The notes under the pieces: generated by a model
Seen by the model: only the letters and a program-made list of their open reading frames with translations
Databases searched by the model: none
What the model was told of the DNA's origin: nothing
Shown: positions 1 through 64,000 of the stretch, one piece after another
Numbering within the stretch: the first letter of the stretch is position 1
Layout: every line of letters starts with the position of its first letter
UHGV virus genome: UHGV-1962423
DNA: 64,000 nucleotides
Strand: one strand, 5' to 3'
DNA from: a virus
Translations under genes and position numbers: made by a program

Positions 1-2
1 CC

Positions 3-293
3 GACCGAGTAGACGTAATACATTTTGAAGAGTGTGAAACCGAGTATCAGGTTAAACGCACTGATTTACGTTTAGTTATTCCTAAGCTAAACGAACCTGA
101 GTGGAACGGCGAGCTGATGGTACCGCTTGCCGAACCAATTAAAACGGGGACAGGCGAGATTAATTATCTCCATTTAGAAGCCGCCGGACGCAAAGTAACC
201 GTTTGGCATCTTGCTGACGGTTACAAAACCAGTCAGCTTACACGTAAAGCATTTATTCGGAAATTAAGAAAGTCGACGGGAGTTGTGAAATGA
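3..293 (+). CDS. hypothetical protein, 5'-truncated at window edge
   Basis: Frame open from window start to TGA at 291-293, which overlaps the ATG of the next gene (ATGA coupling). Confidence 0.5.
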   Translation, partial: DRVDVIHFEECETEYQVKRTDLRLVIPKLNEPEWNGELMVPLAEPIKTGTGEINYLHLEAAGRKVTVWHLADGYKTSQLTRKAFIRKLRKSTGVVK

Positions 294-826
294 CAGTTAC
301 TGTATCTTTGATTGCGGCAGCGGGACTTAATAATGAAATAGGGAAAGACAATAAACTCCCTTGGCATATTCCCGATGACTTGAAGAACTTCAAAGCACTT
401 ACGTCAGGTAAGGTTATTGTGATGGGACGTAAGACGTGGGAGTCTTTGGGATGTAAACCTTTACCAAACCGACATCATTTTGTGCTAACAAGAAAGCCTG
501 ATGATTTGCCCACAATGAAAGGGGTAATTTATTCTAAAGGTAAAATGGAAGCGTTTATTGAATTTCTCAAAATAACGATCAAGGAAAAAGATTTTCCCAA
601 GGAAATTTTTATCATCGGGGGCGCAGAAATTTACCGCCAGGCGTTGCCATATGCGGATAAGATCTATCTGTCGCGCGTAGAAGCTAAAGTTGACGGTGCG
701 GATGCGTTCTTTCCTGAAATCGATCGCGATGAGTTTAAATTGGTTTATAACTTAACGCACTGCTCGAAACCAGAAAGTGGTATTCCGCGTTGGCATTATC
801 AGATTTGGAAAAGAGATGGGCACTGA
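290..826 (+). CDS. frd: dihydrofolate reductase
   Basis: 178 aa; N-terminal IAAAGLNNEIGKDNKLPW, GKVIVMGRKTWESLG and IIGGAEIYRQALPYADKIYLSRVEA match classic DHFR motifs; GGAG-type RBS before ATG 290. Confidence 0.9.
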   Translation: MTVTVSLIAAAGLNNEIGKDNKLPWHIPDDLKNFKALTSGKVIVMGRKTWESLGCKPLPNRHHFVLTRKPDDLPTMKGVIYSKGKMEAFIEFLKITIKEKDFPKEIFIIGGAEIYRQALPYADKIYLSRVEAKVDGADAFFPEIDRDEFKLVYNLTHCSKPESGIPRWHYQIWKRDGH

Positions 827-1112
827 GTTTGTAACCTTAGAAAAACTCTTTTTAGGCAGCGTCGCGAAAGGGAAGATAGCCAGTTTCACTTGGAACCGCA
901 CTCCCGTAAAATACGCGTTTCTACGTCGTTTACACTACGAGAAAAGCATCAAGCTGGTCTTGGTCGTGTTGTTCGAAAACAAGCGTGGATTGTTGATTAA
1001 TAATCATCGTTTTGCGGCGGAGATCTGGGCGACCACATCTGGCGGCGAGGAAGCATCTGTTGGCTTTGCTAACGATGAGGTTATCTTTGAGGGTATACCT
1101 TATCTGTTATAG
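816..1112 (+). CDS. hypothetical small protein
   Basis: ORF 777..1112 in track begins with GTG; first ATG at 816 overlaps end of DHFR gene; followed by hairpin plus T-run. Start uncertain. Confidence 0.35.
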   Translation: MGTEFVTLEKLFLGSVAKGKIASFTWNRTPVKYAFLRRLHYEKSIKLVLVVLFENKRGLLINNHRFAAEIWATTSGGEEASVGFANDEVIFEGIPYLL

Positions 1113-1125
1113 CACAGATAAACGT

Positions 1126-1160
1126 AAAAGGGGACTTCGGTTCCCTTTTATTTTTTTTTC
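1126..1160 (+). terminator. rho-independent terminator-like hairpin plus T-run
   Basis: aaaggggac-ttcg-gttcccttt followed by tatttttttttc. Confidence 0.55.
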
Positions 1161-1201
1161 ATTTCGCGCCTGTGATATGACTATAACGAAGGAACAAGCC
1201 A

Positions 1202-2710
1202 ATGCAACAGTATTTTGAAATTCCGTCGTTAGACGCGACCATTCGCAAACCGATAATCGATGGCGTTATACAACGTGTACTTAATGAATCAGGTATTGAT
1301 AAAGCAGCGGTTGTTTTCCTTGATGAATTCAATAGCGCTCATCAACCCGATTCCACGTTAGGCGACGGTACAGAAGTTGAGTACAGCTCGCCTGAAAAGG
1401 TGTATGTTGAAGTAGAAGAAGAACGCGATGAGTGGGCCAGAATCAATCGTCAGGTTGGTCAGCAAGCCGAACCGTACTTCTTTGAAAACTCCGTCGATCA
1501 GGTGCGTGCCTGGCCCGTTAGAACGATGTATAACGTAACGGTGACGTTACGACGTACCAGTGCTTCTCGCGATGAGTTATTGCGCTGGACAAACCGTTTA
1601 GACTCGTTAGTGGACATGGGTCGCTATTCGACAATGACCGAGTCAGAAGCGTTTTATTATATTCCGAAGCCAGCACTGAAATTGTTGAATGCCTGTTATG
1701 TCGCCGCAGGGACTCGTGTACCGACGTTTGACGATTTTAAAGCCTATCTCAAGGCGTACTTTACACCCGACGTGTTTCGCGCTGCTAACGTTGCCGGTGG
1801 ACAGGAATCTATTGCGGTTCGCTATGCACCTACTCGCTTAGAGACTGTATACGACGTTCAGACACCTGCCTGGGATAAAGACGAGAACCACTGGGAAGCT
1901 ACATTCGTCGTGCGTTTCTCTTATCAACGTCCTGAAGAGATTGTGGTTTCGTATCCGTATATCATCAACCAGACACCGCTTCCTGATGAATATTGGCCAG
2001 AGATAGATCCACCGTGGGTGTCTAACGAAGAACTGGTGTATCGTCATCCGCAACAAAAGAATCTCGATTCAACGTGGTGGATTAACGAAACCCGTCAGTA
2101 TATTCGTTTACCGTATCTACTGTCACCGACAGAACAGTTCCACCGTACACATTCCCCGTTAAAAGATAAACTCTTACACGTTTTCGGAACAGACGTTGTA
2201 TTTGATGAAGACAACATGAGCTCACCGAAAGTGTTATCTGTGGAGGATTTACCGTACGAGTGGAATCCAGATTTGTTGCCGTATATCGAACACTGTCGAG
2301 CAATAGACCCTACCGGGCAGACAGGTGTCTTCCGTGTGGAGCTGTTCGAAGAAGGACAAATCATCGAACCGCGTTTCTATCATTGGGAAGACAATACCTT
2401 CTTTTTGAAAGGACGTGATTTAAAAGTTAACAAGAGTTACTACCTAACCGAATCGGTGATGTTCGACTGGCGAGGGATGAACCTGTGGCCACTCCAGCTC
2501 TATCCTAAAGCTGCGAAGGTGTTGATAGAATGGTTATTTCCGAAATGGGATGTACCGGACTGGTGGTGGGATAAACCCGTATTACCGCCTAGTGTTGTCG
2601 ACGACATTAATAAACTGATTCCTAACGTAGAAGCCCGCGTCTTGCTGACGGTGCTGAACTCGACTGTGATTACCATGCGAGGGACAGAGAATGCTCAAAG
2701 CGAAGCGTGA
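1202..2710 (+). CDS. hypothetical protein (502 aa)
   Basis: Long ORF, AAGGAA RBS before ATG 1202; first of a tightly coupled five-gene block. Confidence 0.8.
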   Translation: MQQYFEIPSLDATIRKPIIDGVIQRVLNESGIDKAAVVFLDEFNSAHQPDSTLGDGTEVEYSSPEKVYVEVEEERDEWARINRQVGQQAEPYFFENSVDQVRAWPVRTMYNVTVTLRRTSASRDELLRWTNRLDSLVDMGRYSTMTESEAFYYIPKPALKLLNACYVAAGTRVPTFDDFKAYLKAYFTPDVFRAANVAGGQESIAVRYAPTRLETVYDVQTPAWDKDENHWEATFVVRFSYQRPEEIVVSYPYIINQTPLPDEYWPEIDPPWVSNEELVYRHPQQKNLDSTWWINETRQYIRLPYLLSPTEQFHRTHSPLKDKLLHVFGTDVVFDEDNMSSPKVLSVEDLPYEWNPDLLPYIEHCRAIDPTGQTGVFRVELFEEGQIIEPRFYHWEDNTFFLKGRDLKVNKSYYLTESVMFDWRGMNLWPLQLYPKAAKVLIEWLFPKWDVPDWWWDKPVLPPSVVDDINKLIPNVEARVLLTVLNSTVITMRGTENAQSEA

Positions 2711-4061
2711 TAAGCCGTCAACATTTGAACCCGTAGACCGGCCTATCCCCGAATTAAATAAACCACAGGACGGTGTAAAAGAAACCACCAATATCGTTAC
2801 GCAACCCACACGTACAACCGTTACTGATTTAGACCGTATTCCAAAGCAATACCTAATGAAGTATCTGGAGGGGTCAGCGTGGACGGTGGACTTCTTTAAC
2901 TTCCTGAAAGGAAGAAACGACGCCAAGAAGTTTTTCGATTCGAAAGTGCTTACACCTGACCAACAGGTGGAGAAAATCATCGGGTTGGAGCTGCGTGTAA
3001 CGTCACCTCTCGACCGAAGCCAAGACACCACGAACAAAACGTTCAGCATGTCAGGCGCTGCAACAATTGCAAACTCGATTATCCCTAACGAAGGTTGCTT
3101 TTTCATCGCCCCTATCGGTGACGGTCGTTTCGCGTTGTTTAACGTTACCAACGTTGTGCGTATGTCGAATAACAAAGTCGCGACGTACAACATTGAATAC
3201 ACGTTACTTTTCGAAGTTGACCCAGAAACCGCAGAAACGATTCGTCGTTGTACCGTACGTGAATACTACTACGTTGCAGAGCGTGCCTGGACAGGTGGTG
3301 ATACACTTCTCACACCGAAAGAGTACCGTGCGTTCCTGGAAGTCGTTGACGCGATTGAAGACATTGAACAGACATATGTGAAACGTTTCTACGACGGTGA
3401 AACGGCCACGTTGTTGTTCCCACACGATCGTCACAGCGACGGTTTGCGTAGCCGTGCTTACTACGACGTGTTCTTAGCGCTGTTTGTGCGTGCGGTGGGG
3501 TTACGTACCGTAGGTAAGGATATTCAGATTTATCCGCATCCACCGATGAACGTGGAAGACATTGAAACGGTGTGGACAGCGCTGCTGCAACAGTCGCCAA
3601 CGTTCTTAGCAGATTACAAACGTGACAGCACGGTGTGGCAAACGAAAACTTTCCGTACGATGCAACATCGTAACTCGGTAACGTGGTCGTTGATCTCTGA
3701 TACCCGGTTCTTTACGGAAGAGTTAAAGCCAGGTTACGGGATGGCGCAACGTTTCCCCGGTCAGTGGCCAGAATGGAAACCATTTGAACCGGTTGAAGTT
3801 GAAAACTATCGTGGGAACGAAGGGGAGTCTATTCCGGCCTTCCTACCACTGTCCTTTAAACCGTATTTGCTGAGCGAGACGTTCTACGACGGTTCTTACA
3901 GTTCGTTGTTGGAATACGGCTTGTACTTGTATCTGCATAAACGTCCGCTACCGTCGGTAATTGCGTTAAAACTGTTTGAGGAAGTTTATAAGCTCCCGAA
4001 AGACGCACAGTTCTATTACATTCCGATGGTGTATCTGCTTTTAAGATATTCGAGGGATTAA
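2691..4061 (+). CDS. hypothetical protein (456 aa)
   Basis: Long ORF; start overlaps end of upstream gene by 20 nt; GAGGGA RBS. Confidence 0.8.
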   Translation: MLKAKRDKPSTFEPVDRPIPELNKPQDGVKETTNIVTQPTRTTVTDLDRIPKQYLMKYLEGSAWTVDFFNFLKGRNDAKKFFDSKVLTPDQQVEKIIGLELRVTSPLDRSQDTTNKTFSMSGAATIANSIIPNEGCFFIAPIGDGRFALFNVTNVVRMSNNKVATYNIEYTLLFEVDPETAETIRRCTVREYYYVAERAWTGGDTLLTPKEYRAFLEVVDAIEDIEQTYVKRFYDGETATLLFPHDRHSDGLRSRAYYDVFLALFVRAVGLRTVGKDIQIYPHPPMNVEDIETVWTALLQQSPTFLADYKRDSTVWQTKTFRTMQHRNSVTWSLISDTRFFTEELKPGYGMAQRFPGQWPEWKPFEPVEVENYRGNEGESIPAFLPLSFKPYLLSETFYDGSYSSLLEYGLYLYLHKRPLPSVIALKLFEEVYKLPKDAQFYYIPMVYLLLRYSRD

Positions 4062-4062
4062 T

Positions 4063-4602
4063 GTGTCAGTGAAACGTAGTGCGGCATTTATGCTGTTCCA
4101 TAAGTGGGTAGCATGGCGGGTTCCTGAATGGACAACCATTACCCAGTATATGTCGCAAGAACACGGATTGTTCTTGCCGAATGACGAAAAGAAAGCACGA
4201 GCGATTTTGTTGAATAAGAAAACGGTGTATATGCGGCCATTTGAAGTGGCGGTGTATGCAGAGACCGGTGCTGCGTTAGATGTTCACGATCCGAATGATG
4301 GTATTATCGTTTACGGGTATATCATGGAACACCTAGCAGATTGGTTACATTACATGCAAGAGCCTCATCTGACGACGCGTAAAGTGCCGATAGAAGGACT
4401 CCGCCAGTTCAACGCCTTAGCATGTAAACTTTTTCCCGTTGCTAACCGATACGGTTATTTTAAGAAACCGGAAGTGACGATGGCGACGTCGGTACAAGCG
4501 TTATTTGGAGAGGTGCGTTTAGAAACGCAGCAACACCGTTTTAACGATACGATAATGCGTCGCATAGAAGCGATTTATCGTAAAAGGGGAGGTATACTGT
4601 AA
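4063..4602 (+). CDS. hypothetical protein (179 aa), GTG start
   Basis: GTG at 4063 directly after upstream TAA; GAGGG RBS upstream. Confidence 0.65.
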   Translation: MSVKRSAAFMLFHKWVAWRVPEWTTITQYMSQEHGLFLPNDEKKARAILLNKKTVYMRPFEVAVYAETGAALDVHDPNDGIIVYGYIMEHLADWLHYMQEPHLTTRKVPIEGLRQFNALACKLFPVANRYGYFKKPEVTMATSVQALFGEVRLETQQHRFNDTIMRRIEAIYRKRGGIL

Positions 4603-5921
4603 TGTCGTTTGGTCGGTTACAGAACATAGCAAACGTGCACATTGCACAAGCGGCGGGATTACCGGCCATCGAATACGTGCCTATCATTACGGTACGTGGC
4701 ACAGTTATCAGCGTATTCAAAACGTTGTCGATAATCCATGCCAGTAACTTCGCACAGGACTTAACGACTATCACCCATCTTACCGTGATGATACCGTTAA
4801 GCCAACAGCGTGTGTTAACGTCTTCCGCAGACGGGGATTTGTCCGTGAAAATTCTAATGCGGACAATGAACAAGAAAACCGTTGCGAAACTCGACTATCG
4901 GGGTATCGTCGTGAACAACCACGATCCCGATATGGAATCGCCCACGATGTTCTTAGGTGAGTCTGACCAGAAAGCGTTAGCGGTCGTCACCCTGGAGTTG
5001 ATGGACGAGTCGATGTGGTTCTTACGTTGCCGTCAAGTCGGTGGGATTTATCACGAGACAGATGGTCTTAGTGTTGTTCGTGCACTGCTGGCAGATACGT
5101 TACCTACTGGTGATGCGCCAGAAGGCCAGTTGGTGGGTGTGGAGTACGAGGAAGAGGAGCAACAGCCCTATCGGGATATTTTGATTCCTGACTCGGAAAG
5201 TTTCCTGTCCGTGTTCGATTACCTTCAGAATCGTTACGGGGTTTATAGTCAAGGTCTGGGGGTGTTCCTCTACAAACACCGTTGGTATATTTTCCAACCT
5301 TGGGACTCTAAGAAGTTTTCATCAGCGAAGAATAAGCTGGTGATTATAAACCTACCGAAAGAGAAAGCAGCGTATCTGAATAAGACCTGCCACATTGACG
5401 GTGACGTGATTTACCTGATATGTGGTGGTGATGTCCACACCTTCGAAGATAAAGACTCCTTAGCACTAAACCAAGGTACCGGTTATCGTGTGGGGTCTAT
5501 CCGTGCGTTGGATGGCCGTGCGTCTTCTTTCTCGTCAGGCGATGTTTCTGCTACAACGTCAGATTCGTTCGTGTCAGCGGCTGATCCGACGCAATATCCA
5601 GGTGGGGTAGTTAACGCACCAATAGACCCGAACCAACACTTCTCGGATACGGATAAACCGCAACGGTCTAAGTTGGCGGCGGCGAAAGGGACGCTAACAG
5701 CAACAACCTGGAACGCATCAACGTACGGCTTACTCCGTCCTGGGATGGCAGTAAAATACATTTATGCGAATAACTATGGTGTATACACGCGTTACGGAAC
5801 ATTAGTTGCAGAAGTTTTCCAAGGTGCAATTGATGGTGGTTCAGCGGCTTCACCACGGTTTAATACCATTAGTCAGTTGACGTTGTGGCTGACTAATGAA
5901 AATTTTACATCCACAACGTAA
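4602..5921 (+). CDS. hypothetical protein (439 aa)
   Basis: TAATG overlap with upstream gene; AAAAGGGGAGG RBS. Confidence 0.8.
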   Translation: MSFGRLQNIANVHIAQAAGLPAIEYVPIITVRGTVISVFKTLSIIHASNFAQDLTTITHLTVMIPLSQQRVLTSSADGDLSVKILMRTMNKKTVAKLDYRGIVVNNHDPDMESPTMFLGESDQKALAVVTLELMDESMWFLRCRQVGGIYHETDGLSVVRALLADTLPTGDAPEGQLVGVEYEEEEQQPYRDILIPDSESFLSVFDYLQNRYGVYSQGLGVFLYKHRWYIFQPWDSKKFSSAKNKLVIINLPKEKAAYLNKTCHIDGDVIYLICGGDVHTFEDKDSLALNQGTGYRVGSIRALDGRASSFSSGDVSATTSDSFVSAADPTQYPGGVVNAPIDPNQHFSDTDKPQRSKLAAAKGTLTATTWNASTYGLLRPGMAVKYIYANNYGVYTRYGTLVAEVFQGAIDGGSAASPRFNTISQLTLWLTNENFTSTT

Positions 5922-5953
5922 GTTATGTCGACAGCAACCTAAAGGATTTGTTA

Positions 5954-6754
5954 ATGAGCAATTTACTTACTTTCCGCATGTCTGGTCAAACGTTAATGCA
6001 GATTGACGAGTACGAAAAAGAACATTTCGCTAAACCGTCCAAACTGTTAGAACGTTGCTTAAAGGTTATTCCAGGCGGCGAGCACTGTCAGCTAGATTTC
6101 GTCATGGCGTCTTCTGCTGACAAAACGGTCTCTGTTATCTACACGGTTGACGGAGTACAGGGCCATCGCTTATTACCGATTGAAGAAAAAGGTTCTTTGG
6201 GTAATTTGTTGTTCTTGCACGCAATCACGACTGCGGTAGTGACGGGAGCACTGGGAGCGCAGTACGGTTTCGCCTATTGTTATTTCTACGCACAGAAGTT
6301 GGCGAATGCGGTAGTTCCAGGAGAACCAGAAACGTATCCGAAGTATATCGAACGTTTGCTTCCGACGCATTTTGCTGAGTCTGACGACTATGAGTTCAAT
6401 GCTTTCCGTTTCACGATGATTGGCGAAGCACGCGATCCTGAAAACACCATTGCGTTACGTGCTGTTGTTCGTTACGCAGTAATTTCGTCTGACAGCGGAA
6501 TGGCAAGCAACTTCAACGAAGTGTTCCCGGTTATGCAACTAGGTCCGTATATCACGTTTAACGCGTATGTACCGTTTACTTGTCAGTTAATCGGCCCGCA
6601 GGATAATGATTCTATCCTCCCGATTACTGAAGAGAAAGGTCTACATATTCGTGATGCCGTAGAAGTCATCAACGATAAACGTTTTACGATCTCATCGAAA
6701 AGCGGCATCGCCGATGAAGAACTTGCGGTTGTGAACAAAATGCAAGTGATGTAA
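5954..6754 (+). CDS. hypothetical protein (266 aa)
   Basis: Track ORF starts at TTG 5948; ATG at 5954 preceded by AAAGGA is the more plausible start. Confidence 0.75.
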   Translation: MSNLLTFRMSGQTLMQIDEYEKEHFAKPSKLLERCLKVIPGGEHCQLDFVMASSADKTVSVIYTVDGVQGHRLLPIEEKGSLGNLLFLHAITTAVVTGALGAQYGFAYCYFYAQKLANAVVPGEPETYPKYIERLLPTHFAESDDYEFNAFRFTMIGEARDPENTIALRAVVRYAVISSDSGMASNFNEVFPVMQLGPYITFNAYVPFTCQLIGPQDNDSILPITEEKGLHIRDAVEVINDKRFTISSKSGIADEELAVVNKMQVM

Positions 6755-6760
6755 AATTAT

Positions 6761-6796
6761 CCCGTTACCCACAAAGGTAACGGGATGTCCTTTTAT
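6761..6796 (+). terminator. rho-independent terminator
   Basis: cccgttacc-cacaaa-ggtaacggg followed by T-rich tract. Confidence 0.65.
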
Positions 6797-6917
6797 TTAC
6801 TCGTAAACGCGTCTTAGACGCTGTTTTACACCTTAAGACGATTAATGGTGTTTAAAAAATAAAAGGTCGTCAGAATGCGATACAGCGCGTTTTAGAGGGT
6901 GTTTTAATTAAAATATT

Positions 6918-6958
6918 TTCAGATATATATTACTTAGGTGAGAGAATTACGTAATACT
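6918..6958 (+). promoter_or_regulatory. conserved promoter-like box TTCAGATATATATTACTTAGGTGAGA plus palindromic hairpin
   Basis: One of five near-identical AT-rich boxes in the window; hairpin core attacgtaat at 6946-6955; about 45 nt upstream of ATG 6991. Confidence 0.6.
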
Positions 6959-6990
6959 CATTTATCGTATACCTAATTAGGAGCTATATC

Positions 6991-7134
6991 ATGATTTCTG
7001 TAAAACACAAAAAAGCTATCTTCGCTGTTGTTATCGCTGTTGTTCTGGGTTGCCTGTACCTGGATATCGACAAAGGCTACGACACTTGCATCGACAACGG
7101 TAATTCCGTTGCGCAGTGCACTGGTCGTGGTTAA
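6991..7134 (+). CDS. small hydrophobic protein, possible lipoprotein (47 aa)
   Basis: Not in ORF track (short). TAGGAG RBS; MISVKHKKAIFAVVIAVVLGCLYLD... has a signal/TM segment with LGC lipobox-like motif; codons look highly expressed; strong terminator follows. Confidence 0.6.
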   Translation: MISVKHKKAIFAVVIAVVLGCLYLDIDKGYDTCIDNGNSVAQCTGRG

Positions 7135-7138
7135 TGTA

Positions 7139-7170
7139 TAAGGCACCTTCGGGTGCCCTTAATTTTTTTA
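7139..7170 (+). terminator. rho-independent terminator
   Basis: aggcacc-ttcg-ggtgcct followed by aattttttta. Confidence 0.7.
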
Positions 7171-7188
7171 TTAATTGGAGCATAAACG

Positions 7189-8004
7189 ATGATTACTATT
7201 AAAGATTATTTTCCGCGTGGGTTGAGCAATGAAAACTTCGTTCCAACTGAAGACATTGCCATCGTTGCAGAGTCCAGCGATAAGTCTTTTAAACTCTACT
7301 TGAGTACGGCAGCAGGAAAATCCACTCTTATCCTTCGTGAACCTGAAGTGATAAGCATCTGCTCGTTTGGGGGTGGTGTAGAAGGAACGATTAACTGGTT
7401 GAAATCCAGAATGCATCGTTTGCTTATCGTGAATACCGATCCTGTGATTCGTTTACAGCAATTGAAATCGTTGAATGAAATTATCGTCGGATTATTGGAA
7501 CATGAAACGTTTGGTAATGCTGAGATTGCGGAAGCGATTAAATCTGTAGAACTAATCGAGTGGAGCGATATCGAATACGAACGTGCTGGGTTATTCGCAA
7601 TGTACGGTGATGATAATCCCGTTGCGTTTGCACAAACGTTGGATAATGTTACCGTAACAGCGCGCGTATTGTTTGGTTTACAACGTGTTGAGTTTGAACT
7701 GAAACACGTCTACGTGAGCAATAAACCGGAGATGGTGGAGACATTGATTCGTGCTTTCGCATACCCGTTAGACGGTGAATGGGAACAGCAGATTAATGAA
7801 GCGTTAGAAGCCATGCATTTCCTGGCTGAAACGTTAAGGAAGGATGAGAAATTGAAAGGTCGTGTTTATCCAGAACACGATTTTGTTTGTGAAGAATGTG
7901 GAGCACAGTATCAAATCCGTGTTCCTTTAACCGGCCTAACATTCCCGCAAGCCAACGTGCAATGTAAGGAATGTGGTCATGTTCAATACGTAGCGATTAA
8001 ATAA
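7189..8004 (+). CDS. hypothetical protein with C-terminal zinc ribbon (271 aa)
   Basis: GGAG RBS; C-terminal CEECG...(21 aa)...CKECG pair of CxxC motifs. Confidence 0.75.
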   Translation: MITIKDYFPRGLSNENFVPTEDIAIVAESSDKSFKLYLSTAAGKSTLILREPEVISICSFGGGVEGTINWLKSRMHRLLIVNTDPVIRLQQLKSLNEIIVGLLEHETFGNAEIAEAIKSVELIEWSDIEYERAGLFAMYGDDNPVAFAQTLDNVTVTARVLFGLQRVEFELKHVYVSNKPEMVETLIRAFAYPLDGEWEQQINEALEAMHFLAETLRKDEKLKGRVYPEHDFVCEECGAQYQIRVPLTGLTFPQANVQCKECGHVQYVAIK

Positions 8005-8010
8005 AAGCAA

Positions 8011-8055
8011 CCCCTAATCCCGAAAAGGATTAGGGGTACACTTTATTTATTTTCG
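8011..8055 (+). terminator. rho-independent terminator
   Basis: cccctaatcc-cgaaaa-ggattagggg followed by T-rich tract. Confidence 0.7.
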
Positions 8056-8076
8056 CTCTTAAAAGGAAATTGTGTC

Positions 8077-8232
8077 ATGAGAAATGTTAATGCAATGCTT
8101 AACCAGGCATTTGTTAACCAACAGCGTTTTCAGGAACGCTTAGCACAACTTAAAACACAACACAGACCACCACAACAAAGAGTGGTTAAGAGCAAGTTCG
8201 GCGAAATGGTTTTCGAAAGAAAATCTTTCTAA
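8077..8232 (+). CDS. small protein, tandem paralog 1 (51 aa)
   Basis: Not in track. MRNVNAMLNQAFVNQQRFQERLAQ...FGEMVFERKSF; AAGGAAA RBS; own terminator downstream. Confidence 0.5.
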   Translation: MRNVNAMLNQAFVNQQRFQERLAQLKTQHRPPQQRVVKSKFGEMVFERKSF

Positions 8233-8240
8233 TAACCGTT

Positions 8241-8265
8241 AGGGGTGTGACAGCACCCCTTTTTA
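8241..8265 (+). terminator. rho-independent terminator
   Basis: aggggtg-tgacag-cacccct followed by ttttt. Confidence 0.65.
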
Positions 8266-8382
8266 CGCTTTAACTTTTCCAAAGAGAAGTTAAAGCAGTA
8301 AGGACTGTTGGCGCAGTCCTTACTTGTCATCGCTATTACAGAAACGTGATAGCACAATTCTAATTTTTAGAGGCGATCAGAA

Positions 8383-8550
8383 ATGTTCGACAGTATTACA
8401 CAAATTTTTAACACTACCGTAAACAATCACGCTCAGCAAGCGAAGTTTAATGAACGATTAAGGGAAGTTCAACAATTAGGATTAAATAAAAGATTAAAAT
8501 CTTCCAATAATCCTCGAGTACAGATCTTCACCGAAAGGAGAAGTAACTGA
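8383..8550 (+). CDS. small protein, tandem paralog 2 (55 aa)
   Basis: Not in track. MFDSITQIFNTTVNNHAQQAKFNERLREVQQLGLNKRLKSSNNPRVQIFTERRSN; shares NKRLK...QIFTERRS tail with paralog 3. Confidence 0.55.
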   Translation: MFDSITQIFNTTVNNHAQQAKFNERLREVQQLGLNKRLKSSNNPRVQIFTERRSN

Positions 8551-8556
8551 TAAAAA

Positions 8557-8590
8557 CAAGGTGAGCTGTTGGAGCAGCTCACCTTTTACA
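8557..8590 (+). terminator. rho-independent terminator
   Basis: aaggtgagctg-ttgga-cagctcacctt followed by tta. Confidence 0.65.
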
Positions 8591-8646
8591 ACGCCATTAC
8601 GTTTCCGTAATGGATTTCTTTAATCACCCTACAAAGAGGGCTTACC

Positions 8647-8820
8647 ATGAACAATGGTTACTACTTTACTGACAAAATGCTTGCAGAACAATATGCAGCA
8701 AAAACCAATTTACAGCAACGTATCTACGAGTATAGTCAACTCGGTGCGAATAAACGATTAAAACCATCAACCAACCGTTTCACACAGATAATCACTGAAA
8801 AAAGGAGTGAACGCTACTAA
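8647..8820 (+). CDS. small protein, tandem paralog 3 (57 aa)
   Basis: Not in track. MNNGYYFTDKMLAEQYAAKTNLQQRIYEYSQLGANKRLKPSTNRFTQIITEKRSERY; AGAGGG RBS; hairpin gggggtg...caccccc downstream. Confidence 0.55.
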   Translation: MNNGYYFTDKMLAEQYAAKTNLQQRIYEYSQLGANKRLKPSTNRFTQIITEKRSERY

Positions 8821-8955
8821 CTAATAAAAGGGGGTGTGCTACCACCCCCTACTTAGTTCAGCAGTTGTCTTTCGTTCATAAATATTAGATGTCTTGTTTT
8901 TTTTTGCTTTTCGGGACGCATAAGGGGTCGTAGGGGGAGCCGAAGCTCCCCAGAC

Positions 8956-10518
8956 TCAAAAGAGTTCGTCACCCATACCGCCTGTAAAGACGTTAATCGA
9001 CGATGCAGTCACTGTTTCTTCTTTATCGCAATCCCATGGCAGAATGCCAACTTCACGGAAAGGTATTACTGTATAATGGTAAGCTTCTTTAGTATCGATA
9101 ATTGTACGGTGTTTACCACGTTGTACTTCTAAGTAACTATGCCCATTGACAACACGTTTGTTAAAATACATCTCACCGTCAGCTTCGTTATCCAAGCTGG
9201 AGCAGTTATCGTAAAGACCGCGACCTGGTAAGTTCTTACAGAAACTTGCTGGGTCTAACGCTTTTAATTTTTTGCCTTCTGGTGAGATTTGGTGTGGCGC
9301 TAACAAGAAACCACGGTTACGTACTACCTGGATGTTTCGAGCGATACGATAAATTTCTTTAATGTCGCTACCGGCAATCCCGTTACCGTGACCTGCTTTA
9401 CTGATAGTCCCGAAATAGTCTCCGCGAATCCCAGCTACATGATAACCTCGACGCTTTAAGTCCAGTATTAAGTCGTTTAAGTAATGTATTTTAAAATCTG
9501 AGTTTGTGTGTTTCTGAAAGATGTACTCCCAACCGTTAGCCCGCATTTTACTACAGAGGTAGTCCGACATTTTTGTGTTGTGTAAAGCTTTCTCTTCGTC
9601 GGTAGCGTTTTCAGAAGCAACCATAACCGGTGCTTCACCTTCAAAATGACCGTAGAGCGCTTGGTACGCATACGCCAAATTAACGTCCAGTTCGTTCTCT
9701 AAACTTAAATCGAGAATAACCGGCTGTAAATCCCCTTTAACGTTTTCCATTACCTTTTCAGGCGTATTGAATACCGGAATACTGATAGACAACAACAGAC
9801 TAAAAAGCGATTTACAGTTAAAGGGCAGTGCAGGCATTAGCCAAAGTTCTTCAGTAATCCCTTTGTTACAACCCAACATCTGGTTAATGGCTTTCCATCC
9901 GGTACGTAAACCATTACCCGCTGCTTTCTTACTGATTGAGTCGAACACATGTACGAACGGTGCACGGTTATCCGTAATAAGTTCACCTACGAGTGAGGGA
10001 ATCTTATTATGAGAGCGTTCACTGAACGTAGAGAGACTATCTCTGAGGTCGTTGAGCGCTGTTTGTAAATCAACGCGCGTTTCGGTTCCGTTCAGTGCGC
10101 CTAACGTACGACCTAATTTTTGTTTCAGTTGTACGCCTTGAATAGCTTGACGTAATTGGAAGTAGTATTGTGCTACTTGACGGTTAAGATGCTCGATGCG
10201 TGCTTCTGGTTCTTCTGGAATATCATCTTCCAGGAATTTGGTAATCGTATCGTATAGAGGACGTATTTGCGTAGTGGCCAGTTTCAAACGTTTCATGACG
10301 TTTGTGTGGTCGTAAGGCATACCGCCGTCTATGATGGATGTGATGATATCCTTGATTTCGACGAGGGCGGCACGTTCGTCACCTTCCTCTACGTAATCAG
10401 GAAGCTTAGCCTCTAACAGCACTTTTCTTATGACCTCGTGATCCTTCTCAGGGTCGGTCAGCAGACTTTCAGTGTATAGTGTGGCTAATGCGGTTATCAA
10501 CATCATTTTGTTATTCAT
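8956..10518 (-). CDS. hypothetical protein (520 aa)
   Basis: Long minus-strand ORF, one of only two reverse genes; AAGGATG RBS on minus strand; start lies 13 bp from the divergent + gene start. Confidence 0.75.
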   Translation of the reverse strand: MNNKMMLITALATLYTESLLTDPEKDHEVIRKVLLEAKLPDYVEEGDERAALVEIKDIITSIIDGGMPYDHTNVMKRLKLATTQIRPLYDTITKFLEDDIPEEPEARIEHLNRQVAQYYFQLRQAIQGVQLKQKLGRTLGALNGTETRVDLQTALNDLRDSLSTFSERSHNKIPSLVGELITDNRAPFVHVFDSISKKAAGNGLRTGWKAINQMLGCNKGITEELWLMPALPFNCKSLFSLLLSISIPVFNTPEKVMENVKGDLQPVILDLSLENELDVNLAYAYQALYGHFEGEAPVMVASENATDEEKALHNTKMSDYLCSKMRANGWEYIFQKHTNSDFKIHYLNDLILDLKRRGYHVAGIRGDYFGTISKAGHGNGIAGSDIKEIYRIARNIQVVRNRGFLLAPHQISPEGKKLKALDPASFCKNLPGRGLYDNCSSLDNEADGEMYFNKRVVNGHSYLEVQRGKHRTIIDTKEAYHYTVIPFREVGILPWDCDKEETVTASSINVFTGGMGDELF

Positions 10519-10531
10519 GGAGCATCCTTAA

Positions 10532-11056
10532 ATGCAAATTCGTTTTAGTCCACCGTGGGAAGTTCAGCCTAACATAGATAAAGGCGCTGCCGTTAAAAGT
10601 GTAGAATTGCTCCAGGCAGGGTTCTTTAACTGGTTATATGACTGTCCGAATGGTTTCAGTTCTATCATCTTACCTGAAGTAAGTCGTTCTGCTATTTATA
10701 AAGCGTTAATGGCTCCGCCTGTACTTCCAGGTAAATATTATGATCAGGTGTTACGTCTGGTCGAATCAGGCGAAAAGGTTTCCCTTGACGATTTATATGG
10801 GGAAACAATTCCTTGTCGCTTACGCTGGGTCTTTACCCAACGTGGTGATACGATTGTGGCGTCATTTGCAGAAGCGAAGTCCGGTTCGGGTTTTTCTTCG
10901 GGTGAAGACCACGCTGCGAAAAAGATGTTCTGCGCAGAACTTTTTAAATATATGCGTACCAAGACTCGCGTCGTGGATGACTGCTTCAGTACCTCAACGC
11001 AGTTTGCCGCTAACGAAGTGCTGACGCAATTATACGCATGTCATTTATCTCATTAA
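10532..11056 (+). CDS. hypothetical protein (174 aa)
   Basis: ATG 10532 with GGAG 9 nt upstream; immediately precedes the highly expressed 761-aa gene. Confidence 0.7.
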   Translation: MQIRFSPPWEVQPNIDKGAAVKSVELLQAGFFNWLYDCPNGFSSIILPEVSRSAIYKALMAPPVLPGKYYDQVLRLVESGEKVSLDDLYGETIPCRLRWVFTQRGDTIVASFAEAKSGSGFSSGEDHAAKKMFCAELFKYMRTKTRVVDDCFSTSTQFAANEVLTQLYACHLSH

Positions 11057-11068
11057 GGTATTAAACAA

Positions 11069-13354
11069 ATGAAAGATACCCGAATCTCTAATTTAGAGAA
11101 ACTCGTAGAAGCCGGTACTAGTCTGGCCCAAAACGTCATCGGCAACAACACCGCCAGCGAAATGTGGAAGACGATTGTTGCAGGCGAGTCCGTACGTAGC
11201 AACGCAAAAGTATTTGGCGCTCTGCGTGACGAAGCATCACAGCACTATGCCAACGCTTTTGGCGGCAAGAAAATGTCTCATGCTGCGACCGTCGCTTCCG
11301 CAATGATTCTGGGCGTAGCTAACCACGGTAAAGACCTGCAAGAACGTGTTGCCCAGGAATACGCTAAGCCGGAATTCCACACCAAGTATAACCTGGATAT
11401 TGGTATCCCTGGTGCGCAAGGTGGTGATTGGGGTCGTGAGCGTATGGTTGTTGCTCAGGAATACTACAGCAACAAAGACTACGACAAAAACTTGGGCCTG
11501 ACCTGGACCCTGAACGTACGTGCTCTGGAAACTCAGTCCAAGTTTGCTGAAACACTGTTCCCGACCATTACCGTTGACACCAACGATGTTGGTATTACCG
11601 TACGTACTAAAGTGACTACCGTTTCTCGCGGTATCATGAACGCGCTGCTGAGCAAAGACGTCGTTGAAGATCATCGTCGTCCGCTGCACAACGCACTGAC
11701 TGACCACACCGTTCTCCAGGACGAAGCGATCAACATCGTTCCTTACGTAATGGAAACCGGTGAAAACCAGGAATACTTCGTAAGCGAAGATCTGGTTCCG
11801 AACGAAAAAGTTCGCCTGGGTCGTGTACCTCCGTATCCGACTAACTACCTGAGCTTTGCAAACGACACGCTGAACCTGTTCCAGCTGTCTGCGCATCCGG
11901 GTATCGTTCAGGAAGGTTACGATGAAACTGATGAAATCGCACCGGGTTGTGCTCTGGGCAGCCTGCTGATTTCTGTACGTAAACCGGCCGAAGAAGCGAA
12001 AGCGGGTAAATTCATCAAACTGCACGTTCGTGACATGCAGTTCGCAACCTTCCAGCGTCCTGCTGAAGGTGACGGCCGTGAACTGGTTCTGCAATTCCGT
12101 CGTACCGCGTTCTCTCTGAATGCGAAAACCACTGACTGGAAAGGCGACGCTATTCCGGCACTGCAAGCACTGGGCCAGAACTCCTACACCCTGCGCTACG
12201 TTATCACCATCACCATGTCCCTGTTCACCAGCGGCCAGTTCGGTGGTAAAGTAGACATTTCCGGCCACAAACTGGAAATCGAAGGTCTGTACGATGCAAC
12301 TGGTAACAAAGTTGATACCAAGTCTGGTACCGGCAAAGTTATCCTGGATGGCCTGAAACTCGAACTGATGGGCTGGCGCTTCGATGGTACTCGTACCAAC
12401 GAAAACCGTCGTACCCAGGGTCTGCTGCTTGACCCAATTTGGGAACAGGAAAACTACAAACTGCAATACGGTTCTCCGATTCTGACCAAGTCTCCGGTTG
12501 GTGTTGAATACGACGACACTGAACGTCTGGATGACCTGATCTCTGCGGTGAACATCCGTAACGAACAGCTGGCTATTACTCAGACGCTGTCTTACACTGA
12601 AGCAGTACGTAACGCAGCCGCTGCGATGATCACTCCGTGGGACAAACCGGCTATCCGTGGTCTGGGCCGTCACTGGGTTGCTCCGTGGTTCAAAGAGTCT
12701 GACTACAAAGTCGATGAAGTTGTTCAGTCTCTGGATACCAAAGAAGCGCTGATCAACGCTCGTCAGGGTCTGTTGCAGCGTATCGGTAGCCAGGTAACTC
12801 AGGCTATCCAGGATTCTCGTTTCATTCCTGCACTGCGCCTGCTGACCGCTGATCCGGACATTCTTCCGAAAGTTATTATCGCAACTGACGAACCGACTGC
12901 ATCCATGCTGCTGCTGGTTCAGGGCGACCAACGTCTGCTGGGCGACCGTTATGAATACGAAGTCGTTACCACCAACGATGACCGCTGGCGTATCTACAAC
13001 GCAGCTGACGATTCCTGGACTCGTCGTCTGCAATGGTTCCTGAAAGTTCCGACTGCGGACGATGGTTCCTACTGCGTACTGAACTGGGGTAACCACTTCT
13101 GGTCTCCGATCATGGTTACCAACATCAACATTCAGCGTAACGGTTCTACTTCTAAAGAACTGGCTGTACAGCCGCGTAACGCGCATATCTGCCACTGCCC
13201 GATCACTGGTCTGATTTGGGTTAAAGGCATCACCAAACTGGTTGAAGAAAAACTGGCTTACAACGTTTCTGTAGAACAGAACGGCCAGAAACAAACCGAA
13301 GGTGGTGTAGCAGGTAACCTTGCTGTCGAAGGCAAAGCTACCGCTGGTAAATAA
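11069..13354 (+). CDS. highly expressed major virion structural protein, possibly major capsid protein (761 aa)
   Basis: Strongest codon bias in the window (CTG, CGT, GGT, AAC, GAA), strong terminator downstream. Capsid assignment is inference from size and expression signature only. Confidence 0.85.
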   Translation: MKDTRISNLEKLVEAGTSLAQNVIGNNTASEMWKTIVAGESVRSNAKVFGALRDEASQHYANAFGGKKMSHAATVASAMILGVANHGKDLQERVAQEYAKPEFHTKYNLDIGIPGAQGGDWGRERMVVAQEYYSNKDYDKNLGLTWTLNVRALETQSKFAETLFPTITVDTNDVGITVRTKVTTVSRGIMNALLSKDVVEDHRRPLHNALTDHTVLQDEAINIVPYVMETGENQEYFVSEDLVPNEKVRLGRVPPYPTNYLSFANDTLNLFQLSAHPGIVQEGYDETDEIAPGCALGSLLISVRKPAEEAKAGKFIKLHVRDMQFATFQRPAEGDGRELVLQFRRTAFSLNAKTTDWKGDAIPALQALGQNSYTLRYVITITMSLFTSGQFGGKVDISGHKLEIEGLYDATGNKVDTKSGTGKVILDGLKLELMGWRFDGTRTNENRRTQGLLLDPIWEQENYKLQYGSPILTKSPVGVEYDDTERLDDLISAVNIRNEQLAITQTLSYTEAVRNAAAAMITPWDKPAIRGLGRHWVAPWFKESDYKVDEVVQSLDTKEALINARQGLLQRIGSQVTQAIQDSRFIPALRLLTADPDILPKVIIATDEPTASMLLLVQGDQRLLGDRYEYEVVTTNDDRWRIYNAADDSWTRRLQWFLKVPTADDGSYCVLNWGNHFWSPIMVTNINIQRNGSTSKELAVQPRNAHICHCPITGLIWVKGITKLVEEKLAYNVSVEQNGQKQTEGGVAGNLAVEGKATAGK

Positions 13355-13368
13355 TATCGAATAAAAAG

Positions 13369-13410
13369 TGTCTAAGCCCCAAAAGGGCTTAGACCTTTTA
13401 TTTTTTTCTT
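13369..13410 (+). terminator. strong rho-independent terminator
   Basis: tctaagccc-caaaa-gggcttaga followed by ttttatttttttc. Confidence 0.8.
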
Positions 13411-13535
13411 TCTATTATTTTTCGGATAGATATTATTAAAGAGAGACTGTCAGTTGGTTTAAAGGAGAGTTTATGGAAAAATTACAGTTAAAACTAAAGA
13501 TATGTACCATTATTAAAACTTAATCTGGCCCTTAC

Positions 13536-14546
13536 ATGAACCGTCTTGATATTGATGTGGTACCCAGTGTTACTGACCGCTCGTTGTATCAAAAGTCAGG
13601 ACTACAAAAACTCATCACTTTTGAGAATAATACTGGTGTGCCAATTTACGTCACTGAAACCAGTGGCGGTAGCTTTATTTTAACTCCGTCCAAAAGCACG
13701 GCTGATGAGCATGGGGTTGTTGTTTATGTAACGTATCAATCGTTCGGAAATCTGGCTAACCTGAACGGGTTTGCAGAAGTCTTACCAGAAAAACAATTCA
13801 CTAAATTTTGTGCAGATTTAAAGGAGAAAGGAGAGGTCACACTCCGATACGTCGTCGACGATATCGGTGCTTTATTACGTGGGGACTTGGTTGTATTGAA
13901 GCAGTTAGGATTTGCATTTTCAATTACACCAGTTCGATTAGAAAGTACACCACCGAGTGTAAGGCCAGGAGGTGAGAGAACTGAATTTACATTGGGTGTT
14001 ATTGTTGTGCAGCGTTACGACGATCCCGAATTATATCGTTGGATTAGATTCTACGGAACGCGCATGGAAGTACAACCGATTCTATCGCGGTATTACGAAC
14101 CGGGTGTGTACATGGTAATAGGAGGAGGAGACAAAGTAGAAGGGAGCAGGATGATTCACTTTGAGTTCGATGACTTATTGTCACCGTTCCGTGTTTTTAA
14201 AGATAAAGAAACAGCCACTGCGTTTCGATGGCAAGAAACGTTACCGGATATTCACGAGATAAAGGAAAAGCTGGAAAGTCAATACAGAGAAAAATTAGAA
14301 AGTTTGGATTCGGCAAAAGACAAACTGGAATTAGAACACAAAAAACAACTACAGAATTTGGCTTTAGAAAAGGAGCGTTTGACTCTAGCGTATAAACAAC
14401 AAGAACTAGAAGCAAAGTCTCGGGCAGAGGCACGAAAAGAATTCTACGAGACTCGTTCTTACATTCGTAAAGATGGGTCAGACCTATTTAAATCAGTCCC
14501 TGCGTATCTGGCGGCGGGTGTCGCATTTATAGGGATGCTAAAGTAA
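13536..14546 (+). CDS. hypothetical protein with C-terminal coiled-coil and hydrophobic tail (336 aa)
   Basis: Heptad-like KLESQYREKLESLDSAKDKLELEHKKQLQNLALEKERL region; preceded by a 16-codon uORF with strong SD. Confidence 0.75.
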   Translation: MNRLDIDVVPSVTDRSLYQKSGLQKLITFENNTGVPIYVTETSGGSFILTPSKSTADEHGVVVYVTYQSFGNLANLNGFAEVLPEKQFTKFCADLKEKGEVTLRYVVDDIGALLRGDLVVLKQLGFAFSITPVRLESTPPSVRPGGERTEFTLGVIVVQRYDDPELYRWIRFYGTRMEVQPILSRYYEPGVYMVIGGGDKVEGSRMIHFEFDDLLSPFRVFKDKETATAFRWQETLPDIHEIKEKLESQYREKLESLDSAKDKLELEHKKQLQNLALEKERLTLAYKQQELEAKSRAEARKEFYETRSYIRKDGSDLFKSVPAYLAAGVAFIGMLK

Positions 14547-14556
14547 GGAGCGTGGC

Positions 14557-16332
14557 GTGTTTAAAGATGCAATCAGAAAGCTTAAAGAGGATGGCAAAAT
14601 AGTACCCTTTAACCGAGCGATTGCGGAAGGTGTCGGTTATACCCAGGCCAAAGATGGTATACACGAACGTGTTCAGATTATCTTGAAACGTGAGCTGGAT
14701 TATCATCCTGTTGATAATCCGCGTGTTCCTGAAGGGCTGGCTGTATTAGGTGTACGGTTAATGTCGCCGTTTGAAACGTTCATCTATAAGCTGTCTCGTT
14801 CTGAGAGCAGCAGAATGGATAGACGCCGTGGTGTGATGTCCATTGCGAACACCGATGCGTATATGGTCATGTCAACATTCCGTATTCCAGGAGATTCTCG
14901 ACCGATCTCAAGACCGATTAACTTACCCTTTATCCGTCGTGGTGGTTTAATGAACTATTACGGTACGACGTATCACGTTGCGCCGGTTATTCACCAGCCA
15001 GGTATCTGTCGCGAACACGGTGGGGTATTTGTTAACTTTGACTTTAAACGTAAAGCCTCGTTGAAATTCTGTAAGCAACCTGTCCGTGTGTTAGTCAACG
15101 GTAAAAAAGAGGAGCTATTCTTACCAGGAACCAAAAACCTGTTCAAAGCGAAGAACGCAACACATCCCGATACTGACGAGAAACCGTTAATGTATTGGTT
15201 GTTCGGACGTTACGGATTTAAAGAAGCGATTAAACGCTATACTGGTGTTGACGTAGAAATTTATCCATCGTTTAAGATCCCAGAACTCGATCTCAACGAG
15301 AAAGTTGTAATCAGTTCCGGTGAATCGAAATATAACCGTTCGATAATGTACGCGGTTGTCGTACCCGCAGAAGCATTGCCGAACGTGGATAAAGTCGGTT
15401 GGGATCAAAACGAGCATTTATTGCTGGCTGCAATTGCTGCGTTCTTCAAAGCTGCTCACTACTATTGCAGTAAACAATCTATTAAGAACGGTAACGTCAC
15501 ACCGCTGCCGCCGCTGTTTACCGCAATTAACGAGTTAGCGATGGAAGACGATATTGCTAATCTGAACTCTGCTCCGATTTGGCGTGAGATTCTGGGAAGA
15601 AGTATCGTAGGACTGAAACCTTCCGATATTGAGTTAGCGCACAGTATGGCGAAACACTATACTGAATGTGATCGCTATGTTAACTCAACGTTCCGTGCAG
15701 AACTGAAGATGACCGATCCCGACATTCCAGACGATATGGATATGTTTGATTTCTTCTGGTATGCAACGAAACTGATGGTACGTACCCGTTTGACCAAACA
15801 GGGCGACATTCCGTCGATGTACGGAAAACGTTTAACCGTAACTGACTACTTACTGTTAGGTGACCGTGGGTTTACACCAACGGTAGCGGCTATTCGTTTC
15901 CAGCTGGGACAAACGGAGAACCGTTCGCCGGAATCCTGCGCGAATATGATTCGTAGCGCACTCAATAAAGAAATTGTCACGAGTCTGGTACTGCGTAATA
16001 TCACCGGTAATGGCGGTGTAAGTTATTTTAACGCATCAACAGAATCCATGGTGTTAGGAGTATCCACACACGCGATCAGTCAAACTGAAACGGAATCTAA
16101 ACGCAACAGCAAGGGCGGTAAAACGGTTAACCTTAACGACCGTACGAAACACGCTTCTGCATCGCATCTGGAGTGTGGTAACGTTTATTATATTCCGAAA
16201 TCATCCCCGTTCAAATGGGGTGTCCTTAACCCGTATATGAAAACTAACCGTCAGTTAGTGATGGTTCGTAATCCAAAACTTGACGAGTTAATTCAAGCAA
16301 CTGAAGAAGACATTGCGAAGATTGGCCGTTAA
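14557..16332 (+). CDS. hypothetical protein (591 aa), GTG start
   Basis: GTG at 14557 with AAGGAG 6 nt upstream. Confidence 0.8.
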   Translation: MFKDAIRKLKEDGKIVPFNRAIAEGVGYTQAKDGIHERVQIILKRELDYHPVDNPRVPEGLAVLGVRLMSPFETFIYKLSRSESSRMDRRRGVMSIANTDAYMVMSTFRIPGDSRPISRPINLPFIRRGGLMNYYGTTYHVAPVIHQPGICREHGGVFVNFDFKRKASLKFCKQPVRVLVNGKKEELFLPGTKNLFKAKNATHPDTDEKPLMYWLFGRYGFKEAIKRYTGVDVEIYPSFKIPELDLNEKVVISSGESKYNRSIMYAVVVPAEALPNVDKVGWDQNEHLLLAAIAAFFKAAHYYCSKQSIKNGNVTPLPPLFTAINELAMEDDIANLNSAPIWREILGRSIVGLKPSDIELAHSMAKHYTECDRYVNSTFRAELKMTDPDIPDDMDMFDFFWYATKLMVRTRLTKQGDIPSMYGKRLTVTDYLLLGDRGFTPTVAAIRFQLGQTENRSPESCANMIRSALNKEIVTSLVLRNITGNGGVSYFNASTESMVLGVSTHAISQTETESKRNSKGGKTVNLNDRTKHASASHLECGNVYYIPKSSPFKWGVLNPYMKTNRQLVMVRNPKLDELIQATEEDIAKIGR

Positions 16333-16371
16333 CCACGAAAGACGTATTAAGACCTATTAGGAGAATTAAGA

Positions 16372-17982
16372 ATGGCAAGCTACAGCGAAACTCGTGAATT
16401 TATCTTGAAAGTTGTAATGGCTAAACAGGATCAGCTGTTGAACTATCTCGTCGATGCGATGAATGCGAAAGGGATAAAAGAAGATCCGTTTGTTAATGCA
16501 GCGTGCATTGTAGGTAACTGGTATCTGCAAAACCGTCGTCCTAACGACCAGACTAACGTTGCGGTTATCGAAACCTTTAAGGCAACGCTGTATAGCCGTC
16601 TGTTAGGTTTAGGCCTGACGCCGTTGCAGCCGGACATTCATAGCGCGTTAGAGAAAGCGTTTGTGCTGGCGAATCAACTTGCAGAAGAAGCTCGTCGTGC
16701 CGGGCAGGGTGGATTCGGTGTACGTACTGAACCAGTTAACTTCGGTATTCAGAATTCACAGAATGCGCAACCAACCGCACCGATTCAGGGTTCTTCTGTA
16801 CCAATGGCCAGCTATACTCCGGCAGGTGTAACAGTGCAACCTGTACAACCCGCTCCGGTATTCGGCGGTACTCCGCAACCTCAACCTCAGCCGCAATCGC
16901 AGCCTGCTATTATTCAGCCGGCTGTTCCGCAGGAAGTGATGAACAAAAGCAAGCCTGTGGATATGAATAAGGAAACGATGGATGATATCATTCAACGTGC
17001 TAACCGTCCTCACCATGACATTTTGCGGGTAGAAATTGTGGAAGACTATTTAGATCACGAGCTGAAAGAAAAGATTCAGCAAAACGTTGTTTCGCCGAAA
17101 GAAGCTAACACACGCGTCAAGAATTCTGTGTATGCAGAACATCGTGACTGGGGTGATAAGGTTAGTGAACTGGTTGAAGATAACGACAAACAATATTGCT
17201 CGTATGACGATGCGGGTATCATGGTGAAAGTCGAAAGCGAATATCGTCTGTATCCGATGGCACAGACTGAAACTTCTGCGGTGTATCTCCAGGAGTTTTA
17301 TAGTTCGGTTCGCCAGATTATCGACGATCTCGATACCGTACGTGATATTGACGATATTGAAAAGCTGATGGAGCGTGTTTCTAATGACGTCTTCAGACTG
17401 CGTGACCTTGCACAACGTTTGTTAATGTACTTCCTCACCAAATCTGATGAGAATGAAACGTATCGTAGCGAATGTTCAATGTTTACTCGTCGTTTCGTTG
17501 CAACATTAACCGTGCTGGTTCACAACGCTATCTCCGTGGCATCTGCTTACGGTAAAGACGTTCCGGGTACGAAATTCGTACAATTGGAATGCTGCCTGGA
17601 TGACATGACCTACTTTAAAGAGACAGTGTATGGTCGTACCATCGGTGAAAACGGCGTGAGCAAGTCTGCGGATTATTTCCGTGAAATGTTCCTGCTAATC
17701 GCACGTTCTCTGCGTAAGCTGCACATTCGTCTGACCTGCGATAATAAAGCCATTGAACTGTCTCAGGTAACGTACACGATTTCTCTGCAAGCAGATTATC
17801 AATCCGCTAACGATCGTCATATCGTGGAAATCTCTTCGTTTGGTAATAGCTTCGAACCGATTGTTTCAATCTACGAAGTCATTAACCAGAAAGCACCAGA
17901 AGCGTTCATTAAACTTAAGACCCCGTCTCACGTTTATTCGCTACTGAGCACAGGTGACGTTACTGCACCGGTTCGTTATTAA
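16372..17982 (+). CDS. hypothetical protein with Pro/Gln-rich linker (536 aa)
   Basis: TTAGGAG RBS; low-complexity QPVQPAPVFGGTPQPQPQPQSQPAIIQPAVPQ segment at about 16800-16930. Confidence 0.8.
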   Translation: MASYSETREFILKVVMAKQDQLLNYLVDAMNAKGIKEDPFVNAACIVGNWYLQNRRPNDQTNVAVIETFKATLYSRLLGLGLTPLQPDIHSALEKAFVLANQLAEEARRAGQGGFGVRTEPVNFGIQNSQNAQPTAPIQGSSVPMASYTPAGVTVQPVQPAPVFGGTPQPQPQPQSQPAIIQPAVPQEVMNKSKPVDMNKETMDDIIQRANRPHHDILRVEIVEDYLDHELKEKIQQNVVSPKEANTRVKNSVYAEHRDWGDKVSELVEDNDKQYCSYDDAGIMVKVESEYRLYPMAQTETSAVYLQEFYSSVRQIIDDLDTVRDIDDIEKLMERVSNDVFRLRDLAQRLLMYFLTKSDENETYRSECSMFTRRFVATLTVLVHNAISVASAYGKDVPGTKFVQLECCLDDMTYFKETVYGRTIGENGVSKSADYFREMFLLIARSLRKLHIRLTCDNKAIELSQVTYTISLQADYQSANDRHIVEISSFGNSFEPIVSIYEVINQKAPEAFIKLKTPSHVYSLLSTGDVTAPVRY

Positions 17983-18026
17983 GTTTGGATTGGGGGTGGA
18001 AACATCCCCATTTTTAAGGAGTGCGT

Positions 18027-18275
18027 ATGGCCGCTTATGTTGATTACAGTAAAGCCAAGATAGAGCTAAACGTAATTGATACCGTAGAGCGTTTAAAGCA
18101 ACAACTTTCTTTGGAGTTATATCAACTTCGCGTCCGTATTCACGAGCGTGAACAACTTATTGAGAAACATCCATTATTTATCGACGAGAAGCAGGTAAAA
18201 CTTATCACTGCGGAGTTAGAAGTTATGGCCGCAGAGAAACTGTTACTCGAAGAACGCATCGCTGCTATTGGTTAA
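18027..18275 (+). CDS. small coiled-coil protein (82 aa)
   Basis: Track start GTG 18021; ATG 18027 has AAGGAG 5 nt upstream. Confidence 0.65.
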   Translation: MAAYVDYSKAKIELNVIDTVERLKQQLSLELYQLRVRIHEREQLIEKHPLFIDEKQVKLITAELEVMAAEKLLLEERIAAIG

Positions 18276-18285
18276 TCATCACACA

Positions 18286-18320
18286 AGGAGAGCCGAAGCT
18301 CTCCTCCTTTATTTTTATTC
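18286..18320 (+). terminator. rho-independent terminator
   Basis: aggagagc-cgaa-gctctcct followed by cctttatttttatt. Confidence 0.7.
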
Positions 18321-18363
18321 CCCAATTTATTATAGCCGCCCACTATAGTGAGGGAATGAGGAA

Positions 18364-18669
18364 ATGATTAAATATGTTGTTATTAATGTAAACTACGAAC
18401 GTAGTCCACGTTTTCGCTTCGAATTACCTGAAACCAATGCAACCATGGAGTTTAATCGCTACTTTTTAGAGCATTCAAACACCAAAGTCAATCGCGGTAG
18501 ATACTAGCTTATCTACTATAATGCACGTAATGAGTTACTGAAAGCCGTCAAGAAATCAGGTCAGCAAGAATTGTTAGCGAAACTGATGGCGTTTGATAAC
18601 GATCCTTTAGCAATAGGAATTATGTTAGACCTTGTTATCAATAAAGACGAAATAGCGTGGTCCGAATAA
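18364..18669 (+). CDS. small ORF interrupted by in-frame TAG at 18505-18507
   Basis: ATG 18364 then 47 codons, TAG, then 53 further sense codons in the same frame to TAA 18667-18669; both halves look protein-like. Could be two genes, an amber allele, or readthrough. Confidence 0.35.
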
Positions 18670-18723
18670 AAAAGCTACTCCGACCCCAGAAGGGTCGGAG
18701 TAGGCTCGAATTATTTTTTTTTT
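18664..18723. terminator. bidirectional terminator between convergent genes
   Basis: ctactccgaccc-caga-agggtcggagtag flanked by A-run upstream and T-run downstream. Confidence 0.7.
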
Positions 18724-18728
18724 GCTAT

Positions 18729-21446
18729 TTAGAGAGTTTCATCGCTGTTGTCATCTGCACCGGTATCCGTCTCGTCCGTGCCTTCAGTTGAAACGTCTTC
18801 TTCCGTTGCCGTATCGGTTTCCGTCGTTTCATCGTCAGTCATGTCCAAGTCTTCATCACCGCCCAGATCGTCACCACCTAAGTCCTCATCGCCTCCTAAG
18901 CCGCCGTCATCTTCAGTGCCGCCGCCAAAGTCGCTGCTACCGCCGAAGTTATTGGCGTCTTCAGGATTCAGATCAGCCGCTTTTGCTAACGTTTCAACTT
19001 TCCCTGTTACACGTTTTGCCAACTGAATCAGTGTCTTAGATGCAGACGCAATTTCGTCAGAGATCATCTTAACGTTTTCACCGCGTTTCTCTTCATCGTA
19101 AATCAGGTCGAACATATCGTTCTCAATACCCTGACTACGTAACCAGTGGCGCGCGTAGAAGGTCTTAACCATCGTCTTGAGGTCATCAGGTGACATTTCA
19201 ATACCTTCGTTCTGAAGCATATTAGCAATGTCATCCGTGACCACCAGATCTGCAAGTTTCTCGATAAATTCATAGCGTTTATCGAAGAGATCAGCTTGAG
19301 ATGCTGTTGCAGAAGTATCAGGTGGTGGCAAGGTGACCTTCATACCGTTGATAAACTTCGCCATATACTCTGACGTTTGTTTTGTCATCTCTTCGCTAGA
19401 TACATTCGGATTCTGCTCACGGATATACTCAACGATAATACGGATGAGTTCTGCTTGCAGTTTCGGTGAAGCTTGCAGACTGTTTGTAACGTAGCGCGTA
19501 AGCGGGGTTGAGAGGATTTCCTGTTTCTTCACAATCTGTTGAGTAACCAACAGCGATTTAGAATAAATCTGAGAAGCAAACTCCAGGTTCTCCGGGGTAA
19601 GTACAAGGTCAGGATCAACACACGCGATGTGACATGTACGGCGTAACAGGTTCTCGTCAATTTGTTGATCAGGAACTTTATACTCCGGCGTGGTATCAGA
19701 CACAGACACTTTGTGGCTGGCGTAGTAATCGTTACCCGTTACGTTAAAGGCAATCCCCGCGTTAGCTCCCATTGCCCAAGCATCGTTAATATCCCCCCAC
19801 ATCGGTAAACGACGGTTGTAGGAGTTAAGGATATCTGATTTGGCTTGGTCGACAGTTTTTTGACCGTTTGCATCGTCCGGTGACAGCTCAATGTCGTACT
19901 GCATGTGACGTGCCGAGTTTAGTACAGATGAGTTCATTGTCGCAAACAGCAGTGCCATCCTGACGGTGGAGATGATAAAAGAGCGTTCAGTGATAGAAAC
20001 CCCGATACCATCTTCGTTAAAATCCGTTGCAAAATAGCATAGGTTATTAACCGGAATGTAAACCACTTGAGTATGACGTTTTGCGAGATGACGCGCTAAC
20101 AGAATACGGCCGAATGTTTCGGTAATATTCATGCTGATTTCTGCGCCACCTAGTGCCTGACTTAATGCGCGAGCAAATTCGTTTTCAGCGATTTCACCGC
20201 AACGTGTACTTAAACGGTTGGCGATTTCCGGGGTAATGCGAGAAGTGTTCCCTAAGCCCAGATTAGAACGGTTAATGATGCTGTCCGTCATCCCGTCGTT
20301 ATTCAGGTAGTTCATAAAGTTCGCATCGCCGTACAGCGAGGAGCGAGCATTGATGAAGTTACCCATGTCATCTACGATGGTCAGATAACCAATAGGGTTA
20401 CGAACGTCATCGCCAATTACCAGTGGCAGCGTTGACTCTGCGGGCAGTAAACGTTCGATGTATTCGATTTTGTTATTCTCATCCATTGAGATAATAGGAA
20501 TATCACCGTACGTTTGTGTTTTCGGTGTTGACTTATACGCCTCGTTTAAATCACCCAAGTTAATGAACCCTTTTTCAGCAGCGTCACGCTGACGGTCATC
20601 GAAAGATTGGTTAGGGTCGAACGGACTGCCACCGTTTGGTGTAGACGGCTTTTCATATGCGGCTTGCTCTAATTGCCCGTACAAACCCGTACGTGCGTTC
20701 TCATGCGCGATACGACGATACAAATCCGGCAGCATGGTAATGCGCGGGTTATCGGTAATCGTGATTTCCATCTGGAATTTATCCGAGAACATCGAATCGT
20801 GCTTACCGAAATCGATTTTCAACGTCTGAGGACCAGTAACGGCTCCGTGTAAACGGTTGAGAATTGATTCCACACCAACTCGCTGCCCTTCTTTCGGCGC
20901 ATTAATAGGCCCGAGAATACCAAGCTGTTGTTCGAAGAACGCCGTTTGGGAACGACGAATAGATTCAGTAGCGACCTTTGTATTCAGACCGAATAATTGG
21001 TCGAAGCCGGTATCCGAGATTATCATCACTGGACTTGCGCCTTTGGTTTTTAACGCATCGTAAATCCACTGATATAATTTCTTAGGTAGCTGACGAATGT
21101 TATCGTGATAATCACGGGTCGGTGTCAGTAGCGCGTTACGCAGATCAATGGGGATGTCCGCGAAGTTGTCGTAAATCAACGTCGTGTTGATTAAGTCTTT
21201 TGTTGATAACAGGCTCGAAGTTGCAATAGTAACGATTGTTTCGAGTTCAGGTAACGCATCAAAGATACGTTCCGCATTTTTGATAGTACGAATACGTGAA
21301 CTCGCAATTGCCGTGAGTTCTTGACGTGTTGGCGTAGAACCACCCTCGCTACGCGTACCGCGTTGTTGCTGAGGTGCTGGGCCCGTAGTTTTACGAAGAA
21401 TTGCAGCTACGGCGGGGTCGCCCGTTAATTTACTAATATCGTCCAT
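18729..21446 (-). CDS. large hypothetical protein with Gly/Asp-rich acidic C-terminal tail, possibly virion-associated (905 aa)
   Basis: Long minus-strand ORF; GGAG RBS on minus strand; C-terminal ~75 residues are GGDEDLGGDDLGGDEDL...TDETDT low complexity. Portal or structural role is speculation. Confidence 0.8.
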   Translation of the reverse strand: MDDISKLTGDPAVAAILRKTTGPAPQQQRGTRSEGGSTPTRQELTAIASSRIRTIKNAERIFDALPELETIVTIATSSLLSTKDLINTTLIYDNFADIPIDLRNALLTPTRDYHDNIRQLPKKLYQWIYDALKTKGASPVMIISDTGFDQLFGLNTKVATESIRRSQTAFFEQQLGILGPINAPKEGQRVGVESILNRLHGAVTGPQTLKIDFGKHDSMFSDKFQMEITITDNPRITMLPDLYRRIAHENARTGLYGQLEQAAYEKPSTPNGGSPFDPNQSFDDRQRDAAEKGFINLGDLNEAYKSTPKTQTYGDIPIISMDENNKIEYIERLLPAESTLPLVIGDDVRNPIGYLTIVDDMGNFINARSSLYGDANFMNYLNNDGMTDSIINRSNLGLGNTSRITPEIANRLSTRCGEIAENEFARALSQALGGAEISMNITETFGRILLARHLAKRHTQVVYIPVNNLCYFATDFNEDGIGVSITERSFIISTVRMALLFATMNSSVLNSARHMQYDIELSPDDANGQKTVDQAKSDILNSYNRRLPMWGDINDAWAMGANAGIAFNVTGNDYYASHKVSVSDTTPEYKVPDQQIDENLLRRTCHIACVDPDLVLTPENLEFASQIYSKSLLVTQQIVKKQEILSTPLTRYVTNSLQASPKLQAELIRIIVEYIREQNPNVSSEEMTKQTSEYMAKFINGMKVTLPPPDTSATASQADLFDKRYEFIEKLADLVVTDDIANMLQNEGIEMSPDDLKTMVKTFYARHWLRSQGIENDMFDLIYDEEKRGENVKMISDEIASASKTLIQLAKRVTGKVETLAKAADLNPEDANNFGGSSDFGGGTEDDGGLGGDEDLGGDDLGGDEDLDMTDDETTETDTATEEDVSTEGTDETDTGADDNSDETL

Positions 21447-21457
21447 TGGGGTCTCCG

Positions 21458-23641
21458 ATGCAGAGATTTAACATATTTCGTGAACAGAACATCGCGTTGG
21501 CGAAATCACTGATTATTAAATCAGAATCAATCGCACAACAGATGAATCTGGCAATAACCGAGAACGGCGGTTTCGTTTCCGATAACCGAAGTACGTGGCG
21601 ATACTACCTGCATTTAGCAGGACAACGTCACGAATGGGATAAGCCCATTTACATAACGTCGCTCGACACGCAAGAGCAGATAGAATTAACGACAGCCAAC
21701 CTGTCCCGTCATAAAAAGACCTCAAACGTATTTCGTTCGAACGGTGAGTACATTGAGGAGCTGATCAGAACGTATCCTGACTACGCGATTTATATCCGAG
21801 GTGTGTTTAATCCGGTGGATATAAACTACGCCATCCGTGTGGCTGATTGTTCTATTCTCTATTACGACAGTTCATTAGTGGAGTCGCAAGAGACGTCACT
21901 GATGTCGAGATTGGAAGACAGAATAAGGGCAGCTCACGTTCGCTATATGTCAGAAGGGTGGAAAGTTCACAACGATGCGTTCGTGTTAGCATTCTACTGT
22001 ATTCTGTATCCGCAGCTACCCGGCATTATCGGCTATATCCGTTCTTCTTTACAGCATACCACGGAAACACACTCGTTTTACGTGACAGAGTTCTTAGCAT
22101 CACACCAAGAACTTCACGAGTTTATGCCGTATCTGACCCAGAAACAGAAATTCATTCTTTATCGGAACATTCGTTACTGGGAACGTAACTCGGGGAAAGA
22201 GGAGATTTTCGACTGGCAGATTGATGCATTGCTGACAGGTTGGGGGATGCCTGCGGTTGGGTATAATGTTGCACAACAGATACACGAACCGAAGGATGAT
22301 GATGACTCCACGTTAACACCGTTACCGATCGGTTATCAGCAATCGCTTAACTATACGGAAAAGGATTCTGGTCGAGACCTTGACATTGTAACGACGACAG
22401 ACATTATCCAGAAGGAAGTCGCGTTAGCGTACAATAACCCGGCGTACGAACCGGAGTATCAGGAAGACTTAGATACCCGTTTAAGTTTAACGCAATACCC
22501 TAACCTGAAAACCAAACTCATTGAAGTTACAGCAGTCGACCCAGAAGCGATTGAGCGCTTCGAGTATCTGCATAACCTCTTTAACGAATGGGTACATCTC
22601 GTCGCGAAAGGGAAATACAACATTTACCACGAGATTCTTAACCCAACAAACGGGGATACCTTAAAGCTTAGCTCAAAAGAGTTATTGGCGCTGTTCTTAT
22701 ACGCGGCGTATAAAGGGTATTCTGACGTTGCGTTAGAAGAGATTCCTGCGTTCAACGTATTCGGGGTGTTAATCAAACGTTGGGTTTCGTTCGACGAAAT
22801 GGAACAACATTTAATCCCGAGCTGGGAAAACCGTTTCGAAGCGTTGATTAACTATTATACCGATACACACACAGAAGTCGTCGGAACGATTCTTAGTGCT
22901 GATGAACTCTACGACACGGTTAATGAAATCATTACCCAGAAACGTCGTCGTTGGCGTTATAGTCAAAACCGTCGGAAGATTCCTGACCGTGCTGCGGGCT
23001 TGATGCTGTTTAACTACCATTACCGTGATTATCGCTGCGATTTAAAACTGAACTACCGTAACTACGATGAGTTCTTTAAAACGTTCGGGTTAGATTATAC
23101 ATTGGTTTCGGCGGAGACGTGGCAAGACATTGCTATTGATGCGTTTAACACCGCGACTAACCTGGAAACCCGTGCAACGATTTCACAGTCTGAGATTCAG
23201 CGTGCAATGGTACGATTGATGACGAAGTTGTCATCCTACACCGTACATTTTGCTGCGCGAATGGGGTCAGATTCTTACGACGTTATGGACCCGCTCTGTC
23301 CCATCTTAGGGGATATCCCTATGAGTGGGGAGGGGACAATTACAATTATTGAACCCCTCTTAGGCGTACAGCAAGTTACGCGTCACCAGTATATATCCAC
23401 CGACACTGTGTTACCGGCAGCGCCTGTTATTAAAGAACTGTCGATGCCGCAGCACATCAAACTCAGGATGAACATTTACATGGGCATCCGAGTGAAAGTA
23501 ACACAGCAGGTTGTGGTGGATATTAACGAGCCGACTACCGGGGTTGTTAAAGTGAAATCTTCGCTTGACGATTGGACGTTAAACGAACAGGTGAAAATTA
23601 ACGATCTTGACGGCTTCACGCTTGACCAGCTACCTAAGTGA
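21458..23641 (+). CDS. hypothetical protein (727 aa)
   Basis: Track start TTG 21446; first ATG at 21458, 12 bp from the divergent minus-strand start. No Walker A motif seen. Confidence 0.75.
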   Translation: MQRFNIFREQNIALAKSLIIKSESIAQQMNLAITENGGFVSDNRSTWRYYLHLAGQRHEWDKPIYITSLDTQEQIELTTANLSRHKKTSNVFRSNGEYIEELIRTYPDYAIYIRGVFNPVDINYAIRVADCSILYYDSSLVESQETSLMSRLEDRIRAAHVRYMSEGWKVHNDAFVLAFYCILYPQLPGIIGYIRSSLQHTTETHSFYVTEFLASHQELHEFMPYLTQKQKFILYRNIRYWERNSGKEEIFDWQIDALLTGWGMPAVGYNVAQQIHEPKDDDDSTLTPLPIGYQQSLNYTEKDSGRDLDIVTTTDIIQKEVALAYNNPAYEPEYQEDLDTRLSLTQYPNLKTKLIEVTAVDPEAIERFEYLHNLFNEWVHLVAKGKYNIYHEILNPTNGDTLKLSSKELLALFLYAAYKGYSDVALEEIPAFNVFGVLIKRWVSFDEMEQHLIPSWENRFEALINYYTDTHTEVVGTILSADELYDTVNEIITQKRRRWRYSQNRRKIPDRAAGLMLFNYHYRDYRCDLKLNYRNYDEFFKTFGLDYTLVSAETWQDIAIDAFNTATNLETRATISQSEIQRAMVRLMTKLSSYTVHFAARMGSDSYDVMDPLCPILGDIPMSGEGTITIIEPLLGVQQVTRHQYISTDTVLPAAPVIKELSMPQHIKLRMNIYMGIRVKVTQQVVVDINEPTTGVVKVKSSLDDWTLNEQVKINDLDGFTLDQLPK

Positions 23642-23648
23642 GAAAACC

Positions 23649-24176
23649 ATGGCATATCGCGTCGACTTAACGAAAACTCCGAAACAAATTCTGGTAGATC
23701 GTATTAACTACGTTTTCGGGGTATCCTATACCACTGACAACATCGATTTTAACGATAAAGGTGTGCAACCACTGACGAAAGACGAAGCCCGTCGTTATGG
23801 ACTGGAATCGAAAGTGGCCGCTGACTTTAAAAACGGTGTTGCGGGGAACCAGGAATTCATCTTAACCCGTGTTGACCTGGCAGCGTTCTTAGCTGACGAA
23901 CCGGTTACGGTACCGAAAGGCGAAGTAACCAGCAGCCAAGAACTGGCAGACTATATCGTTGCTCAGACCGGTATTGATTTGACCAAAGACGACATTATGA
24001 TCGAGCCTATCAGTGAGGAACTCGATTCTTATGATGTTCGCTTAGTCCCGAATCACTTATCTTTTAAAGGAACGATTCCGGTCGTATTTACTGACCCCAC
24101 ACCACGTACGTTGGCGTCTCTCGTGACGAAACTTGCGCTGGACGGGTTCCGCCCTGGAGAATTAATCAATGTCTAA
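23649..24176 (+). CDS. hypothetical protein (175 aa)
   Basis: ATG 23649 follows upstream TGA; track ORF extends upstream into the previous gene. Confidence 0.65.
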   Translation: MAYRVDLTKTPKQILVDRINYVFGVSYTTDNIDFNDKGVQPLTKDEARRYGLESKVAADFKNGVAGNQEFILTRVDLAAFLADEPVTVPKGEVTSSQELADYIVAQTGIDLTKDDIMIEPISEELDSYDVRLVPNHLSFKGTIPVVFTDPTPRTLASLVTKLALDGFRPGELINV

Positions 24177-25056
24177 TGTCAAAGTTTACGACGGTAAACT
24201 CTCGACGGTAACACTTAATGCGATGCGTCTGGCTACCGCATTAATTACCGGTGCCGATGTGCAATACCCACAGAAGTCCACACTGAATGAGTTTTATAAG
24301 CTCATGCAAACCCCAGTGCCGGACGGTAAAGCACGTCCCCATTTGCAGTACATGGCGATTGGTAACCGTGGCCACATGGTCGACACATCAGATGTTGTTG
24401 CTGATGTTGTTCCTGTAGCTAAAGAACCTATCGCGTCCGGGATGTTTTCACGCGTTCCGTTTGTCCTGCGTACTAAAGACAACGATTTGTCTGATGAACA
24501 GCGTAAGAACTACGCTTTCCGTACTCTGGAAACCATCAACAAACGTGAGTATTGGGCGTACTATTTAAAACGCATTGACATGCGTGCAGTAAAAACTACC
24601 GACTACGACATTAAGCGTGAGAACGGTGTTGAAACTGTAGAAGACTTTGTTTATACGGACACTGAACTGAACCCAGTACCGAAAGTGTTGCCGGATTACG
24701 ATTACGATGATGACGGTACTGTTGCAATTCCAGATGGCCGTTATGTGGAATCAGGTGCAGACCTGGTTATCCCGTGGACGGACTTTGATGTTCAGGAGTA
24801 CATGAACGTGACCAGCATTATGCGCGGCAGCCCTCGTAGTTCGATTATCTCTGAACTGGCACTGTGCTCCGGTTTAGACCAGGTAACGTCTGGTGACTCT
24901 GCGACTGGTTCGAAGTTCAGTTACACTGAAGCTATTGGTGTACAAGCCCTGTATTACATTTCGATGTTTACTAACCTGGCGCAGACGAACGATAAATTGT
25001 CACTGACAATCCGTATCGGTCAACCTGCGCCGTTCTTCTTAGGGACAGCGAATTAA
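24169..25056 (+). CDS. hypothetical protein (295 aa)
   Basis: Start overlaps upstream stop (coupling). Confidence 0.75.
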   Translation: MSNVKVYDGKLSTVTLNAMRLATALITGADVQYPQKSTLNEFYKLMQTPVPDGKARPHLQYMAIGNRGHMVDTSDVVADVVPVAKEPIASGMFSRVPFVLRTKDNDLSDEQRKNYAFRTLETINKREYWAYYLKRIDMRAVKTTDYDIKRENGVETVEDFVYTDTELNPVPKVLPDYDYDDDGTVAIPDGRYVESGADLVIPWTDFDVQEYMNVTSIMRGSPRSSIISELALCSGLDQVTSGDSATGSKFSYTEAIGVQALYYISMFTNLAQTNDKLSLTIRIGQPAPFFLGTAN

Positions 25057-25700
25057 TGTTGATTCCTGAGCCGAGACTTCCCGATAAGATGGTCAGGATC
25101 GCGGCGATAGACCCCGGTACGAGCCATCTCGGGATGGCGGTGTTGGATTGGGAATATGGCAGCGACCAAGCCGAAGTGGTGTGGGCTGATACTATGCATG
25201 TATTAGACCCAACACATCCAAGTGCGTTTGCAGAATGTGTTGGTAAACGCGACGATCGCTTAGTAAAACTCGAAGCGTGCTACCGTGAGTTTCTTCGGAT
25301 TGCGCGTCCGACGTTCGTTGCAACAGAAACGCCGTTCATGCGGCGGGCAAAACTCTCCGCGTATGAATCTGGCGTAGAGTTACAGCTGATGCTGAGACGG
25401 GCGTTATGGGACGTGTTTCCAGAGAAGGTGCTACACGGGTTCAATCCGATTATTGTAAAATCATTCGTCGGTGTGGAAGCGAAAGGAACGGACAAAACAG
25501 ATATGTTTCGTGCCGTAACGAAGTTGTATCGCGACCACGCGTTGATTGACATTACGACTTTGGACGAGCACAGTATCGATGCCGTGGCGGTGGGGAATAT
25601 CTTTGTCAGGGTAAACCTGTTAAACTTGAATAGTCTCCTACCGCCAAAACAAAAGTCTATTAAGACAGCAAAACGGCGGAGAAGACGTCGGAGGAAATAG
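25056..25700 (+). CDS. ruvC: RuvC-like Holliday junction resolvase
   Basis: MVRIAAIDPGTSHLGMAV matches the RuvC N-terminal catalytic Asp motif; basic C-terminal KRRRRRRRK tail; TAATG coupling. Ends with TAG. Confidence 0.65.
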   Translation: MLIPEPRLPDKMVRIAAIDPGTSHLGMAVLDWEYGSDQAEVVWADTMHVLDPTHPSAFAECVGKRDDRLVKLEACYREFLRIARPTFVATETPFMRRAKLSAYESGVELQLMLRRALWDVFPEKVLHGFNPIIVKSFVGVEAKGTDKTDMFRAVTKLYRDHALIDITTLDEHSIDAVAVGNIFVRVNLLNLNSLLPPKQKSIKTAKRRRRRRRK

Positions 25701-25702
25701 CG

Positions 25703-26281
25703 ATGTCGCAACCAACACAAGACGTGTCGGCCGCAATTCTTGACATTCTTATCCAAGCGGGGAACAGAAAGTTAAGTAAAGAGCAGTCCGAAGAACTGTC
25801 TAAGATTCTCAAAGACAACTTCGGTGACGAAATCTCTGTAGACGTAACACGGTCGGGTACAAAGATTCTGTCGGAGTTACGTCCAACGCTTCTTGAGAAC
25901 CTCGGAAAGATGGCGGAAAACTTTCAGCAGCAAGCCACAAACGCTGTAGAGAGTTTAGGTGACGAAGTAAGCAAAGAAACGATGTTGACACTGTGGCCGA
26001 AACTTGCTGGCGCACAGAAGTTCATTATTGTTCTGCTTGCATTCGCCACTGTTGTCGTGACAGGCTTCTTAGCGTACGACACTCATCAGAACTTTCCAAA
26101 AGACAGCATGGAAGTGTTGTTTGTATCCTTACTTCCGCTGTTCGGATTGGTAGTGTTCTCAACGTGGCCAATTAAAACATTGGCTTACAAGTCGTTGGAG
26201 ATTGCTACCAAAGTCGTCGAGAAGAAACTTGAGAAATCAGGTCAGGTCATCGCGAAGCCAGAAACAAAGACAACGAAATAA
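25703..26281 (+). CDS. membrane protein with two predicted TM helices (192 aa)
   Basis: Hydrophobic stretches KFIIVLLAFATVVVTGFLAY and VLFVSLLPLFGLVVFSTW. Confidence 0.7.
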   Translation: MSQPTQDVSAAILDILIQAGNRKLSKEQSEELSKILKDNFGDEISVDVTRSGTKILSELRPTLLENLGKMAENFQQQATNAVESLGDEVSKETMLTLWPKLAGAQKFIIVLLAFATVVVTGFLAYDTHQNFPKDSMEVLFVSLLPLFGLVVFSTWPIKTLAYKSLEIATKVVEKKLEKSGQVIAKPETKTTK

Positions 26282-26284
26282 AAC

Positions 26285-26325
26285 CAACCTCTACCTTCGG
26301 GTAGAGGTTTTCTTCTTTTTATTTT
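26285..26325 (+). terminator. rho-independent terminator
   Basis: cctctacc-ttcg-ggtagagg followed by ttttcttctttttatttt. Confidence 0.75.
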
Positions 26326-26369
26326 ACAATTTTTGATCATACTGTGAGACTTCTAGCGAGGAGATTTAG

Positions 26370-27056
26370 ATGAAGGAATTGCAATTAAGAAAGCGTACTA
26401 CTCTTATCCCCCTTAAGGAACTAAAACAGTGTCCCGTTTTCTACTCACCGAAAGATCACCTAGATTTATCTAAAGAGAAAAAGATTATTATTTCTGCCTT
26501 CCGAGAAGTAATCAATCTTCGTTATTTCGCGGCACCAATGGATTGTGCTATCGAACATGCTATGTTGGATGGAAGAACGTCGCTTACAGTTTACGATTTG
26601 TTAGAAGAAAAGAATATCGGTATTGAAACTGGTATACTGAGAGTAAACAAAAATGAGTTATTAGAAAGTCAAAAACAACTAATGACAGGTGTTCAATTAC
26701 TCTTAGAGCAATATGGCTTCTATTCGGAAAAACCAACTTCTGCGGTATCTACACAACCCATCATCTGTGACCATGGGTTTGAGGTAGAATGGAAAACAAT
26801 TCGAGGGCAAGATTTTATTTTAATACATTGGTTCGTTCCCTATCTTTGGAAAGAGCGTACCACAGTTTATGCTTTACTTGAATTCGCTGTCTACTGGAGC
26901 ATTTATAAAAAAGAACGTGCTACTGCAATGAAAACGGTAATGACCACACCGTTAAATCAACTTTTTACCTCTGGGTTAGAAACAGATTTTAACGAACTAT
27001 GTACAACTATTTTCAAGATGGAGTATGGCTATGCACCAGTTGGATATAACCGCTGA
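26370..27056 (+). CDS. hypothetical protein (228 aa)
   Basis: GAGGAG RBS before ATG 26370. Confidence 0.75.
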   Translation: MKELQLRKRTTLIPLKELKQCPVFYSPKDHLDLSKEKKIIISAFREVINLRYFAAPMDCAIEHAMLDGRTSLTVYDLLEEKNIGIETGILRVNKNELLESQKQLMTGVQLLLEQYGFYSEKPTSAVSTQPIICDHGFEVEWKTIRGQDFILIHWFVPYLWKERTTVYALLEFAVYWSIYKKERATAMKTVMTTPLNQLFTSGLETDFNELCTTIFKMEYGYAPVGYNR

Positions 27057-27507
27057 TAAAATCTCCGCTAAATTTCCACAATTACGTGAATACATCAACG
27101 ACTTAAATTCAATTCGGGAAACACCGGTTAGAATTACGTTAGCAGTTGAAGATGATATTACTCACGGTATTGCGATCTGGGAGCCGGGGAATCTTATTTA
27201 TCTGGTGGTGGCGGAAGGTTCTCGACGTTTCGGTGTTGGTTCGTTTTTATTGCAATATGTTCAATTGAATTCCGATCGTCAAATGGTGACGTGCCGTGTC
27301 CACCCTTCGAACATTGACGGCCTGTGTTTCTTTTCGAAAAAGGGCTACCAGATTGACCGTTGGTATATCGCCAGCGACTCTCGTCGGTATTTTCGTATGA
27401 CGAACGGTAACGTTGTTTCGTCATACGCCCCGCCGGAAGAAGGATATTTGGTGGATTTTATCGAAAACACGCCCATCTTTCTCTCTGTTGCGGATAAAAT
27501 TTATTAA
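27025..27507 (+). CDS. GNAT-family acetyltransferase-like protein (160 aa)
   Basis: VVAEGSRRFGVGSFLL resembles the GNAT acetyl-CoA binding motif; start overlaps upstream gene. Confidence 0.45.
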   Translation: MAMHQLDITADKISAKFPQLREYINDLNSIRETPVRITLAVEDDITHGIAIWEPGNLIYLVVAEGSRRFGVGSFLLQYVQLNSDRQMVTCRVHPSNIDGLCFFSKKGYQIDRWYIASDSRRYFRMTNGNVVSSYAPPEEGYLVDFIENTPIFLSVADKIY

Positions 27508-27523
27508 CCGTTGAGAGTCTAAA

Positions 27524-28000
27524 ATGATACGTGTCGAATATGAGACGCGGTGCTTAGAAGACAATCGAGCAAAAGCATTACGTTGTGTTGAAATCGTCCC
27601 CGCACACGAACTGGATATTCAAGCTGGTAAGGTTCGGGGCGTTCCGGTTAAGATCGTACAACACAGCCATTGTTCGCAATATAAAGAGAAAGCTGTCCCA
27701 GTAGTACGTTCCAGTAAACGAGAAGACTTTTCAGAACTCCGTAAGTGTTTTCAACGACACTACCGCCGGAGTAAATGGAAGGTGTTGGTATTAATGTTAG
27801 TCGACGATTTCATTAAAGACCTGGTTTGGGAAGAAGTGCTTAAAGAGCGTGGTTTTCAACCCAAACCGTTCTCGTATCACTGGGAACGTTTCAAAAAGAA
27901 ATACCACGAGTCATTGCGTTGGTCTCCGAACACACGGAATATGATGCCACGTTTGGAATCAATGCCTTGGCTTCGTGTTTATCTCGATGAGGTAAACTGA
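27524..28000 (+). CDS. hypothetical basic protein (158 aa)
   Basis: ORF with ATGA coupling to the next gene. Confidence 0.65.
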   Translation: MIRVEYETRCLEDNRAKALRCVEIVPAHELDIQAGKVRGVPVKIVQHSHCSQYKEKAVPVVRSSKREDFSELRKCFQRHYRRSKWKVLVLMLVDDFIKDLVWEEVLKERGFQPKPFSYHWERFKKKYHESLRWSPNTRNMMPRLESMPWLRVYLDEVN

Positions 28001-28389
28001 TGAAACGTTTTATTACCCCCTTTCTAATGTTACTTTCGTTTTCTGTATTAGCGGATTTTAAACCTTGTGATATCAGTCGTTACGAACCCGCTGTTCCTGG
28101 TGATAAACCAGTCGTGTTTAAAGCAGGTGACCAACCCGTAACTGCGGTTCAAAACGAAGAGTTTGCAGTGGTGAACTACGGCAAAACGGAGTTATGCCCT
28201 GCGGGTGGATTTTATCTGGTGAACATCAAACGTCGGACTTACCAGTTTGTTGATCCGGGTAGCTGCTCTGCAACGGTTAAGGTAACGTTAGAAACCGTAC
28301 CTTACACGAATAAAAACATTAATATACAACGTTTAACCTTTTATGCGGGTGATGAAATCACAGCACGTTATCCGTTATACGGGTATTAG
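28000..28389 (+). CDS. secreted protein with N-terminal signal peptide (129 aa)
   Basis: MKRFITPFLMLLSFSVLA followed by DFKPCD. Ends with TAG. Confidence 0.7.
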   Translation: MKRFITPFLMLLSFSVLADFKPCDISRYEPAVPGDKPVVFKAGDQPVTAVQNEEFAVVNYGKTELCPAGGFYLVNIKRRTYQFVDPGSCSATVKVTLETVPYTNKNINIQRLTFYAGDEITARYPLYGY

Positions 28390-28412
28390 TGATTACCCCC
28401 CACGGAGTTCGT

Positions 28413-29051
28413 ATGTCTTTTGTAATTGATTTCGACGTTGGCCACAGACAGAACTTACTTAATCTCGTTAGTTATTGTAACAGCGACAGTGTACGGAAAA
28501 AGCTTTCGGCTGAAAAGGTGGATGTTACGCTCGTCGGTGCCCCAACACCGGAAGGGCGTTATAAGGTAAAGTTAACGAATCGTAATGATATTAACGATGC
28601 GGTAATGATTACCTACACAAAACTTCAACTGAACGACTTCCTTGAGATTCCTGCCAAGTATCTTGATTGGTTTGATTTCGAAAACGGACAACCTAAGAAC
28701 TACGATACGTGGGCAGCTTCCGCTAAAGTCGCCGTAGAGAAAATGTGCCAAGACCGAGGTATGGTGTTATCGCGAGCATGGGATACCGGTTCGCAATGCC
28801 ATATCGACTACGATGAATCAATCGAACGGTACGTGGTCATTTACGAGTGCGACTCTTTTATTTATAGTGCGAGAAACCGATTCATCTTACCTCTACACTT
28901 AGGGCAGGTGATTAAAGACACGACATTAGACGGTCTTGATTACAATAACGAACTGAACAAGAAACCTTTGGCGGATTTGGACGGCGAGTTAGAAGTGTGG
29001 ATGGGTCAGGCGCTGGTTGAGACAGTAGTCTTAAGCGGCCTGGAAGTGTAA
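28413..29051 (+). CDS. hypothetical protein (212 aa)
   Basis: Track start GTG 28389; ATG 28413 has GGAG 6 nt upstream. Confidence 0.7.
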   Translation: MSFVIDFDVGHRQNLLNLVSYCNSDSVRKKLSAEKVDVTLVGAPTPEGRYKVKLTNRNDINDAVMITYTKLQLNDFLEIPAKYLDWFDFENGQPKNYDTWAASAKVAVEKMCQDRGMVLSRAWDTGSQCHIDYDESIERYVVIYECDSFIYSARNRFILPLHLGQVIKDTTLDGLDYNNELNKKPLADLDGELEVWMGQALVETVVLSGLEV

Positions 29052-29063
29052 TAGTAACGGTGG

Positions 29064-29110
29064 GTAGAGAGAGCTTTCGGGCTCTCTCTACTTTTCTTTT
29101 TTTCATTATC
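29064..29110 (+). terminator. rho-independent terminator
   Basis: gtagagagagc-tttcg-ggctctctctac followed by ttttctttttttc. Confidence 0.8.
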
Positions 29111-29132
29111 GACGGTCTTTATGGAGGTGACT

Positions 29133-29687
29133 ATGAAAGAATATAGAATTGCGATCATCGGGTCTCGAGAAACGCCAGAAGACGTTATGCAGGAAATGTT
29201 AGAAACGTTACGGGAAGGGTTTCGAATCTTACGAAAGAAAGGCTATACGATTACCACCCGTTCTGGCGGGTGTTATAAAGGACCAGACCAACTTCAGTTT
29301 ATGTTAGCACGCACAGAGGACGTTAAGAGCGTTTGTTACCTGCCGGATGAAAAGAAAATGTGGTTAGGGAAAATACACCCTAAGGTAGAGTTCCGTTATA
29401 TCGCACAAGACGTTCAGTACCGCGCAATCGTTGCTTCACTTCACCCAAACCCAGATAAGCTCTCGCCGATTGCCTGGGCGTTACACGGGCGTAATCTGAA
29501 TATCATCGCAGGGGATTGTTTAGACGAGCCGGTAGACACAGTATATTACTTTAGCGACCACGACAAACACGGGAACGCAAAAGGTGGCACCGCAATGGGT
29601 GTGAAATACGCGAAGTCAATCGACGTTCCTTGTTATTATCATACCACCGATCGGGATAAGTGGTTGGAAAGCCTTCGTTTATTATGA
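29133..29687 (+). CDS. DprA/SLOG-like Rossmann-fold protein (184 aa)
   Basis: IAIIGSRETPEDV...TTRSGGCYKGPDQ resembles the GSR...SGG..G.D pattern of DprA/LOG-like folds. ATG 29133 has GGAGG 5 nt upstream. Confidence 0.35.
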   Translation: MKEYRIAIIGSRETPEDVMQEMLETLREGFRILRKKGYTITTRSGGCYKGPDQLQFMLARTEDVKSVCYLPDEKKMWLGKIHPKVEFRYIAQDVQYRAIVASLHPNPDKLSPIAWALHGRNLNIIAGDCLDEPVDTVYYFSDHDKHGNAKGGTAMGVKYAKSIDVPCYYHTTDRDKWLESLRLL

Positions 29688-29858
29688 ACTTGACTTTAAC
29701 CGCTTTACAAAGGAAACCTCGATAAGCGTCGTAGTTGAGTTCAGCGATTCACCGTGCGATGGGGTATATCCCCAATCTGATGGGAACAGAAGTTACTGCG
29801 TATCCGTTAGCAGGGTGAACTGGGTAAAAGTAAGATCAAAGCAAACGAGTAAATTATC

Positions 29859-30992
29859 ATGTCAACGTTAGATAGCGACTTAGAAGTGCTTTGTGACGAT
29901 TACGACCGACTCGTAGCGTTAGAATCCATTGGAGTAAAAGACAATTATCCGGCTATCGTTGCTATCCGTAAACGTTGGCTTTTGGATGATGTGGTTGTTG
30001 CGTCAGAGTCTGCGGCCATGATGCACCGTGCGCAGTTTTTGTCAGATACGGAACCTGATAAAGGGATTGGCAAAGCGGCGGCGCGACTCACCGGACGTGC
30101 GGTTCGTGGCGTAAGTCGGGTTGCAGGGCGTGCTGCTAGTGCAGGCGCAAAAGCATCAGCGAGTTTCGCAGGTAAACATTCCAAACAACTTGCTTTACGT
30201 TTTGTGGACTTTGCTGAAGCTGCGGGTAAAGAAGTCATTAAGGAATTAAAAGAAGCGACGTCTAAAGCAACGACCTTAGAACGCAAACTGCAAAGGTTAA
30301 ATGCACGTCTAAGTTTAATCGATGACAAAGACACCTTAAAACCGGTTGACTGCGACACGGGAAGCTGGACGACTAAAGTTTGTTTAGAAGACAAACCTAA
30401 CGTAAAAGCGTGTATTGAGTTCAGTAAGAACCTGAGCGCATTGGATGCGATGGTCAACGAGTACACCGTTAAAACGCGCACCATTATCGGTAAGAGCAAG
30501 AAAGTTACCGAGAGTGGTTTGGAGAAAGTAGGCCGGTCAACGAACTGGGCGATTAAACGTAGCGCAGGGTTGTTCGGTATTATTGATCCGTTTAAAACGG
30601 TGAAAGCGTATCCGTGGCCAGGTAACGTGGTGGTCGTTGAACACAACGGCGGTAAGATTGAGTGGGCGATTGCTCGTGATGGCGATTTTGGCCACACAAT
30701 CAAATCGCTGAACTTACACGAAATCGGTTCGGCGCTCGAAGCCGTTGAAAACATTATCCGTGCTTTACGTCATCGTGGTACGAAGCGACGTAGCGTTGGT
30801 TATACCGGTATTTACGATGAAATTCAGCGAATGAAAAAAGAACTGAAATCGTTAGACGGTCGTGAGTTACGCGATGCTACCGTTCGGTATAAAAACGCAC
30901 TGCGTTTAGAAGATGCGTTTACTACCTCGTTAGTGCGTGTTGCGGAGGGCTTACTGGAATGGTGCAGGTTATCGCTGATTGAGGTTAAATAA
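29859..30992 (+). CDS. hypothetical protein (377 aa)
   Basis: Long ORF with Ala/Arg-rich segment; ATGA coupling to next gene. Confidence 0.75.
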   Translation: MSTLDSDLEVLCDDYDRLVALESIGVKDNYPAIVAIRKRWLLDDVVVASESAAMMHRAQFLSDTEPDKGIGKAAARLTGRAVRGVSRVAGRAASAGAKASASFAGKHSKQLALRFVDFAEAAGKEVIKELKEATSKATTLERKLQRLNARLSLIDDKDTLKPVDCDTGSWTTKVCLEDKPNVKACIEFSKNLSALDAMVNEYTVKTRTIIGKSKKVTESGLEKVGRSTNWAIKRSAGLFGIIDPFKTVKAYPWPGNVVVVEHNGGKIEWAIARDGDFGHTIKSLNLHEIGSALEAVENIIRALRHRGTKRRSVGYTGIYDEIQRMKKELKSLDGRELRDATVRYKNALRLEDAFTTSLVRVAEGLLEWCRLSLIEVK

Positions 30993-31459
30993 TGCGTATC
31001 ACTATTATTCTCAAACCCGACAGTAAATACGGAAGGTTATACGGCGACCAGGTACTCAAACTGCACAACATGTTGTTCGCAGAAGAGAAACTGCGTATTA
31101 GTCAGTTAACCGGTCGTGACACGTTCAACCCAATTGAACACCTAGAAGAGATTTGGCCTCAAGATTATCTCTGTGCGTGTGCGGTGGATGACAACGAACA
31201 GCTTCTGGGATTTATGACGTTCTCATTGGGTTCTTGCTCAAAAGACACGTTTGTTTACATCGGGAATTACTATGTGATTCCTGAAGCACGTTCTCAAGGG
31301 GTAGGGCGTGCGCTTATGGACAAAGTCCGTGAATACGGAAAGTCCAAAGGTTGTGGTTGGATGAGTCTGGATGTGTTAGACAACAACGTTAAAGCTATCT
31401 CCTTGTATGAGAAAATGGGATTCCGTACCGAATGCAGGGAAATGATAAAGGAAATCTAA
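30992..31459 (+). CDS. GNAT-family N-acetyltransferase (155 aa)
   Basis: VIPEARSQGVGRALMDKVREY...ISLYEKMGF matches the GNAT Q/RxxGxG core. Confidence 0.6.
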   Translation: MRITIILKPDSKYGRLYGDQVLKLHNMLFAEEKLRISQLTGRDTFNPIEHLEEIWPQDYLCACAVDDNEQLLGFMTFSLGSCSKDTFVYIGNYYVIPEARSQGVGRALMDKVREYGKSKGCGWMSLDVLDNNVKAISLYEKMGFRTECREMIKEI

Positions 31460-31460
31460 A

Positions 31461-32093
31461 ATGGCTGTAAGATTCGTACCGTTTCACGACGGGTCTAGAT
31501 ATACTTTTGGTGTAGAGCGTTACGCTGTGGGTTTTCGTCCTGGTTGGAGAGTGGTACGAATCGATAAAACGTGTTGGTGTTTACCGACCAGCATTTTTGA
31601 TTACTTTACACCTGAAGCTTTAACGCGGTTTGTTTCTCTGGGTTCACCCACGCAACGTGCTGCGTGGGAAAAGAAAATTCGTTGCCGTTATTTGGGTAAA
31701 ACACGAAACGCGACGGTACGTGGTGTTTATCACGTAGGGAGTCGTTGGTTACACGTTGAATCAACACATCCCCGTTGTGCAGTTACACCCTTTAACGGTG
31801 AATATCACGGTCAGGTGTATACCGGAATACATTTTGCGTTCCCGGATAACCCTGACCTTAATTATTTTCTGGCTACCCCGAAAGACGTTACATTAGCCAC
31901 GTTCTATAAATACCTTTTGTTCTATCCTGCGTACGTCGTTGCAGAATACGAACACAAAGCATTTCCTCTGCCTTACGGTAGAGACAGGAGATTAGCAGGA
32001 TGTTCTATCGAGAACTTCAGCAATACACCGACGCTCTCCGAAAAGCGACCATCGATGCTCACAACAACCTCAGAGATGTCGTTAGCGTTATAG
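31461..32093 (+). CDS. hypothetical protein (210 aa)
   Basis: ORF immediately after upstream stop; 3' end overlaps next gene by 94 nt. Confidence 0.65.
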   Translation: MAVRFVPFHDGSRYTFGVERYAVGFRPGWRVVRIDKTCWCLPTSIFDYFTPEALTRFVSLGSPTQRAAWEKKIRCRYLGKTRNATVRGVYHVGSRWLHVESTHPRCAVTPFNGEYHGQVYTGIHFAFPDNPDLNYFLATPKDVTLATFYKYLLFYPAYVVAEYEHKAFPLPYGRDRRLAGCSIENFSNTPTLSEKRPSMLTTTSEMSLAL

Positions 32094-32371
32094 AACAGTG
32101 TTCGGATGTATTGTATGCGGAAACGATTGAAACGCCAACCCACGACGGTGTGAAATCGCTCCAGCTACACGTTTGTAGTAAACACGGCAGTCTGTCGTTA
32201 AACTTCCGTGTAGGTTTAGATTATTACATGGTTCGCAAGAGCTATTTAAGTTGTGACGGTGACCTCTATCCGGTTGTCTGGAACAACGACTATTCTAAGT
32301 TTGTTTATCCACTTGAAGAACACCGACGCACGGTTTATGAATTTGTGAAAGCTGTTCTCGAGGGGTTCTAA
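32000..32371 (+). CDS. hypothetical protein (123 aa)
   Basis: ATG 32000 with AGGAG RBS. Confidence 0.65.
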   Translation: MFYRELQQYTDALRKATIDAHNNLRDVVSVIEQCSDVLYAETIETPTHDGVKSLQLHVCSKHGSLSLNFRVGLDYYMVRKSYLSCDGDLYPVVWNNDYSKFVYPLEEHRRTVYEFVKAVLEGF

Positions 32372-32384
32372 AGAGGGTATTGTG

Positions 32385-32990
32385 ATGTCAGAGATGATTC
32401 TCGACTCATTACTGCTGATTACGGTGGCGTATATCAACAAAACCGGTAAGCTACCAAAGCGTGGGGTGACGATTGAGCGGGAGGGATTTAAGCACCGCTA
32501 CCCGTTAACGAAAGTTCTCGATTTGGCAGCGCGGTTAGCGAAGATGCGTAGACCGACGTCAGACGCAGCACCGAAGTACGTATTAGTGGTACTTCAACGT
32601 GCGATTTCTGAAGTTCGTCGTGCGCGTCGTCGTGCCTCGTTTCGCTTTTATCCAAACTCTACGCAACAGGTTGTGGGGGTCTATAACGAAATGGTTGTTG
32701 ATTTACGTGCCGAACACTGTAACGTTACGGGACTTGCGTATAACCGCCTCAAACGCATTCTGGACAACTCAGACGCGTTTACCACACCGCAAGAAGGTCA
32801 AGCGGCTTTAGCGCTTCTACGTGGCGCTGAGCTCGTTATTGTGGACACCGCAGTACAGGCCGCAAGAATGCAGCACTATCTTGCTAAGCAAGGGTTAGTT
32901 TTACTGTGTGTAGCGTCTGCACAGGCTGCTAATCTTACCGGACCGGAAAAGTCAGAAGTGTGGAGTGGTCCGATTGTTGACCATCAATAA
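32385..32990 (+). CDS. hypothetical protein (201 aa)
   Basis: Track start GTG 32382; ATG 32385 with AAGAGGG upstream. Confidence 0.7.
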   Translation: MSEMILDSLLLITVAYINKTGKLPKRGVTIEREGFKHRYPLTKVLDLAARLAKMRRPTSDAAPKYVLVVLQRAISEVRRARRRASFRFYPNSTQQVVGVYNEMVVDLRAEHCNVTGLAYNRLKRILDNSDAFTTPQEGQAALALLRGAELVIVDTAVQAARMQHYLAKQGLVLLCVASAQAANLTGPEKSEVWSGPIVDHQ

Positions 32991-32996
32991 AACCTT

Positions 32997-33030
32997 ACCC
33001 CTACCTAACGGTAGGGGCGGGTTTCTTTTT
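32997..33030 (+). terminator. rho-independent terminator
   Basis: cccctacc-taac-ggtagggg followed by cgggtttctttttt. Confidence 0.75.
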
Positions 33031-33128
33031 TATCCTAAAATTTATTACAACCAATAGCTATTATGTGAACGCCGGTATGGAATAAAGAAGTATCGGTTTA
33101 AATTTTTGTGCGTAAAGGTAAAACAATA

Positions 33129-33752
33129 ATGCTTAAGACAGTGTCTATTGATGGCCCTGACTTTTCTGGGAAATCGACGTTGTGCAAAATAGTAAAAGGT
33201 ATGCTGGAATCTGCGGGGTTAAAGGTCTGCATCCGTAATCACCCTACGACGGAGACCGAAGCGGGTATCCGCGCGCGCAGTTTAGTCGTTCAGTCCGCAG
33301 CAAAAGCAAAAATTGCCGAAGCGATGTGCGACGATTTCCTCCACACGCTAGACCATGTTGTTGACGATTACGATGTTGTTATTTTCGACAGGTTCTGTCC
33401 CTCTACAGTCGTTTACCAGGGCGTCGACGGTAAAGACGAAGTTTTCCGACGTAAGCTAACGCGTCATTTCCACGCACCAGATTTGTACGTTTGGACAGAT
33501 GTGGATTACGACGGCGCAGTAGCACGCTTTAAGAAACGGGTAGAAGAACAAGGTAAGAATTGGGACGATGAGGTTCTTACCGTTAAGTATTTAAAAGACA
33601 ACCAAAGCTGGGAAGCGTTACGTGATCACTACCGTTTCGCCCACCACATTCTCACTGAAGGCGGTTGTCTGCACCATTTATTACTCGTGAAGCAAGACGA
33701 CGATTACCGTTTAAAAGCGGCTGAAATCGTTGCTTGTATTTTAGAGAATTAA
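33129..33752 (+). CDS. tmk: thymidylate kinase
   Basis: P-loop IDGPDFSGKSTL and DRFCPSTVVYQG (the DRY..S..AYQ motif of dTMP kinases). Track start GTG 33108; ATG 33129 chosen. Confidence 0.75.
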   Translation: MLKTVSIDGPDFSGKSTLCKIVKGMLESAGLKVCIRNHPTTETEAGIRARSLVVQSAAKAKIAEAMCDDFLHTLDHVVDDYDVVIFDRFCPSTVVYQGVDGKDEVFRRKLTRHFHAPDLYVWTDVDYDGAVARFKKRVEEQGKNWDDEVLTVKYLKDNQSWEALRDHYRFAHHILTEGGCLHHLLLVKQDDDYRLKAAEIVACILEN

Positions 33753-33758
33753 TCACAT

Positions 33759-33795
33759 ACCCCTACCTTCGGGTAGGGGGTTATTTAATTTTTTC
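33759..33795 (+). terminator. rho-independent terminator
   Basis: cccctacc-ttcg-ggtagggg followed by T-rich tract. Confidence 0.75.
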
Positions 33796-33835
33796 TCAGA
33801 TATATATTACCTTAGTGAGATTACACAGTAATCTC
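33795..33835 (+). promoter_or_regulatory. conserved promoter-like box CTCAGATATATATTACCTTAGTGAGA plus hairpin
   Basis: Same box as at 6918, 53683 and 58071; hairpin gagattac-acag-gtaatctc; about 50 nt upstream of ATG 33870. Confidence 0.6.
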
Positions 33836-33869
33836 TTACGACTTGTTCTACAGATTAGGATTAATTATC

Positions 33870-34229
33870 ATGGCTTACAATCACAACTCTATTGTTTTAG
33901 CAAAACGTAAATTCGGTCTTCATCTTTCTTACGTGATTCGTCATTTGACAGCGAAAGACATTACACAGCGTGAACTTGCCCAGCTTGCGAAAGTTTCACA
34001 ACCGGTTATTTCATCTATTAAGAACGAACGCAGCGAATGCCTGAGTCTCCCAATAATGATGAAGGTTGCTGATGCGATTCGTCTGAAATATCAGATTACG
34101 TTTAATTCTGTTAAAGGGAGTTGCTCAGTAACGGTTCACGTAGAGTCTGCGTTGGACTACGTTGCAAATACGTCCCTTAAACGTACAGCGAAGAATATTC
34201 GTTTTGTTACTAACGGCGCAACACACTAA
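33870..34229 (+). CDS. helix-turn-helix transcriptional regulator (119 aa)
   Basis: ITQRELAQLAKVSQPVISSIKN matches an XRE/Cro-type HTH; track start is TTG 33843, ATG 33870 preferred. Confidence 0.55.
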   Translation: MAYNHNSIVLAKRKFGLHLSYVIRHLTAKDITQRELAQLAKVSQPVISSIKNERSECLSLPIMMKVADAIRLKYQITFNSVKGSCSVTVHVESALDYVANTSLKRTAKNIRFVTNGATH

Positions 34230-34250
34230 CCAACCTAAAGGAGTATTATC

Positions 34251-34937
34251 ATGGCACCGAAAACTAAGAAAACTGAAGTTAAAGAAACTGAAGAAAAACC
34301 GGTTAACTTCTATAATGACGAACAGGTTAAGCAGACTGAGCCTAGCAAGAAGCTTGCGCTTATGCCGCCTACCACAGAAATACACGGGGATAAAATCTTA
34401 AGTTACACTCCGCGCATGAGTTTAGCGATCGATATTTACCATTACCCGGTATTCGACCTGTACACGCTTGTCTGTCGACTCGACGATGAGATACTGGCAG
34501 TCGTTCCAGGTATCCACAAAGAAAAACTGCTTACGGGTTCAGTCATTAGCGAGATTTTCCTGCGCCTGATGTTTAAATCAGACGATAAGAGAATCAGCCA
34601 GATTGCTGGTAAAATGACTGACTTCTTTGTTGAGGCTTCAACGTGGTTAGGCTTTCACCCAACGGCTTATTTCATTTTCGACACCAAAATGTTGTATGCT
34701 GAAATGGGCGACAGCGTTAAGTATCCTATCTTACTTAATGAAGAAGTCGTTCCGTTTTCCCTTTCCAGTCCTAACAAACATCTTCGCTTTCATCCGGCGT
34801 TAGAAAGCCTGATCGAACACCAACGGTTGGAAAAATATTACGCTTATCATCGCATGTTCTTTGAGCTTCTGCGTGATAAATTAAGAGGCAAAGTTCCAGA
34901 TTCTAGTGTATCGTTCACTAGTTCTAAGCTTTGGTAG
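34251..34937 (+). CDS. hypothetical protein with acidic/lysine-rich N-terminus (228 aa)
   Basis: AGGAG RBS; N-terminal KTKKTEVKETEEKP low complexity. Confidence 0.75.
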   Translation: MAPKTKKTEVKETEEKPVNFYNDEQVKQTEPSKKLALMPPTTEIHGDKILSYTPRMSLAIDIYHYPVFDLYTLVCRLDDEILAVVPGIHKEKLLTGSVISEIFLRLMFKSDDKRISQIAGKMTDFFVEASTWLGFHPTAYFIFDTKMLYAEMGDSVKYPILLNEEVVPFSLSSPNKHLRFHPALESLIEHQRLEKYYAYHRMFFELLRDKLRGKVPDSSVSFTSSKLW

Positions 34938-34949
34938 TTTGTAACAAAC

Positions 34950-34978
34950 AGGGAGCTTCGGCTCCCTTTTTCTTTTTA
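34950..34978 (+). terminator. rho-independent terminator
   Basis: gggagc-ttcg-gctccc followed by tttttcttttt. Confidence 0.75.
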
Positions 34979-35023
34979 CAACTTTTTCTTTTGTTGTGAG
35001 GAAAGCCGATAAGGAGTATTAAA

Positions 35024-36010
35024 ATGGTATATCGTAAAACGATAGAAAGAACCTCTTCTGATTTAACAGTAGGACGCTTAGCCCGTAGAGATATTCGCAA
35101 TCCTCAACTTCAGGCATGTTTAATGGGTCCTAACGGTGCGGTGATTCGTGAAGCACTGTGTAATACCGAGCTGAATACGTTCTCTTTACAAAAAGGAAAA
35201 ACAATCCAAGGGTTTATCATCACAAAACACATTTACGGTGATCCAACGTTACACTGCTTGTATATGCACGAAATTGTACCAGGCTGTTTGAACAAACTGA
35301 GTCTTCTATTGGTACTTGACTATACGGGTTTTACGTACCTTAACCGAATTGCCAGAGGCGTGGAAGAAATTGCTGAGCTTAACGATTTAGGGTTTAGACA
35401 TACCCACACAGCATATCGTTTAGGTACACGTACGCTATCGGATGTCACTTTACCGACGAACGTGAAGAACGTCTCCGGCGACTTCTATAAAGACTTAACC
35501 GGAGCACAACGTGAGCAGCTCATGACATTGTTTGGCACTAGTGTCGTTGAAAATATCAATGCTGACCCTGTAACGCGTTCTCGACAAATAATGCCGCAAG
35601 TTGAAACATTGGTGGAGTTAGTGCGGCACGTCAATCACTACACTTACGTTTGGATGGGCGGTAATGACGTTGTGGGTGTGGTGCAAGTTAAATCACGTAA
35701 TCTTAGTGAGTGCGAACTAAAAGCCATTGCGGTAAGTGAATCACACCGGGGCCGTGGGATTGGGCGTGCGTTGCTGTATCGTGCTTTACAGATTGCATCG
35801 ACAACAGCGGCACCATTAGAAATAGGGTGTTACAATAACAATTCAGCATTTAGACACCTGGCTGTAGATTTGTTTAAATTCCGTCCCTACGAGTACGAAT
35901 TTGTTTTAGTGCGCGACGACGATGTCGTCAGTTGGGAGCGTCGGAAAAACCGCGTCGCGTTAGTGTTAGGCGACGAAATGTCAACGTTACAAGGCGGAAT
36001 TAATGCATAA
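35024..36010 (+). CDS. protein with C-terminal GNAT acetyltransferase domain (328 aa)
   Basis: AIAVSESHRGRGIGRALLYRALQIA matches the GNAT RGxGxG motif; AAGGAG RBS. Confidence 0.6.
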   Translation: MVYRKTIERTSSDLTVGRLARRDIRNPQLQACLMGPNGAVIREALCNTELNTFSLQKGKTIQGFIITKHIYGDPTLHCLYMHEIVPGCLNKLSLLLVLDYTGFTYLNRIARGVEEIAELNDLGFRHTHTAYRLGTRTLSDVTLPTNVKNVSGDFYKDLTGAQREQLMTLFGTSVVENINADPVTRSRQIMPQVETLVELVRHVNHYTYVWMGGNDVVGVVQVKSRNLSECELKAIAVSESHRGRGIGRALLYRALQIASTTAAPLEIGCYNNNSAFRHLAVDLFKFRPYEYEFVLVRDDDVVSWERRKNRVALVLGDEMSTLQGGINA

Positions 36011-36818
36011 ACCAATTATAAAGTGGATGGGTGGCAAATCGCGGATCATCGACACCTTACTACAAGTCTTACCTGAACGTACAACATTCGTTGAACCGTT
36101 TGTTGGTGCAGGGTCGGTGTTTTTGAACACACGTTATAAACGTTACATTCTTGCTGACTCTAACCCTGACTTAATACAGTTGCTGAACGTGGCGAAAGAC
36201 CAACCTGAAGAACTTATCTTAAAGTCGAAACCGCTATTCGAAGACGGTAACGATTGTATTAAGTATATGGAGAGACGAGAACTGTTTAATCGCGAAACGG
36301 ATATGGCCCCGTTAGACCGTGCTGCAATGTTTCTGTACTTAATGCGTCATGGTTTTAACGGGATGTGTCGTTACAACGGCGGCGGAGGTTTTAACGTTCC
36401 GTTTGGTCGCTATCCTAACGGTGTGTATTACCCGTTAGAAGAGATTCGTGGTTGGGCTAAACGTTGTCAAGAACCGGAATACTTAGAAATTGTTTGTGAA
36501 GATTTCCGAACAGTTTTAGAGCGTACACCGGAAGACAGCGTGATTTACGCAGACCCACCTTATATACCGCTCTCAGAGACCGCTAAACACGCCCAATACC
36601 ATCGGAAGGAGTTTTCCCAGGCTGACCATCGGGAACTCGCCAGAGCGCTGTTTAAGCAGGTTGAGAAGGGGAATAGCGTTGTGTTGTCCAATGCAGATAC
36701 GTTACTAACGCGTGAGATTTATTACGGGTTCGAATGGCGTTCTGTGGAAGTAGGGCGGTATATGGGTGCATCGGGCGCTGCTCGTAAAACGGTAACGGAA
36801 TTGTTAGGAGTGCTCTAA
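36003..36818 (+). CDS. dam: DNA N6-adenine methyltransferase, Dam family
   Basis: KWMGGKSRII, FVEPFVGAGSVF (AdoMet motif I) and YADPPYIP (catalytic DPPY). Confidence 0.85.
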   Translation: MHKPIIKWMGGKSRIIDTLLQVLPERTTFVEPFVGAGSVFLNTRYKRYILADSNPDLIQLLNVAKDQPEELILKSKPLFEDGNDCIKYMERRELFNRETDMAPLDRAAMFLYLMRHGFNGMCRYNGGGGFNVPFGRYPNGVYYPLEEIRGWAKRCQEPEYLEIVCEDFRTVLERTPEDSVIYADPPYIPLSETAKHAQYHRKEFSQADHRELARALFKQVEKGNSVVLSNADTLLTREIYYGFEWRSVEVGRYMGASGAARKTVTELLGVL

Positions 36819-37591
36819 TGCGTATAGTGGATATCCACGATTATCGTAATGACCATTTAGCGATTGGTGTAGAAGGTAAAATGGTTTCGTTAACCCGTGT
36901 ACGTAAAGGGTTAATGGAAAAGGAAATCATTCGGGAATCTGAAGACCCTACTTTTATCATCCTTTCGAATACTAACCAGTTACAGGGCATCTTTTCAGGG
37001 CGTGCAGACGGTAAGATTTTCTATATGTCCGCGATCGTTGTGTTTGCGAAGAAGAACATCAACTTCGCCCAACTCAAACGTTTGTTAAACGTGAAGATGT
37101 TCGATGTCACGTACCCTGCTAACGACCTAAAACGTCGTAATCAATTAATGACGTTTTTAGGTATGCAACCAACGTCTATCGATTATGACCTTACGATTAC
37201 TGAAAAGCCGGAAGTGCGCACTGACTTACCTGACGTAGACGATGTTGAATCCTTAACGTTAGAAGAGACGTTTACGATTCCTAAGGTTGTTAATGTCAAC
37301 CTGGACACGCACTGTTTAGGGTTGTTAGCCGTAGGTGCAGCAGAAGGGTTGTGTTGTCGTAAAGACGGTAAGGTTGAAGGTATCTTAGTCTATTCGAAAA
37401 TCAACGAAAAGACATTTGCCACCGAAGGCTTTTTCTATAACGATTGCACTTACGGAAACGCTCTACTAACCACGTATTTCCGTATTGCTTATCTGAAAGG
37501 CGCAACTGTACGCCTCACGTTTCCATACACAGCTCCACCGTCTATGGGTGGAGTTGAGGTAGAAGCATTAACCGGTCACTTTATCTTTTAA
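36818..37591 (+). CDS. hypothetical protein (257 aa)
   Basis: ATGA-type overlap with dam stop. Confidence 0.7.
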   Translation: MRIVDIHDYRNDHLAIGVEGKMVSLTRVRKGLMEKEIIRESEDPTFIILSNTNQLQGIFSGRADGKIFYMSAIVVFAKKNINFAQLKRLLNVKMFDVTYPANDLKRRNQLMTFLGMQPTSIDYDLTITEKPEVRTDLPDVDDVESLTLEETFTIPKVVNVNLDTHCLGLLAVGAAEGLCCRKDGKVEGILVYSKINEKTFATEGFFYNDCTYGNALLTTYFRIAYLKGATVRLTFPYTAPPSMGGVEVEALTGHFIF

Positions 37592-37600
37592 GGACGATGA

Positions 37601-37828
37601 ATGGAAATCAAACGTATTGTAACCAAAAACAAACAGATTGTTTACGTCGCAGGTGATAACGAATTCTCGGCGGTAATTAACAGCGAAAATGCGCTCATTA
37701 TCGGTTATCCGGGTAAAGTTATTACGCGCAGTCACCAACGTGCGATTGACAAACTTATCGCGAAAGCGAAAGCGCGCGACGGTGTTGGTTCAGTACAAAC
37801 CCACACAGGGTTAACGCTGACCCTCTAG
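37601..37828 (+). CDS. hypothetical small protein (75 aa)
   Basis: ORF with GGACGATGA context before ATG. Confidence 0.55.
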   Translation: MEIKRIVTKNKQIVYVAGDNEFSAVINSENALIIGYPGKVITRSHQRAIDKLIAKAKARDGVGSVQTHTGLTLTL

Positions 37829-37867
37829 TCAGCAGGTAATATGACCTCTTAACTGGAGACTTTAATA

Positions 37868-38374
37868 ATGAGTGAGACTCTGGATTTTAATCAGCTCGAA
37901 CAACACGATTTTGATCTCGGTGTTCGTGATATCGATGCTGATCATGAAACACGTTGTAAAGAGCTGTTTAACCGTTACGGTCAGCTCATCACCGGTGCCT
38001 CTGATGACACCGAATTCAGTTTAGATGAGTTTGAAAAAGTTTTGTCGTGTTTTATCACCGATTGCCTGGCGAAGAAAGCGTTACTTGTAGAACTGAACTT
38101 AGACTCCGTCGAACCTACCGATGCCCACGCGGTGTTGAAAGAATCCATTATCCCAACTGATGAGATTATGGACACGGTAGCAGGTATTCGTGGTACGTTT
38201 GAAACCGCTGTAGATGAATACACGGAACAGCTTCGTGAGTCAGGACTGACGTTGTGTGCGCCAGCAGGCGAGCAATTACCGTCCGACGCAGAAACTGAAG
38301 AAGCGCGTAGCCGCTTAGCACGTTATGTTATCACGTCTATCTTGGTAGATGATCGCGAAGAGAATCTGCTGTAA
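37868..38374 (+). CDS. strongly acidic protein, candidate DNA mimic (168 aa)
   Basis: Asp/Glu-rich throughout (DFDLGVRDIDADHE, DDTEFSLDEFE, ETEEARS); function is inference. Confidence 0.65.
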   Translation: MSETLDFNQLEQHDFDLGVRDIDADHETRCKELFNRYGQLITGASDDTEFSLDEFEKVLSCFITDCLAKKALLVELNLDSVEPTDAHAVLKESIIPTDEIMDTVAGIRGTFETAVDEYTEQLRESGLTLCAPAGEQLPSDAETEEARSRLARYVITSILVDDREENLL

Positions 38375-38377
38375 GCT

Positions 38378-38416
38378 GCACCCTCTCTCCAGACGGAGAG
38401 AGGGTGTATTTTTTTA
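38378..38416 (+). terminator. rho-independent terminator
   Basis: caccctctctcc-agac-ggagagagggtg followed by tattttttt. Confidence 0.8.
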
Positions 38417-38470
38417 CGCGTATAGCCGTAGTTATGCACAAGTAAACAAAATTAATTGAGGAACAATCTG

Positions 38471-38788
38471 ATGTGGTTAAGTGCTATTCATCGCGATTTA
38501 CCGAAAACGGCAGTGAGTTTTGCTAAGAAAACTCCTGTTCCTAACGTTGGTGTTGCTAAATTTGAACGAGTGGAAGAGGGGCAATTCGTTGTAACGGATC
38601 ATAAAGAAAACGAATTTATGTTGTATCATCCAGAAGTGGATACCTCTGAAATTTGTGAGGGTGTTTTTTTATTGTCCTGGCAAGACCCTGAAACTAAAGA
38701 GTGGAAGTGGTGCACCGCTAAACCATTAAAAGAAATCGAAAACGGTTATGGGATTGGAGAAATTTATGTCGAACCAGAACCACACTAA
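38471..38788 (+). CDS. hypothetical protein (105 aa)
   Basis: Track start TTG 38456; ATG 38471 with GAGGA 8 nt upstream. Confidence 0.6.
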   Translation: MWLSAIHRDLPKTAVSFAKKTPVPNVGVAKFERVEEGQFVVTDHKENEFMLYHPEVDTSEICEGVFLLSWQDPETKEWKWCTAKPLKEIENGYGIGEIYVEPEPH

Positions 38789-38833
38789 TTTCGATATAAC
38801 ATCAGCATTGCGTTGTTAACGGTCTAAAAAATT

Positions 38834-38866
38834 TAAGATATATTTCATCTATGTGAGAATTCTCAC
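38834..38866 (+). promoter_or_regulatory. variant promoter-like box AAGATATATTTCATCTATGTGAGA plus palindrome gtgagaattctcac
   Basis: Degenerate copy of the conserved box; perfect 14-bp palindrome 38853-38866; upstream of ATG 38890. Confidence 0.45.
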
Positions 38867-38889
38867 TTAACTAAATGGAGTAATCTAAA

Positions 38890-39159
38890 ATGGCTAAGAT
38901 TTACATTGTTGAAAAACGTTCAGGTAATGTTCTTTCTTATCACGAAGAAGGCAAACCCGAAAGAGTTAAAACGCTCAAGCTTGAAGGTTTTGATGTGAAA
39001 AGCCTGCGTAAAGGCGTGAAGATTACTTTCAAAGGTTTGATTCGTGCAAGTAACTTACACATCATTAAAACGGACGGAACGATGGTTGCATTAGCACCGG
39101 CTACCGCTGCGAAAACGACAGCCGGTCGGGGTTGCTACGGCAGCAGTCGTAAGATTTAA
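38890..39159 (+). CDS. hypothetical small protein (89 aa)
   Basis: GGAG RBS; terminator downstream. Confidence 0.65.
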   Translation: MAKIYIVEKRSGNVLSYHEEGKPERVKTLKLEGFDVKSLRKGVKITFKGLIRASNLHIIKTDGTMVALAPATAAKTTAGRGCYGSSRKI

Positions 39160-39164
39160 GCAGT

Positions 39165-39205
39165 GCCCCTCTCTCCTAGCGGAGAGAGGGTACTTTTATT
39201 TTTCT
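39165..39205 (+). terminator. rho-independent terminator
   Basis: cccctctctcc-tagc-ggagagaggg followed by tacttttatttttc; stem sequence almost identical to the terminator at 38378. Confidence 0.8.
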
Positions 39206-39217
39206 TCGAGGTGTGTG

Positions 39218-39706
39218 ATGACAACGGTATTAGTAACAAAGGATTACATTTTAGCTGATCGTTTAGTGGAATATAGTGGAACAGTTAAAGAATTGCCCAA
39301 ACTACACAAACACAAAAACAAGTTTGTTTTCTACACGGGGGAACGTGTACTGGACACCGAGTTTTGGAAAATGTCGATGACCGTTACTATAGAAAAATAT
39401 TTAGACGAGGATAAACGCAAGAAAGTTGAGCCGTTGCTTGTGGAACTTTTCGAAAAAGAGCAATTGTTTGATCAAATCGTCATTTTTACGGTCAGAGAAA
39501 CCTATTGGCTAGGATTAGTATCAGATAAGTTTAAAACGTTTGTAATAAATAAAAATGCGGTCTGGACGACGGGATCTGGTGGCGGCTTTGCGCGGGCAGC
39601 TTGGGCAACAGGAATATCAGAAAAGAAAATTATGCCATTGGTAGGATCAATTGATACAGCATCATCACAAACGTACGACTTGTTTTACAGGAAGCATTTA
39701 CGATGA
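39218..39706 (+). CDS. hypothetical protein (162 aa)
   Basis: ATG 39218 (track start is the adjacent GTG 39215). Confidence 0.65.
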   Translation: MTTVLVTKDYILADRLVEYSGTVKELPKLHKHKNKFVFYTGERVLDTEFWKMSMTVTIEKYLDEDKRKKVEPLLVELFEKEQLFDQIVIFTVRETYWLGLVSDKFKTFVINKNAVWTTGSGGGFARAAWATGISEKKIMPLVGSIDTASSQTYDLFYRKHLR

Positions 39707-40224
39707 AAATAAATGCGGTTTTAATTGGCGATGAAATATTCGTTAATACAAAAACACAATATATGTGTTACGAAGGTATTACTGTAATAGACGATTATTA
39801 CGGTAAATACGGTTGGTGGGTTCCGTCTCCTAATTCTTTACGATTAGAAGAGGCATTAACTGCCGAAGAGAACAAACTGGATGACGAATGGACTTATATC
39901 AGCTCCGTAATTGACGTCAGTGGACGAATTAAAGACGTCTTCTGGGCTAAAGATATAGGGTGGCGTGTTACACTACACCAACCAACCCCGGTAAGATTGC
40001 TCTACGACCACGCCGATACTTCAGAGTTAGCGTTTACCATTGAGACGCTCTCGGTACGTAAAGATTTAGATAACGTAGGTAAAGGGAAGTGGTCTATTGA
40101 ACGCGTAGAGGAAATTCTTAGTCACTTTAAAGCCAACAACAAATTTAAACGTTGGTGCACGTTACCTGAATTAGTAGAGGAGTTGAAAAAGCGGGATTGC
40201 AAGCCGCTACCTTTTAATCCGTAA
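39703..40224 (+). CDS. hypothetical protein (173 aa)
   Basis: ATGA coupling with upstream gene. Confidence 0.7.
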   Translation: MKINAVLIGDEIFVNTKTQYMCYEGITVIDDYYGKYGWWVPSPNSLRLEEALTAEENKLDDEWTYISSVIDVSGRIKDVFWAKDIGWRVTLHQPTPVRLLYDHADTSELAFTIETLSVRKDLDNVGKGKWSIERVEEILSHFKANNKFKRWCTLPELVEELKKRDCKPLPFNP

Positions 40225-40268
40225 CTTTTTACGAATGTAGCTATTTTAATGATTAGGAGAATATAGAG

Positions 40269-40664
40269 ATGACAGCAATACTAGGTGTAATGACAAGAAA
40301 AGCCGATGCCATTGAAACGTTTATTGAACAATACAACAACTCACCGTATACGCGTTTTAGATTGCATAAACCGAAGAATAGTACAGAATGGGTTCGTTGG
40401 TTTAGGATTTGGGATAAAACAATAAGTAAAATTGATCCGTTATTTAGAATAACGGTTGAACCTGCTTATTGGATAGTAATGGAAATTTCGCTATTGCGTA
40501 TTATCGAAAAACGTCCTATTGACACAAAGACGATGTTTGGGAATGATACGTATAAAATGTTGACTAACGGTTTTGTAGGTAATGGAGAACACACTTTGTA
40601 TCAGGCGATGCTGGAAATGTGTTTGTTCGATTTAGTTACATACGAATTGGAGATTTCAAAATGA
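40269..40664 (+). CDS. hypothetical protein (131 aa)
   Basis: AGGAG RBS before ATG 40269. Confidence 0.7.
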   Translation: MTAILGVMTRKADAIETFIEQYNNSPYTRFRLHKPKNSTEWVRWFRIWDKTISKIDPLFRITVEPAYWIVMEISLLRIIEKRPIDTKTMFGNDTYKMLTNGFVGNGEHTLYQAMLEMCLFDLVTYELEISK

Positions 40665-41125
40665 ATTGCTTCGAATCTAAAGAAATTGTTGAGTTGTTTA
40701 AACAGCGTGAGAAAACCTCTTTCCGTGACTTGTACGATTCTGATTATCGTCCACTATTTGCGGTATTGTTGAAACTGGATAAAGAACCCGAAATCGCGTT
40801 AGCAGAAGTCCAACACCATCATGTCAGTTTCGTGTTAACTGAAAACAAGGAACGTTGGGTAGATGACATACTGAACCGTATCGCGCTTTTGGAAACGCCA
40901 CATCGCTGGGAAGTGGTTATTCAGAAATCGTTGTTCCCGCGTGAAGACATTTTCAACAACTATCGTCCGAAACAATATTACAACCACGATGGGTCGCCAA
41001 AACGTGCTTTCCTGGCACCCCAGCATTTCGTAACCTACGTAACGTTGCGTTACAAAGACACCGTGGTGCCGTTTGACACCTATTTGGAAATGCGTGAGAT
41101 AATTTTAGGGAAGAATCCGATATGA
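40661..41125 (+). CDS. hypothetical protein (154 aa)
   Basis: Track start GTG 40619; ATG 40661 has GGAG 8 nt upstream and ATGA overlap with upstream stop. Confidence 0.65.
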   Translation: MNCFESKEIVELFKQREKTSFRDLYDSDYRPLFAVLLKLDKEPEIALAEVQHHHVSFVLTENKERWVDDILNRIALLETPHRWEVVIQKSLFPREDIFNNYRPKQYYNHDGSPKRAFLAPQHFVTYVTLRYKDTVVPFDTYLEMREIILGKNPI

Positions 41126-41604
41126 TTCAATTTTGTGTTGACGCAGAAAGATTGGCGTCATTTAAAGAGCGTGCTCAGTTTGCAGTTAAAAACGGTTACA
41201 TTGAGAAAGGTGTTCGTGATACTTGTAAACTAATCAACGACCATCCGCACCTGGCGACAATGTGGAGCTGTGAAGGCCACGGTATGTATTCTAAGTCGCC
41301 TGGAATTCTGCACATTGTTTTTGCAACAGATGCTATTGGAAGCCAGCTTCCAATGCAGATTACGTCTGAACTTGCAAAATGCGATCTGCCCAATTTCTGG
41401 AATCTTAGTTTGCGTCGCCTTTTTTTACCTGACGAATTTTCGGATTTGGTATATCTTGAACCCGATTACGGGTTAAACACAGACGACACTTCCTACTGGG
41501 CTTGGAGAGTCGGATACATGCGCTTGATTAATCGTCCTGCGTTAGTTGAAGCACGACAAGCTCTTTATAAAGCATTTCACACAGTATTAGTTGAGAATAA
41601 ATAA
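41122..41604 (+). CDS. hypothetical protein (160 aa)
   Basis: ATGA coupling. Confidence 0.7.
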   Translation: MIQFCVDAERLASFKERAQFAVKNGYIEKGVRDTCKLINDHPHLATMWSCEGHGMYSKSPGILHIVFATDAIGSQLPMQITSELAKCDLPNFWNLSLRRLFLPDEFSDLVYLEPDYGLNTDDTSYWAWRVGYMRLINRPALVEARQALYKAFHTVLVENK

Positions 41605-42296
41605 TGGCTACCAAGCAAAAGAAACCTCGTAACAAAAAGTATAACCCGAAAGCAGCTGCTAACCGTACAGCACACGCCATTGCTGAAAATGCGCTAAACC
41701 GCATTACTTTCGTCGGTAGCTCTATTCGCCCCATCGGCCCGTATGCAGGACGCGGTTTCCAGTTTACAACGTCGCCGCGTATGCGCATGGCAGCCACCGA
41801 TATGTTAATCGGTGGTTTGTTTGATGAACCGCGTAATTGGAAGCTATGGGTTGCGCATTTGTACGAGATGGATAATGGCGTACAAGCAGAAACCATCGTT
41901 GCAACACTTGACGATTATACGTTGGGTGATTTCTGTCAACATGGTGATAAAATCATTAAGTCGCTACGTGAGACAGAAGAAAATTACTTCGGTTATGCTT
42001 TTGTTGCTGCACCTAACGAACGTTATGATTTCGACCAGGGAGAAGAGCGCTTACTGGAAAACTTCATGCATTCTGGACTGTTAGACAAATCCTTACACTT
42101 ACCTGAAGAAGAACTGGTGGTTACGCGTAAGGATATGGTAACGTTGCTACTAGCCGATCGTGGTCGTTTTGATATTACTGAACCCCATGTACGTAAAGTA
42201 CAGAAACTCGTGGATAAAGTAGACGAAACTGACCTGGACACTAACGAAGTCGCAACACGACTTCAGTCTGTGGTAAACCAGATTGAGGATTACTAA
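41604..42296 (+). CDS. hypothetical protein (230 aa)
   Basis: Start at stop of upstream gene; basic N-terminus KQKKPRNKKYNPK. Confidence 0.7.
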   Translation: MATKQKKPRNKKYNPKAAANRTAHAIAENALNRITFVGSSIRPIGPYAGRGFQFTTSPRMRMAATDMLIGGLFDEPRNWKLWVAHLYEMDNGVQAETIVATLDDYTLGDFCQHGDKIIKSLRETEENYFGYAFVAAPNERYDFDQGEERLLENFMHSGLLDKSLHLPEEELVVTRKDMVTLLLADRGRFDITEPHVRKVQKLVDKVDETDLDTNEVATRLQSVVNQIEDY

Positions 42297-42298
42297 AC

Positions 42299-42829
42299 GT
42301 GATAGCGAGACTTATGAGTTGGTTTAAGCAATGTCGGGCAAAGGCGGTCGAATGGCCGCCTATTACGCACGATGAAAAGGTGGTTGCTTTTCTGAATTAT
42401 AACAAAGACTTGAAGAGATTAGGCGAGTTAATGCGCTTAACGGAATGTCAGGTTTTTGCTAAGATTTCAAGTAGTGCTTTACGTAAACAGGTAATTCCCT
42501 ACCTATCCTTTTCAGGGCAGGTTTATGCAATAACAGCAGAAGAATTTTTATCGATGGTGGGCAATGAAACCCCACGTATACGGTACTCGGTTGCGGGTTC
42601 ATCTGATGCGGTCGGTACAGTTGATTTCGGACGGTTGTATCAGAGCATTAAAAGTGTGGGGCATATACATGTTAAGCGATTATCAGAAACTTCTGTAGTG
42701 ATTTATCATCGCACTGAGCACGATTTGTTAGGGTGTGTTATAAGGCTAACAAATTTACATAGTTTTTACGTTGATTTACTTACAGAGTTTTATCCAGAAT
42801 CATGGTGCTATATAGATGAAAATAAATGA
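42299..42829 (+). CDS. hypothetical protein (176 aa), probable GTG start
   Basis: GTG 42299 with GAGGA 10 nt upstream; alternative ATG at 42314. Confidence 0.6.
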   Translation: MIARLMSWFKQCRAKAVEWPPITHDEKVVAFLNYNKDLKRLGELMRLTECQVFAKISSSALRKQVIPYLSFSGQVYAITAEEFLSMVGNETPRIRYSVAGSSDAVGTVDFGRLYQSIKSVGHIHVKRLSETSVVIYHRTEHDLLGCVIRLTNLHSFYVDLLTEFYPESWCYIDENK

Positions 42830-43028
42830 CGGATATATCATCTCAGCAATTGTTTCAACTGCGTTGATTGTAGCGATGTTGATGTTCTACGTTAAGACGT
42901 TCGACGAATCACGTAGAGAGTCCCTTTATCGTGAATGTATGTCAGGTACTACTGTAGATAACCCACGTTACGCTGAATTAGTAATGGCGTGTACGGAATA
43001 CGCTAAACGAATGGGAGGCGGACGATGA
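42816..43028 (+). CDS. small membrane protein (70 aa)
   Basis: TM segment IISAIVSTALIVAMLMFYV; Cys-containing C-terminal part similar to the next gene. Confidence 0.6.
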   Translation: MKINDGYIISAIVSTALIVAMLMFYVKTFDESRRESLYRECMSGTTVDNPRYAELVMACTEYAKRMGGGR

Positions 43029-43222
43029 AAATTTGGTTGCCGATTGTAGTTTTTATCCTTATCGCAGGGGCACTAGCGAACGCCGAGTACGAGAGTCGTG
43101 TTTTAGAAACGAAACGCATGTTGTATCTGAATTGTATAAAGGATTATACACCAGGCACAGAGCTTCATGCACAGGCTGTAAAAAGCTGTGCATTGATGGC
43201 TGAATCACAGACTCGCTCCTAA
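43025..43222 (+). CDS. small membrane/secreted protein (65 aa)
   Basis: MKIWLPIVVFILIAGALANA signal/TM segment; ATGA coupling; weak similarity to upstream small membrane protein. Confidence 0.6.
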   Translation: MKIWLPIVVFILIAGALANAEYESRVLETKRMLYLNCIKDYTPGTELHAQAVKSCALMAESQTRS

Positions 43223-43596
43223 TGCGTATCTGGACGCTACAACTTGCTAAGTGGCGGTTAGCTAAGCAGAAAGGATTTCACGCAGTGGATATTACTGTGA
43301 AGTCAGGGCGAAAGGAACTCGCCCCCGACTGGGATTTCCTAATGGCGTATAAAGTTTCTGCCCAGGACGCTACCGCTGAACGTGAGTACACGATAAAGTA
43401 TTTGTACAAACTCGAACAACTGTTAGATACTGATGCCGAAGTTTTAGTGTCGTTACTCAGGCACGATGACTTGGTTTTGATGTGTTATTGTCCCGCAGGT
43501 AAGTTTTGTCATCGTTACTTACTGGCGAACAAACTTCAAGAAGTAGGAATGATATTCGGTATCGACGTTGAGTTATGTGGAGAATTAACCGAATGA
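43222..43596 (+). CDS. hypothetical protein with CYCP...C.HR motif (124 aa)
   Basis: LVLMCYCPAGKFCHRYLL cysteine/histidine cluster; family not identified. Confidence 0.65.
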   Translation: MRIWTLQLAKWRLAKQKGFHAVDITVKSGRKELAPDWDFLMAYKVSAQDATAEREYTIKYLYKLEQLLDTDAEVLVSLLRHDDLVLMCYCPAGKFCHRYLLANKLQEVGMIFGIDVELCGELTE

Positions 43597-44030
43597 AAGT
43601 AAAAGCAGCAGTAGAAGTTATTCCCAAAAAAGAAATCGTAGTGTGTTCCGGTTTAGTATTCGAGCTGCCGCGCACTGAATGTTATAATAGCACCAATCCT
43701 GAAACGATAATTAGACGCCTTTCAAGACATTGCCTAAACTACTGTCAAGTTGTTACACCGACAAAGGATGGCGATATAGTCCAAGAACATTTGATTATTA
43801 ATGAACTCGTGGGCGGTGTCCTTAACGGAATGGAGCTTGAAGAAGTGAATGGTTCGTTAAAGCTTTATGCCAACTTTCGTCCATGTGGACCACTGGGCAA
43901 TAAAGTAAATGAATTTATTCAGTCACACGGGTATGTAAAGCTTAAACCACGTTTACACTATATCGATTCTAAAGTAGCTATGATTTCAGCTATCGATATT
44001 GACCTATCAAAACCTTCTGAAAATCACTAA
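43593..44030 (+). CDS. hypothetical protein (145 aa)
   Basis: ATG 43593 with GGAGA RBS and ATGA overlap; track start 43575 is an upstream in-frame ATG. Confidence 0.65.
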   Translation: MKVKAAVEVIPKKEIVVCSGLVFELPRTECYNSTNPETIIRRLSRHCLNYCQVVTPTKDGDIVQEHLIINELVGGVLNGMELEEVNGSLKLYANFRPCGPLGNKVNEFIQSHGYVKLKPRLHYIDSKVAMISAIDIDLSKPSENH

Positions 44031-44060
44031 CCGTCCTTGATTTTCAGCTACAGATTAGTT

Positions 44061-44108
44061 TCCTACCGCCCGATTCTATGGGCGGTAGGTGTTTTATTTT
44101 TTTTTTTG
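44061..44108 (+). terminator. rho-independent terminator
   Basis: cctaccgccc-gattctat-gggcggtagg followed by tgttttatttttttttttt. Confidence 0.8.
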
Positions 44109-44123
44109 ATCTTGGAGGGTTAA

Positions 44124-44687
44124 GTGGCCACATCTTACGTACCTGATTTGAGTCTGACCTCAGCAGAGCTAGTGGTCGCTTTAATCAATCATGATAACGG
44201 GTTACAGCTTACGCTAAACGAAATCCGTATTAGCGGAACCGTAACAAACCCATCACCAACAACTTCGCGTCGTAACACCATCACCGAAATCAGTAAAATC
44301 AGAAAACCGGATGGTGCGTCTGTTGTGGTCTACTACGACAGACTTGACGCCGATGAGGTATTAACGTCTGAACCTATTTTGATTTCGTTAGACGGTACCG
44401 AAGCGAATATCCGTGACGTTCTGAGTGTTGTAAATGAACACTGCGGTACGAACTTACAGCCTGAAGACTTACGCGTTTCTGATATTACTTCAGGTAACGA
44501 TCCTATTGCCGTTAACGTTGCCGACGATTCACCTGCGTGGATGAATGCGTTTATGGTGACGTTATTTGATAAAACTGAGCGTGCGTTAGCGAACGAAGAA
44601 GATGAAATCTTCTGCATCGGTGACGATAGCGTTCTTACCTTTGAGGTTCCAGATGACGACTCAGCTGAAGAAAACCCGACTACATGA
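44124..44687 (+). CDS. small protein paired with downstream tail fibre, module A (187 aa)
   Basis: GTG start with GGAGGG RBS; clear paralog of 50418..50930 (PDLSLTS...V.L.NHD..LQL...NE, shared C-terminal CGIGDDSV.LTF); both sit directly upstream of a receptor-binding gene. Confidence 0.7.
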   Translation: MATSYVPDLSLTSAELVVALINHDNGLQLTLNEIRISGTVTNPSPTTSRRNTITEISKIRKPDGASVVVYYDRLDADEVLTSEPILISLDGTEANIRDVLSVVNEHCGTNLQPEDLRVSDITSGNDPIAVNVADDSPAWMNAFMVTLFDKTERALANEEDEIFCIGDDSVLTFEVPDDDSAEENPTT

Positions 44688-44892
44688 ACTTGATGATTTT
44701 TACCGGTAATGGAGGACAAAGCAAACTTTTATCAAGACTTAGCAAACCAAAATCATGAAAACGCGAAATTGAACATCGCTTTCACGTTAGAAGATGATGT
44801 ATTAAAACCAGGGCAATAGTAACCCGCTTATAAAAAATTGGGGGGTAAACTACTCTCCTGATCTTTTAGCTCCCGATAGAGAATTAAATATC

Positions 44893-47800
44893 ATGGCTAA
44901 AGCGGTAAAGAAAATTCGTTTACACGATTTACGTCCATACACCGGTGATATCGGTGAAGGCGTTTTACTTTTCTCCAAGGATGAGAAAGATTATAAGTTA
45001 CCAGTCCGTGAGGTTATTGCAGATATTGACACCGTACGTAATGCGGTGGCTGATGCACAAACAGCAGCAGCACAATCACAAGAAGCTGCAACTCAGGCTA
45101 CGCAAGCAAAAGTTTTAGCAGAAGCAGCAAAACAACAAACTGACACAGTTGCGGCAACGGTTGCACAACAAGCGCAAACCGTAACCGAAAAAGCAACAGA
45201 AGTCAGTACAAAACATACCGAAGTGTTAGCCGCGAAAACGGCGGTAGACGCTCAGGCTGTGTCCATTAATGAGAAAGCACAAGCGGTAGCGACAAGTGAG
45301 GCAAACGTCACACAAGCAGAAACTACCGTTACGAAGAAAGCAGAAACTGTTGCCACACAAGCCGGGCGGGTCGAACAGTCACTTACGGCAGTTAACGAAG
45401 CTGTTGCGTCGGTAGAGTCGTCGAAAGCTGCCGTAGAAGCTAAAGCAACACAAGTTACTTCAGACAAAGAAACCGCAGAGAATGCGGCAACTCGTTCTGA
45501 GGCAGCCGCTAAGCGTGCGGAAGAAATCGTTGCTCAAGGTACTGTTGATGCAACAACGACCAGTAAAGGTGTCGTTAAACTTAATAATACCTTAACCAGT
45601 GACTCTGTTACTGAAGCGGCTACACCGTCAACGGTTAAGCAGTTAAATGATGAATTGCAGTTAAAAGCAAACCGTCACAACCCAACTTTTACCGGTGTGG
45701 TAAAAGCACCGACTCCTGCTTCGGATTCTAACGACACGAGCGTCTCAACGACTGCATGGGTACGGCAAGCGATTGCTGAATTAGTGGACTCTTCACCCGA
45801 GACGTTAGATACGTTATCAGAAATTGCAGCCGCGTTAGGAAACGATCCTAACTTTGCGACAACGATAACGAACCAACTAGCGGGTAAACAGCCGTTAAGT
45901 CCGTTACTGACAGCGATTGCCGCAGTCACCACCGCTGCAAACAAACTCCCTTACTTTACCGGTAGTAATCAGGTAGGGTTAGCGGATTTCACCTCGACTG
46001 CTCGCGAATTATTAGCGAAAGGGTCGACGGCCGATATCATCAGCTTCCTGGGGTTGAAAACCACCGTTGATAAAGCTGCGGGCGCTATGCAACGTAGTTC
46101 TAACGGTGCCGATATTCCCGATAAAGCCACCTTCGCGAAGAACATCGGGTTGTCAGCAGAGACGTACCTGAAGTTTAATGGGGAGATGCCAGTAGATGCA
46201 GACATCAACACCTTCGGCCCGGTTGAAGCGTTTATGGGCGTTTGGTCTAAAGCCACGTCTACGAACGCAACAGTTGCAAAGAATTTTCCAGAAGAAAACG
46301 CAGTTGGTTGTTTAGAAGTTTTCAAAGCGGGTAACTACAGCGGAAGTCAACGTTTTACTGTACGTAACGGTAACATCTATACACGTCATCTTACTGCTGC
46401 ATGGAATGGGACAAACGGTCCTTGGTCAGAATGGCGTAATGTTGCTGGTTCCGCCAGAACGTTGAACGAACAAAATAATCTGAATGACTTGGGTGGTGAG
46501 GCCGCACTAGGTGTTTGGAGAAACAGTTCGAGTACATTAGCAACAACCGCGCTGAATTATCCTGAAGAAGGCTCTTTTGCCCAGGGCGTATTAGAAGTTC
46601 TCAAAGGTGGCAACTATAGTTACACACAACGCTACACTACCCGCAGAGGCAATGTATACGTTCGTTGTCTACAAGCCACGTGGGACGCTTCAAACCCGCA
46701 ATGGGAAGAATGGCGCTGTGTTGGTCATCAATCTGTCAGCACATATTTCGAAGGCGATCTCGACACGTTAACTTCGCCTAACCGTTATAGCATTACTGAT
46801 AAAGCGACAAACGTTCCTTTAATCGACGGTACTAAAATTATCGGTATCTTGGACGTCAGTCGTCGTTTTGATAACATTAGTGTCGAACAAAAATTCACCT
46901 CGTTTGGTTCTGGGAGCAAAACTACAGGGCGTATTTTCACACGTGTATTCTCCGGTCAATCAAACGGTAAATGGAGTGAGTGGCGAGAGGTTTTCACCTC
47001 GTATTCACTTCCGTTAGTTTTAGGTATCGGTGGGGTTGCAGCTAAGGTTGACCCGTTAGACTGGCAAACCTACGACTTCGTTCCTGGACAGATGTTAACG
47101 ACGCCGTTGAACACCATGAAAAACATTCCTGCAGGAATGGATTGGGGTACTATTGACGGTAACTTAGTTAACATCCTTGTAGGGCCGTCTGACGACACCG
47201 GTACTGGTCGGAGTATGCTGGTTTGGCGTAGCACAGTGTCTGTTGCTAACTATCGCTTCTTTGCGGTACGTATCGCTGGTGAGAAGGGTAGTCGTACGAT
47301 TACGCCGCGTCAGATGCCTGTGTTGAACGCAGCGCACACCTGGTCAGAGAAACAAACGTTCTCTAAAGGTTTAGCGGGTGAATTAACCGGTAATGCTTCT
47401 TCAGCAACGAAACTTCAAACAGCCCGTTTAATCGGCGGCGTAAGTTTCGACGGCACCAAGGACATTGCACTCCCTGGCGTTAACGCACAAGGTACGCAGA
47501 ACACCACTGGGAATGCGGCTACCGCAACCAAATTACAAACGGCTAGAAATATCAACGGTGTGAAATTCGATGGCTCTGGAGACATCAATATCAACACCTT
47601 AGTAGGTCGTGGACGTGTCACTGCTCTGGCTGGATCAAACAAAGGTACACCTGGTATCCAGATGTACGAGGTTTACAATAACGGTTATCCGACCGCGTAT
47701 GGTAATTTACTGCATTTAGGTGGTGCTACTGCCGTAGGTGAAGGTGAACTACTGATCGGTTGGTCTGGTACCAGTGGCGCACACGCACCTGTTTATATCC

Positions 47801-49209
47801 GTAGTCGTCGAGACACTACAGATGCGCCGTGGTCAGAATGGGCGCAAGTTTATACTGCACGAGACAGCATTCCGGGTGTCAACACCACAGGTAATCAGGA
47901 TACGACCGGAAACGCAGCTACCGCTACAAAACTTAAAACCACACGTAAAATAGGCGGGGTTAATTTTGACGGAACGGGTGATATTAACCTACCAGGTGTA
48001 AACCAGCAGGGCAACCAGAACACAACAGGTAACGCTGCGACAGCGACTAAACTCCAGACTGCCCGAAATATTGGTGGTGTGGCTTTCGATGGTACTAAAG
48101 ACATCAGTTTACCTGGGGTAAACCAAACAGGGAATCAGTCAACTACGGGGAACGCTGCTACTGCAACGAAGTTGCAGACAGCAAGAAGTATCAACAACGT
48201 ACCATTCGATGGTTCGAAAGATATTACTCTAACGCCAAGTAATATCGGTGCGGCTGCCTCCTCAATGACTTGGTTAAATACCGGGGATAATGGTGCAGCG
48301 CTTAGTACAGATTCTTTTATTACTTTGTTGCAAAATAACGGGGCTTTTAATTCCAGAACTTGGATAGCCCGATGCTCTTGGGCGTATGCTCAAAATGGCG
48401 TGATTCCAGATAGTGAAACAAAGTGCGGTACTATTCCACTTGCAGGCTCAGTTATTGAAGTTGTAAGTTTTGGGATGACCAACTACACCATTCGTATCAC
48501 AACCCCTACGACGACATCGGTTAGCGGAGCAAAAACCAACTCTGAGTTTATTTATTGCTATAATGGTAAAGATTATTCTCCAGGTTGGCGACGGCAGTAT
48601 AACACTGTTAATAAACCGTCTGCTAGTGACGTTGGCGCTCTACCAACTGGTGGCGGTACTGTCAGTGGCGATTTGACGGTTAATGGTAAACTGGTTACGA
48701 AAAATGCCGATTTTCGAATTGCTTACGGTAGTTACGGTTTCATTTTACGTAACGATGGCAATAGCACCTATTTCTTAGTAACAGCATCTGGTCAAGCTGC
48801 AACGGGTTCCTGGAATAACTTACGACCGATGTATTTTAGCAACTCTACCGGTCAAGTAACCTTCGGGCACAACGTTACTGGTAACGGGAACGGTTCGTTT
48901 AACGACGTACAGATTCGTTCTGACCGTCGTAACAAACGTAATCTGGTGAAACTGGATAATGCATTAGACCGTTTAGAACTCCTTACCGGGTATCTGTACG
49001 AAGTTCAACATCCTGACGATGGATGGAATACTTCGGTAGGCTTAATTGCCCAGGATGCATTAGTTGCGTTACCTGAATTGGTTACTGAAGACGATGACGC
49101 TATTTCTGGTGAAAAACGTTTACGTTTGAACTATAATGGTGTTATTGCGTTGTTGGTAGAGGGCATTAAAGACCTTCGTCGTGAGCTTAAGGAACTCAAG
49201 GGGAAATAA
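44893..49209 (+). CDS. long tail fibre protein with C-terminal intramolecular chaperone domain (1438 aa)
   Basis: N-terminal anchor shared with 50934 gene; Ala/Thr/Gln-rich coiled-coil; tandem TGNAATATKLQTAR.IGGV.FDGTKDI.LPGVN repeats like T4 gp12/gp34/gp37 fibre repeats; C-terminus SDRRNKRNLVKLDNALDRLELLTGYLYEV...GLIAQDALVALPELV matches the self-cleaving chaperone of endosialidase/L-shaped fibre proteins. Confidence 0.85.
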   Translation: MAKAVKKIRLHDLRPYTGDIGEGVLLFSKDEKDYKLPVREVIADIDTVRNAVADAQTAAAQSQEAATQATQAKVLAEAAKQQTDTVAATVAQQAQTVTEKATEVSTKHTEVLAAKTAVDAQAVSINEKAQAVATSEANVTQAETTVTKKAETVATQAGRVEQSLTAVNEAVASVESSKAAVEAKATQVTSDKETAENAATRSEAAAKRAEEIVAQGTVDATTTSKGVVKLNNTLTSDSVTEAATPSTVKQLNDELQLKANRHNPTFTGVVKAPTPASDSNDTSVSTTAWVRQAIAELVDSSPETLDTLSEIAAALGNDPNFATTITNQLAGKQPLSPLLTAIAAVTTAANKLPYFTGSNQVGLADFTSTARELLAKGSTADIISFLGLKTTVDKAAGAMQRSSNGADIPDKATFAKNIGLSAETYLKFNGEMPVDADINTFGPVEAFMGVWSKATSTNATVAKNFPEENAVGCLEVFKAGNYSGSQRFTVRNGNIYTRHLTAAWNGTNGPWSEWRNVAGSARTLNEQNNLNDLGGEAALGVWRNSSSTLATTALNYPEEGSFAQGVLEVLKGGNYSYTQRYTTRRGNVYVRCLQATWDASNPQWEEWRCVGHQSVSTYFEGDLDTLTSPNRYSITDKATNVPLIDGTKIIGILDVSRRFDNISVEQKFTSFGSGSKTTGRIFTRVFSGQSNGKWSEWREVFTSYSLPLVLGIGGVAAKVDPLDWQTYDFVPGQMLTTPLNTMKNIPAGMDWGTIDGNLVNILVGPSDDTGTGRSMLVWRSTVSVANYRFFAVRIAGEKGSRTITPRQMPVLNAAHTWSEKQTFSKGLAGELTGNASSATKLQTARLIGGVSFDGTKDIALPGVNAQGTQNTTGNAATATKLQTARNINGVKFDGSGDININTLVGRGRVTALAGSNKGTPGIQMYEVYNNGYPTAYGNLLHLGGATAVGEGELLIGWSGTSGAHAPVYIRSRRDTTDAPWSEWAQVYTARDSIPGVNTTGNQDTTGNAATATKLKTTRKIGGVNFDGTGDINLPGVNQQGNQNTTGNAATATKLQTARNIGGVAFDGTKDISLPGVNQTGNQSTTGNAATATKLQTARSINNVPFDGSKDITLTPSNIGAAASSMTWLNTGDNGAALSTDSFITLLQNNGAFNSRTWIARCSWAYAQNGVIPDSETKCGTIPLAGSVIEVVSFGMTNYTIRITTPTTTSVSGAKTNSEFIYCYNGKDYSPGWRRQYNTVNKPSASDVGALPTGGGTVSGDLTVNGKLVTKNADFRIAYGSYGFILRNDGNSTYFLVTASGQAATGSWNNLRPMYFSNSTGQVTFGHNVTGNGNGSFNDVQIRSDRRNKRNLVKLDNALDRLELLTGYLYEVQHPDDGWNTSVGLIAQDALVALPELVTEDDDAISGEKRLRLNYNGVIALLVEGIKDLRRELKELKGK
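47385..48240 (+). repeat. tandem in-frame coding repeats of the fibre motif
   Basis: At least five copies of the ~25-50 aa unit; nucleotide copies differ at synonymous positions. Confidence 0.7.
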
Positions 49210-49212
49210 AGG

Positions 49213-49755
49213 ATGGCAGTTGTTGAAGTTCCAGGTTATATCGGTTCTTCTGCAAAGGAAGTTACTGGCGAAGAGATGATGTCTGAAGCGATGACCGAAC
49301 TCGGCGTTGTCGTACCAGGGATGATGTCTGAAATGGCAGGTCTGTCAATGGGTTGCTATGTAACGTTTGAGGAGTGGACTACCGTTGAAGATGGCCTTGA
49401 TGTTCGATGGATCGGTGCGTCTACTTCCGAGTGGACAGACGGCTACGGCAAACCGGTCGTTAAAGGAAAAATATCCGGGGCGAAGATGTTTGGTTTGAAT
49501 GTCGAAGCGGAGCTGATCGGAATGCACTATAAAAAGCATCCGCGATTCCCTTGGTCAGTCGAACTAAAATGTCGCTGCGAAAAAGGTAGCAATTTCAGTT
49601 ATACGTTAGACGGTGTAAGCGGTTCTGTATCGAGTGATGGTACCGGTACAACCGGAATGCAAATTCGTACATTCAAATTTAACAATTTCAGTGCAGCATT
49701 TAAGGAAAAGATAGAGCAAGTTGGTGTCAAGATGCCAACATCACGTAAATATTAA
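49213..49755 (+). CDS. hypothetical protein downstream of tail fibre, paralog 1 (180 aa)
   Basis: MAVVEVPGYIGSSAKEVTGEEMMSE...MGC; paralogous N-terminus to 49812 gene (MAV....G..GSSAK.ETGE..MS.A...LG...P.MMS.M.G.SMGC). Confidence 0.7.
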   Translation: MAVVEVPGYIGSSAKEVTGEEMMSEAMTELGVVVPGMMSEMAGLSMGCYVTFEEWTTVEDGLDVRWIGASTSEWTDGYGKPVVKGKISGAKMFGLNVEAELIGMHYKKHPRFPWSVELKCRCEKGSNFSYTLDGVSGSVSSDGTGTTGMQIRTFKFNNFSAAFKEKIEQVGVKMPTSRKY

Positions 49756-49799
49756 AAGAGTAGCGTAGGGGTGACCTCCCCCCTACGCGAATCTTAACA

Positions 49800-49809
49800 G
49801 GGGGGGGGG
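49800..49809. repeat. G10 homopolymer tract immediately upstream of start codon 49812
   Basis: Ten consecutive G directly read in sequence, 2 nt before the ATG; preceded by hairpin gcgtagggg...cccctacgc at 49763-49788. Confidence 0.9.
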
Positions 49810-49811
49810 TA

Positions 49812-50315
49812 ATGGCGGTTAACTCGGGTTGGGTCGGTTCTTCGGCTAAGAGCGAAACGGGCGAACAGTGGATGAGCGCTGCGGGTGCCAAATTGGGATT
49901 GGGTAAACCTTTTATGATGAGTCAAATGGTGGGACGATCTATGGGCTGTAAAATTTCAACTGCTGCATATAGTGATTCTTTAGGTAAGAAATGGGGTGCT
50001 GTGGGATCAAGTTGGCCATTAACTCAGAAAAATCAGGGAACCATTCAAAACGCGGGTAACTGCGGGGTGGGAACTTTAGTAGGTATAGAGTTACAATTAA
50101 CGACGGTAGTTGCCAACGCAACGCCTACTCTAGCGGTCTATTTACAAGGCGGCAGGGCCTCTAACATCACTGCAAATCTAGGCGGTAACACTTGTGCGCT
50201 GACCTATCAGCAGGTTATTAATGGCCAACATTATTACTGGACCAATAACATTAGTGCCGCGTTCCAAAACGTGATGAAATCGACCGGTACACTAAGAGAT
50301 TTCAAAATTAGTTAA
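49812..50315 (+). CDS. hypothetical protein downstream of tail fibre, paralog 2 (167 aa)
   Basis: Paralog of 49213 gene; start codon directly after the G10 tract. Confidence 0.65.
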   Translation: MAVNSGWVGSSAKSETGEQWMSAAGAKLGLGKPFMMSQMVGRSMGCKISTAAYSDSLGKKWGAVGSSWPLTQKNQGTIQNAGNCGVGTLVGIELQLTTVVANATPTLAVYLQGGRASNITANLGGNTCALTYQQVINGQHYYWTNNISAAFQNVMKSTGTLRDFKIS

Positions 50316-50352
50316 TTATTTTTCAAACGAATGTGTTTGAAAACGTAATCGA

Positions 50353-50362
50353 GGGGGGGGGG
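50353..50362. repeat. second G10 homopolymer tract in intergenic region
   Basis: Ten consecutive G, 55 nt upstream of GTG 50418. Confidence 0.9.
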
Positions 50363-50417
50363 TGAAGTGTTTTTAGCCAACATTTTATGTCTCCCCAACC
50401 GTAGGAGGTAAATATAC

Positions 50418-50930
50418 GTGGAACAATTCACGCCAGATTTGTCGTTAACTTCACTTAACATGGTTATTTCACTGGTTAACCATGACCTCCAACTTGACTT
50501 GCAAGAGAATGAGGTCGAAGTCAGTGACGTAAAGACCAGTGACGAAATGGAACGTGACACCACTGCTGTTGTAAAGATAAAACGTTCTGGTAACAGAACG
50601 TTACAAATCTACTACAACCGTTTAACTGCAGAGCGGTGGTTAAACCGACAACCTGTACTTGTAAAAGTAACAGGCGAAGGGTTTAATGCGCACGATCTAA
50701 TCGAATCCATCAACACCGTTTGTGGTGCTAACTTACAAACCGACGATTTAACCGACCAGTCGTTCACGGTGGGTAAAGACGCGGTAATATTTAGCATCGC
50801 TCCGAGTTCCCTCGGCTACAAAGGTCAGTTCTCCGTGGTGGTTTTCGGTCCAGATGAAACACCGTGTGGTATCGGTGACGATTCTGTCGTGCTAACGTTT
50901 GACAATAAAATCTTAACCTTTGGAGAGTAA
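50418..50930 (+). CDS. small protein paired with downstream receptor-binding protein, module B (170 aa)
   Basis: GTG start with AGGAGG RBS; paralog of 44124..44687. Confidence 0.7.
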   Translation: MEQFTPDLSLTSLNMVISLVNHDLQLDLQENEVEVSDVKTSDEMERDTTAVVKIKRSGNRTLQIYYNRLTAERWLNRQPVLVKVTGEGFNAHDLIESINTVCGANLQTDDLTDQSFTVGKDAVIFSIAPSSLGYKGQFSVVVFGPDETPCGIGDDSVVLTFDNKILTFGE

Positions 50931-50933
50931 TAG

Positions 50934-53066
50934 ATGAGTCAGCCAATTGGAAAGAAGCGTATTCATGAGCTGGAAACATTTGAAGGTGAATTAGCAGGAG
51001 TCGTTCTGCTGATGTCCAAAGACGACAAAGAATATAAACTTGACGCATCTCGTTTACAAAACGATAAGCTGTATCTAGCTTGCGGTACACCTTTTCCTAA
51101 ACTAGTATTCCAAAACGATAAAACACTTTACAATATTAATCCGTACAGTGACTACGACACTTATGAAGTTTCTGCAAATAAAGGTCGGGTATCTAAAGTT
51201 ACTCGTGCCACATTTAGCGTGATGGCTGGGTCTTTATCGGTTGGCGAGAAAATACAACTTACAGTTACGCGCAATGGCGTACCATTTCAATTTGAAGTTA
51301 CCGTATCGGGACCGCGTATCACTACTCCCACTTGGACACTTCCAGTTAATGGCGGTAAATTGAGCGTAACGCCAACCTTTGAAGTAACTGACTATCAAGC
51401 CTATCCATATACCAACACCGGTAATCAACAGACCGCTGCCAGTTGGGAAATTTCCACTAGTGAAGATTTCTCAACTACAGTTTTCCAATCACTGAACGAC
51501 ACCGTCAACAAAACAACCATCAGTATCCCAGAAGGTAAGTTAGAACCAGGTCAAACTTACTACGCACGTGTTCGCTTCCATAACGCAGTAACCGAAAGTG
51601 ATTGGTCCGTTGTTCAATTCTCAGTCGGCGAAGCATTTATTCAGCGTCCTGCACTGATCGAACCCACCGTAGACATGGTGTTAAGCGCATCGAATATTAC
51701 ACTTAAAACTGATGTTTTTAAATGGGTCGGTGACGAACCTGCGGAGACCCACGTATCGACTGACTGGCAGGTTACTTACGGTAGCAACGATTTTGACGAA
51801 ATGAATAATCTCGTTAACCAATTAGAAGATGCGATTAACCTGACGTCGCTTAAATTACCGTCTGATCGGGTTTACGTTAATAACAGTTATCGTGCACGCG
51901 TGCGTTTTCGTGGTGAGAGAAGCGTCAGTGATTGGTCTGAACCTTTAACGTTCCGTGTAAGTCGCGGGAACGTACCAACAAGTGAATTCCAGTCAATTTC
52001 TGCTTCTGGATTTACAGGTAATTCAATCGGTGCTGAGTTGGCATGTACTGACGACGGTTTGCTGTTTGCTGCTACTGGCGTTGCACAGAAAGCGAAATTC
52101 TTACATATCTTTAAGAAAGACTTCCCGTCTTACAACAAAGTTGCCTCTTTAACAGCTGCTACTGAGGTTGACGCAGACAGAGATGGTCGCTGTCCGGTCA
52201 GTATGTCAGCCGACGGTAAGATTATTGTTGTCGGTGTTAGCGCATCTAAAGCTAACGAAGACCACGGCGAAGTTATCGTTTACCGTAACCCAGATAACGC
52301 TGAGTGGAGTACAATCAACGGAATAACTTTAGCGGGATTACCCACAGAAGGGTTCCATGGCCTTGCAGTAAAACTGTCAAAAGACGGCAATCGTTTGATT
52401 GTGGGTAACGGTACGAAAGTGCTGTCTATGTATTCCAATACCGATCAATTTGCTACACGTACGGCTGTGTCGCCGACACTAAGTGCCGAAGACGCCACTT
52501 GTGGTGGTATTGGTAGCATTGCAATGTCTGAAGACGGTAACGGTTTAGTGCTTGGCGAAACTAACGGAACGAAATTCCACGTACTGGCTTGGGAATCGGA
52601 TAGTTGGGTGACTAAGGCATCTATTACACCAAAAGACTTGACTGAGAAAGCAACGATTAAAGTCGCTGCTTCTTCTGACTTGTCTACGATTCTTGTTTCT
52701 GTAGTTGAGACACACAAATACTACGTTTACAAGAAAACCGGTGATAGTTGGTCTCTGTTCCAAACCTTGGATTATACCGAACTGGATTACTCCATTACTT
52801 CTACCCGTTACCCGACGGGAGACATTAATGTTGCGCCTTCCGGAAGCTGGTTAATTTTCGGTATGGTGGGTTCGTTGGGTTCTATTTTCGAATTTCGTAA
52901 TAGTACCTACCAACGACAAAATAGCATTTACGGCAGTAGTCTTAGCGATCCTGAGAATTACCACTTCTATACGTCACAAGCCATCAGTGCACAAAACGAT
53001 TTGTTCGTCGGTGCTGATGTTAAAGAAAGTGCTTCGTACTTCCCACAAATCAAAGTTTACATGTAA
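50934..53066 (+). CDS. second receptor-binding protein (tail fibre/spike) with shared N-terminal anchor (710 aa)
   Basis: N-terminus KKRIHELETFEGELAGVVLLMSKDDKEYKL parallels KKIRLHDLRPYTGDIGEGVLLFSKDEKDYKL of the 1438-aa fibre; central Ig/FN3-like stretches; C-terminal repeated ..DG..IVVG.. units suggestive of a beta-propeller (inference). Confidence 0.6.
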   Translation: MSQPIGKKRIHELETFEGELAGVVLLMSKDDKEYKLDASRLQNDKLYLACGTPFPKLVFQNDKTLYNINPYSDYDTYEVSANKGRVSKVTRATFSVMAGSLSVGEKIQLTVTRNGVPFQFEVTVSGPRITTPTWTLPVNGGKLSVTPTFEVTDYQAYPYTNTGNQQTAASWEISTSEDFSTTVFQSLNDTVNKTTISIPEGKLEPGQTYYARVRFHNAVTESDWSVVQFSVGEAFIQRPALIEPTVDMVLSASNITLKTDVFKWVGDEPAETHVSTDWQVTYGSNDFDEMNNLVNQLEDAINLTSLKLPSDRVYVNNSYRARVRFRGERSVSDWSEPLTFRVSRGNVPTSEFQSISASGFTGNSIGAELACTDDGLLFAATGVAQKAKFLHIFKKDFPSYNKVASLTAATEVDADRDGRCPVSMSADGKIIVVGVSASKANEDHGEVIVYRNPDNAEWSTINGITLAGLPTEGFHGLAVKLSKDGNRLIVGNGTKVLSMYSNTDQFATRTAVSPTLSAEDATCGGIGSIAMSEDGNGLVLGETNGTKFHVLAWESDSWVTKASITPKDLTEKATIKVAASSDLSTILVSVVETHKYYVYKKTGDSWSLFQTLDYTELDYSITSTRYPTGDINVAPSGSWLIFGMVGSLGSIFEFRNSTYQRQNSIYGSSLSDPENYHFYTSQAISAQNDLFVGADVKESASYFPQIKVYM

Positions 53067-53075
53067 GGAAACGCG

Positions 53076-53636
53076 ATGAAATATGCTTATTTAAAAGACG
53101 GTAATGTGATCGACTGGAATGTTACCGAAGACATGATTGCTTTGCGTGGCCACACTGTAGATATTTATACGCCTGTAGTAGAATCTGCTAAACCGGTTGT
53201 TAACCCTGATTGTTATATCGTGTTCGAAACAACACCAAAACTGGTAAAAGGCAAGCTGGTTCAACAGTGGGTGACTGAAGTGCTGCCTAAAGAAACGGTA
53301 GTACGTAACCAGAAGGCACGTTTAGCGGAAATTCGTTATGCGAAAGAAACTGCCGGGATTACGTTTAAAGACCAAACTATTCCTACGACACGTGATGTAC
53401 GTTATCAGTTAATTCAGTCTAAACACGTTGATTCTACGCAACCTATTAACTGGAAGCTAGGCGATACGTGGCTAAGTCTTACTCAGGAAGACATTGATGC
53501 GCTGCTGGTTGCAATCGCAACTTATGTTGAGAAATGCTACGCGGCAGAACGCACAGTCTCCGAGAAAATCACTAAGGTGAAAGCACCTGAAAAACTGGAT
53601 GTAGAAACCTTATTTAACGACGCTTTCGCAGCGTAA
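53076..53636 (+). CDS. hypothetical protein, possible fibre assembly or accessory factor (186 aa)
   Basis: Immediately downstream of the second receptor-binding gene; role inferred from position only. Confidence 0.6.
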   Translation: MKYAYLKDGNVIDWNVTEDMIALRGHTVDIYTPVVESAKPVVNPDCYIVFETTPKLVKGKLVQQWVTEVLPKETVVRNQKARLAEIRYAKETAGITFKDQTIPTTRDVRYQLIQSKHVDSTQPINWKLGDTWLSLTQEDIDALLVAIATYVEKCYAAERTVSEKITKVKAPEKLDVETLFNDAFAA

Positions 53637-53640
53637 CACG

Positions 53641-53683
53641 GTAGCAGGGGCTAAGCCCCTGCTACCTTTTTCTTTATTTTTTC
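53641..53683 (+). terminator. rho-independent terminator
   Basis: gtagcagggg-ctaa-gcccctgctac followed by ctttttctttatttttt. Confidence 0.8.
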
Positions 53684-53728
53684 TCAGATATATATTACCT
53701 AGAGGAGAGTGAAATTTACATTCACTCC
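53683..53728 (+). promoter_or_regulatory. conserved promoter-like box CTCAGATATATATTACCTAGAGGAGAG plus hairpin
   Basis: Box plus hairpin gagtgaa-atttaca-ttcactc; about 30 nt upstream of ATG 53757. Confidence 0.6.
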
Positions 53729-53756
53729 ATTAGTTATAGCCGAAAAGGAGGATTAG

Positions 53757-54608
53757 ATGTATCACCCGTATTATCTCCCGCACATTCTAGCAAATAGAGA
53801 CCCTGGTTATTACTACGAACAAACAAAAGGATCTTTTAATCGGCTCTACATTCGCGAATTTAATACTGATGAAATGACCGATGACCAGTATCTGGAGTAT
53901 CTAAAAGACCTCTACGGTTTTTCAAAATCGAATAAAGGTGGCTTTGGACGTTCCGCAGTTATTAGAGTTGGTGAATATCGTCATTTGGCTAAGCCCGTTA
54001 CGTATCCTATTGTTACACGCGCTTATACATCGGATAGGCAATATATTGCTGAACTAAAATTTCCTTTACGGATAGACGGGCCACAAATTAGCGCTATAGA
54101 AGTAGAAATTCAACCAATTGCTGAAGACTATATTGAAGTCTACTTCAAGAAAGCTAAAGAGGTACTCGAGGAGGGTTTAAGCTACTATGAAGAAGGAACG
54201 ATTTGTCTTCTTTCGTTACTCACGAAGGCTTATGTCACAGCAAATTTCCGTATCTCCGACTCCAGTGACTATAACACATTTACCCCCTCTAAGGCAAAAC
54301 CTGTTTATTGGGACGATCAGTTAGTCGACAGACAACGCTGGCTTACTATCTTAGATAAAGTAAAATTCGAACCCCCTAAACACACTGAAGACAACTTTAT
54401 TCTATCCCACAACTTCGAACCGATCTATATTCCGACGCATTTTGAGCAAGCCTTACGTCATCGATTGAAGTATGTGTTGGAATTACGGTACGGGAAGATA
54501 AATGGGCTAACTTGTTCTGGTGAATTGAGTGAAGAAGAACGCGAGAAGATAAAAATCGTGTTTGATAAGTTGGTTGAAGATTACATTAAGAAGGAAGGAC
54601 AGTTATGA
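53757..54608 (+). CDS. hypothetical protein (283 aa)
   Basis: AAAGGAGG RBS; first gene after promoter box. Confidence 0.8.
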   Translation: MYHPYYLPHILANRDPGYYYEQTKGSFNRLYIREFNTDEMTDDQYLEYLKDLYGFSKSNKGGFGRSAVIRVGEYRHLAKPVTYPIVTRAYTSDRQYIAELKFPLRIDGPQISAIEVEIQPIAEDYIEVYFKKAKEVLEEGLSYYEEGTICLLSLLTKAYVTANFRISDSSDYNTFTPSKAKPVYWDDQLVDRQRWLTILDKVKFEPPKHTEDNFILSHNFEPIYIPTHFEQALRHRLKYVLELRYGKINGLTCSGELSEEEREKIKIVFDKLVEDYIKKEGQL

Positions 54609-55048
54609 AACCAAATACTACTAACGGCATTATGTTACTTTGTGATTCTGAAACGTTAGCAAACCGTATTCGTGGTTTGATGCAAGTACGTTGGCAGCAA
54701 AAGGTTCGCGTGGATTATGCTGCTCCGTTTGTTCACGTTAGTTGGTTGCCAGAAGCTAACGATTTCAAAGAAAATATCACCACGAAAAGAATTAAAAATT
54801 GGTTAATGGCAATCATTAACAAACAGATTACCGTTATCAATTTCCAGTTGTTCGGTAGTAAAGAGGAACATGATACCTTAAAACGCTGTTTAAGGGGATT
54901 GGATCTTGCCTTTTCTGTTCGTGGAAATTGTTACACAGCGTTCTTCATCGGTTCTCTCGAGTTATTTCAGGGAACATTAAACATTCAACTAAAAGAAGAT
55001 TACGGGATTGTAAATAAGATTGATTTCGAATTCCCAGCAATGATTTAA
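54605..55048 (+). CDS. hypothetical protein (147 aa)
   Basis: ATGA coupling. Confidence 0.7.
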   Translation: MKPNTTNGIMLLCDSETLANRIRGLMQVRWQQKVRVDYAAPFVHVSWLPEANDFKENITTKRIKNWLMAIINKQITVINFQLFGSKEEHDTLKRCLRGLDLAFSVRGNCYTAFFIGSLELFQGTLNIQLKEDYGIVNKIDFEFPAMI

Positions 55049-55059
55049 GGAGTAGTAGC

Positions 55060-55887
55060 ATGTTACAGTTCGAACTCACCGAAGAAAGAAAAGTCGTTAA
55101 CGAGTTTAAAATTTCCCCTATCCCTACCGAAAAACAAATTAAAGAAATCGCTGAGTTACAAAATAAGTACAGCTTTTACTATAAAGTTAAATCGGAAACA
55201 TTTAATATTTTCTGGACCGAAGACGAGGTCAATTTCCCTAACAAACTCATTAATGCGGCTCTAGATATTTTAGTACGGCCTGTTGAGACGTCTAAAGATC
55301 CAGAACAAACCACTTGTAGGTTGAAAGTCGAGCGCCCAGCGAAGGATGTTGCTTACTTCACAGACGAGATTCTACTTACCTCCAAACAGGCAGGTAAAAT
55401 TGGATCAATATTATACCTTTTTTACAGCGACAAATTCACTTATCTGGTTGAAAACAACGTACTTAAAGTGAACTATGAATATGCTAGTTATCGTGTTCTT
55501 TTAAATCAACTATTGGAAGACATAGAGGGAGAAAATGTTCTGGTATTTACAGTTGAATATATTAGCAAAGCCGATGCTGGCGAGTTTATCCGCCGCGTGA
55601 AAGATGAACTCGAAGACCGTGAATTTATGATTTATCAAAGCAAATATCTTGAAGGTAACTTGAATCTCTTGATCAGAAACGAATCATGGATTCTTAAAGT
55701 TTTGGAATCCCATGCGCAGAAAATTAAGAGAGGCAGTGATTGTTTTAAACAAATTTTCGAGAAATACGAAACGGAAATTAGACAACGGCTTGCATCCCAC
55801 TGGGCCGTAGATCAGGATGTGGAATACGCCCAGCTATTTGATAAGTTTTATAACGAGATGAGGAGGGTTTGGGATCTTAAACAATAG
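55060..55887 (+). CDS. hypothetical protein (275 aa)
   Basis: AGGAG RBS. Confidence 0.75.
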   Translation: MLQFELTEERKVVNEFKISPIPTEKQIKEIAELQNKYSFYYKVKSETFNIFWTEDEVNFPNKLINAALDILVRPVETSKDPEQTTCRLKVERPAKDVAYFTDEILLTSKQAGKIGSILYLFYSDKFTYLVENNVLKVNYEYASYRVLLNQLLEDIEGENVLVFTVEYISKADAGEFIRRVKDELEDREFMIYQSKYLEGNLNLLIRNESWILKVLESHAQKIKRGSDCFKQIFEKYETEIRQRLASHWAVDQDVEYAQLFDKFYNEMRRVWDLKQ

Positions 55888-55967
55888 GCCGAAGATCATT
55901 TCCGTAAGTATTAAACAGGGGGATTTACGTCCCCTCAACACAGAGCAAACCCCTAAAGGAGCATTAA

Positions 55968-56483
55968 ATGTCAGTAAATATTAACATGAATCTTTATACT
56001 AAACGTGAACGTCAGATTCTGGCGAATCAACCCGGTGTTACGACTATTGACGGTAAACCCATTGACCGTTTAAAAGTTATCGTTGCGCGAAATTGCCATG
56101 AACGCGATTGGGACATTACCTACTTCCGTTGTTGTTCGGTCGCAAACGCGCTTACCCAACTCTCCAACTACCACCCAGGGCCGTTATTAAAAGACTGGGT
56201 TTGGTTAGTACCCAAAACACCTTCGGCGATTGAATACCCCTCAGGGTTGGTTTATATCCGTCCTGTTGCTTATCCAGAACGTCTGAAAGAGTATCTTGAA
56301 GTTATCTGGAACCGTCCTCGTAAAGAGCTGGTGACGATCATTAATTTACTGCAACAGATCGATATCCCCGGAGTTTTGAATTTGAAACTCACGTCTCGCG
56401 ATATTAACCAGGCTTACTGGGAACTAGAGTGGACAGAACCGAAATTCGAAAACACTAACCGTATTTTCTTGCACCGGGGGTAA
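55968..56483 (+). CDS. hypothetical protein (171 aa)
   Basis: AAAGGAG RBS. Confidence 0.75.
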   Translation: MSVNINMNLYTKRERQILANQPGVTTIDGKPIDRLKVIVARNCHERDWDITYFRCCSVANALTQLSNYHPGPLLKDWVWLVPKTPSAIEYPSGLVYIRPVAYPERLKEYLEVIWNRPRKELVTIINLLQQIDIPGVLNLKLTSRDINQAYWELEWTEPKFENTNRIFLHRG

Positions 56484-56485
56484 AA

Positions 56486-56767
56486 ATGTTAAATTGGTTG
56501 TTGGGTTTAATTAACTCACGTCAACAGGAGCTTTATAAAGAAAACACACGATTACGGCAGGAACTTAATAACAATCGTCAGACCAAACGACAATTAATTC
56601 GGATGGTAAAACAACAGGCGCGTTGTATACGGGATATCGATTATCAGTATCACCGTCTGAATACCTTAGACCCAACAACAAAAGCTTTAGGTAGTACGAT
56701 TGGACACGCACGTAAAGTCAGTCACGATGCGTTAGTTCGAATCGATACAATAGAAGAGAAACTGTGA
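56486..56767 (+). CDS. hypothetical basic coiled-coil protein (93 aa)
   Basis: Followed by hairpin ctccctcgg-tttt-ccgagggag. Confidence 0.65.
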   Translation: MLNWLLGLINSRQQELYKENTRLRQELNNNRQTKRQLIRMVKQQARCIRDIDYQYHRLNTLDPTTKALGSTIGHARKVSHDALVRIDTIEEKL

Positions 56768-56810
56768 TTAGCACTCCCTCGGTTTTCCCGAGGGAGATAA
56801 GGTGTTTTGC

Positions 56811-57200
56811 ATGAAGCGTTTATCTTACTTAAAAAGACGTTTGTTACTAAAGGTCCAATTATTCATCAATGGGAAAGTTAAAAACTGGCTATGTGGTGAA
56901 AGGGTACAACGTATCGTCAGTGAGGGCGACTGGTATACGGAAATCGTGGTTTCCCCAAATGGCGAGCTTATAAACGTTACCATTCGTGACGTTTTGGTTA
57001 AGATTGGCAGGGAAGGTGGTTTGCTGTTTGAATCGGAAACTACAAAAGTCGTTGCTAAACAATTGAAAGAAGGTCGGATTATATTCAACGTTGCTGCCCA
57101 AAAATACTACGACAATTTATTCGAATGTCAACGAGCAATAGGCAGAATGACTCGTGAGATGCGAAGAATGCACATCACGGAGATCACTATAGGAGTTTAA
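56811..57200 (+). CDS. hypothetical protein (129 aa)
   Basis: Track start GTG 56802; ATG 56811 with AAGGTG 6 nt upstream. Confidence 0.65.
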   Translation: MKRLSYLKRRLLLKVQLFINGKVKNWLCGERVQRIVSEGDWYTEIVVSPNGELINVTIRDVLVKIGREGGLLFESETTKVVAKQLKEGRIIFNVAAQKYYDNLFECQRAIGRMTREMRRMHITEITIGV

Positions 57201-57202
57201 CG

Positions 57203-57511
57203 ATGGAAAATAAAATCGCAAACACAACGGCACCTGAGAACATCGTCAACTATATTCTCAGTGGCGGGTTATTAGAAGACAACAAAGAAACGTGCGATAA
57301 ACTCGTTTCACAACTACTGCCTATTCGTTCAGAATACTGCGAAATCGTTATCTTAGGTTCTGAGTATTGCGTACGTTCTTACTGTCGTCGTTTCGAAGCC
57401 TTACGCGTTCCACGTACGTTAGGTGGCGTGATACTCTTAGTCTCTAACTTTCACAGTGCACACGTTCGTGTTGCAACCTGGATTGCAAACGGTGGCGATA
57501 ATGGTTTTTAA
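57203..57511 (+). CDS. hypothetical protein (102 aa)
   Basis: GGAG RBS; ORF starts 2 nt after upstream stop. Confidence 0.7.
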   Translation: MENKIANTTAPENIVNYILSGGLLEDNKETCDKLVSQLLPIRSEYCEIVILGSEYCVRSYCRRFEALRVPRTLGGVILLVSNFHSAHVRVATWIANGGDNGF

Positions 57512-57612
57512 TTTATTTAAACGTAAGGAATGTCCTGTCTGCGAAACCTGCGAAAAAAATTATCTCTACGCAAGATGAGCTAATCAAACAGCAAGATAAG
57601 TTGCTCACTGAA

Positions 57613-57789
57613 ATGGGCGAACTCTATTTTAAACTTTGTGCTATTACCGAACTGGTTAGTGAAGGTGTGTTAACGAAAGACGGTGGATTAGAGTTGGTCA
57701 AGAAGGCAACGATTCACTGTCGTCCTGAAGTAGAAAAATATAAACTTGAAGTGAAACGTGAAATGTGGGAGATTATTAATGAAGCGTGA
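57613..57789 (+). CDS. hypothetical small protein (58 aa)
   Basis: Frame open from 57502; first ATG at 57613, weak RBS; start uncertain (TTG 57601 in track). Confidence 0.4.
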   Translation: MGELYFKLCAITELVSEGVLTKDGGLELVKKATIHCRPEVEKYKLEVKREMWEIINEA

Positions 57790-58060
57790 AACAGTTGTAT
57801 TTCGTAGTAATGGTGATGTGGTTTTGTATCGTGGTAAGAAACGTATTCGTACGTTAGAATACCGTGAAGCAAAACGTTTTGTTGAAGAGTGTGCATGGTT
57901 AATGCATTACGAAGGGAACTATCGTGCTATCTTAGAAGCTCCGCGTTTAGAACGTGCGGTTGCACAGATGGCAATAGGTAATCCTAAGAACTGTTACCTG
58001 GCCCGTAAGCCAAAATACTTACAGCGTCTTTCGTTAGGCAGCTTTATTGCTGGATTTTAA
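57779..58060 (+). CDS. hypothetical protein (93 aa)
   Basis: ATG 57779 with GGGAG 8 nt upstream; track start GTG 57758. Confidence 0.6.
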   Translation: MKRETVVFRSNGDVVLYRGKKRIRTLEYREAKRFVEECAWLMHYEGNYRAILEAPRLERAVAQMAIGNPKNCYLARKPKYLQRLSLGSFIAGF

Positions 58061-58070
58061 TAAAAATAAT

Positions 58071-58112
58071 TTCAGATATATATTACCTAGGTGAGAGTTC
58101 AGTTACTCTCAC
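58071..58112 (+). promoter_or_regulatory. conserved promoter-like box TTCAGATATATATTACCTAGGTGAGAG plus hairpin
   Basis: Hairpin gtgagagt-tcagtt-actctcac; about 30 nt upstream of ATG 58143. Confidence 0.6.
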
Positions 58113-58142
58113 TTAACCAAAACCATTTTAGGAGCATATACC

Positions 58143-58637
58143 ATGAACTTCACTAGACTTGACTACACTAACGAATTAGTCGACAAAGAAAAATACAAAT
58201 TCACCGTTGGCTTGGGTTACGGATTACTGGACGTAGAAAAAGACGTCCTGCACAAAGAATTCCGTGAACAGTTCGGTGCTCTGTTCTGCGCAGGTTTCCG
58301 CAGAAACACTATCGATATCGGTTATAGCGCAACAGCGTATACCGACGAAGAAATGTTTAAGCTGGTAACACAGATTATCGGTACGCGTGGAGCCAAACGA
58401 CTCAACTATTCCAACGAACTTGTTTCGAAAGAACATTACAAGTTCACCGTTAGACTACCTGTTCCCCTCACAGAAGAGGATAAGAACATCCTCTATAAAG
58501 CCCTTCAAACCGAATTCGGTAAAACGCTCAAAGTAGGGTTCCGTAATCGTAGTATCGATATCGGAATTAGTGTAGACGTATGCAGTGACGATGACCTTTA
58601 CGAACTAGTTTCGGAAGTTATCGGAAAACATCTTTAA
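58143..58637 (+). CDS. hypothetical protein made of two tandem ~80-aa homologous domains (164 aa)
   Basis: TAGGAG RBS; halves align (LDYTNELVDKEKYKFTVGL...GFRRNTIDIGYS vs LNYSNELVSKEHYKFTVRL...GFRNRSIDIGIS). Confidence 0.8.
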   Translation: MNFTRLDYTNELVDKEKYKFTVGLGYGLLDVEKDVLHKEFREQFGALFCAGFRRNTIDIGYSATAYTDEEMFKLVTQIIGTRGAKRLNYSNELVSKEHYKFTVRLPVPLTEEDKNILYKALQTEFGKTLKVGFRNRSIDIGISVDVCSDDDLYELVSEVIGKHL

Positions 58638-58680
58638 CGTAAATTAACACTTCGACTTGTAAATCTAAAAGGAAAATAAA

Positions 58681-59472
58681 ATGGCTACTTTAACTATTGC
58701 TAATACTCTTACTCCTCGTAAAATGAAACGTCTTACGACTTTTATCTCTCGCTGCACACCTAGCGTCAAATTGGAAACGACCTCTGACAAAATCACGTTT
58801 TGGACTTATAGTGACGTAGAACTTGAAACTGTGAAAGGGTTTGTTAATGGGCTAGTTGAAAATACCGCATCATCACTCGTTATTAGCTTCACTAGCGAAA
58901 ATAGCGAGATGAACGAAGCAACAATTTCGGATGCAATCTATTACGCGACTGGCAATAATTTTGATACCGCCGACAGACTTAATCTTTCTAATAACCTTTG
59001 TAAAATCGACGACAAGACTTACATCCTGTATTTTAATAGTCCGTTCCCACAAATCGGAGGTTTTAAACATTATCTTTCAATGAAACCTATCTTGGGTATA
59101 GAAGTTTTCTCTACGGATCTTGAAGACAATGTACAGCTAAACCGTATTCGTTATCGTGGTAAACGTCCAACCGAAACAGATTCTGAATACGGTGCTTGTG
59201 CTGAATGTATTCTGGTTCATAAAGATCGCTTCGCTTACTACAACCAAGACGATATTGAACGTCTTGTAGAAGCCGTCAATTTATACACTCGCGATTTTGC
59301 ATTCCGATTGGTTTATAACACTTATCCGAATGGTGTAACGGCTTTCTATATCCCTCCCTACCTTTTCGACAAGGTTTATTGTATTCTGTCTAAAGAACTG
59401 GAAAAAATTAAACCGGTTTTCGTGGGCGAAGACGCTATGGCTTATATCAGGAGTGGTGCTAATGTCCTCTAA
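58681..59472 (+). CDS. hypothetical protein (263 aa)
   Basis: AAAGGAAAA RBS. Confidence 0.75.
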   Translation: MATLTIANTLTPRKMKRLTTFISRCTPSVKLETTSDKITFWTYSDVELETVKGFVNGLVENTASSLVISFTSENSEMNEATISDAIYYATGNNFDTADRLNLSNNLCKIDDKTYILYFNSPFPQIGGFKHYLSMKPILGIEVFSTDLEDNVQLNRIRYRGKRPTETDSEYGACAECILVHKDRFAYYNQDDIERLVEAVNLYTRDFAFRLVYNTYPNGVTAFYIPPYLFDKVYCILSKELEKIKPVFVGEDAMAYIRSGANVL

Positions 59473-59893
59473 ACTTAAAGATGAATTGCGTGATTACATT
59501 CGTAAATACCCAGCCAGTATTCCGGTACTGGCTTCACTCTCTCTGTCGGGTATGGACCTTAATACCTTAACGGTAGAAAAATTCCACGAAGTGGTAAAAT
59601 CATCGTACCAAATTGTTACCGATATGTCAGTGCGGAAACGTGCTGACTACCCAGACGGTGATTTCGGTACGGAGATGTTCACAGACTACGCAGTTGCGTA
59701 TCTGATGGGACGTCACTTTATCGATAAACTCAATACGGCTGTAGAAGGAGAAACAGTTTCGGAAATTGTCAATGCTTGGCAACAACGTACTGTGAGTGAT
59801 GCTTACTGTCGTCAAGCCTTAAAGAAAATGTCGGCAGTAGCGCTAACCAATGACCAACGTGCTTTAGAGTTCCTTAAGCACAATTACGAATAA
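59462..59893 (+). CDS. hypothetical protein, paralog of 61177..61608 (143 aa)
   Basis: ATG 59462 with AGGAG 9 nt upstream (track start GTG 59453); LKDELRDYIRKYP vs LKDDIRNYIRNNP in the paralog. Confidence 0.7.
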   Translation: MSSKLKDELRDYIRKYPASIPVLASLSLSGMDLNTLTVEKFHEVVKSSYQIVTDMSVRKRADYPDGDFGTEMFTDYAVAYLMGRHFIDKLNTAVEGETVSEIVNAWQQRTVSDAYCRQALKKMSAVALTNDQRALEFLKHNYE

Positions 59894-59914
59894 TTTACCA
59901 AAAGGAAAAGTACC

Positions 59915-61099
59915 ATGTTTAATATTGAAATTACCCCGCTCGTTAAAACTAAAATCCGTCCGGTTCCCGAAGCACAATTACTCGTACAGCTTTATCATGT
60001 ATTCCTAGATAAAGGTGTGGATTTCCGTGTAGAACAGGTCAACGATGAAAGCATCGTATTCTACTGGACTCACAGCAATGATTACCTTTACACTATCGTG
60101 AAAGAAATCGGTGAGTTACTCAACCCAGTAGCCACGAACGCCTGGGTAGAATCGACCGAGACTGAACAACCGAAAGTCGAAGAACAGCAACAGTCTATAA
60201 ACAAGAGTCACGACCCGTACGTTTGCCGATATGATGTCGAAACGATCGAGAAAATTAAAGAAGTGTTAGAGATCTTCTATCCTGATGACTTATACATCAG
60301 TCGGCAATACGACATGTTAGCTGTCAGTATGAAGGAATTCGATCCTAAGATCATGAAAGATATTCGTAGCATCATTGCTTCGATTGTTTACGACACCGTT
60401 CGACTTATTTCGTTTCAAGGTATCGGAAAAGGTGAAGCGGACGAATTCATGCGTATGGCTGTTCACGAACACAAGGAGAAAATTCGCCAGTCTAATTACG
60501 CTAACGATACTTTAACTGTGCTTGTTGATAATGACCCTGTTGTTATTAACCAGCTGAACATCCGTATGCGTCAGTTAACAAAGAAAATTTTTCTTAAAGA
60601 GGAGCAATCGCTTGAAGAGTCCAAAGTGTCGAAAGTCTTTACTTACACTGGCCCAGATGCCAAAGCGATTGACGATACTTTGACAGCTTTCTATTCTAGC
60701 AAAGTGGAGACTAAACTCGAGGGCGAAGAACTCACTATTAAATGGAAATGGTGGGACATTGCTCTTGAAGAAGAAATTCATAGTCTCATTAAAGAGATTG
60801 TTGACGACCGTCTACGTCTTCTAACAATCACTACTATTGGGAAAGAAGATGCCGATACGTTTATGCGTGGTATCACTCGTTGGTTCCCTGAGAAAGTCCG
60901 TCAGTGGACTTACACAAACGATACACTTACCATTCTGCTCAATTATGAACCCGGTATTATTGGAAAGTTAAAAACTCATCTGCGTGACTTGTGGTCAGTT
61001 CGTTTTCTTAATAATAACGAGCACTTACTCGACGCGTACTTTAGAGAAATATCTTCTGGCGTAGGTTGCAACTGCCCTAACTGTCAAAAACGTCGTTAA
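59915..61099 (+). CDS. hypothetical protein with internal duplication and C-terminal Cys cluster (394 aa)
   Basis: Repeated ADEFMRMAVHEHKEKIRQSNYANDTLTVLV / ADTFMRGITRWFPEKVRQWTYTNDTLTILL units; C-terminal GVGCNCPNCQKRR. Confidence 0.8.
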   Translation: MFNIEITPLVKTKIRPVPEAQLLVQLYHVFLDKGVDFRVEQVNDESIVFYWTHSNDYLYTIVKEIGELLNPVATNAWVESTETEQPKVEEQQQSINKSHDPYVCRYDVETIEKIKEVLEIFYPDDLYISRQYDMLAVSMKEFDPKIMKDIRSIIASIVYDTVRLISFQGIGKGEADEFMRMAVHEHKEKIRQSNYANDTLTVLVDNDPVVINQLNIRMRQLTKKIFLKEEQSLEESKVSKVFTYTGPDAKAIDDTLTAFYSSKVETKLEGEELTIKWKWWDIALEEEIHSLIKEIVDDRLRLLTITTIGKEDADTFMRGITRWFPEKVRQWTYTNDTLTILLNYEPGIIGKLKTHLRDLWSVRFLNNNEHLLDAYFREISSGVGCNCPNCQKRR

Positions 61100-61176
61100 T
61101 TAACGACTTTCTAAATTCATCTAGAGGGGTGGTTTACCACCCCTCTATTATTGTATTTACCTAAAGGAGTATTAAA

Positions 61177-61608
61177 ATGTTTTTCGTATTAAAAGATGAT
61201 ATCCGTAACTACATTCGTAACAACCCTATTGCTCTGGGCGTTTTAGCAGGTTTCTGTCGTCCAAATACTGATTTCGATTTAGTTAAGTTAGAAGAATATC
61301 AGGAAATTGTGAATACTAACTACATGCACATCTGTAGCTGGGGTAAACGTCCTCGCGAAGAGTACCCTGTAGGTGAGTTAGGTGACACTATGCATCGTGA
61401 CCAGAATCTGATGCACGAATTCGTTGAATACACACTGGAAAATCTTAACTATCCGCTTCTGGTCGACACTGTACCAGAAATGGTTGACGAATGGTTAAGT
61501 CGTGTTTACAATGACCCTACTGCCAGCACTCTACTGAGTCAGATGTCGCAAACTTCTCGTGATATCGACACCCGGACCCTGATGTACCTAGCACACAACG
61601 TTCGCTAA
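61177..61608 (+). CDS. hypothetical protein, paralog of 59462..59893 (143 aa)
   Basis: AAAGGAG RBS; same length and N-terminal motif as the paralog. Confidence 0.75.
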   Translation: MFFVLKDDIRNYIRNNPIALGVLAGFCRPNTDFDLVKLEEYQEIVNTNYMHICSWGKRPREEYPVGELGDTMHRDQNLMHEFVEYTLENLNYPLLVDTVPEMVDEWLSRVYNDPTASTLLSQMSQTSRDIDTRTLMYLAHNVR

Positions 61609-61614
61609 CCTTAC

Positions 61615-61680
61615 TCCGCTATAGGCTTCGGTCTATAGCGGAATTAATTTTCTTTCCCTTTTCTTTTTTGTTATTTTGAC
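61615..61680 (+). terminator. rho-independent terminator
   Basis: ccgctatag-gcttcggt-ctatagcgg followed by T-rich tract. Confidence 0.7.
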
Positions 61681-61774
61681 ACCACTTTACTTACACCCTA
61701 CCCGACTATTCCTATGCTGGCTGAGGGATGTAAAACGACCTCTTAAACCTTTTTACTTACTGTGAGTTAACGCG

Positions 61775-62623
61775 ATGTCTCTTACGTCAAAACAGAAACT
61801 GCTAAAACTCATCAACACTGAAAACAATATTAGTCCACCGTTGACTTTCAGTGATGTTGATATCGGAGAACCTACTGGTACTGGGGTTGATACCCAGGTG
61901 GTTCTGACCTCTAAACTCAAAGGCGATGAGTCTACTACTTTAACAGTGACTTACCACCGTCGTAATTTACCTGACTACTTAACCGGTGAGTTGGTTTTCG
62001 GTAACGACAGTGTGGTAACCGCATCAGATTTGCTTAATGCGATCAACGCAAAATACAACCTAAATATTTTACCCTCGGATATCGTTGACGCAAAAGTTGA
62101 AGGTGAAACCCATCAGCTTACCGCTAACGAGAAATCTTACGAGTGGTGCGGTGTAGTAACACTTACGCTGCGTGATCCTATTGACCTGACTGAACTGTTA
62201 CCAGTTACTCAATTAGAGAATCTGGTAGAGTATCCGTCCACTAAGAAAGGTAACGCTGCGGTTTATTCTCACCCGATCGATTTCACCGCAGAAAAAGATT
62301 ACCTTGACCCGATTACTATCAACGACACCGTAGACTTGGTCGAGTTAGCCGCTAAACTGGATGGCGTCGTTGACGAGAAATGGGTAAGTGTGCCTAAGAA
62401 CGCGACTAACAACCTGTACGGTGCGAAGGTTATTTACGATGGCCCAACCGCAGGTTACGAAGGCGCAAATACGAAGTTCACTCGTGTGTTGGTGCTGACG
62501 CTCAGCCCGCTGTGTTCTAACCTGACAGGTAATCTGTTAATCCACTTTAACGGTACCGATCGTCCGAAGTCGAAGATTGAATTAGCACAGACTAATCCGG
62601 TCTTACCGGGATTCTTAGATTAA
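61775..62623 (+). CDS. hypothetical protein (282 aa)
   Basis: Long ORF; paralogous to the following truncated gene. Confidence 0.75.
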   Translation: MSLTSKQKLLKLINTENNISPPLTFSDVDIGEPTGTGVDTQVVLTSKLKGDESTTLTVTYHRRNLPDYLTGELVFGNDSVVTASDLLNAINAKYNLNILPSDIVDAKVEGETHQLTANEKSYEWCGVVTLTLRDPIDLTELLPVTQLENLVEYPSTKKGNAAVYSHPIDFTAEKDYLDPITINDTVDLVELAAKLDGVVDEKWVSVPKNATNNLYGAKVIYDGPTAGYEGANTKFTRVLVLTLSPLCSNLTGNLLIHFNGTDRPKSKIELAQTNPVLPGFLD

Positions 62624-62636
62624 GAGGATTACAGTA

Positions 62637-63161
62637 ATGACCAATCAAGAAACTATCTTCGACCTTATTAAAAAGGCTAACCCAGACGCTGAGTTCGACA
62701 CCACCAAAGTCACACTGGGTGACCCGGTCGTAACCACCGGTACGTACAATACCGAAATCACAGTTGCGTCAATTAAGAATCTCGGTTATACTAACGAACA
62801 AACGTTCCAGTATAACCGGATCGACGCAGGTTTGTATTTCCTGAACGTATTACCGAAACTGTTGGTGGAATCGGCAACAACGACCGCTGACTTACTGCCT
62901 GTCATTAACGAGCAGTACAGCCTAACCCTTACAGAAGACGATGTATGGGTAGAGCAGGTTGGTGAGTTACCGTTAGACGGAAGCGCAATCGAACACGGTA
63001 TTTTCTTCCGTCCTGAGTGTCTGACCTGGGTTGGCGGTTTTACAGTGCGAGTTGCGCGTAAACCGGCTGGCGCTACGCCACCCGAGACATGGAGGAGCCC
63101 CAGACCGCCGAATCCTGGCGCACCATGCCCCAGAAGGCGGCCGAGTGGTGGAAAAAGGTAA
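62637..63161 (+). CDS. paralog of 61775 gene, disrupted at the composition junction near 63070
   Basis: First ~145 codons are phage-like and align to the upstream paralog; the remaining frame runs into high-GC DNA with implausible Pro/Arg-rich translation. Confidence 0.5.
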   Translation: MTNQETIFDLIKKANPDAEFDTTKVTLGDPVVTTGTYNTEITVASIKNLGYTNEQTFQYNRIDAGLYFLNVLPKLLVESATTTADLLPVINEQYSLTLTEDDVWVEQVGELPLDGSAIEHGIFFRPECLTWVGGFTVRVARKPAGATPPETWRSPRPPNPGAPCPRRRPSGGKR

Positions 63162-63229
63162 ACGCAGGTGAAATTGAGAACCCGTTTATTTTCGAGCACA
63201 GCAACGAGCCGGAGGACTACGAGTTTTAA
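63089..63229 (+). CDS. small hypothetical ORF in high-GC segment (46 aa)
   Basis: Not in track. ATG 63089 to TAA 63227-63229; followed by a 10-bp-stem hairpin (63241-63273). Weak evidence. Confidence 0.25.
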   Translation: MEEPQTAESWRTMPQKAAEWWKKVNAGEIENPFIFEHSNEPEDYEF

Positions 63230-63304
63230 TTCCAAAGCGCGGAAGAAGGGGCGGCCGGTACGTCCCTTCTTCCTGTGCATTGCTTATAAAGGAGTGTCAC
63301 AGCT

Positions 63305-64000
63305 ATGGCAAAGACCATCATCACCGCCGCGCTGACCGGCGCGGTCACCCCCGCGGGCTACAAGATCCCCGAGACGCCCCAGCAGATCGCCAACGAGGCT
63401 TACGACGCCTGGAAGCTGGGCGCCGCCGTGGTACACCTGCACATGCGGGCCGACGACGGCCTGGGTGCCATGGACAAGGAGAAATTCCGGGAGACCATCC
63501 GGCTTATCCGCAGCCACCAGGACTGTGATGTCATTATCAACTGCACCTCCTCCGGCGCTTCTGCCGAGCATCCCGCCACGGATGAGGAGCGGATGGCCCA
63601 TCACCGGGAGCTGGAGGGCATCGAGATGGGTTCCTATGATGCCGGTACCTTCAACTGGATGCCCGGCGGCGTGTTCGTCAACTCCCCCCAGTTCCTCGAG
63701 AAGCTGGGCGATCTTTACATGGAGAAGGGCATCAAGCCGGAGCTGGAGATCTTTGACGCTGGCATGCTGGGCGTGGCCAGCTACTTCGTGAAGAAGGGCC
63801 ACCTGTCCACCCCCTGCCACTACCAGTTCTGCCTGGGCGTGCTGGGCGGCATGCCCGCCACGGTGGAGAACCTGCTCTACCTGGTGCAGCACATCCCCGC
63901 CGGTTCCACCTGGTCGGCCTTCGGCGTGGGCAAGGGCCCCCTGCCCATCCTGTTCGCCTCCCTGGCCCTGGGCGGCCACATCCGCGTGGGCATGGAGGAC
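63305..64000 (+). CDS. kce: 3-keto-5-aminohexanoate cleavage enzyme-like protein (BKACE/DUF849), 3'-truncated at window edge
   Basis: Not in track because no stop in window. AAAGGAG RBS then MAKTIITAALTGAVTP..., HLHMRADDG, GGHIRVGMED; GC-rich third codon positions; frame open to the end of the window. Confidence 0.7.
   Translation, partial: MAKTIITAALTGAVTPAGYKIPETPQQIANEAYDAWKLGAAVVHLHMRADDGLGAMDKEKFRETIRLIRSHQDCDVIINCTSSGASAEHPATDEERMAHHRELEGIEMGSYDAGTFNWMPGGVFVNSPQFLEKLGDLYMEKGIKPELEIFDAGMLGVASYFVKKGHLSTPCHYQFCLGVLGGMPATVENLLYLVQHIPAGSTWSAFGVGKGPLPILFASLALGGHIRVGMED

Follow-up and report, generated by a model that had tools for sequence, protein, structure and literature searches.

The 64,000-nt window, the whole stretch of viral DNA analysed here, contains six intergenic AT-rich boxes that very probably belong to a known promoter class, the early promoters of phiKZ-like phages, since they match the early-promoter consensuses published for this group. 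With moderate confidence, the explanation that best covers the data as a whole is that these are early promoters for a virion RNA polymerase (RNAP), whose transcripts would usually open with a stem-loop that could shield the early mRNA. Judging by its encoded proteins, the window is from a phiKZ-like jumbo phage related to SPN3US and phiEaH2, because it carries both a PhiKZ major capsid protein (Pfam PhiKZ_MCP, 5e-207; ~80% identity to Erwinia phiEaH2/Asesino and 78% to SPN3US) and a homologue of PHIKZ123, a non-virion RNA polymerase (nvRNAP) subunit (14557..16332, + strand; PDB 7OGP_E, E 9.7e-18; phrog_2943, 'polymerase'). Scans of ~30 ORFs of the window against family or structure databases brought up no virion RNAP gene. 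When a 7-kb query was compared with known phages by megablast, the sole match was a terminator and box stretch (window 33759-33824), in two SPN3US-like Salmonella phages.

A search of the window with TCAGATATATATTACCTWRGTGAGA, allowing up to 3 mismatches, returned exactly four 25-nt boxes, all on the + strand: P1 (TCAGATATATATTACTTAGGTGAGA, 6919..6943, 1 mismatch), P2 (33796..33820, 0 mismatches), P3 (53684..53708, 2 mismatches) and P4 (58072..58096, 0 mismatches). The same search of 100 dinucleotide shuffles, used as a control, gave none. These four, together with the degenerate copy P5 (TAAGATATATTTCATCTATGTGAGA, 38834..38858, + strand, 4 mismatches), are the sites of the original prediction, which are real, although its coordinates for the four ran one base lower because they included an optional leading T. 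A sixth, variant box absent from that list (TCGGATAGATATTATTAAAGAGAGA, 13422..13446, + strand), of the GATAGATATTAT subclass, is more divergent than the other five; it has orthologues in two related contigs (L041 and L044), and its core also recurs intergenically in relatives. By homology with AR9 and phiKZ, transcription is predicted to start at the G of GTG|AGA, that is at G6940, G33817, G53705 and G58093 for P1 to P4, G38855 for P5 and G13443 for the variant box.

All six copies lie between genes, and each has the orientation of the next gene. A start codon follows 30-53 nt downstream; counted from the box end, it is 46-49 nt away for the four strong boxes, 31 nt at 38834 and 26 nt at 13422. 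The claim that the boxes usually follow terminators is clear for three of the six and fails for 6919 and 58072. The three are P2, preceded by the hairpin CCCCTACC-TTCG-GGTAGGGG with a T-rich tail (33760..33779, + strand, read from the sequence); P3, preceded by a strong intrinsic terminator of 12 bp, 9 of them G-C (53640..53666, + strand, terminator scan); and the variant box, where an intrinsic-terminator-like hairpin, GTCTAAGCCC/GGGCTTAGAC with a T run, follows the capsid gene (13370..13394, + strand, read from the sequence). Each box would head an operon composed of small genes, few of them with a known function. The first genes, all on the + strand, encode a 47-aa protein with a hydrophobic stretch at P1 (6991..7134, phrog_8574), a 119-aa HTH DNA-binding protein at P2 (33870..34229; phrog_7126, 8.7e-33), an 89-aa protein at P5 (38890..39159, phrog_12339), and proteins of 283 aa at P3 (53757..54608) and 164 aa at P4 (58143..58637) without family matches. 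Downstream of the variant box lie a 16-aa micro-ORF, an ORF at 13536-14546 and the nvRNAP gene, so that this box would head the operon with the nvRNAP subunit.

The original prediction of a phage-specific promoter class, used by a phage-encoded RNA polymerase, is supported both by the published consensuses and by the phiKZ-like character of the phage; its statement that no published consensus matches was wrong. The consensuses of phiKZ (TATATTAC), OBP, N1M2, 201phi2-1 and AR9 (AAATATATATTAT-N6-G(+1)) all fit, and the phiKZ core is contained exactly in the window box. According to reviews, every jumbo phage that encodes RNAPs has such a motif ahead of its early operons, centred ~10 bp before the start, and it must be the virion RNAP that recognises it; a study of 201phi2-1 placed the motif at the same distance. 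For phiKZ and phiR1-37 the start was reported 6 nt after the element, and the phiKZ sites that we inspected read TATATTAC-N6-G. Among relatives, the 17-mer TCAGATATATATTACYT, used as a search query, recurs exactly in many related phage contigs, usually with GTGAGA next. By homology, then, the boxes are presumably read by the virion RNA polymerase that is injected. It is extremely unlikely that they are instead ordinary sigma-70 promoters of the host, made up of a -10-like TATATT and an A/T-rich, UP-like upstream region: TATATT does agree with 5/6 positions of the -10 consensus at a sigma-70-like spacing to the predicted start, and 58057-58084 scored 9/12 in a scan, but a conserved -35 is missing, and the scanned stretch held both P3 and P4, of which only P4 was detected, at the minimum score. 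Moreover, the 25 conserved positions include TCAG, C15 and GTGAGA, which are meaningless to sigma-70, and conservation of the motif extends across phages of Pseudomonas, Salmonella, Erwinia and Klebsiella. A near-identical core serves Bacillus phage AR9, whose early transcription is independent of new protein synthesis, and phiKZ infection is rifampicin-resistant.

The inverted repeats start at the predicted +1 G. All five that had been quoted are literally present, but as RNA hairpins they are uneven, three being robust (all + strand) and two weak. The leader of P2 begins with the 8-bp hairpin GAGAUUAC-ACA-GUAAUCUC at the predicted +1 (33817..33835; leader -10.3 kcal/mol, z -2.28); that of P3 with a 7-8 bp hairpin (53705..53728, z -2.40), whose core GAGUGAA-AUUUACA-UUCACUC (53707-53727) is closed by G53705-C53728; and that of P4 with GAGAGU-UCAGUU-ACUCUC (58093..58110, z -2.87), which has 6 bp, or 8 bp in DNA, where the palindrome GTGAGAGT/ACTCTCAC spans 58091-58112. 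Leader folds gave no convincing hairpin at 6919, 38834 or the variant copy 13422: P1 has a loop-less palindrome, ATTACGTAAT (6946..6955, no strand assigned), with no significant RNA hairpin (leader z +1.03), and the palindrome GTGAGAATTCTCAC at P5 (38853..38866, likewise) leaves only 3 bp within the predicted transcript (z -0.53).

Among 79 non-redundant promoters, drawn from related contigs and the window, 57% have a stem of at least 6 bp beginning at +1 to +3, against 9% of shuffled sequences (maximum 19%), an excess of about six-fold that rises to thirteen-fold for stems of at least 7 bp. When +1..+40 is folded, pairing starts at +1 in 46/79 promoters and at +1 to +3 in 62/79. Because many of these promoters are orthologous to one another, they are not independent observations, and clustering lowers the excess without abolishing it: one representative per cluster leaves 39%, where shuffles give 7.7% and chimeras whose 5' arms were swapped give 13.5%. 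A positional scan shows a jump at +1, 23/38 distinct stems end exactly there, and the excess is absent from the segment 45 nt further downstream (z +0.39 vs -1.55). The stems differ in sequence from one promoter to the next, and a compensatory change is seen in one pair of orthologues, U-A to C-G at P3 (GAGTGAA/TTCACTC in the window, GAGCGAA/TTCGCTC in its orthologue L068). Chance pairing between a purine-rich GAGA start and a T-rich leader, which would make the inverted repeats functionless additions to a genuine promoter, is very improbable given this excess, its survival of clustering and of the swapped-arm null, its confinement to +1 and the compensatory change, even though 2/5 window copies fold no better than chance and 24% of GAGA-preserving shuffles still have stems of 5 bp or more. 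The hairpin is thus probably a selected RNA structure. A comparison of RNA- with DNA-level pairing discriminates weakly (41 G.T vs 28 A.C; the sense strand has the lower MFE in 49 and the higher in 28, p 0.047). The +1 hairpin is common in SPN3US-like phages and less so in OBP-like ones; it occurs at only a minority of phiKZ (2/7 sampled) and OBP-type (15/34) sites and is therefore dispensable for the promoter class. We found no earlier description in the literature of a +1 hairpin on phiKZ-like early transcripts.

In the mechanism that we propose, a multisubunit RNA polymerase that travels in the virion and enters the cell along with the injected DNA would recognise, by homology, the AT-rich ATATATATTAC at about -18 to -8, with an A/T-rich stretch upstream, and would start at the conserved G seven bases past the C, giving a transcript that begins 5'-GAGA. 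In the SPN3US/phiEaH2-related clade the first 18-24 nt would usually form a stem-loop flush with the 5' end, its 5' arm being the constrained initial GAGA plus a few bases and its 3' arm having evolved to match. Such a stem-loop could guard early mRNA against 5'-end-dependent decay, which involves RppH and RNase E in enterobacterial hosts, at a time before any phage protein is made, while the Shine-Dalgarno sequence, ~25 nt past the hairpin, would remain unpaired; a Shine-Dalgarno sequence, start codon and ORF lie downstream in 72/77 related promoters, and the median predicted 5'UTR is 51 nt. mRNA stabilisation is the role that we prefer, though tentatively.

The hairpin might instead act during transcription, either as nascent RNA that folds behind the virion polymerase and aids promoter escape or strips RNA from the template, or, where a U run follows, by pausing or attenuating to yield short 5' RNAs. 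The start of the stem at +1 would suit this role, as would the T that comes first after the 3' arm in 22/38 distinct hairpins, the TTTT that follows the stem in many relatives, the terminator-like flag that the scan gave to 53707-53727, and the short RNAs from premature termination in 5'UTRs reported for phiKZ and 201phi2-1. We nevertheless consider it unlikely: the A/U-rich stems have little stability (about -6 to -9 kcal/mol), no U run follows the three good hairpins of the window, and most sampled phiKZ early promoters, read by the same kind of polymerase, lack a hairpin, so the polymerase does not need one. Of the two options originally offered, a 5' leader hairpin or an operator, the former is favoured: the repeat has its start at the predicted +1, and what is conserved in it is structure rather than sequence. 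Action in DNA, as an operator for a dimeric regulator of early shutoff or as an extruded promoter hairpin like that of phage N4, is quite improbable, since beyond GAGA the half-sites differ at every promoter and therefore no one sequence-specific protein reads them all; loops of 6-11 nt, unfavourable to cruciform extrusion, are common, and the structure lies downstream of the start, with most stems ending exactly at +1. To its credit are the perfect loop-less palindromes ATTACGTAAT and GTGAGAATTCTCAC, the weakness of the G.T vs A.C asymmetry, the HTH protein encoded first after P2, and complementarity that in a subset of promoters can reach beyond +1 as far upstream as -5 or -6 via G.T pairs. 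That extension is superfluous for an RNA beginning at +1.

The promoters of phiKZ, AR9 and phiR1-37, phages of the same lineage, share with the window boxes the AT-rich core (11/13 positions for AR9), the conserved G 7 nt past it, a T/A-rich upstream region, and intergenic sites heading operons of small genes of unknown function, whereas SPN3US-type boxes are longer, more rigid and, as a rule, have a +1 hairpin after them. The consensus of Pseudomonas phage OBP and Klebsiella phage N1M2, TTTCARRYAKATATTATYWAAGTGWA, agrees with the window box TTTCAGATATATATTACCTAGGTGAGA at almost every position, and its K=G, TTAT form agrees with the variant at 13422, but the window core ends in C, as in phiKZ, and not in T; the OBP and N1M2 promoters are motif-search predictions for which no hairpin was reported. 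Phage N4 is similar in its virion-injected polymerase and in an inverted repeat at early promoters. In N4, however, a single-subunit polymerase reads a DNA hairpin of conserved sequence, with a 3-nt loop, upstream of the start, whereas here the repeat is downstream of +1, variable in sequence, with loops of 3-11 nt, and the polymerase would be multisubunit. A further parallel is offered by the 5'-terminal stabilising stem-loops of E. coli ompA (hp1) and of the phage T7 gene 10 leader (GGGAGACC...GGUUUCCC), the latter also a product of a phage polymerase: these too are short, sit right at the 5' triphosphate end, are defined by structure and not by sequence, and lie far upstream of the ribosome-binding site. 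The predicted window-type hairpins differ from them in being A/U-rich and weaker, and in recurring as a family across many promoters of a single class.

A search of the window with the 25-nt box, allowing at most three mismatches, returned exactly four matches, all on the + strand, at 6919, 33796, 53684 and 58072 (P1 to P4), against none in 100 dinucleotide-preserving shuffles, in keeping with the original prediction of a near-identical, repeated AT-rich box. A degenerate copy with four mismatches lies at 38834 (P5), and a scan at up to seven mismatches added one further convincing box at 13422, with the sequence TCGGATAGATATTATTAAAGAGAGA. All six copies are intergenic and oriented towards the next gene, and three are preceded by clear intrinsic terminators (at 13370-13394 for the box at 13422, at 33760-33779 for that at 33796, and at 53640-53666 for that at 53684). 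The boxes are also intergenic in the annotated relative SPAsTU; this co-oriented position between genes at operon heads is observed in the window and its relatives, and the early timing of the operons is predicted. The core ATATATATTAC is exact in four copies. Since shorter cores alone (ATATATATTAC with two mismatches, or ATATTAYNNNNGTG with one) are no more frequent in the window than expected by chance, the signal resides in the long box and not in AT-richness.

The window box together with its flank (TTTCAGATATATATTACCTAGGTGAGA) fits, nearly position for position, the predicted early-promoter consensuses of phiKZ (TATATTAC), 201phi2-1 (...TTTRARR-BTATATTACDWHDGTG), OBP (...TTTYARRYAKATATTATYWWADTG) and N1M2 (...TTTCARRYAKATATTATYWAAGTGWA) tabulated in PMC7058600, and this fit identifies it, by sequence, as a member of the known phiKZ-like early promoter class. 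The highly conserved ~10-nt AT-rich element near -10 (TATATTAC / ATATATTAT) is present as ATATATATTAC, and the A/T-rich upstream flanks (aaaatattt, taattttttc, ttattttttc, aaaaataatt) supply a T/A-rich stretch upstream of about -19, as described for phiKZ. The proposal that the box serves a phage-encoded polymerase as its promoter is thereby upheld, and the accompanying remark that it could not be matched to a published consensus is corrected, as those of phiKZ, 201phi2-1, OBP, N1M2 and AR9 all fit. One review reports a motif of this kind ahead of the presumed early operons of all jumbo phages that encode an RNAP, places its centre near -10 and states that the virion polymerase has to be what recognises it (PMC7598289). 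For phiKZ and 201phi2-1, dRNA-seq and ONT-cappable-seq likewise support an early motif near -10. A sigma-70 promoter, with -35 and -10 hexamers spaced by 16-18 nt, accounts poorly for these sites: at a minimum score of 9 of 12, P4 alone scored in the scanned region and P3 was missed, and the box flanks, when aligned, show no conserved -35.

In AR9, the early promoter reads AAATATATATTAT-(6N)-G+1 and early transcription is independent of new protein synthesis, while in phiKZ and phiR1-37 the conserved start likewise lies 6 nt after the element (PMC5312081). Relying on the AR9 paper and on reviews to place the start site, we aligned AGATATATATTAC with the AR9 AAATATATATTAT (11 of 13 positions identical), which puts the predicted transcript start at box position 22, the last G of GTG in GTG-AGA. 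This G, 6-7 nt past the element, is present in all six window copies (G6940, G13443, G33817, G38855, G53705 and G58093) and in all seven TATATTAC-N6-G sites in the first 50 kb of phiKZ. The predicted 5'UTRs of the four strong window copies measure 50-53 nt; among related promoters, a Shine-Dalgarno (SD) sequence, start codon and ORF lie downstream in 72 of 77, with a median UTR of 51 nt.

The carrier is a phiKZ-related phage of the lineage with split multisubunit RNA polymerases. Its 761-aa ORF at 11069-13354 matches the Pfam family PhiKZ_MCP (5e-207), and this capsid protein is ~80% identical to those of the Erwinia phages phiEaH2 and Asesino and 78% identical to that of Salmonella phage SPN3US. 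The ORF at 14557-16332 encodes a homologue of the phiKZ non-virion RNA polymerase (nvRNAP) subunit PHIKZ123 (PDB 7OGP chain E, E 9.7e-18). Two further candidates for polymerase subunits were rejected, the ORF at 16372-17982, which matches no solved structure, and that at 21446-23641, which encodes a PHIKZ128-like virion protein instead. The scanned ORFs of the window included no virion RNAP gene; such genes are reported for SPN3US. At the DNA level no deposited phage genome is closely related to the 33-40 kb stretch, its sole match being 66 bp of terminator and box in two SPN3US-like Salmonella phages, and uncultivated IMG/VR jumbo-phage contigs are syntenic with the window at 81-96% identity (3300045988_095954, _078609 and _113438; 3300029126_000001). 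The whole 64-kb window yielded no Rfam family at gathering score and no tRNA gene. Elsewhere, 44893-49209 (+) encodes a 1438-aa tail-fibre-like protein that combines Phage_fiber_2 repeats with a trimerisation domain of the T4 gp34 type and, at its C terminus, a Peptidase_S74 chaperone domain, and 8956-10518 (-) encodes a divergent DnaB-like ATPase (Pfam divDNAB, 4.9e-126) whose gene lies on the minus strand amid plus-strand gene blocks, just upstream of the capsid gene. A 685-aa ORF antisense to the major capsid gene (11237-13294, -) almost certainly represents a shadow ORF rather than a real gene.

The inverted repeat directly 3' of the box had been claimed to pair in every copy. As a folded RNA this holds for the leaders of P2, P3 and P4, which fold better than shuffles (z -2.3, -2.4 and -2.9) and carry a stem within ~0-2 nt of the inferred 5' end, and does not hold for P1 (z +1.0) or P5 (z -0.5), the latter pairing from +1 through a stem of only 3 bp. 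The leader of the variant box at 13422 (z -0.9) also folds no better than its shuffles and, as in P1, has no stem so close to the 5' end.

A scan of IMG/VR for TCAGATATATATTACYT gave 97 loci, many of them on contigs of 205-246 kb and with SPN3US and phiEaH2 included, and the hairpin sample drawn from these loci and the window comprised 79 non-redundant sequences with GA at +1/+2. The 201phi2-1 consensus yielded only 7 loci, too few for analysis. Matches to the AR9 consensus in viral contigs were set aside: those listed were dispersed, for the most part single on their contig, and in many cases on small contigs that probably do not belong to phiKZ-like phages. When +1 to +40 was folded, the first paired base was +1 itself in 46 of the 79 sequences and fell between +1 and +3 in 62. 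Unbroken stems of 6 bp or more that start at +1 to +3 were present in 57%, compared with 9% (maximum 19%) in shuffles that kept the GAGA. The mean z was -1.55 for the leader at +1 and +0.39 for the region 45 nt further downstream, where there was thus no excess of folding. The register is also sharp, with a jump at +1 in a positional scan of stem 5' ends and with 23 of the 38 distinct hairpins closed by G+1 stopping exactly there. With one representative for each of 28 clusters, stems of at least 6 bp were still found in 39%, against 7.7% under the shuffle null and 13.5% (maximum 36%) under a null in which the first 9 nt were exchanged between families. Taken together, the shuffle excess, the +1 register, the swapped-arm null, the survival in clusters and the lack of a downstream excess indicate that these hairpins are more than chance.

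The stem arms differ widely (GAGAUUAC/GUAAUCUC, GAGAGUUAA/UUAACUCU, GAAUGAC/GUUAUUC, GAUAGA/UCUAUC, GAGCAUUGA/UCAAUGCU), and the P3 stem GAGUGAA/UUCACUC is replaced by GAGCGAA/UUCGCUC, a compensatory change, in an orthologue of the window's third promoter; the hairpin thus appears to be conserved as a structure rather than as a sequence. In a wider sample, pairing began at +1 or +2 in 15 of 34 non-redundant sites with the OBP/N1M2-type consensus on diverse jumbo contigs (mean z -1.4), and a hairpin stood at +1 in two of the seven sites in the first 50 kb of phiKZ on which that frequency rests, one of them ahead of the nuclear shell gene PHIKZ054. Within the SPN3US-like clade the hairpin is thus common; elsewhere it is occasional, and the polymerase class does not require it. 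In the literature searched, a set outside which the original phiKZ and OBP papers fall, the exact box sequence is not printed and early mRNAs of such phages are not described as carrying a 5' hairpin, and the hairpin may have been mentioned elsewhere. About a dozen promoters of SPN3US/phiEaH2-like phages share a second leader element 3' of the hairpin, (C)TAATCGAC(C/T)AT, which lies at about +25 to +30 in eight of the related promoter loci (L001, L004, L011, L015, L032, L034, L056 and L060) and is absent as such from the window leaders.

The variant box at 13422 has the core GATAGATATTAT (13425-13436), with G for T and TTAT for TTAC. Boxes of this subclass recur in related jumbo-phage contigs (L009, L011, L017, L029, L032, L034, L038, L041, L044, L056, L063 and others), following a terminator and preceding an SD and ATG, and may represent a weaker or differently timed promoter class. 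Between the window copy and the ORF at 13536-14546 lies a micro-ORF of 16 aa (MEKLQLKLKICTIIKT; 13473-13523, +) with a strong SD, AAAGGAGAG. No obvious SD precedes the ORF itself, which starts 13 nt past the micro-ORF stop, and the start and SD of the micro-ORF are conserved in the orthologous loci L041 and L044. The micro-ORF may serve as a leader peptide or in translational coupling ahead of the nvRNAP operon.

By analogy with AR9, the injected virion polymerase would bind and melt the box and initiate at G+1, and is predicted to do so without host RNAP or new protein synthesis. The repeat most likely acts in RNA, since it begins at the first transcribed base, since its sequence is free while pairing is kept, since loops of 6-11 nt, which disfavour cruciform extrusion, are common, and since the half-sites are too different for one sequence-specific protein. 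Stems that sit flush with the 5' end classically block RppH and 5'-end-dependent RNase E entry, and 5'-terminal stabilising stems are known from ompA hp1 and the T7 gene 10 leader. As early mRNAs are made before any protective phage factor can be expressed, we favour a stabilising role, in which the stem-loop would block RppH and RNase E and so lengthen the half-life of early mRNA.

Several observations weaken this reading. A test of strand asymmetry, which bears on RNA- versus DNA-level pairing, was only marginal (41 G.T against 28 A.C, p 0.047). In about a third of promoters, among them the window site at 58088-58115 and related loci, the complementary region can be carried upstream past the predicted +1, as far as -5 or -6, chiefly by G.T pairs (TTAGGTGAGAG...CTCTCACTTAA); such pairing is not explained by an RNA that starts at +1, and could reflect chance arising from a T-rich 3' flank, an alternative start, or structure in read-through transcripts. 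A T run follows the stem in many relatives, some with a TTTT tail, and a part for the hairpin in pausing or attenuation is possible on this account. The window hairpins themselves do not look like intrinsic terminators or attenuators, with their G+C-rich stem and U run, being A/U-rich and followed by CTTAC, CATTAG or ACTTAA, and the terminator scan flagged only one of them, at 53707-53727, weakly. We consider it improbable that in SPN3US-like phages the stem-loop is, instead of a generic stabiliser, the functional second half of an early expression module, a structural tag on virion-polymerase transcripts possibly needed for their release or export from the early-infection vesicle, for hand-over to ribosomes, or for hiding 5' ends from RNA decay by the host or RNA-sensing defences, with the GATAGATATTAT boxes as a separately tuned subclass.

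The boxes date part of the gene map of this uncultivated phage, in that the operons from 6991, 33870, 38890, 53757 and 58143 can be annotated as predicted early, and the operon from the micro-ORF at 13473, which holds the nvRNAP gene, is probably early as well; predicted early genes are the likeliest to act in host takeover. The biochemistry of the phiKZ-like virion RNA polymerase is, to our knowledge, still poorly characterised, and the SPN3US clade, whose 25-nt box is rigid and has a defined +1, offers a good set of templates for in vitro work. Together, box and leader could be used as a compact promoter-plus-leader part when jumbo phages of Enterobacterales are engineered. The promoter class is already known, and what this clade's hairpin at +1 adds to it is modest and testable rather than surprising, providing a simple hypothesis for how early mRNAs might survive before phage protective proteins are made. 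The arrangement is distinct from the promoters of N4, where a conserved DNA hairpin (5-7 bp with a 3-nt loop) lies upstream of the start and is used by a single-subunit virion RNAP. Here the repeat is found downstream of +1, with a variable sequence and loops of 3-11 nt, and the polymerases of the lineage are multisubunit, a combination that does not fit a hairpin promoter of the N4 type.

Follow-up and report, generated by a model that had tools for sequence, protein, structure and literature searches.

A plastic array of small basic-protein gene cassettes and hairpin spacers in a phiKZ-like jumbo phage

The main feature of the locus described here is the plasticity of an array of small gene cassettes, together with the modular hairpin spacers that separate them; both were missed by a preliminary description of the same DNA, which saw three tandem paralogous genes, each an independent unit with a terminator of its own. 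The locus lies in the window (the whole stretch analysed, 64,000 nt of the virus genome UHGV-1962423) and is likely to be a cassette array of the hyperplastic kind, carried by an enterobacterial jumbo phage of phiKZ-like type; its structural and evolutionary description, taken by itself, is very likely correct. In the arrangement that we propose, a cassette would be composed of a gene-specific 5′ part (the hairpins H3 and H4 and the RBS), a gene of 47–65 codons and a generic 3′ terminator-type hairpin (H1), with a near-invariant 30-nt palindrome (H2) linking one cassette to the next. The genes would be diverged paralogues of one lineage-restricted family, and the product of a cassette is predicted to be a small, very basic, soluble helix-linker-helix protein.

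Genomic context of the array

The window belongs to a phiKZ-like jumbo phage and encodes a PhiKZ capsid protein and a homologue of the PHIKZ123 RNA-polymerase subunit. Its relatives are contigs of about 222 kb from gut metagenomes, two of which were deposited as "plasmids" of E. coli and Enterobacter. The array (Table 1) lies inside a structural-gene block, with virion structural proteins encoded upstream and the major capsid protein 2.2 kb downstream, and the GC content of the cassettes is 34–38%, versus 42–44% for the flanks and the window. The gene for the small hydrophobic protein is called in every related locus and has an orthologue in Machinavirus gene 85. The 271-aa gene that forms the left border has a dN/dS of about 0.12, and its alleles are phylogenetically discordant with the right flank; no match to it was found in the scan of genome contigs. 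On the right lies the helicase gene; when positions 7000–10000 were compared with GenBank phages by megablast, this gene alone gave a match, at 75% identity to Erwinia phage pEa_SNUABM_10.

Table 1. Features of the array and of its borders (positions in the window)
Feature	Position	Strand	Description
Promoter-like motif	6906..6944	+	T-rich tract, then CAGATATATATTACTTAGGTGAGAG; nearest candidate phage promoter upstream of the array
47-aa protein gene	6991..7134	+	Conserved; small hydrophobic protein; first gene after the promoter-like motif
271-aa protein gene	7189..8004	+	Conserved; left array border; phrog_10180, weak C-terminal zinc-ribbon signal
Terminator of the 271-aa gene	8010..8056	+	12-bp hairpin (8010-8037), then ACACTTTATTTATTTTCGC
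Cassette A	8077..8232	+	51-aa basic protein, pI 11.7; first slot, held by subtype A2 in other strains
H1	8242..8264	+	Generic terminator-type hairpin; GGGGTG-n6-CACCCC (8242-8259), then TTTTT
H2	8267..8296	+	Near-invariant 30-nt palindrome; GCTTTAACTTTTC-CAAA-GAGAAGTTAAAGC; junction/crossover point between cassettes
H3	8297..8324	+	11-bp hairpin; AG-n6-CTG / CAG-n6-CT; largely tracks the downstream gene type
H4, B-specific	8332..8353	+	Leader hairpin; GCTATTAC-agaaac-GTGATAGC, then RBS
Cassette B	8383..8550	+	55-aa basic protein, pI 11.4
H3, C-type	8558..8585	+	Hairpin directly after the B stop codon, then TTTT; possible weak terminator
H4, C-specific	8594..8613	+	Leader hairpin; CCATTACG-tttc-CGTAATGG
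Cassette C	8647..8820	+	57-aa basic protein, pI 9.75; predicted helix 3-35, linker, helix 44-55
Terminal H1-like hairpin	8829..8850	strand-neutral	GGGGGTG-n6-CACCCCC; between the array and the convergent helicase gene
DnaB-like helicase gene (PF20307)	8956..10518	-	Right array border, convergent to the array

Coding capacity of the three ORFs

The three ORFs of the preliminary description (51, 55 and 57 codons) were found exactly where it had placed them, on the + strand and with ATG starts, and the RBS that it had reported for each is present as an SD-like AAGGA (A), AGAGG (B) or AGAGGG (C), correctly spaced and on par with those of the neighbouring genes. Among the three frames, the annotated one has the best codon score, and substitutions between relatives concentrate at codon position 3. 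For B (orthologues P0002, P0007 and P0011), dN/dS is 0.10–0.27 in frame versus about 0.5–1.9 out of frame; for C, 0.11–0.21 in frame versus at least 0.75 out of frame (pairs with at least nine differences). The in-frame values are 0.17–0.24 for A2 and 0.12 for D, and across A2, B, C and D the other frames give about 0.5–4. The orthologues of A (P0015, L017, L018 and L023) show only five substitutions, three synonymous and two non-synonymous, and P0019 is an A allele with an in-frame deletion of four codons. Since the orthologues show frame-specific purifying selection (dN/dS 0.1–0.27), the ORFs are genes and not noise; B and C in particular are real genes under such selection.

The region is rich in hairpins, with 14 terminator-like sites versus four expected, and A and A2 were left unannotated by NCBI's pipeline in two deposited records, as would be the case if the ORFs were chance reading frames in a non-coding spacer, or structured RNAs without a protein product. 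The frame-specific selection and the in-frame indels speak against such a reading, as do the conservation of the ORFs in dozens of contigs, the correct RBS spacing and the lack of any Rfam match (Rfam 15, E-value threshold of 1, 0 matches over 6700–9100); it is extremely improbable for the array as a whole and, for B and C, already effectively refuted. The leader of C varies in length by non-multiples of 3 among strains, so that the true start of C is at MNNGYYF. A longer, 70-aa form of C (MDFFNHPTKRAY...) was considered and rejected: its upstream ATG is in frame only where the leader differs by 1–2 nt, and in the window there is an intervening stop codon.

Family relationships

The proposal that the three ORFs are tandem paralogues stands for B and C, which are significantly similar (Smith-Waterman score of 90, z = 14.4, 0/5000 shuffles), and the shared tail quoted for them in the preliminary description lies within this similarity; A, however, is not demonstrably similar to either of them in pairwise comparison (A–B, z = 0.9; A–C, z = 2.5). 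Against family profiles, A scores 6–8.5 bits (shuffle p of about 0.005–0.02), and hhalign gives a P of 0.0018 with a probability of just 15%. Subtype A2, in turn, scores 19.9 bits against the B/C/D profile, a value that none of 2000 shuffles reached. From these comparisons we regard B, C, D and A2 as firmly related, whereas A is probably a member of the family, linked to it mainly via the intermediate A2 and by its position and termini. The family alignment is nearly gapless around the motif F-x-x-R-phi-x-E-phi and the basic tail. At least seven subtypes are present, and one protein (P0016) is an A2/E hybrid.

The proteins are of 5.4–7.5 kDa, with a pI of 9.8–11.7, hydrophilic and without a hydrophobic segment; cysteine is absent from all subtypes except F, and the predicted structure is a long helix followed by a short one. 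No match to a characterised family was found in PHROGs or Pfam, a PDB sequence search returned nothing significant (best E = 0.56), a BFVD fold search gave no match, and neither nucleotide searches of phages (megablast, blastn) nor a tblastn search of GenBank phages found relatives of the ORFs. When 1.84 billion representatives were searched exhaustively with the family HMM, matches came from the clade of the window phage only. P0049, a 287-aa charged helical-repeat protein matched by the family HMM, is spurious, with only generic weak Pfam matches. Elsewhere in the window there are no further copies, the next best segment scoring 6.9 bits (E = 0.5).

The family is limited to this clade and to a single counterpart in Erwinia Machinavirus, gp88 of phage pEa_SNUABM_10 (QVW55951.1, P0022; with a relative, P0051), its closest homologue outside the clade. 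This 47-aa protein is encoded in the same slot, directly behind the upstream terminator and ahead of the convergent DnaB-like helicase gene, and matches the family profile with p of about 0.001; the Machinavirus locus also has in common with the window a flanking T-rich element and the loop sequence of the terminator. It differs in being present as a single copy, with no array and no H2 palindrome, and its similarity to copy A of the window is marginal (z = 2.4).

Hairpin modules in the spacers

Each gene had been credited with a terminator of its own, which is too simple a description. The spacer between A and B contains four hairpins (folding z = −8.7), and the first of these, with its run of five T's, is indeed terminator-like, but the other three are not. 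After B, a hairpin is also found, but it is followed by only four T's and then by a second, leader hairpin. The hairpin after C lacks a T-run on the + strand, the T-run being on the − strand, facing the helicase gene. The spacers are multi-hairpin modules rather than single terminators. That between B and C is short and lacks H1 and H2 (folding z = −5.0); an equally short junction occurs in L019.

The structure of the hairpins is conserved. The stem of H1 follows most cassettes in all loci, its loop being reverse-complemented between strains. In H2, 11 of the 13 pairs are invariant, one of these being a fixed U-G pair. H2 occurs once in the 64-kb window and, in three full-length viral contigs of about 221–225 kb, it was found in the array only, in one or two copies, one cassette apart; this restriction to the array rules it out as a genome-wide regulatory or mobile element. 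In H3, 99% of the cells are paired and seven of the 11 pairs show compensatory changes (0/500 shuffles; about 45% of cells paired in slid controls), and the sequence of H4 differs by cassette type, with one per type. The loop of the C-type H4, TTTC, is flipped to GAAA in other strains, and that of the terminal hairpin, TGCTAC, to GTAGCA in L019. We found 13 cases of identical stems with exactly reverse-complemented loops in different strains.

In phiKZ, the terminator motif is a GC-rich CCCC...GGGG hairpin followed by TTAT; terminators are partially read through, and bidirectional ones lie between convergent genes (PMC10914365). H1 and the hairpin of the 271-aa gene, both GC-rich with GGGG/CCCC stems and with T-rich or TTAT tails, appear to be of this type, and the 16-nt T-rich tail of the latter is identical across all relatives and Machinavirus. 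H2, H3 and H4, by contrast, lack T-tails, and termination does not account for them. In inverted repeats, template-switch mutations invert loops and homogenise arms (PMC8794818, PMC8604942), and the spacers of the family show both loop flips and perfectly compensated stem changes, a pattern from which we infer that template switching may have acted at the hairpins here. Most descriptions of such mutations concern cellular RNA genes and yeast coding sequence, however, and in the literature we found no documented case at phage intergenic hairpins. Covariation is no proof of selection on RNA structure, because template switching can rewrite both arms in a single event (PMC8794818, PMC8604942).

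Cassette exchange among relatives

Between the 271-aa gene and the helicase gene, the slot holds one to four cassettes, from A2 alone up to A2-E-B-C, in about 20 architectures among 36 loci, a sample that was retrieved via variant proteins and over-represents diversity. Remnants and frameshifted cassette copies are also present, though some of the frameshifted variants may be assembly errors at homopolymers. The arrays are mosaic: compared with the window, L023 shows 78% identity in the left flank, 100% in A and 99.7% in the helicase gene, and within the one array of L002 the identity is 77% for B and 97% for C. The arrays A-B-C, A-C and A-D share the same sequence to the end of H2 and differ from the next base on. 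The breakpoints are located at H2, and recombination between motifs would account for the indels and replacements among close relatives. Deletion on its own, with all arrays as subsets of [A or A2]-B-E-C-D, was rejected as a model, E preceding B in L034 and B preceding E in L011-14; a partial order of cassettes nonetheless persists, with A or A2 first, C after B and E, and D last.

As to mechanism, cassettes would be added, deleted, swapped and reordered by exchange between co-circulating phages within the H1-H2 block that they share, whether by homologous recombination, by unequal crossover or by template switching, and it would be because of this reshuffling that strains carry one to four cassettes in many combinations.

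The closest analogue is the promoter-early stem-loop (PeSL) of T4-type phages, a mobile regulatory cassette (Arbiol et al. 2010, PMC2839356; Comeau et al. 2014, PMC4122927); the window locus is not a member of this group. Both feature small non-essential ORFs in a hyperplastic region between conserved core genes, motifs containing a conserved stem-loop at the bounds of each ORF, and inter-motif recombination leading to insertion, deletion, replacement and reordering between close relatives. The stem-loop of PeSL acts as a transcription terminator; H1, of conserved structure, has the anatomy of one (a GC hairpin and a T-run) and may or may not act likewise. In contrast to PeSL, the window repeat contains no sigma-70-type or any other recognisable promoter, the H1-H2 repeat is found at one locus while the PeSL motif is dispersed over many regions, the cargo consists of paralogues of one family rather than of unrelated ORFans, and the window phage uses its own phiKZ-type RNA polymerases.

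Transcription of the array

The promoter-like motif nearest to the array, at about 6922, lies upstream of the two preceding genes. The motif recurs five times in the window (6922, 33799, 53687 and 58075, with a variant at 38837), in intergenic positions and on the + strand only, and the same core is found in Machinavirus (L001, about 3013). It matches the description of phiKZ early promoters, which have an AT-rich extended −10 element and a T-rich upstream tract (PMC8244752, PMC7598289), and may function as such. No copy of the motif is present in any cassette spacer; nor was a sigma-70-like promoter found upstream of A, B or C in a consensus scan, or a phiKZ-late TATG in the cassette spacers by direct reading. 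The view that each gene is an independent transcription unit thus finds no recognisable promoter at any cassette to build on. We favour, with modest confidence, expression by read-through or by attenuated transcription from the motif at about 6922, with no private promoter per gene; the hairpins would act as partial terminators and as stabilisers of RNA ends.

It is less likely, and on balance we doubt, that each gene is a moron-like autonomous unit coding for an early host-takeover or anti-defence protein, with a private promoter in the spacer (for instance in or after H2 or H3) and a terminator. A terminator-type hairpin does precede the next gene in each spacer, about 25% of phiKZ transcription units consist of one gene between a start and a terminator (PMC10914365), and hardly any consensus can be recognised in the middle and late promoters of phiKZ (PMC7598289), such that an unrecognised one could lie in the spacers. 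A weak lead is the TACT with which H3 ends in cassettes B, D and E, about 60 nt upstream of the ATG; this tetranucleotide recalls the phiKZ middle-promoter element (PMC8244752). The low GC content (34–38% versus 42–44% for the flanks and the window), the variation in presence between strains, and the location of small accessory genes between core genes with hairpin terminators after them are likewise reminiscent of morons and of phiKZ single-gene units (PMC10914365). However, in addition to the missing promoter motifs, the 96-nt spacer between B and C is almost wholly taken up by two hairpins and the RBS, and H2 is found nowhere else in the genome and is therefore not a general promoter. The private promoter that defines a moron was not found at the window cassettes; the genes form a tandem paralogous array, unlike independently acquired foreign genes; and the window phage is virulent, so that no logic of lysogenic conversion applies.

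Very improbable is a mainly cis-acting, leader-peptide-like function of the ORFs, with ribosomes pausing at a rare, SD-like AGG-AGA tail before the stop codon, masking the hairpin and tuning read-through or mRNA stability, the peptide itself being secondary. AGG, followed by AGA or AGG, is kept in the tails of A2, B, C, D and F, while it makes up only 1.9% of the Arg codons in the long genes of the phage, and H1 or H3 begins 6–12 nt past the stop codon; no tRNA genes possibly decoding AGG or AGA were found in the window. Yet the motif is absent from the tails of type A and of Machinavirus gp88, purifying selection extends over the full length of the ORFs, and there are conserved motifs well away from the tail. 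Furthermore, transcription and translation are spatially separated in nucleus-forming phiKZ-like phages, which makes coupled attenuation implausible.

Possible roles of the proteins

The array most likely consists of accessory genes that the phage can do without, and its proteins would be individually dispensable accessory factors. The accessory, fast-evolving behaviour of the locus fits a role in interaction with the host. We tentatively suggest that, in the cytoplasm of the infected cell, the proteins may bind nucleic acid or else an acidic target of host or phage origin, and could be host-interaction, takeover or counter-defence factors; a host-takeover or anti-defence function, which the preliminary description took to be typical of such families, is one that we purely infer.

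The high pI (9.8–11.7), the lack of a hydrophobic segment and the position of the array in the structural-gene block, near the major capsid protein gene, would also suit small basic proteins that are virion components or associated with DNA (e.g. packaged or DNA-condensing internal proteins), made late with the head genes and not directed at the host. Such a role is improbable: it would be unusual for structural components to show the free variation in copy number and subtype, and the frequent deletion or frameshifting of single cassettes, that is seen here; the closest promoter-like motif belongs to the AT-rich early type; and the composition of the genes is atypical for core genes.

Returning to accessory factors, a bolder extension, which we consider rather unlikely, is that the H1-H2(-H3) block could be an element dedicated to cassette exchange in nucleus-forming phiKZ-like phages, functionally analogous to PeSL but promoter-less. 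Template switching and recombination at the palindrome would then generate combinatorial repertoires of small basic effectors, for example counter-defence or ribosome- or RNA-targeting ones, in an arms race with enterobacterial hosts.

Significance

The function of most genes in phiKZ-like jumbo phages is unknown, and the turnover of the accessory genes of these phages is very poorly understood. Small ORFan arrays in plastic regions of large phages have been known before, and the locus extends this picture rather than coming as a surprise. It is, however, a compact and well-delimited case, in which a lineage-specific family of basic proteins of 6–7 kDa under purifying selection is combined with clear sequence signatures of cassette exchange, namely breakpoints at an invariant palindrome and flipped loops in the hairpins. 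It also illustrates that standard annotation misses some genes of this kind, A and A2 being unannotated in RefSeq records. The array variants amount to a short list of natural "knock-out" and "swap" versions for comparison across hosts. Should the proteins turn out to act in host range or counter-defence, the array would serve as a useful marker for the arms races between phages and their hosts among gut Enterobacteriaceae.

Three small ORFs and their protein family

Three small ORFs, A, B and C, occupy the slot between a 271-aa gene and a DnaB-like helicase gene (see the table), exactly at the coordinates of the preliminary description. Each is preceded, at normal spacing, by a Shine-Dalgarno-like sequence resembling those of neighbouring genes. 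The three proteins had been regarded as paralogues; this holds for B and C, which have in common the C-terminal tail quoted at the time and align with a Smith-Waterman score of 90 against a shuffle mean of 23.5 (z=14.4; 0/5000 shuffles), but A has no demonstrable pairwise relation to B or C (z=0.9 and 2.5).

Features of the window (where given, strand is + or -)
Feature	Coordinates	Strand	Remarks
Promoter-like motif at 6922	6906-6944	+	
Promoter-like motif at 33799	33783-33821	+	
Promoter-like motif at 38837	38821-38860	+	variant
Promoter-like motif at 53687	53671-53709	+	
Promoter-like motif at 58075	58059-58097	+	
47-aa gene	6991-7134	+	first gene after the motif
271-aa gene	7189-8004	+	left flank
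A	8077-8232	+	51 aa
A-to-B spacer, H1, H2, H3, H4	8242-8259, 8267-8296, 8297-8324, 8332-8353		folding z=-8.7
B	8383-8550	+	55 aa
Rare-Arg tail of B	8530-8547		
B-to-C spacer, H3, H4	8558-8585, 8594-8613		short form; folding z=-5.0
C	8647-8820	+	57 aa
Poly-A runs in C	8653-8658, 8803-8808		
Rare-Arg tail of C	8800-8811		
Hairpin 3' of C	8829-8850		T-run on minus strand, towards convergent helicase gene
Divergent DnaB-like helicase	8956-10518	-	right border of array
PhiKZ-type major capsid protein	11069-13354		
PHIKZ123 homologue	14557-16332		PDB 7OGP chain E, E=1e-17
G10 tracts	49800-49809, 50353-50362		
Small ORFs behind G10 tracts	49812-50315; GTG at ~50367 / 50418-50930		

On sequence evidence, these cassette ORFs are real genes. 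Among orthologous alleles (Nei-Gojobori), in-frame dN/dS was 0.10-0.27 for B, 0.11-0.21 for C and, for the further subtypes A2 and D, 0.17-0.24 and 0.12, against ~0.5-4 in the other two frames, with substitutions concentrated at third codon positions; the 271-aa neighbour gave ~0.12. A showed five substitutions in all (three synonymous, two non-synonymous), and one allele lacks four codons in frame; these changes are consistent with coding, although five substitutions are underpowered. The codon-usage score was best in the annotated frame of the three, yet below that of typical phage genes, and the cassettes are AT-rich: their GC content is 34-38%, that of the flanks 42-43% and that of the window 44.5%. 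For B and C, the rival reading of a non-coding artefact is effectively ruled out.

Three alignments were searched against 5.8 billion proteins, and an HMM exhaustively against 1.84 billion representatives; these searches recovered only the phage clade of the window, the Machinavirus counterpart gp88 and a gp88 relative (P0051); Pfam, PHROGs, PDB sequences and BFVD folds gave no match. When the interval was read in related contigs, at least seven subtypes were distinguished (A, A2, B, C, D, E and F), which align with almost no gaps, share F/L-x-x-R/H-phi-x-E/D-phi as their central motif and have a basic C-terminus. Against a B/C/D profile, A2 gives 19.9 bits (0/2000 shuffles), the central motif of E resembles that of D, and one variant (P0016) is a natural A2/E hybrid. 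A reaches 6-8.5 bits against family profiles (p ~0.005-0.02), a score that, among the window's 83 small ORFs, only B and C exceed, and hhalign aligns its motif in register (P=0.0018, probability 15%). Taking these weak scores together with size, position, orientation, termini and spacer context, we judge, short of proof, that A is probably a diverged family member. All subtypes are small (5.4-7.5 kDa), basic (pI 9.8-11.7), hydrophilic and Q/N-rich, with cysteine absent except in F. In the AlphaFold2 prediction from the family alignment (mean pLDDT 69), residues 3-35 form a long helix (pLDDT ~85), which a flexible linker joins to a short helix at the C-terminus.

The C-terminal Arg of A2, B, C, D and F is always encoded by AGG, which makes up 1.9% of Arg codons in the long genes of the phage, followed by AGA or AGG. 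These rare Arg codons of the conserved, basic tail (AGG-AGA, AGG-AGT, AGG-AGG; for A2, D and F in loci L006, L015, L022 and L036) create an AGGAG-like purine motif, a Shine-Dalgarno-like AAGGAG just 5' of the stop codon, with no start codon following at the corresponding spacing. Cassette C also has frameshift alleles (P0003, P0005, P0013, P0014) at short poly-A runs (gcAAAAAAcc, ctgAAAAAAgg); these may reflect assembly errors at homopolymers or genuine inactivation sites that are prone to slippage.

Plasticity and mosaic ancestry of the array

Among 36 loci, the slot that the 271-aa and helicase genes enclose contains 1-4 cassettes, in about 20 architectures; since loci were sampled through variant proteins, diversity is overstated. 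Examples with A or A2 are A-B-C (the window), A-C, A-D, A2 alone, A2-D, A2-B-C, A2-C-D, A2-E-C and A2-E-B-C, and examples with neither are E-C, B-C, B-E, B-D, C-D, E-D and B-F; some loci hold cassette remnants and frameshifted copies. A single-order model, in which all arrays are subsets produced by deletion only, was ruled out: E precedes B in L034 and follows it in L011-14, so that genuine reordering takes place. Identities to the window show that ancestry is mosaic, being 78% in the left flank, 100% in A and 99.7% in the helicase gene at locus L023, and 77% in B and 97% in C within the single array of L002. Across L002-L034, allele relationships of the left flank (~76%, 88% or 92% identity) and the right flank (~89-91% or 98-99%) are discordant, so that a recombination breakpoint between the backbones of phage lineages is marked by the array.

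A full spacer (~150-160 nt) runs from the stop codon through hairpins H1, H2, H3 and H4 to the RBS and ATG. H1 is a generic, terminator-like GGGGTG-n6-CACCCC hairpin followed by a T-run; H2 is a near-invariant 30-nt palindrome, GCTTTAACTTTTC-n4-GAGAAGTTAAAGC, with 11/13 pairs invariant, a fixed U-G pair among them; H3 is an 11-bp hairpin whose stem varies by cassette type (99% paired, compensatory double changes at 7/11 pairs); and H4 is specific to the downstream gene. No second H2 copy was found in the window, and three viral contigs of ~221-225 kb hold one or two only, one cassette apart. Crossovers are placed at H2 because A-B-C, A-C and A-D arrays are identical up to its last base and diverge directly after it.

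In 13 pairs of hairpins from different strains, the stems are identical and each loop is the exact reverse complement of its counterpart (for example TTGGCG/CGCCAA, TGACAG/CTGTCA, TGCTAC/GTAGCA and TTTC/GAAA); the hairpins concerned are H1 and H3 of the A-to-B spacer, both hairpins of the B-to-C spacer, the hairpin 3' of C and equivalent hairpins in L002-L036. Such loops are the hallmark of template switching between the arms of an inverted repeat (PMC8794818, PMC8604942), and the flip-flop points to recurrent template switching or recombination between hairpin arms. Template switching can also account for the perfectly compensated stems, with no need for selection on the RNA.

Transcription of the array

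A promoter-like motif, a T-rich tract followed by CAGATATATATTAC(C/T)TAGGTGAGAG, recurs in the window, always intergenic, on the plus strand only and usually with a small hairpin after it; its core is also present in Machinavirus. It fits the description of jumbo-phage early promoters as phage-specific, with an AT-rich extended -10 and a T-rich upstream tract (PMC7598289, PMC8244752), and is probably the early (virion RNA polymerase) promoter of this phage. The copy nearest to the array stands before the 47-aa and 271-aa genes, and these two genes precede the array. The 47-aa protein has a hydrophobic N-terminal helix and a conserved C-terminal C-x-(D/A)-N-G-N-S-(V/I)-(A/S)-Q-C-T-G-R-G, and is kept from Escherichia phages to Erwinia Machinavirus (gene 85; 3295-3432 in L001).

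The cassettes contain neither this motif nor a sigma-70-like promoter nor the phiKZ-late TATG. Hairpin-TTAT terminators of phiKZ are abundant, can be bidirectional and often permit read-through (PMC10914365), which favours expression of the array by attenuated read-through from ~6922; the spacer hairpins would then terminate transcription in part and stabilise RNA ends. Alternatively, the cassettes may be driven by middle or late promoters of their own, poor in motifs, within the array.

Phage context

The window comes from a phiKZ-like jumbo phage; PHIKZ123, which has a homologue here, is a phiKZ non-virion RNA polymerase subunit. Of the GenBank phages, Erwinia phage pEa_SNUABM_10 (Machinavirus) alone matches 7000-10000, with 75% identity and in the helicase gene only. 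Nearer relatives are ~220-228-kb contigs from gut and environmental metagenomes, one of which (L032) is identical to the window in every segment compared. Two others are filed as circular "plasmids", NZ_CP173450.1 (E. coli 98232, 221,873 bp; L022) and NZ_CP134650.1 (Enterobacter ludwigii, 222,441 bp; L023). These are near-complete genomes of this phiKZ-like virulent-type jumbo phage, from clinical and wildlife isolates of two genera, and could mean a carrier state, pseudolysogeny or co-isolation; in each record, D is the one cassette that NCBI's pipeline annotated, and A and A2 were overlooked. Elsewhere in the window, after a 1438-aa tail-fibre gene, two G10 homopolymer tracts directly precede the start codons of two small ORFs and may be slippage-prone signals for phase-variable expression or unusual G-rich ribosome-binding sites.

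Possible role and known counterparts

Dispensability, purifying selection, diversification, low GC, the basic helical nature of the proteins and the nearby early-type promoter motif lead us to propose, tentatively, that the cassette proteins are accessory, bind during infection to nucleic acid or to some acidic partner and serve in host interaction or counter-defence. Rival readings would give the proteins a virion or DNA-associated role, or the ORFs a cis-acting, leader-peptide-like regulatory one. In the structural and evolutionary description of the array itself we have high confidence.

Its best functional analogue is the PeSL system of T4-type phages: in hyperplastic regions there, small ORFans are bordered by conserved motifs, each a promoter with a stem-loop, and these motifs mediate a shuffling of modules (PMC2839356, PMC4122927). 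Both have a plastic array, stem-loop boundaries and recombination at repeats; however, the repeat here lacks a promoter and is not dispersed over the genome, both defining PeSL features, and its cargo is one paralogous family instead of unrelated ORFans. In composition and variability the array is also moron-like, but the cassettes have no recognisable private promoter. The tandem genes first noticed are real and more structured than was seen at the time; not a new kind of system, the array extends a known phenomenon.

Follow-up and report, generated by a model that had tools for sequence, protein, structure and literature searches.

In phage lambda, PR and PRM are back-to-back promoters lodged in a dedicated intergenic control region of ~80 bp together with operators, and in the excludon-type units of Listeria and other bacteria, divergent genes are linked by a long antisense overlap of their 5' untranslated regions. 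The closest described counterpart of the locus analyzed here is found in the phiKZ-like jumbo phages (nucleus forming, with their own RNA polymerases), which are reported to be independent of the host RNA polymerase (PMC4666361). The promoter of phiKZ gene 119 (P119L) is the model late promoter, with the core TATG and a start at the G (PMC4666361; PMC7598289; PMC12809450). All four TATG positions are needed in phiKZ (PMC4666361), and the core is bound by GP123, a beta-like subunit of the non-virion RNA polymerase (nvRNAP) (PMC12809450); for this enzyme, the 4-base core is essential and cannot be sufficient (PMC7598289; PMC12809450).

The window, by which we mean the whole 64,000-nucleotide stretch analyzed (UHGV virus genome UHGV-1962423), comes from an SPN3US/phiEaH2-like jumbo phage, i.e., a giant phage of the phiKZ type. 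The locus of interest corresponds to phiKZ gp118 (helicase) and the divergent gp119-gp120 (major capsid protein [MCP]) genes and comprises the following features.

8956..10518, minus strand: helicase gene (520 aa), a divergent DnaB-like replicative helicase and homolog of phiKZ gp118
10519..10531: spacer of 13 nt, GGAGCATCCTTAA, with both ribosome-binding sites back to back
10532..11056, plus strand: 174-aa gene, an end-to-end match to PHROG 8266, directly upstream of the major capsid gene
11069..13354, plus strand: MCP gene (Pfam PF25620, E = 5e-207), homolog of phiKZ gp120
14557..16332, plus strand: gene for an nvRNAP beta-like subunit, homolog of GP123 (phmmer against PDB 7OGP_E, PHIKZ123, E = 9.7e-18)

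The 520-aa protein was recovered with Pfam PF20307 (E = 5e-126), and its residues 1 to 520 align to positions 1 to 506 of the 509 in PHROG 3213. The PHROG 8266-type family of the 174-aa protein is confined to this phage clade (28 proteins); the MCP gene begins 12 nt past the end of the 174-aa gene and is probably cotranscribed with it. As in phiKZ, a divergent DnaB-like helicase, a small gene of ~175 codons, and the MCP gene are followed a few genes downstream by an nvRNAP beta-like subunit, although the pocket residues of GP123 (Ser144, Asn186, Ser330, Ser334, Asn398, Ser402, and Gln466) found no reliable match in a pairwise alignment at about 20% identity. Unlike in phiKZ, the small protein has no detectable sequence similarity to gp119: comparison with gp119-like proteins (phiKZ gp119 and 201phi2-1 gp198) gave no match in BLASTP and a probability of 0.2% in hhalign, and Foldseek searches with its AF2 model (pLDDT 77) returned only weak matches (TM about 0.3) to jumbo-phage proteins of ~180 aa. 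Homology of the 174-aa protein to gp119 is hence unsupported, position and size alone being in agreement.

The synteny of helicase, small gene, and MCP is shared by other jumbo phages with divergent spacers of 139 bp (the phiKZ-like phage PA7), 128 bp (201phi2-1), 32 bp (RTH11), and 28 bp (Ea35-70). In PA7 and 201phi2-1, a TATG lies within the spacer, 44 to 47 nt upstream of the gp119 homolog, and the PA7 copy, 47 nt ahead of gp119, is taken to be the model late promoter P119L. The window shares with this type of locus a TATG-type site upstream of the small gene; in contrast to PA7 and 201phi2-1, however, the spacers of its clade measure only 11 to 14 bp, so that any promoter has to be intragenic. 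We propose that this spacer shrank, within the SPN3US/Erwinia clade, from about 130 to 140 bp to 11 to 14 bp. The layout is a compact, conserved variant of an already known arrangement and no new kind of system.

Both start codons, reread from the sequence, lie where a preceding sequence-only reading had placed them, with a 13-bp gap between them: the helicase ATG at 10518-10516 on the minus strand and that of the 174-aa gene at 10532-10534 on the plus strand. The plus strand across the junction is ttattCATggagcatccttaaATGcaa, in which CAT at 10516-10518 opens the minus-strand ORF. The same reading had located each Shine-Dalgarno sequence (SD) within the 5' end of the other gene, which is wrong because both sit in the 13-nt spacer: the SD of the plus-strand gene is GGAG (10519-10522), 9 nt ahead of its ATG, and that of the helicase is AAGGA (the complement of 10525-10529), 6 nt ahead of the minus-strand ATG. 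Jointly, the two form an imperfect inverted repeat, GGA-N3-TCC, within the spacer. Both SDs are conserved in the alignment of relatives; the spacer sequence GGAGCA(T/A)CCTT hardly varies among 11 genomes, with 77% of the spacer columns unchanged throughout, and the annotations of 10 relatives belonging to 5 genera show the head-to-head pair, with spacers of 14 bp (four), 13 bp (three), or 11 bp (three). The pair consists of genuine conserved genes and is no chance-ORF artefact. Identity across the junction (10481-10584) is ~91% versus ~75% in the flanks, a conservation that two overlapping translation-initiation regions alone can explain in part; synonymous diversity in codons 1 to 20 of the 174-aa gene is 0.10 to 0.13, versus a gene mean of 0.33.

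Since the spacer holds only the two ribosome-binding sites, transcription would start inside the neighboring coding sequences. The earlier view that there is no room for promoters between the genes holds, and conserved candidate start motifs occur inside the coding sequence of each neighbor.

9998..10012, plus strand: GGAATCTTATTATGA, a second candidate start site in the helicase gene (TATG at 10008-10011, start predicted at G10011)
10421..10434, plus strand: candidate promoter for the 174-aa and MCP genes, with a T-rich tract and TATG at 10429-10432
10573..10584, minus strand: candidate helicase promoter, CCTTTATCTATG (TATG at 10576-10573, start predicted at the G that pairs with 10573)
10432..10573: predicted leader complementarity of 142 nt if both candidate starts are used, spanning both start codons and both SDs

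The TATG core, read on the non-template strand, is present at all three candidate sites in 11 of 11 genomes. The predicted start at G10432 precedes the ATG at 10532 by 100 nt and is antisense in helicase codons 29 to 31; the site forms an invariant block, TTCTTATGAC, in the 11 genomes, and the helicase codons that make it up (GTC ATA AGA, with 14%, 10%, and 9% usage) are rare and yet fixed in all of them. At 15 nt, the site at 9998-10012 exceeds every other invariant nucleotide block in the helicase gene, and the two longest such blocks of that gene each carry a plus-strand TATG. On the other strand, the candidate at 10573, which precedes the helicase ATG by 55 nt and is antisense in codons 14 and 15 of the 174-aa gene, is the sole minus-strand TATG in this gene of the window; the two codons (AAC ATA) are rare yet fixed, with Ile15 always encoded by the rare ATA. 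From these sequence features, we infer that the sites at 10432 and 10011 (plus strand) and 10573 (minus strand) may act as promoters. The plus-strand candidates lie upstream of the 174-aa and MCP genes, which fits a late structural-gene role; the minus-strand candidate would serve a replication helicase, which is no expected late gene.

The distribution of TATG elsewhere in the phage gives these sites their context. In a synonymous-codon shuffle of 72 genes, TATG was the third most depleted of the 256 tetramers (160 observed versus 242 expected; z = -7.9), and its complement CATA was likewise depleted in a shuffle of the same type (52 versus 93; z = -5.3), whereas AATG and GATG showed no depletion. 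TATG behaves as a selected signal that is avoided in coding DNA where it is not needed. Its conservation across the 11 genomes is bimodal, nonconserved sites turning over between genomes: columns common to more than four genomes number 0 of 16 in the MCP gene and 0 of 15 on the sense strand of the helicase gene, while sites retained in all 11 genomes are 2 of the 14 plus-strand sites within the helicase gene, 1 of the 4 minus-strand sites within the 174-aa gene, and 2 of the 6 plus-strand sites within the latter (one more being present in 9 of 11). The conserved TATGs of the helicase and 174-aa genes all face the downstream gene, but those on the sense strand of the 174-aa gene fall on conserved Tyr-Asp and Tyr-Gly dipeptides and may owe their retention to protein constraint. 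A T-tract, a motif context that we noticed post hoc, accompanies 4 of the 234 TATGs in the 64-kb window, that at 10429-10432 among them; another, found at 38600 (minus strand), lacks conservation, which counts against a general conservation of T-tract sites. In intergenic DNA, TATG counts upstream of genes gave no useful signal, and the enriched k-mers were mostly terminators, early promoters, and SD sequences.

The window contains a second head-to-head pair, with CAT at 21444-21446 and ATG at 21458-21460 separated by an 11-nt spacer, TGGGGTCTCCG, that is kept at 11 to 15 bp in 7 relatives. The ~1.3 kb around this junction hold a single invariant TATG (8 of 8 genomes), which is read on the minus strand and precedes the minus-strand gene by 264 nt; its T-tract context (TCTTTTTATGAC or TTTTCTTATGA) is that of the first pair but comes from a different amino acid context. 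The second junction is thereby an independent replicate of the T-tract TATG pattern; for its plus-strand gene, there is no conserved plus-strand TATG within 660 nt.

Other types of promoter were considered for the first pair. Four copies of an early-promoter motif, TTCAGATATATATTAC, with 0 to 1 mismatch (6918, 33795, 53683, and 58071) are all on the plus strand, and a variant with 3 mismatches occurs at 13421; neither this motif nor its GATAGATATTATC variant was found near 10532 on the plus strand or ahead of the helicase gene on the minus strand. An early (virion RNA polymerase) promoter was thus rejected for either gene, the motif being absent from the relevant strands. A host sigma-70 promoter was likewise rejected, the five -35/-10 matches with 16- to 18-nt spacing in 8700-11300 being at chance level (4.7 expected). 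Rfam searches of 8700-11300 recovered no family match and one sub-threshold CrcZ fragment on a terminator hairpin. A literature search for transcription start site or RNA-seq data on SPN3US-like phages, including the close relatives of the window phage, found none.

We lean toward the explanation that intragenic TATG-type nvRNAP starts in a collapsed gp118/gp119 junction account for this layout. The ancestral order of the phiKZ-like jumbo phages, with gp118 divergent from gp119-gp120, would have been retained while the spacer collapsed. The nvRNAP would most likely start at TATG, a core that takes in the start site itself and requires no upstream DNA of its own. Starts at G10432 and G10011, antisense in the helicase gene, would drive the 174-aa and MCP genes, and a start at 10573, antisense in the 174-aa gene, would drive the helicase gene. 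With starts at G10432 and 10573, the leaders would measure 100 and 55 nt and share 142 nt of mutual complementarity, both start regions included. The presumed late plus-strand transcription would then be antisense to the 5' end of the helicase mRNA and could help to shut the helicase off; the timing of the promoters and any such antisense effect are presumptive. The TATG reading is consistent with the presence in this phage of a homolog of the TATG-binding subunit GP123. Several points speak against it: TATG is established as the nvRNAP core for phiKZ only; the helicase is expected to be early or middle, and the motif of phiKZ middle promoters is weak and of another kind; the helicase side of the PA7 spacer has no TATG; and the P119L-type sites of phiKZ (as well as those of PA7 and 201phi2-1) have no T-rich tract of the kind found at the window sites. 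The sequence-only reading had gone further in deducing obligatorily overlapping antisense 5' ends. This is a sound prediction, but it presumes ordinary promoter geometry, whereas the family has its own RNA polymerases and a late core TATG that overlaps the start site.

A stronger version, which we put forward only tentatively and think unlikely to hold in full, is that the collapse of the spacer created an obligate sense/antisense switch, in which rare-codon T-tract-TATGA promoters of the phage's own RNA polymerase (a subclass undescribed for phiKZ) lie in the opposite gene and late transcription of the capsid operon, starting antisense in the helicase gene, silences the helicase through an RNA duplex spanning both ribosome-binding sites or through transcriptional interference, with the second pair behaving alike. 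Such an arrangement, like the intragenic-start model itself, would resemble an excludon in that the divergent neighbors have a predicted 5' overlap of their transcripts and expression of one may antagonize the other. It differs in that the overlap in the window is a prediction, short at about 142 nt and centered on both ribosome-binding sites, and in that a multisubunit polymerase encoded by the phage would take the place of the host sigma-70 holoenzyme. The resemblance to lambda PR/PRM lies in divergent genes being run from a compact shared region, but the window pair has no intergenic promoter space at all.

Among the alternatives, the one that survives best, although we consider it unlikely, is long-range transcription: the 174-aa and MCP genes would be reached by read-through (~1.6 kb antisense to the helicase gene) from plus-strand promoters that lie before the helicase gene and the helicase from far upstream in the 174-aa/MCP region, with the TATG blocks reflecting protein or codon constraint, RNA processing, or DNA-binding sites. 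An invariant 23-nt palindrome with a T-run (10927-10949) toward the 3' end of the 174-aa gene is consistent with this, as its minus-strand reading is an AT-rich element like that of phiKZ middle promoters (PMC7598289); further invariant blocks attest to nucleotide constraints besides TATG, and the second junction has no nearby conserved plus-strand TATG. Folding z scores were ordinary for this palindrome (-0.08) and for the two predicted leaders (+0.6 and +1.1), which lends no support to either a structured RNA or a strong intrinsic terminator. Long-range transcription is opposed by a hairpin with a T-rich tail (8829-8850) between the upstream plus-strand genes and the helicase, terminator-like on the minus strand only, and by the fact that the invariant TATGs are built from rare codons and correctly oriented, while TATG is otherwise purged from coding DNA.

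A second alternative, which seems to us improbable, invokes very short leaders with starts in the 13-nt spacer or at its border, e.g., at G10519 after TCATG, yielding barely overlapping mRNAs with no meaningful antisense interaction. It draws on TTCATGGAG, which puts CATG directly ahead of the SD of the plus-strand gene, and on Ea35-70, in which the helicase start codon shares bases with a TATG (CATTATG) that precedes the gene in the gp119 position by 24 nt. However, CATG differs from TATG at its first position and phiKZ needs every position (PMC4666361), no such site on the minus strand could keep the helicase SD, and the invariant rare-codon TATG blocks would be left unexplained. Finally, it is highly improbable that one of the genes begins downstream and the spacing stems from faulty ORF calling: the helicase gene does have ATG as its codons 5 and 6, but codon 5 is ACG in three genomes, a Met6 start would leave just 28 bp, the AAGGA before ATG1 is conserved with no SD before Met5 or Met6, Asn2 and Lys4 are invariant in the 11 genomes despite synonymous changes in their codons, tblastn alignments of the helicase to distant jumbo phages start at residue 1, and the 174-aa gene, in which codon 7 varies synonymously while the N terminus is kept (11 genomes), has no further Met before residue 60. 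A downstream internal start, which the earlier reading had named as the result that would overturn it, was thus found for neither gene, both N termini being conserved from Met1 in the 11 genomes, and alternative start codons were rejected on the conservation of the N termini and SDs.

For the annotation of these phages, an absent intergenic space is therefore no ground for shifting start codons. The preferred reading, of intragenic TATG starts, makes the clade a set of natural "minimal" cases, in which the counterpart of P119L would have been forced into coding sequence and each conserved synonymous position is informative. The TTCTTATGAC, GGAATCTTATTATGA, and (T/C)TT(T/C)TTATGA blocks, together with the genome-wide avoidance of TATG, provide testable candidates for extended promoter determinants, and the sites also hint at a possible antisense shut-off of a replication gene.

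The divergently oriented helicase and 174-aa genes at this junction, and the major capsid protein (MCP) gene that follows them, are laid out thus:

8956..10518, minus strand: 520-aa helicase ORF, start codon CAT at 10516-10518
10519-10522, plus strand: GGAG, Shine-Dalgarno (SD) sequence of the 174-aa gene, 9 nt before its ATG
Complement of 10525-10529, minus strand: AAGGA, SD sequence of the helicase, 6 nt before the minus-strand ATG
10532..11056, plus strand: 174-aa ORF, start ATG at 10532-10534
11069..13354, plus strand: 761-aa MCP ORF, 12 nt after the 174-aa ORF

Across the junction the plus strand reads ttattCAT-ggagcatccttaa-ATGcaa, and the ORF coordinates and the spacer, read directly, bear out the 13-bp separation of the starts reported in the sequence-only reading. 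Its placement of each SD sequence inside the opposite gene was mistaken, as both sit within the 13-nt spacer GGAGCATCCTTAA. Family searches identify the 520-aa product as a divergent DnaB-like helicase (PF20307, E = 5e-126) and the 761-aa product as an MCP of the phiKZ type (PF25620, E = 5e-207), and place the 174-aa product in PHROG 8266, a family of unknown function; family-model alignments begin at residue 1 for all three. The window comes from a jumbo phage that shares ~78-80% nucleotide identity over the junction region with its relatives phiEaH2 (Erwinia) and SPN3US (Salmonella). A five-codon mini-ORF (ATG GAG CAT CCT TAA; 10517-10531), which ends directly before the 174-aa ATG and overlaps the helicase start codon via a shared CATG, lacks a dedicated SD sequence and probably arises as a side effect of the CATG palindrome; in the genomes whose spacer is CCTTCAATG (Caitlin, Huxley, and Kwan), its ATG shares the reading frame of the 174-aa gene. 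Two GC-rich hairpins (8829-8850 and 8936-8953) lie between the upstream plus-strand genes and the helicase 3' end. The first, ~100 nt past the helicase stop, is scored as a terminator on the minus strand and may be bidirectional; a sub-threshold Rfam match to CrcZ on part of the second (E = 0.085) is almost certainly spurious.

Ten relatives, spread over five genera (Seoulvirus, Erskinevirus, Machinavirus, Wellingtonvirus, and Derbicusvirus), have the head-to-head pair annotated with 11- to 14-bp spacers, and the spacer sequence GGAGCA(T/A)CCTT is nearly invariant among them. Internal start codons that would restore a normal spacer had been raised earlier as an alternative, but the annotated starts are upheld by conservation from Met1 onward in both proteins (MN(N/S/I)K(M/T)MLITALA in the helicase, M(Q/R/L)IRFSPPWE in the 174-aa protein), by synonymous changes at conserved residues (Asn2 AAT/AAC and Lys4 AAA/AAG in the helicase, Pro7 CCA/CCT/CCG in the 174-aa gene), and by tblastn, in which the helicase aligns from residue 1 with remote jumbo phages such as RTH11 and Ea35-70. 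As for specific candidates, Met5 of the helicase is Thr in three genomes, Met6 lacks an SD sequence and would leave a spacer of just 28 bp, and the 174-aa protein has no further Met ahead of residue 60. The layout is thus real and conserved and no annotation artefact.

That the spacer leaves no room for promoters, and that transcription must initiate inside the neighbouring gene, had been deduced from the spacing; the comparative evidence supports this, and we propose that both genes would be transcribed from starts embedded in the neighbour's coding sequence. We searched for other promoter types, and an early promoter motif, TTCAGATATATATTAC, occurs four times in the window, always on the plus strand:

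6918-6933, 33795-33810, 53683-53698, and 58071-58086, plus strand: early-promoter-like (T/C)TCAGATATATATTAC, then CTAGGTGAGAG
13421-13437, after the MCP gene: related conserved motif GATAGATATTATC

The early-promoter-like copies (from 6918, 33795, 53683, and 58071) lie upstream of plus-strand genes, usually just past a terminator hairpin; the element aligned to 13421-13437 in Derbicusvirus relatives reads TCTCTTATGCAAGAGAGG. The stretch upstream of the helicase on its own (minus) strand and the surroundings of 10532 hold no copy, and sigma-70-like matches are no commoner than chance, which leaves sites of the non-virion RNA polymerase (nvRNAP) type; these need almost no dedicated DNA. Elsewhere in intergenic DNA, GGGGGG is the most enriched hexamer, and runs of 10-11 G occur at 49756-49811 and 50316-50417 (…aacagggggggggggta, …cgaggggggggggtgaag).

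The order of helicase, small gene, and MCP is conserved across phiKZ-like phages, where annotation notes equate the three with phiKZ gp118, gp119, and gp120; a GP123 homolog is encoded in the window at 14557..16332 (PDB code 7OGP_E, E = 9.7e-18). Sequence comparison of the 174-aa protein with gp119-like proteins reveals no detectable similarity, and the fold matches of its AF2 model (pLDDT 77), to ~180-aa proteins of other jumbo phages, are all weak; we therefore equate it with gp119 only by position and size. The phiKZ gene 119 promoter, P119L, is the model late promoter of nvRNAP, with a 5'-TATG-3' core and initiation at the G (PMC4666361, PMC7598289, PMC12809450). The divergent spacer measures 139 bp in PA7 (Phikzvirus) and 128 bp in 201phi2-1, in contrast to the 11-14 bp of the window's clade, and is intermediate in RTH11 (32 bp) and Ea35-70 (28 bp). 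A TATG lies within the longer spacers 47 nt (PA7) and 44 nt (201phi2-1) upstream of the gp119 homolog, and we take it to be the P119L site. The PA7 spacer has no TATG on its helicase side, and the helicase is not an obvious late gene; both points weigh against the embedded-start model.

When synonymous codons were shuffled within each of 72 genes, TATG emerged as the third most depleted of the 256 sense-strand tetramers (160 observed, 242 expected; AAAA, z = -9.7; AATT, -8.5; TATG, -7.9; GATC, -7.7; GAGG, -6.6). CATA, the antisense TATG, is likewise scarce (52 against 93 expected; z = -5.3), while AATG and GATG are not depleted and TATC is enriched. TATG is thus purged from both strands of coding DNA, as expected of a functional start signal; in the whole window, 174 copies lie on the plus strand and 60 on the minus strand. 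Codon alignments of 10-11 genomes show such sites to be normally ephemeral: none of 16 TATG columns in the MCP gene, and none of 15 on the helicase sense strand, is common to >4 genomes. Of the 14 plus-strand sites within the helicase, two (G at 10011 and 10432) are present in 11/11 genomes, as is 1 of 4 on the minus strand within the 174-aa gene (G at 10573). Two of the six plus-strand sites in the 174-aa gene (G at 10742 and 10799) also occur in 11/11 and another in 9/11, but these sense-strand sites coincide with conserved Tyr-Asp and Tyr-Gly dipeptides, which tells against reading them as starts. The longest invariant blocks of the 1,563-nt helicase gene, on the plus strand, are GGAATCTTATTATGA (9998-10012) and TTCTTATGAC (10425-10434). 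The latter is encoded by GTC ATA AGA, fixed in all genomes, although these codons serve for 14% of Val, 10% of Ile, and 9% of Arg in the window; among 18 invariant-Ile columns of the helicase, this one alone is fixed as ATA. In the 174-aa gene, Ile15 too is invariably ATA, with the preceding codon ending in C, and codons 1-20 show a synonymous diversity of 0.10-0.13 versus a gene mean of 0.33. Column identity reaches ~91% over 10481-10584 (58-77% invariant columns), against ~75% (24-35%) in the flanks, a pattern that fits one strand being constrained by coding and the other by a leader or translation-initiation region.

A 23-nt block within the 174-aa gene (10927-10949; GTTCTGCGCAGAACTTTTTAAAT; codons 133-139, some 120 nt ahead of the MCP start) comprises a perfect 14-bp palindrome plus T5 and does not vary among 11 genomes from 5 genera (synonymous diversity 0.03), with a TATG 2-4 nt after it in 8/11. 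The RNA does not fold into a stable hairpin (z = -0.08), which seems to favour a site acting at the DNA level, either an MCP promoter element or a binding site for a protein, over a terminator. The deposited phiEaH2 MCP CDS (NC_019929.1, 5188-7496) misses about 230 nt at its 5' end, a gap into which the record puts a minus-strand CDS of 114 nt; the MCP frame is open from just past the 174-aa gene and encodes the conserved N terminus KDTRISNLEKLV.

The window's other divergent pair, with a T-rich-tract TATG comparable to that at 10432, and the remaining TATGs of this type are as follows:

21444-21446, minus strand: start CAT of a 905-aa virion protein gene
21458-21460, plus strand: start ATG of a 731-aa gene, "portal" in some relatives' records
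21710-21713, minus strand: invariant TATG (G at 21710) inside the plus-strand gene, 264 nt upstream of the minus-strand gene
37020-37030, plus strand: T-tract TATG (37027)
38593-38604, minus strand: T-tract TATG (38600), antisense inside a plus-strand gene

The 11-nt spacer of this second junction, TGGGGTCTCCG, again holds two opposed SD sequences and is kept at 11-15 bp in seven relatives. Of the 21 TATG columns found over about 660 nt each way in 8 genomes, 20 are limited to 1-3 genomes and one, at 21710, is present in 8/8. The sequence around it reads GGTCTTTTTATGAC in the window and GGTTTTCTTATGAA in Caitlin and Huxley, matching the 10432 site (CACTTTTCTTATGAC), while the encoded residues differ (His-Lys-Lys versus Val-Ile-Arg); of the window's 234 TATGs, only 4 have such a T-rich tract, these two among them. 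The second junction thus appears to be an independent replicate of the embedded T-tract TATG pattern. Against embedded starts, the same survey found no conserved plus-strand TATG for the 731-aa gene, and the T-tract site at 38600 is not conserved in SPN3US, SPAsTU, or pEa_SNUABM_9.

Starts at G10432 (plus) and 10573 (minus) would give leaders of 100 and 55 nt, complementary over 10432-10573 (142 nt), a stretch taking in both SD sequences and both start codons; with an extra plus-strand start at 10011, plus-strand RNA would run antisense to the helicase mRNA over its first 507 nt. Neither predicted leader is unusually structured, and no Rfam family is matched. The antisense 5' overlap, which the sequence-only reading had held to be obligatory, is accordingly a prediction of these candidate starts, and it may have a regulatory role, e.g., in late shut-off of the helicase. 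The junction is a known arrangement in compacted form, found in a phage family with a polymerase that tolerates promoters inside genes, and its chief worth is as a natural experiment on the promoter determinants of nvRNAP.
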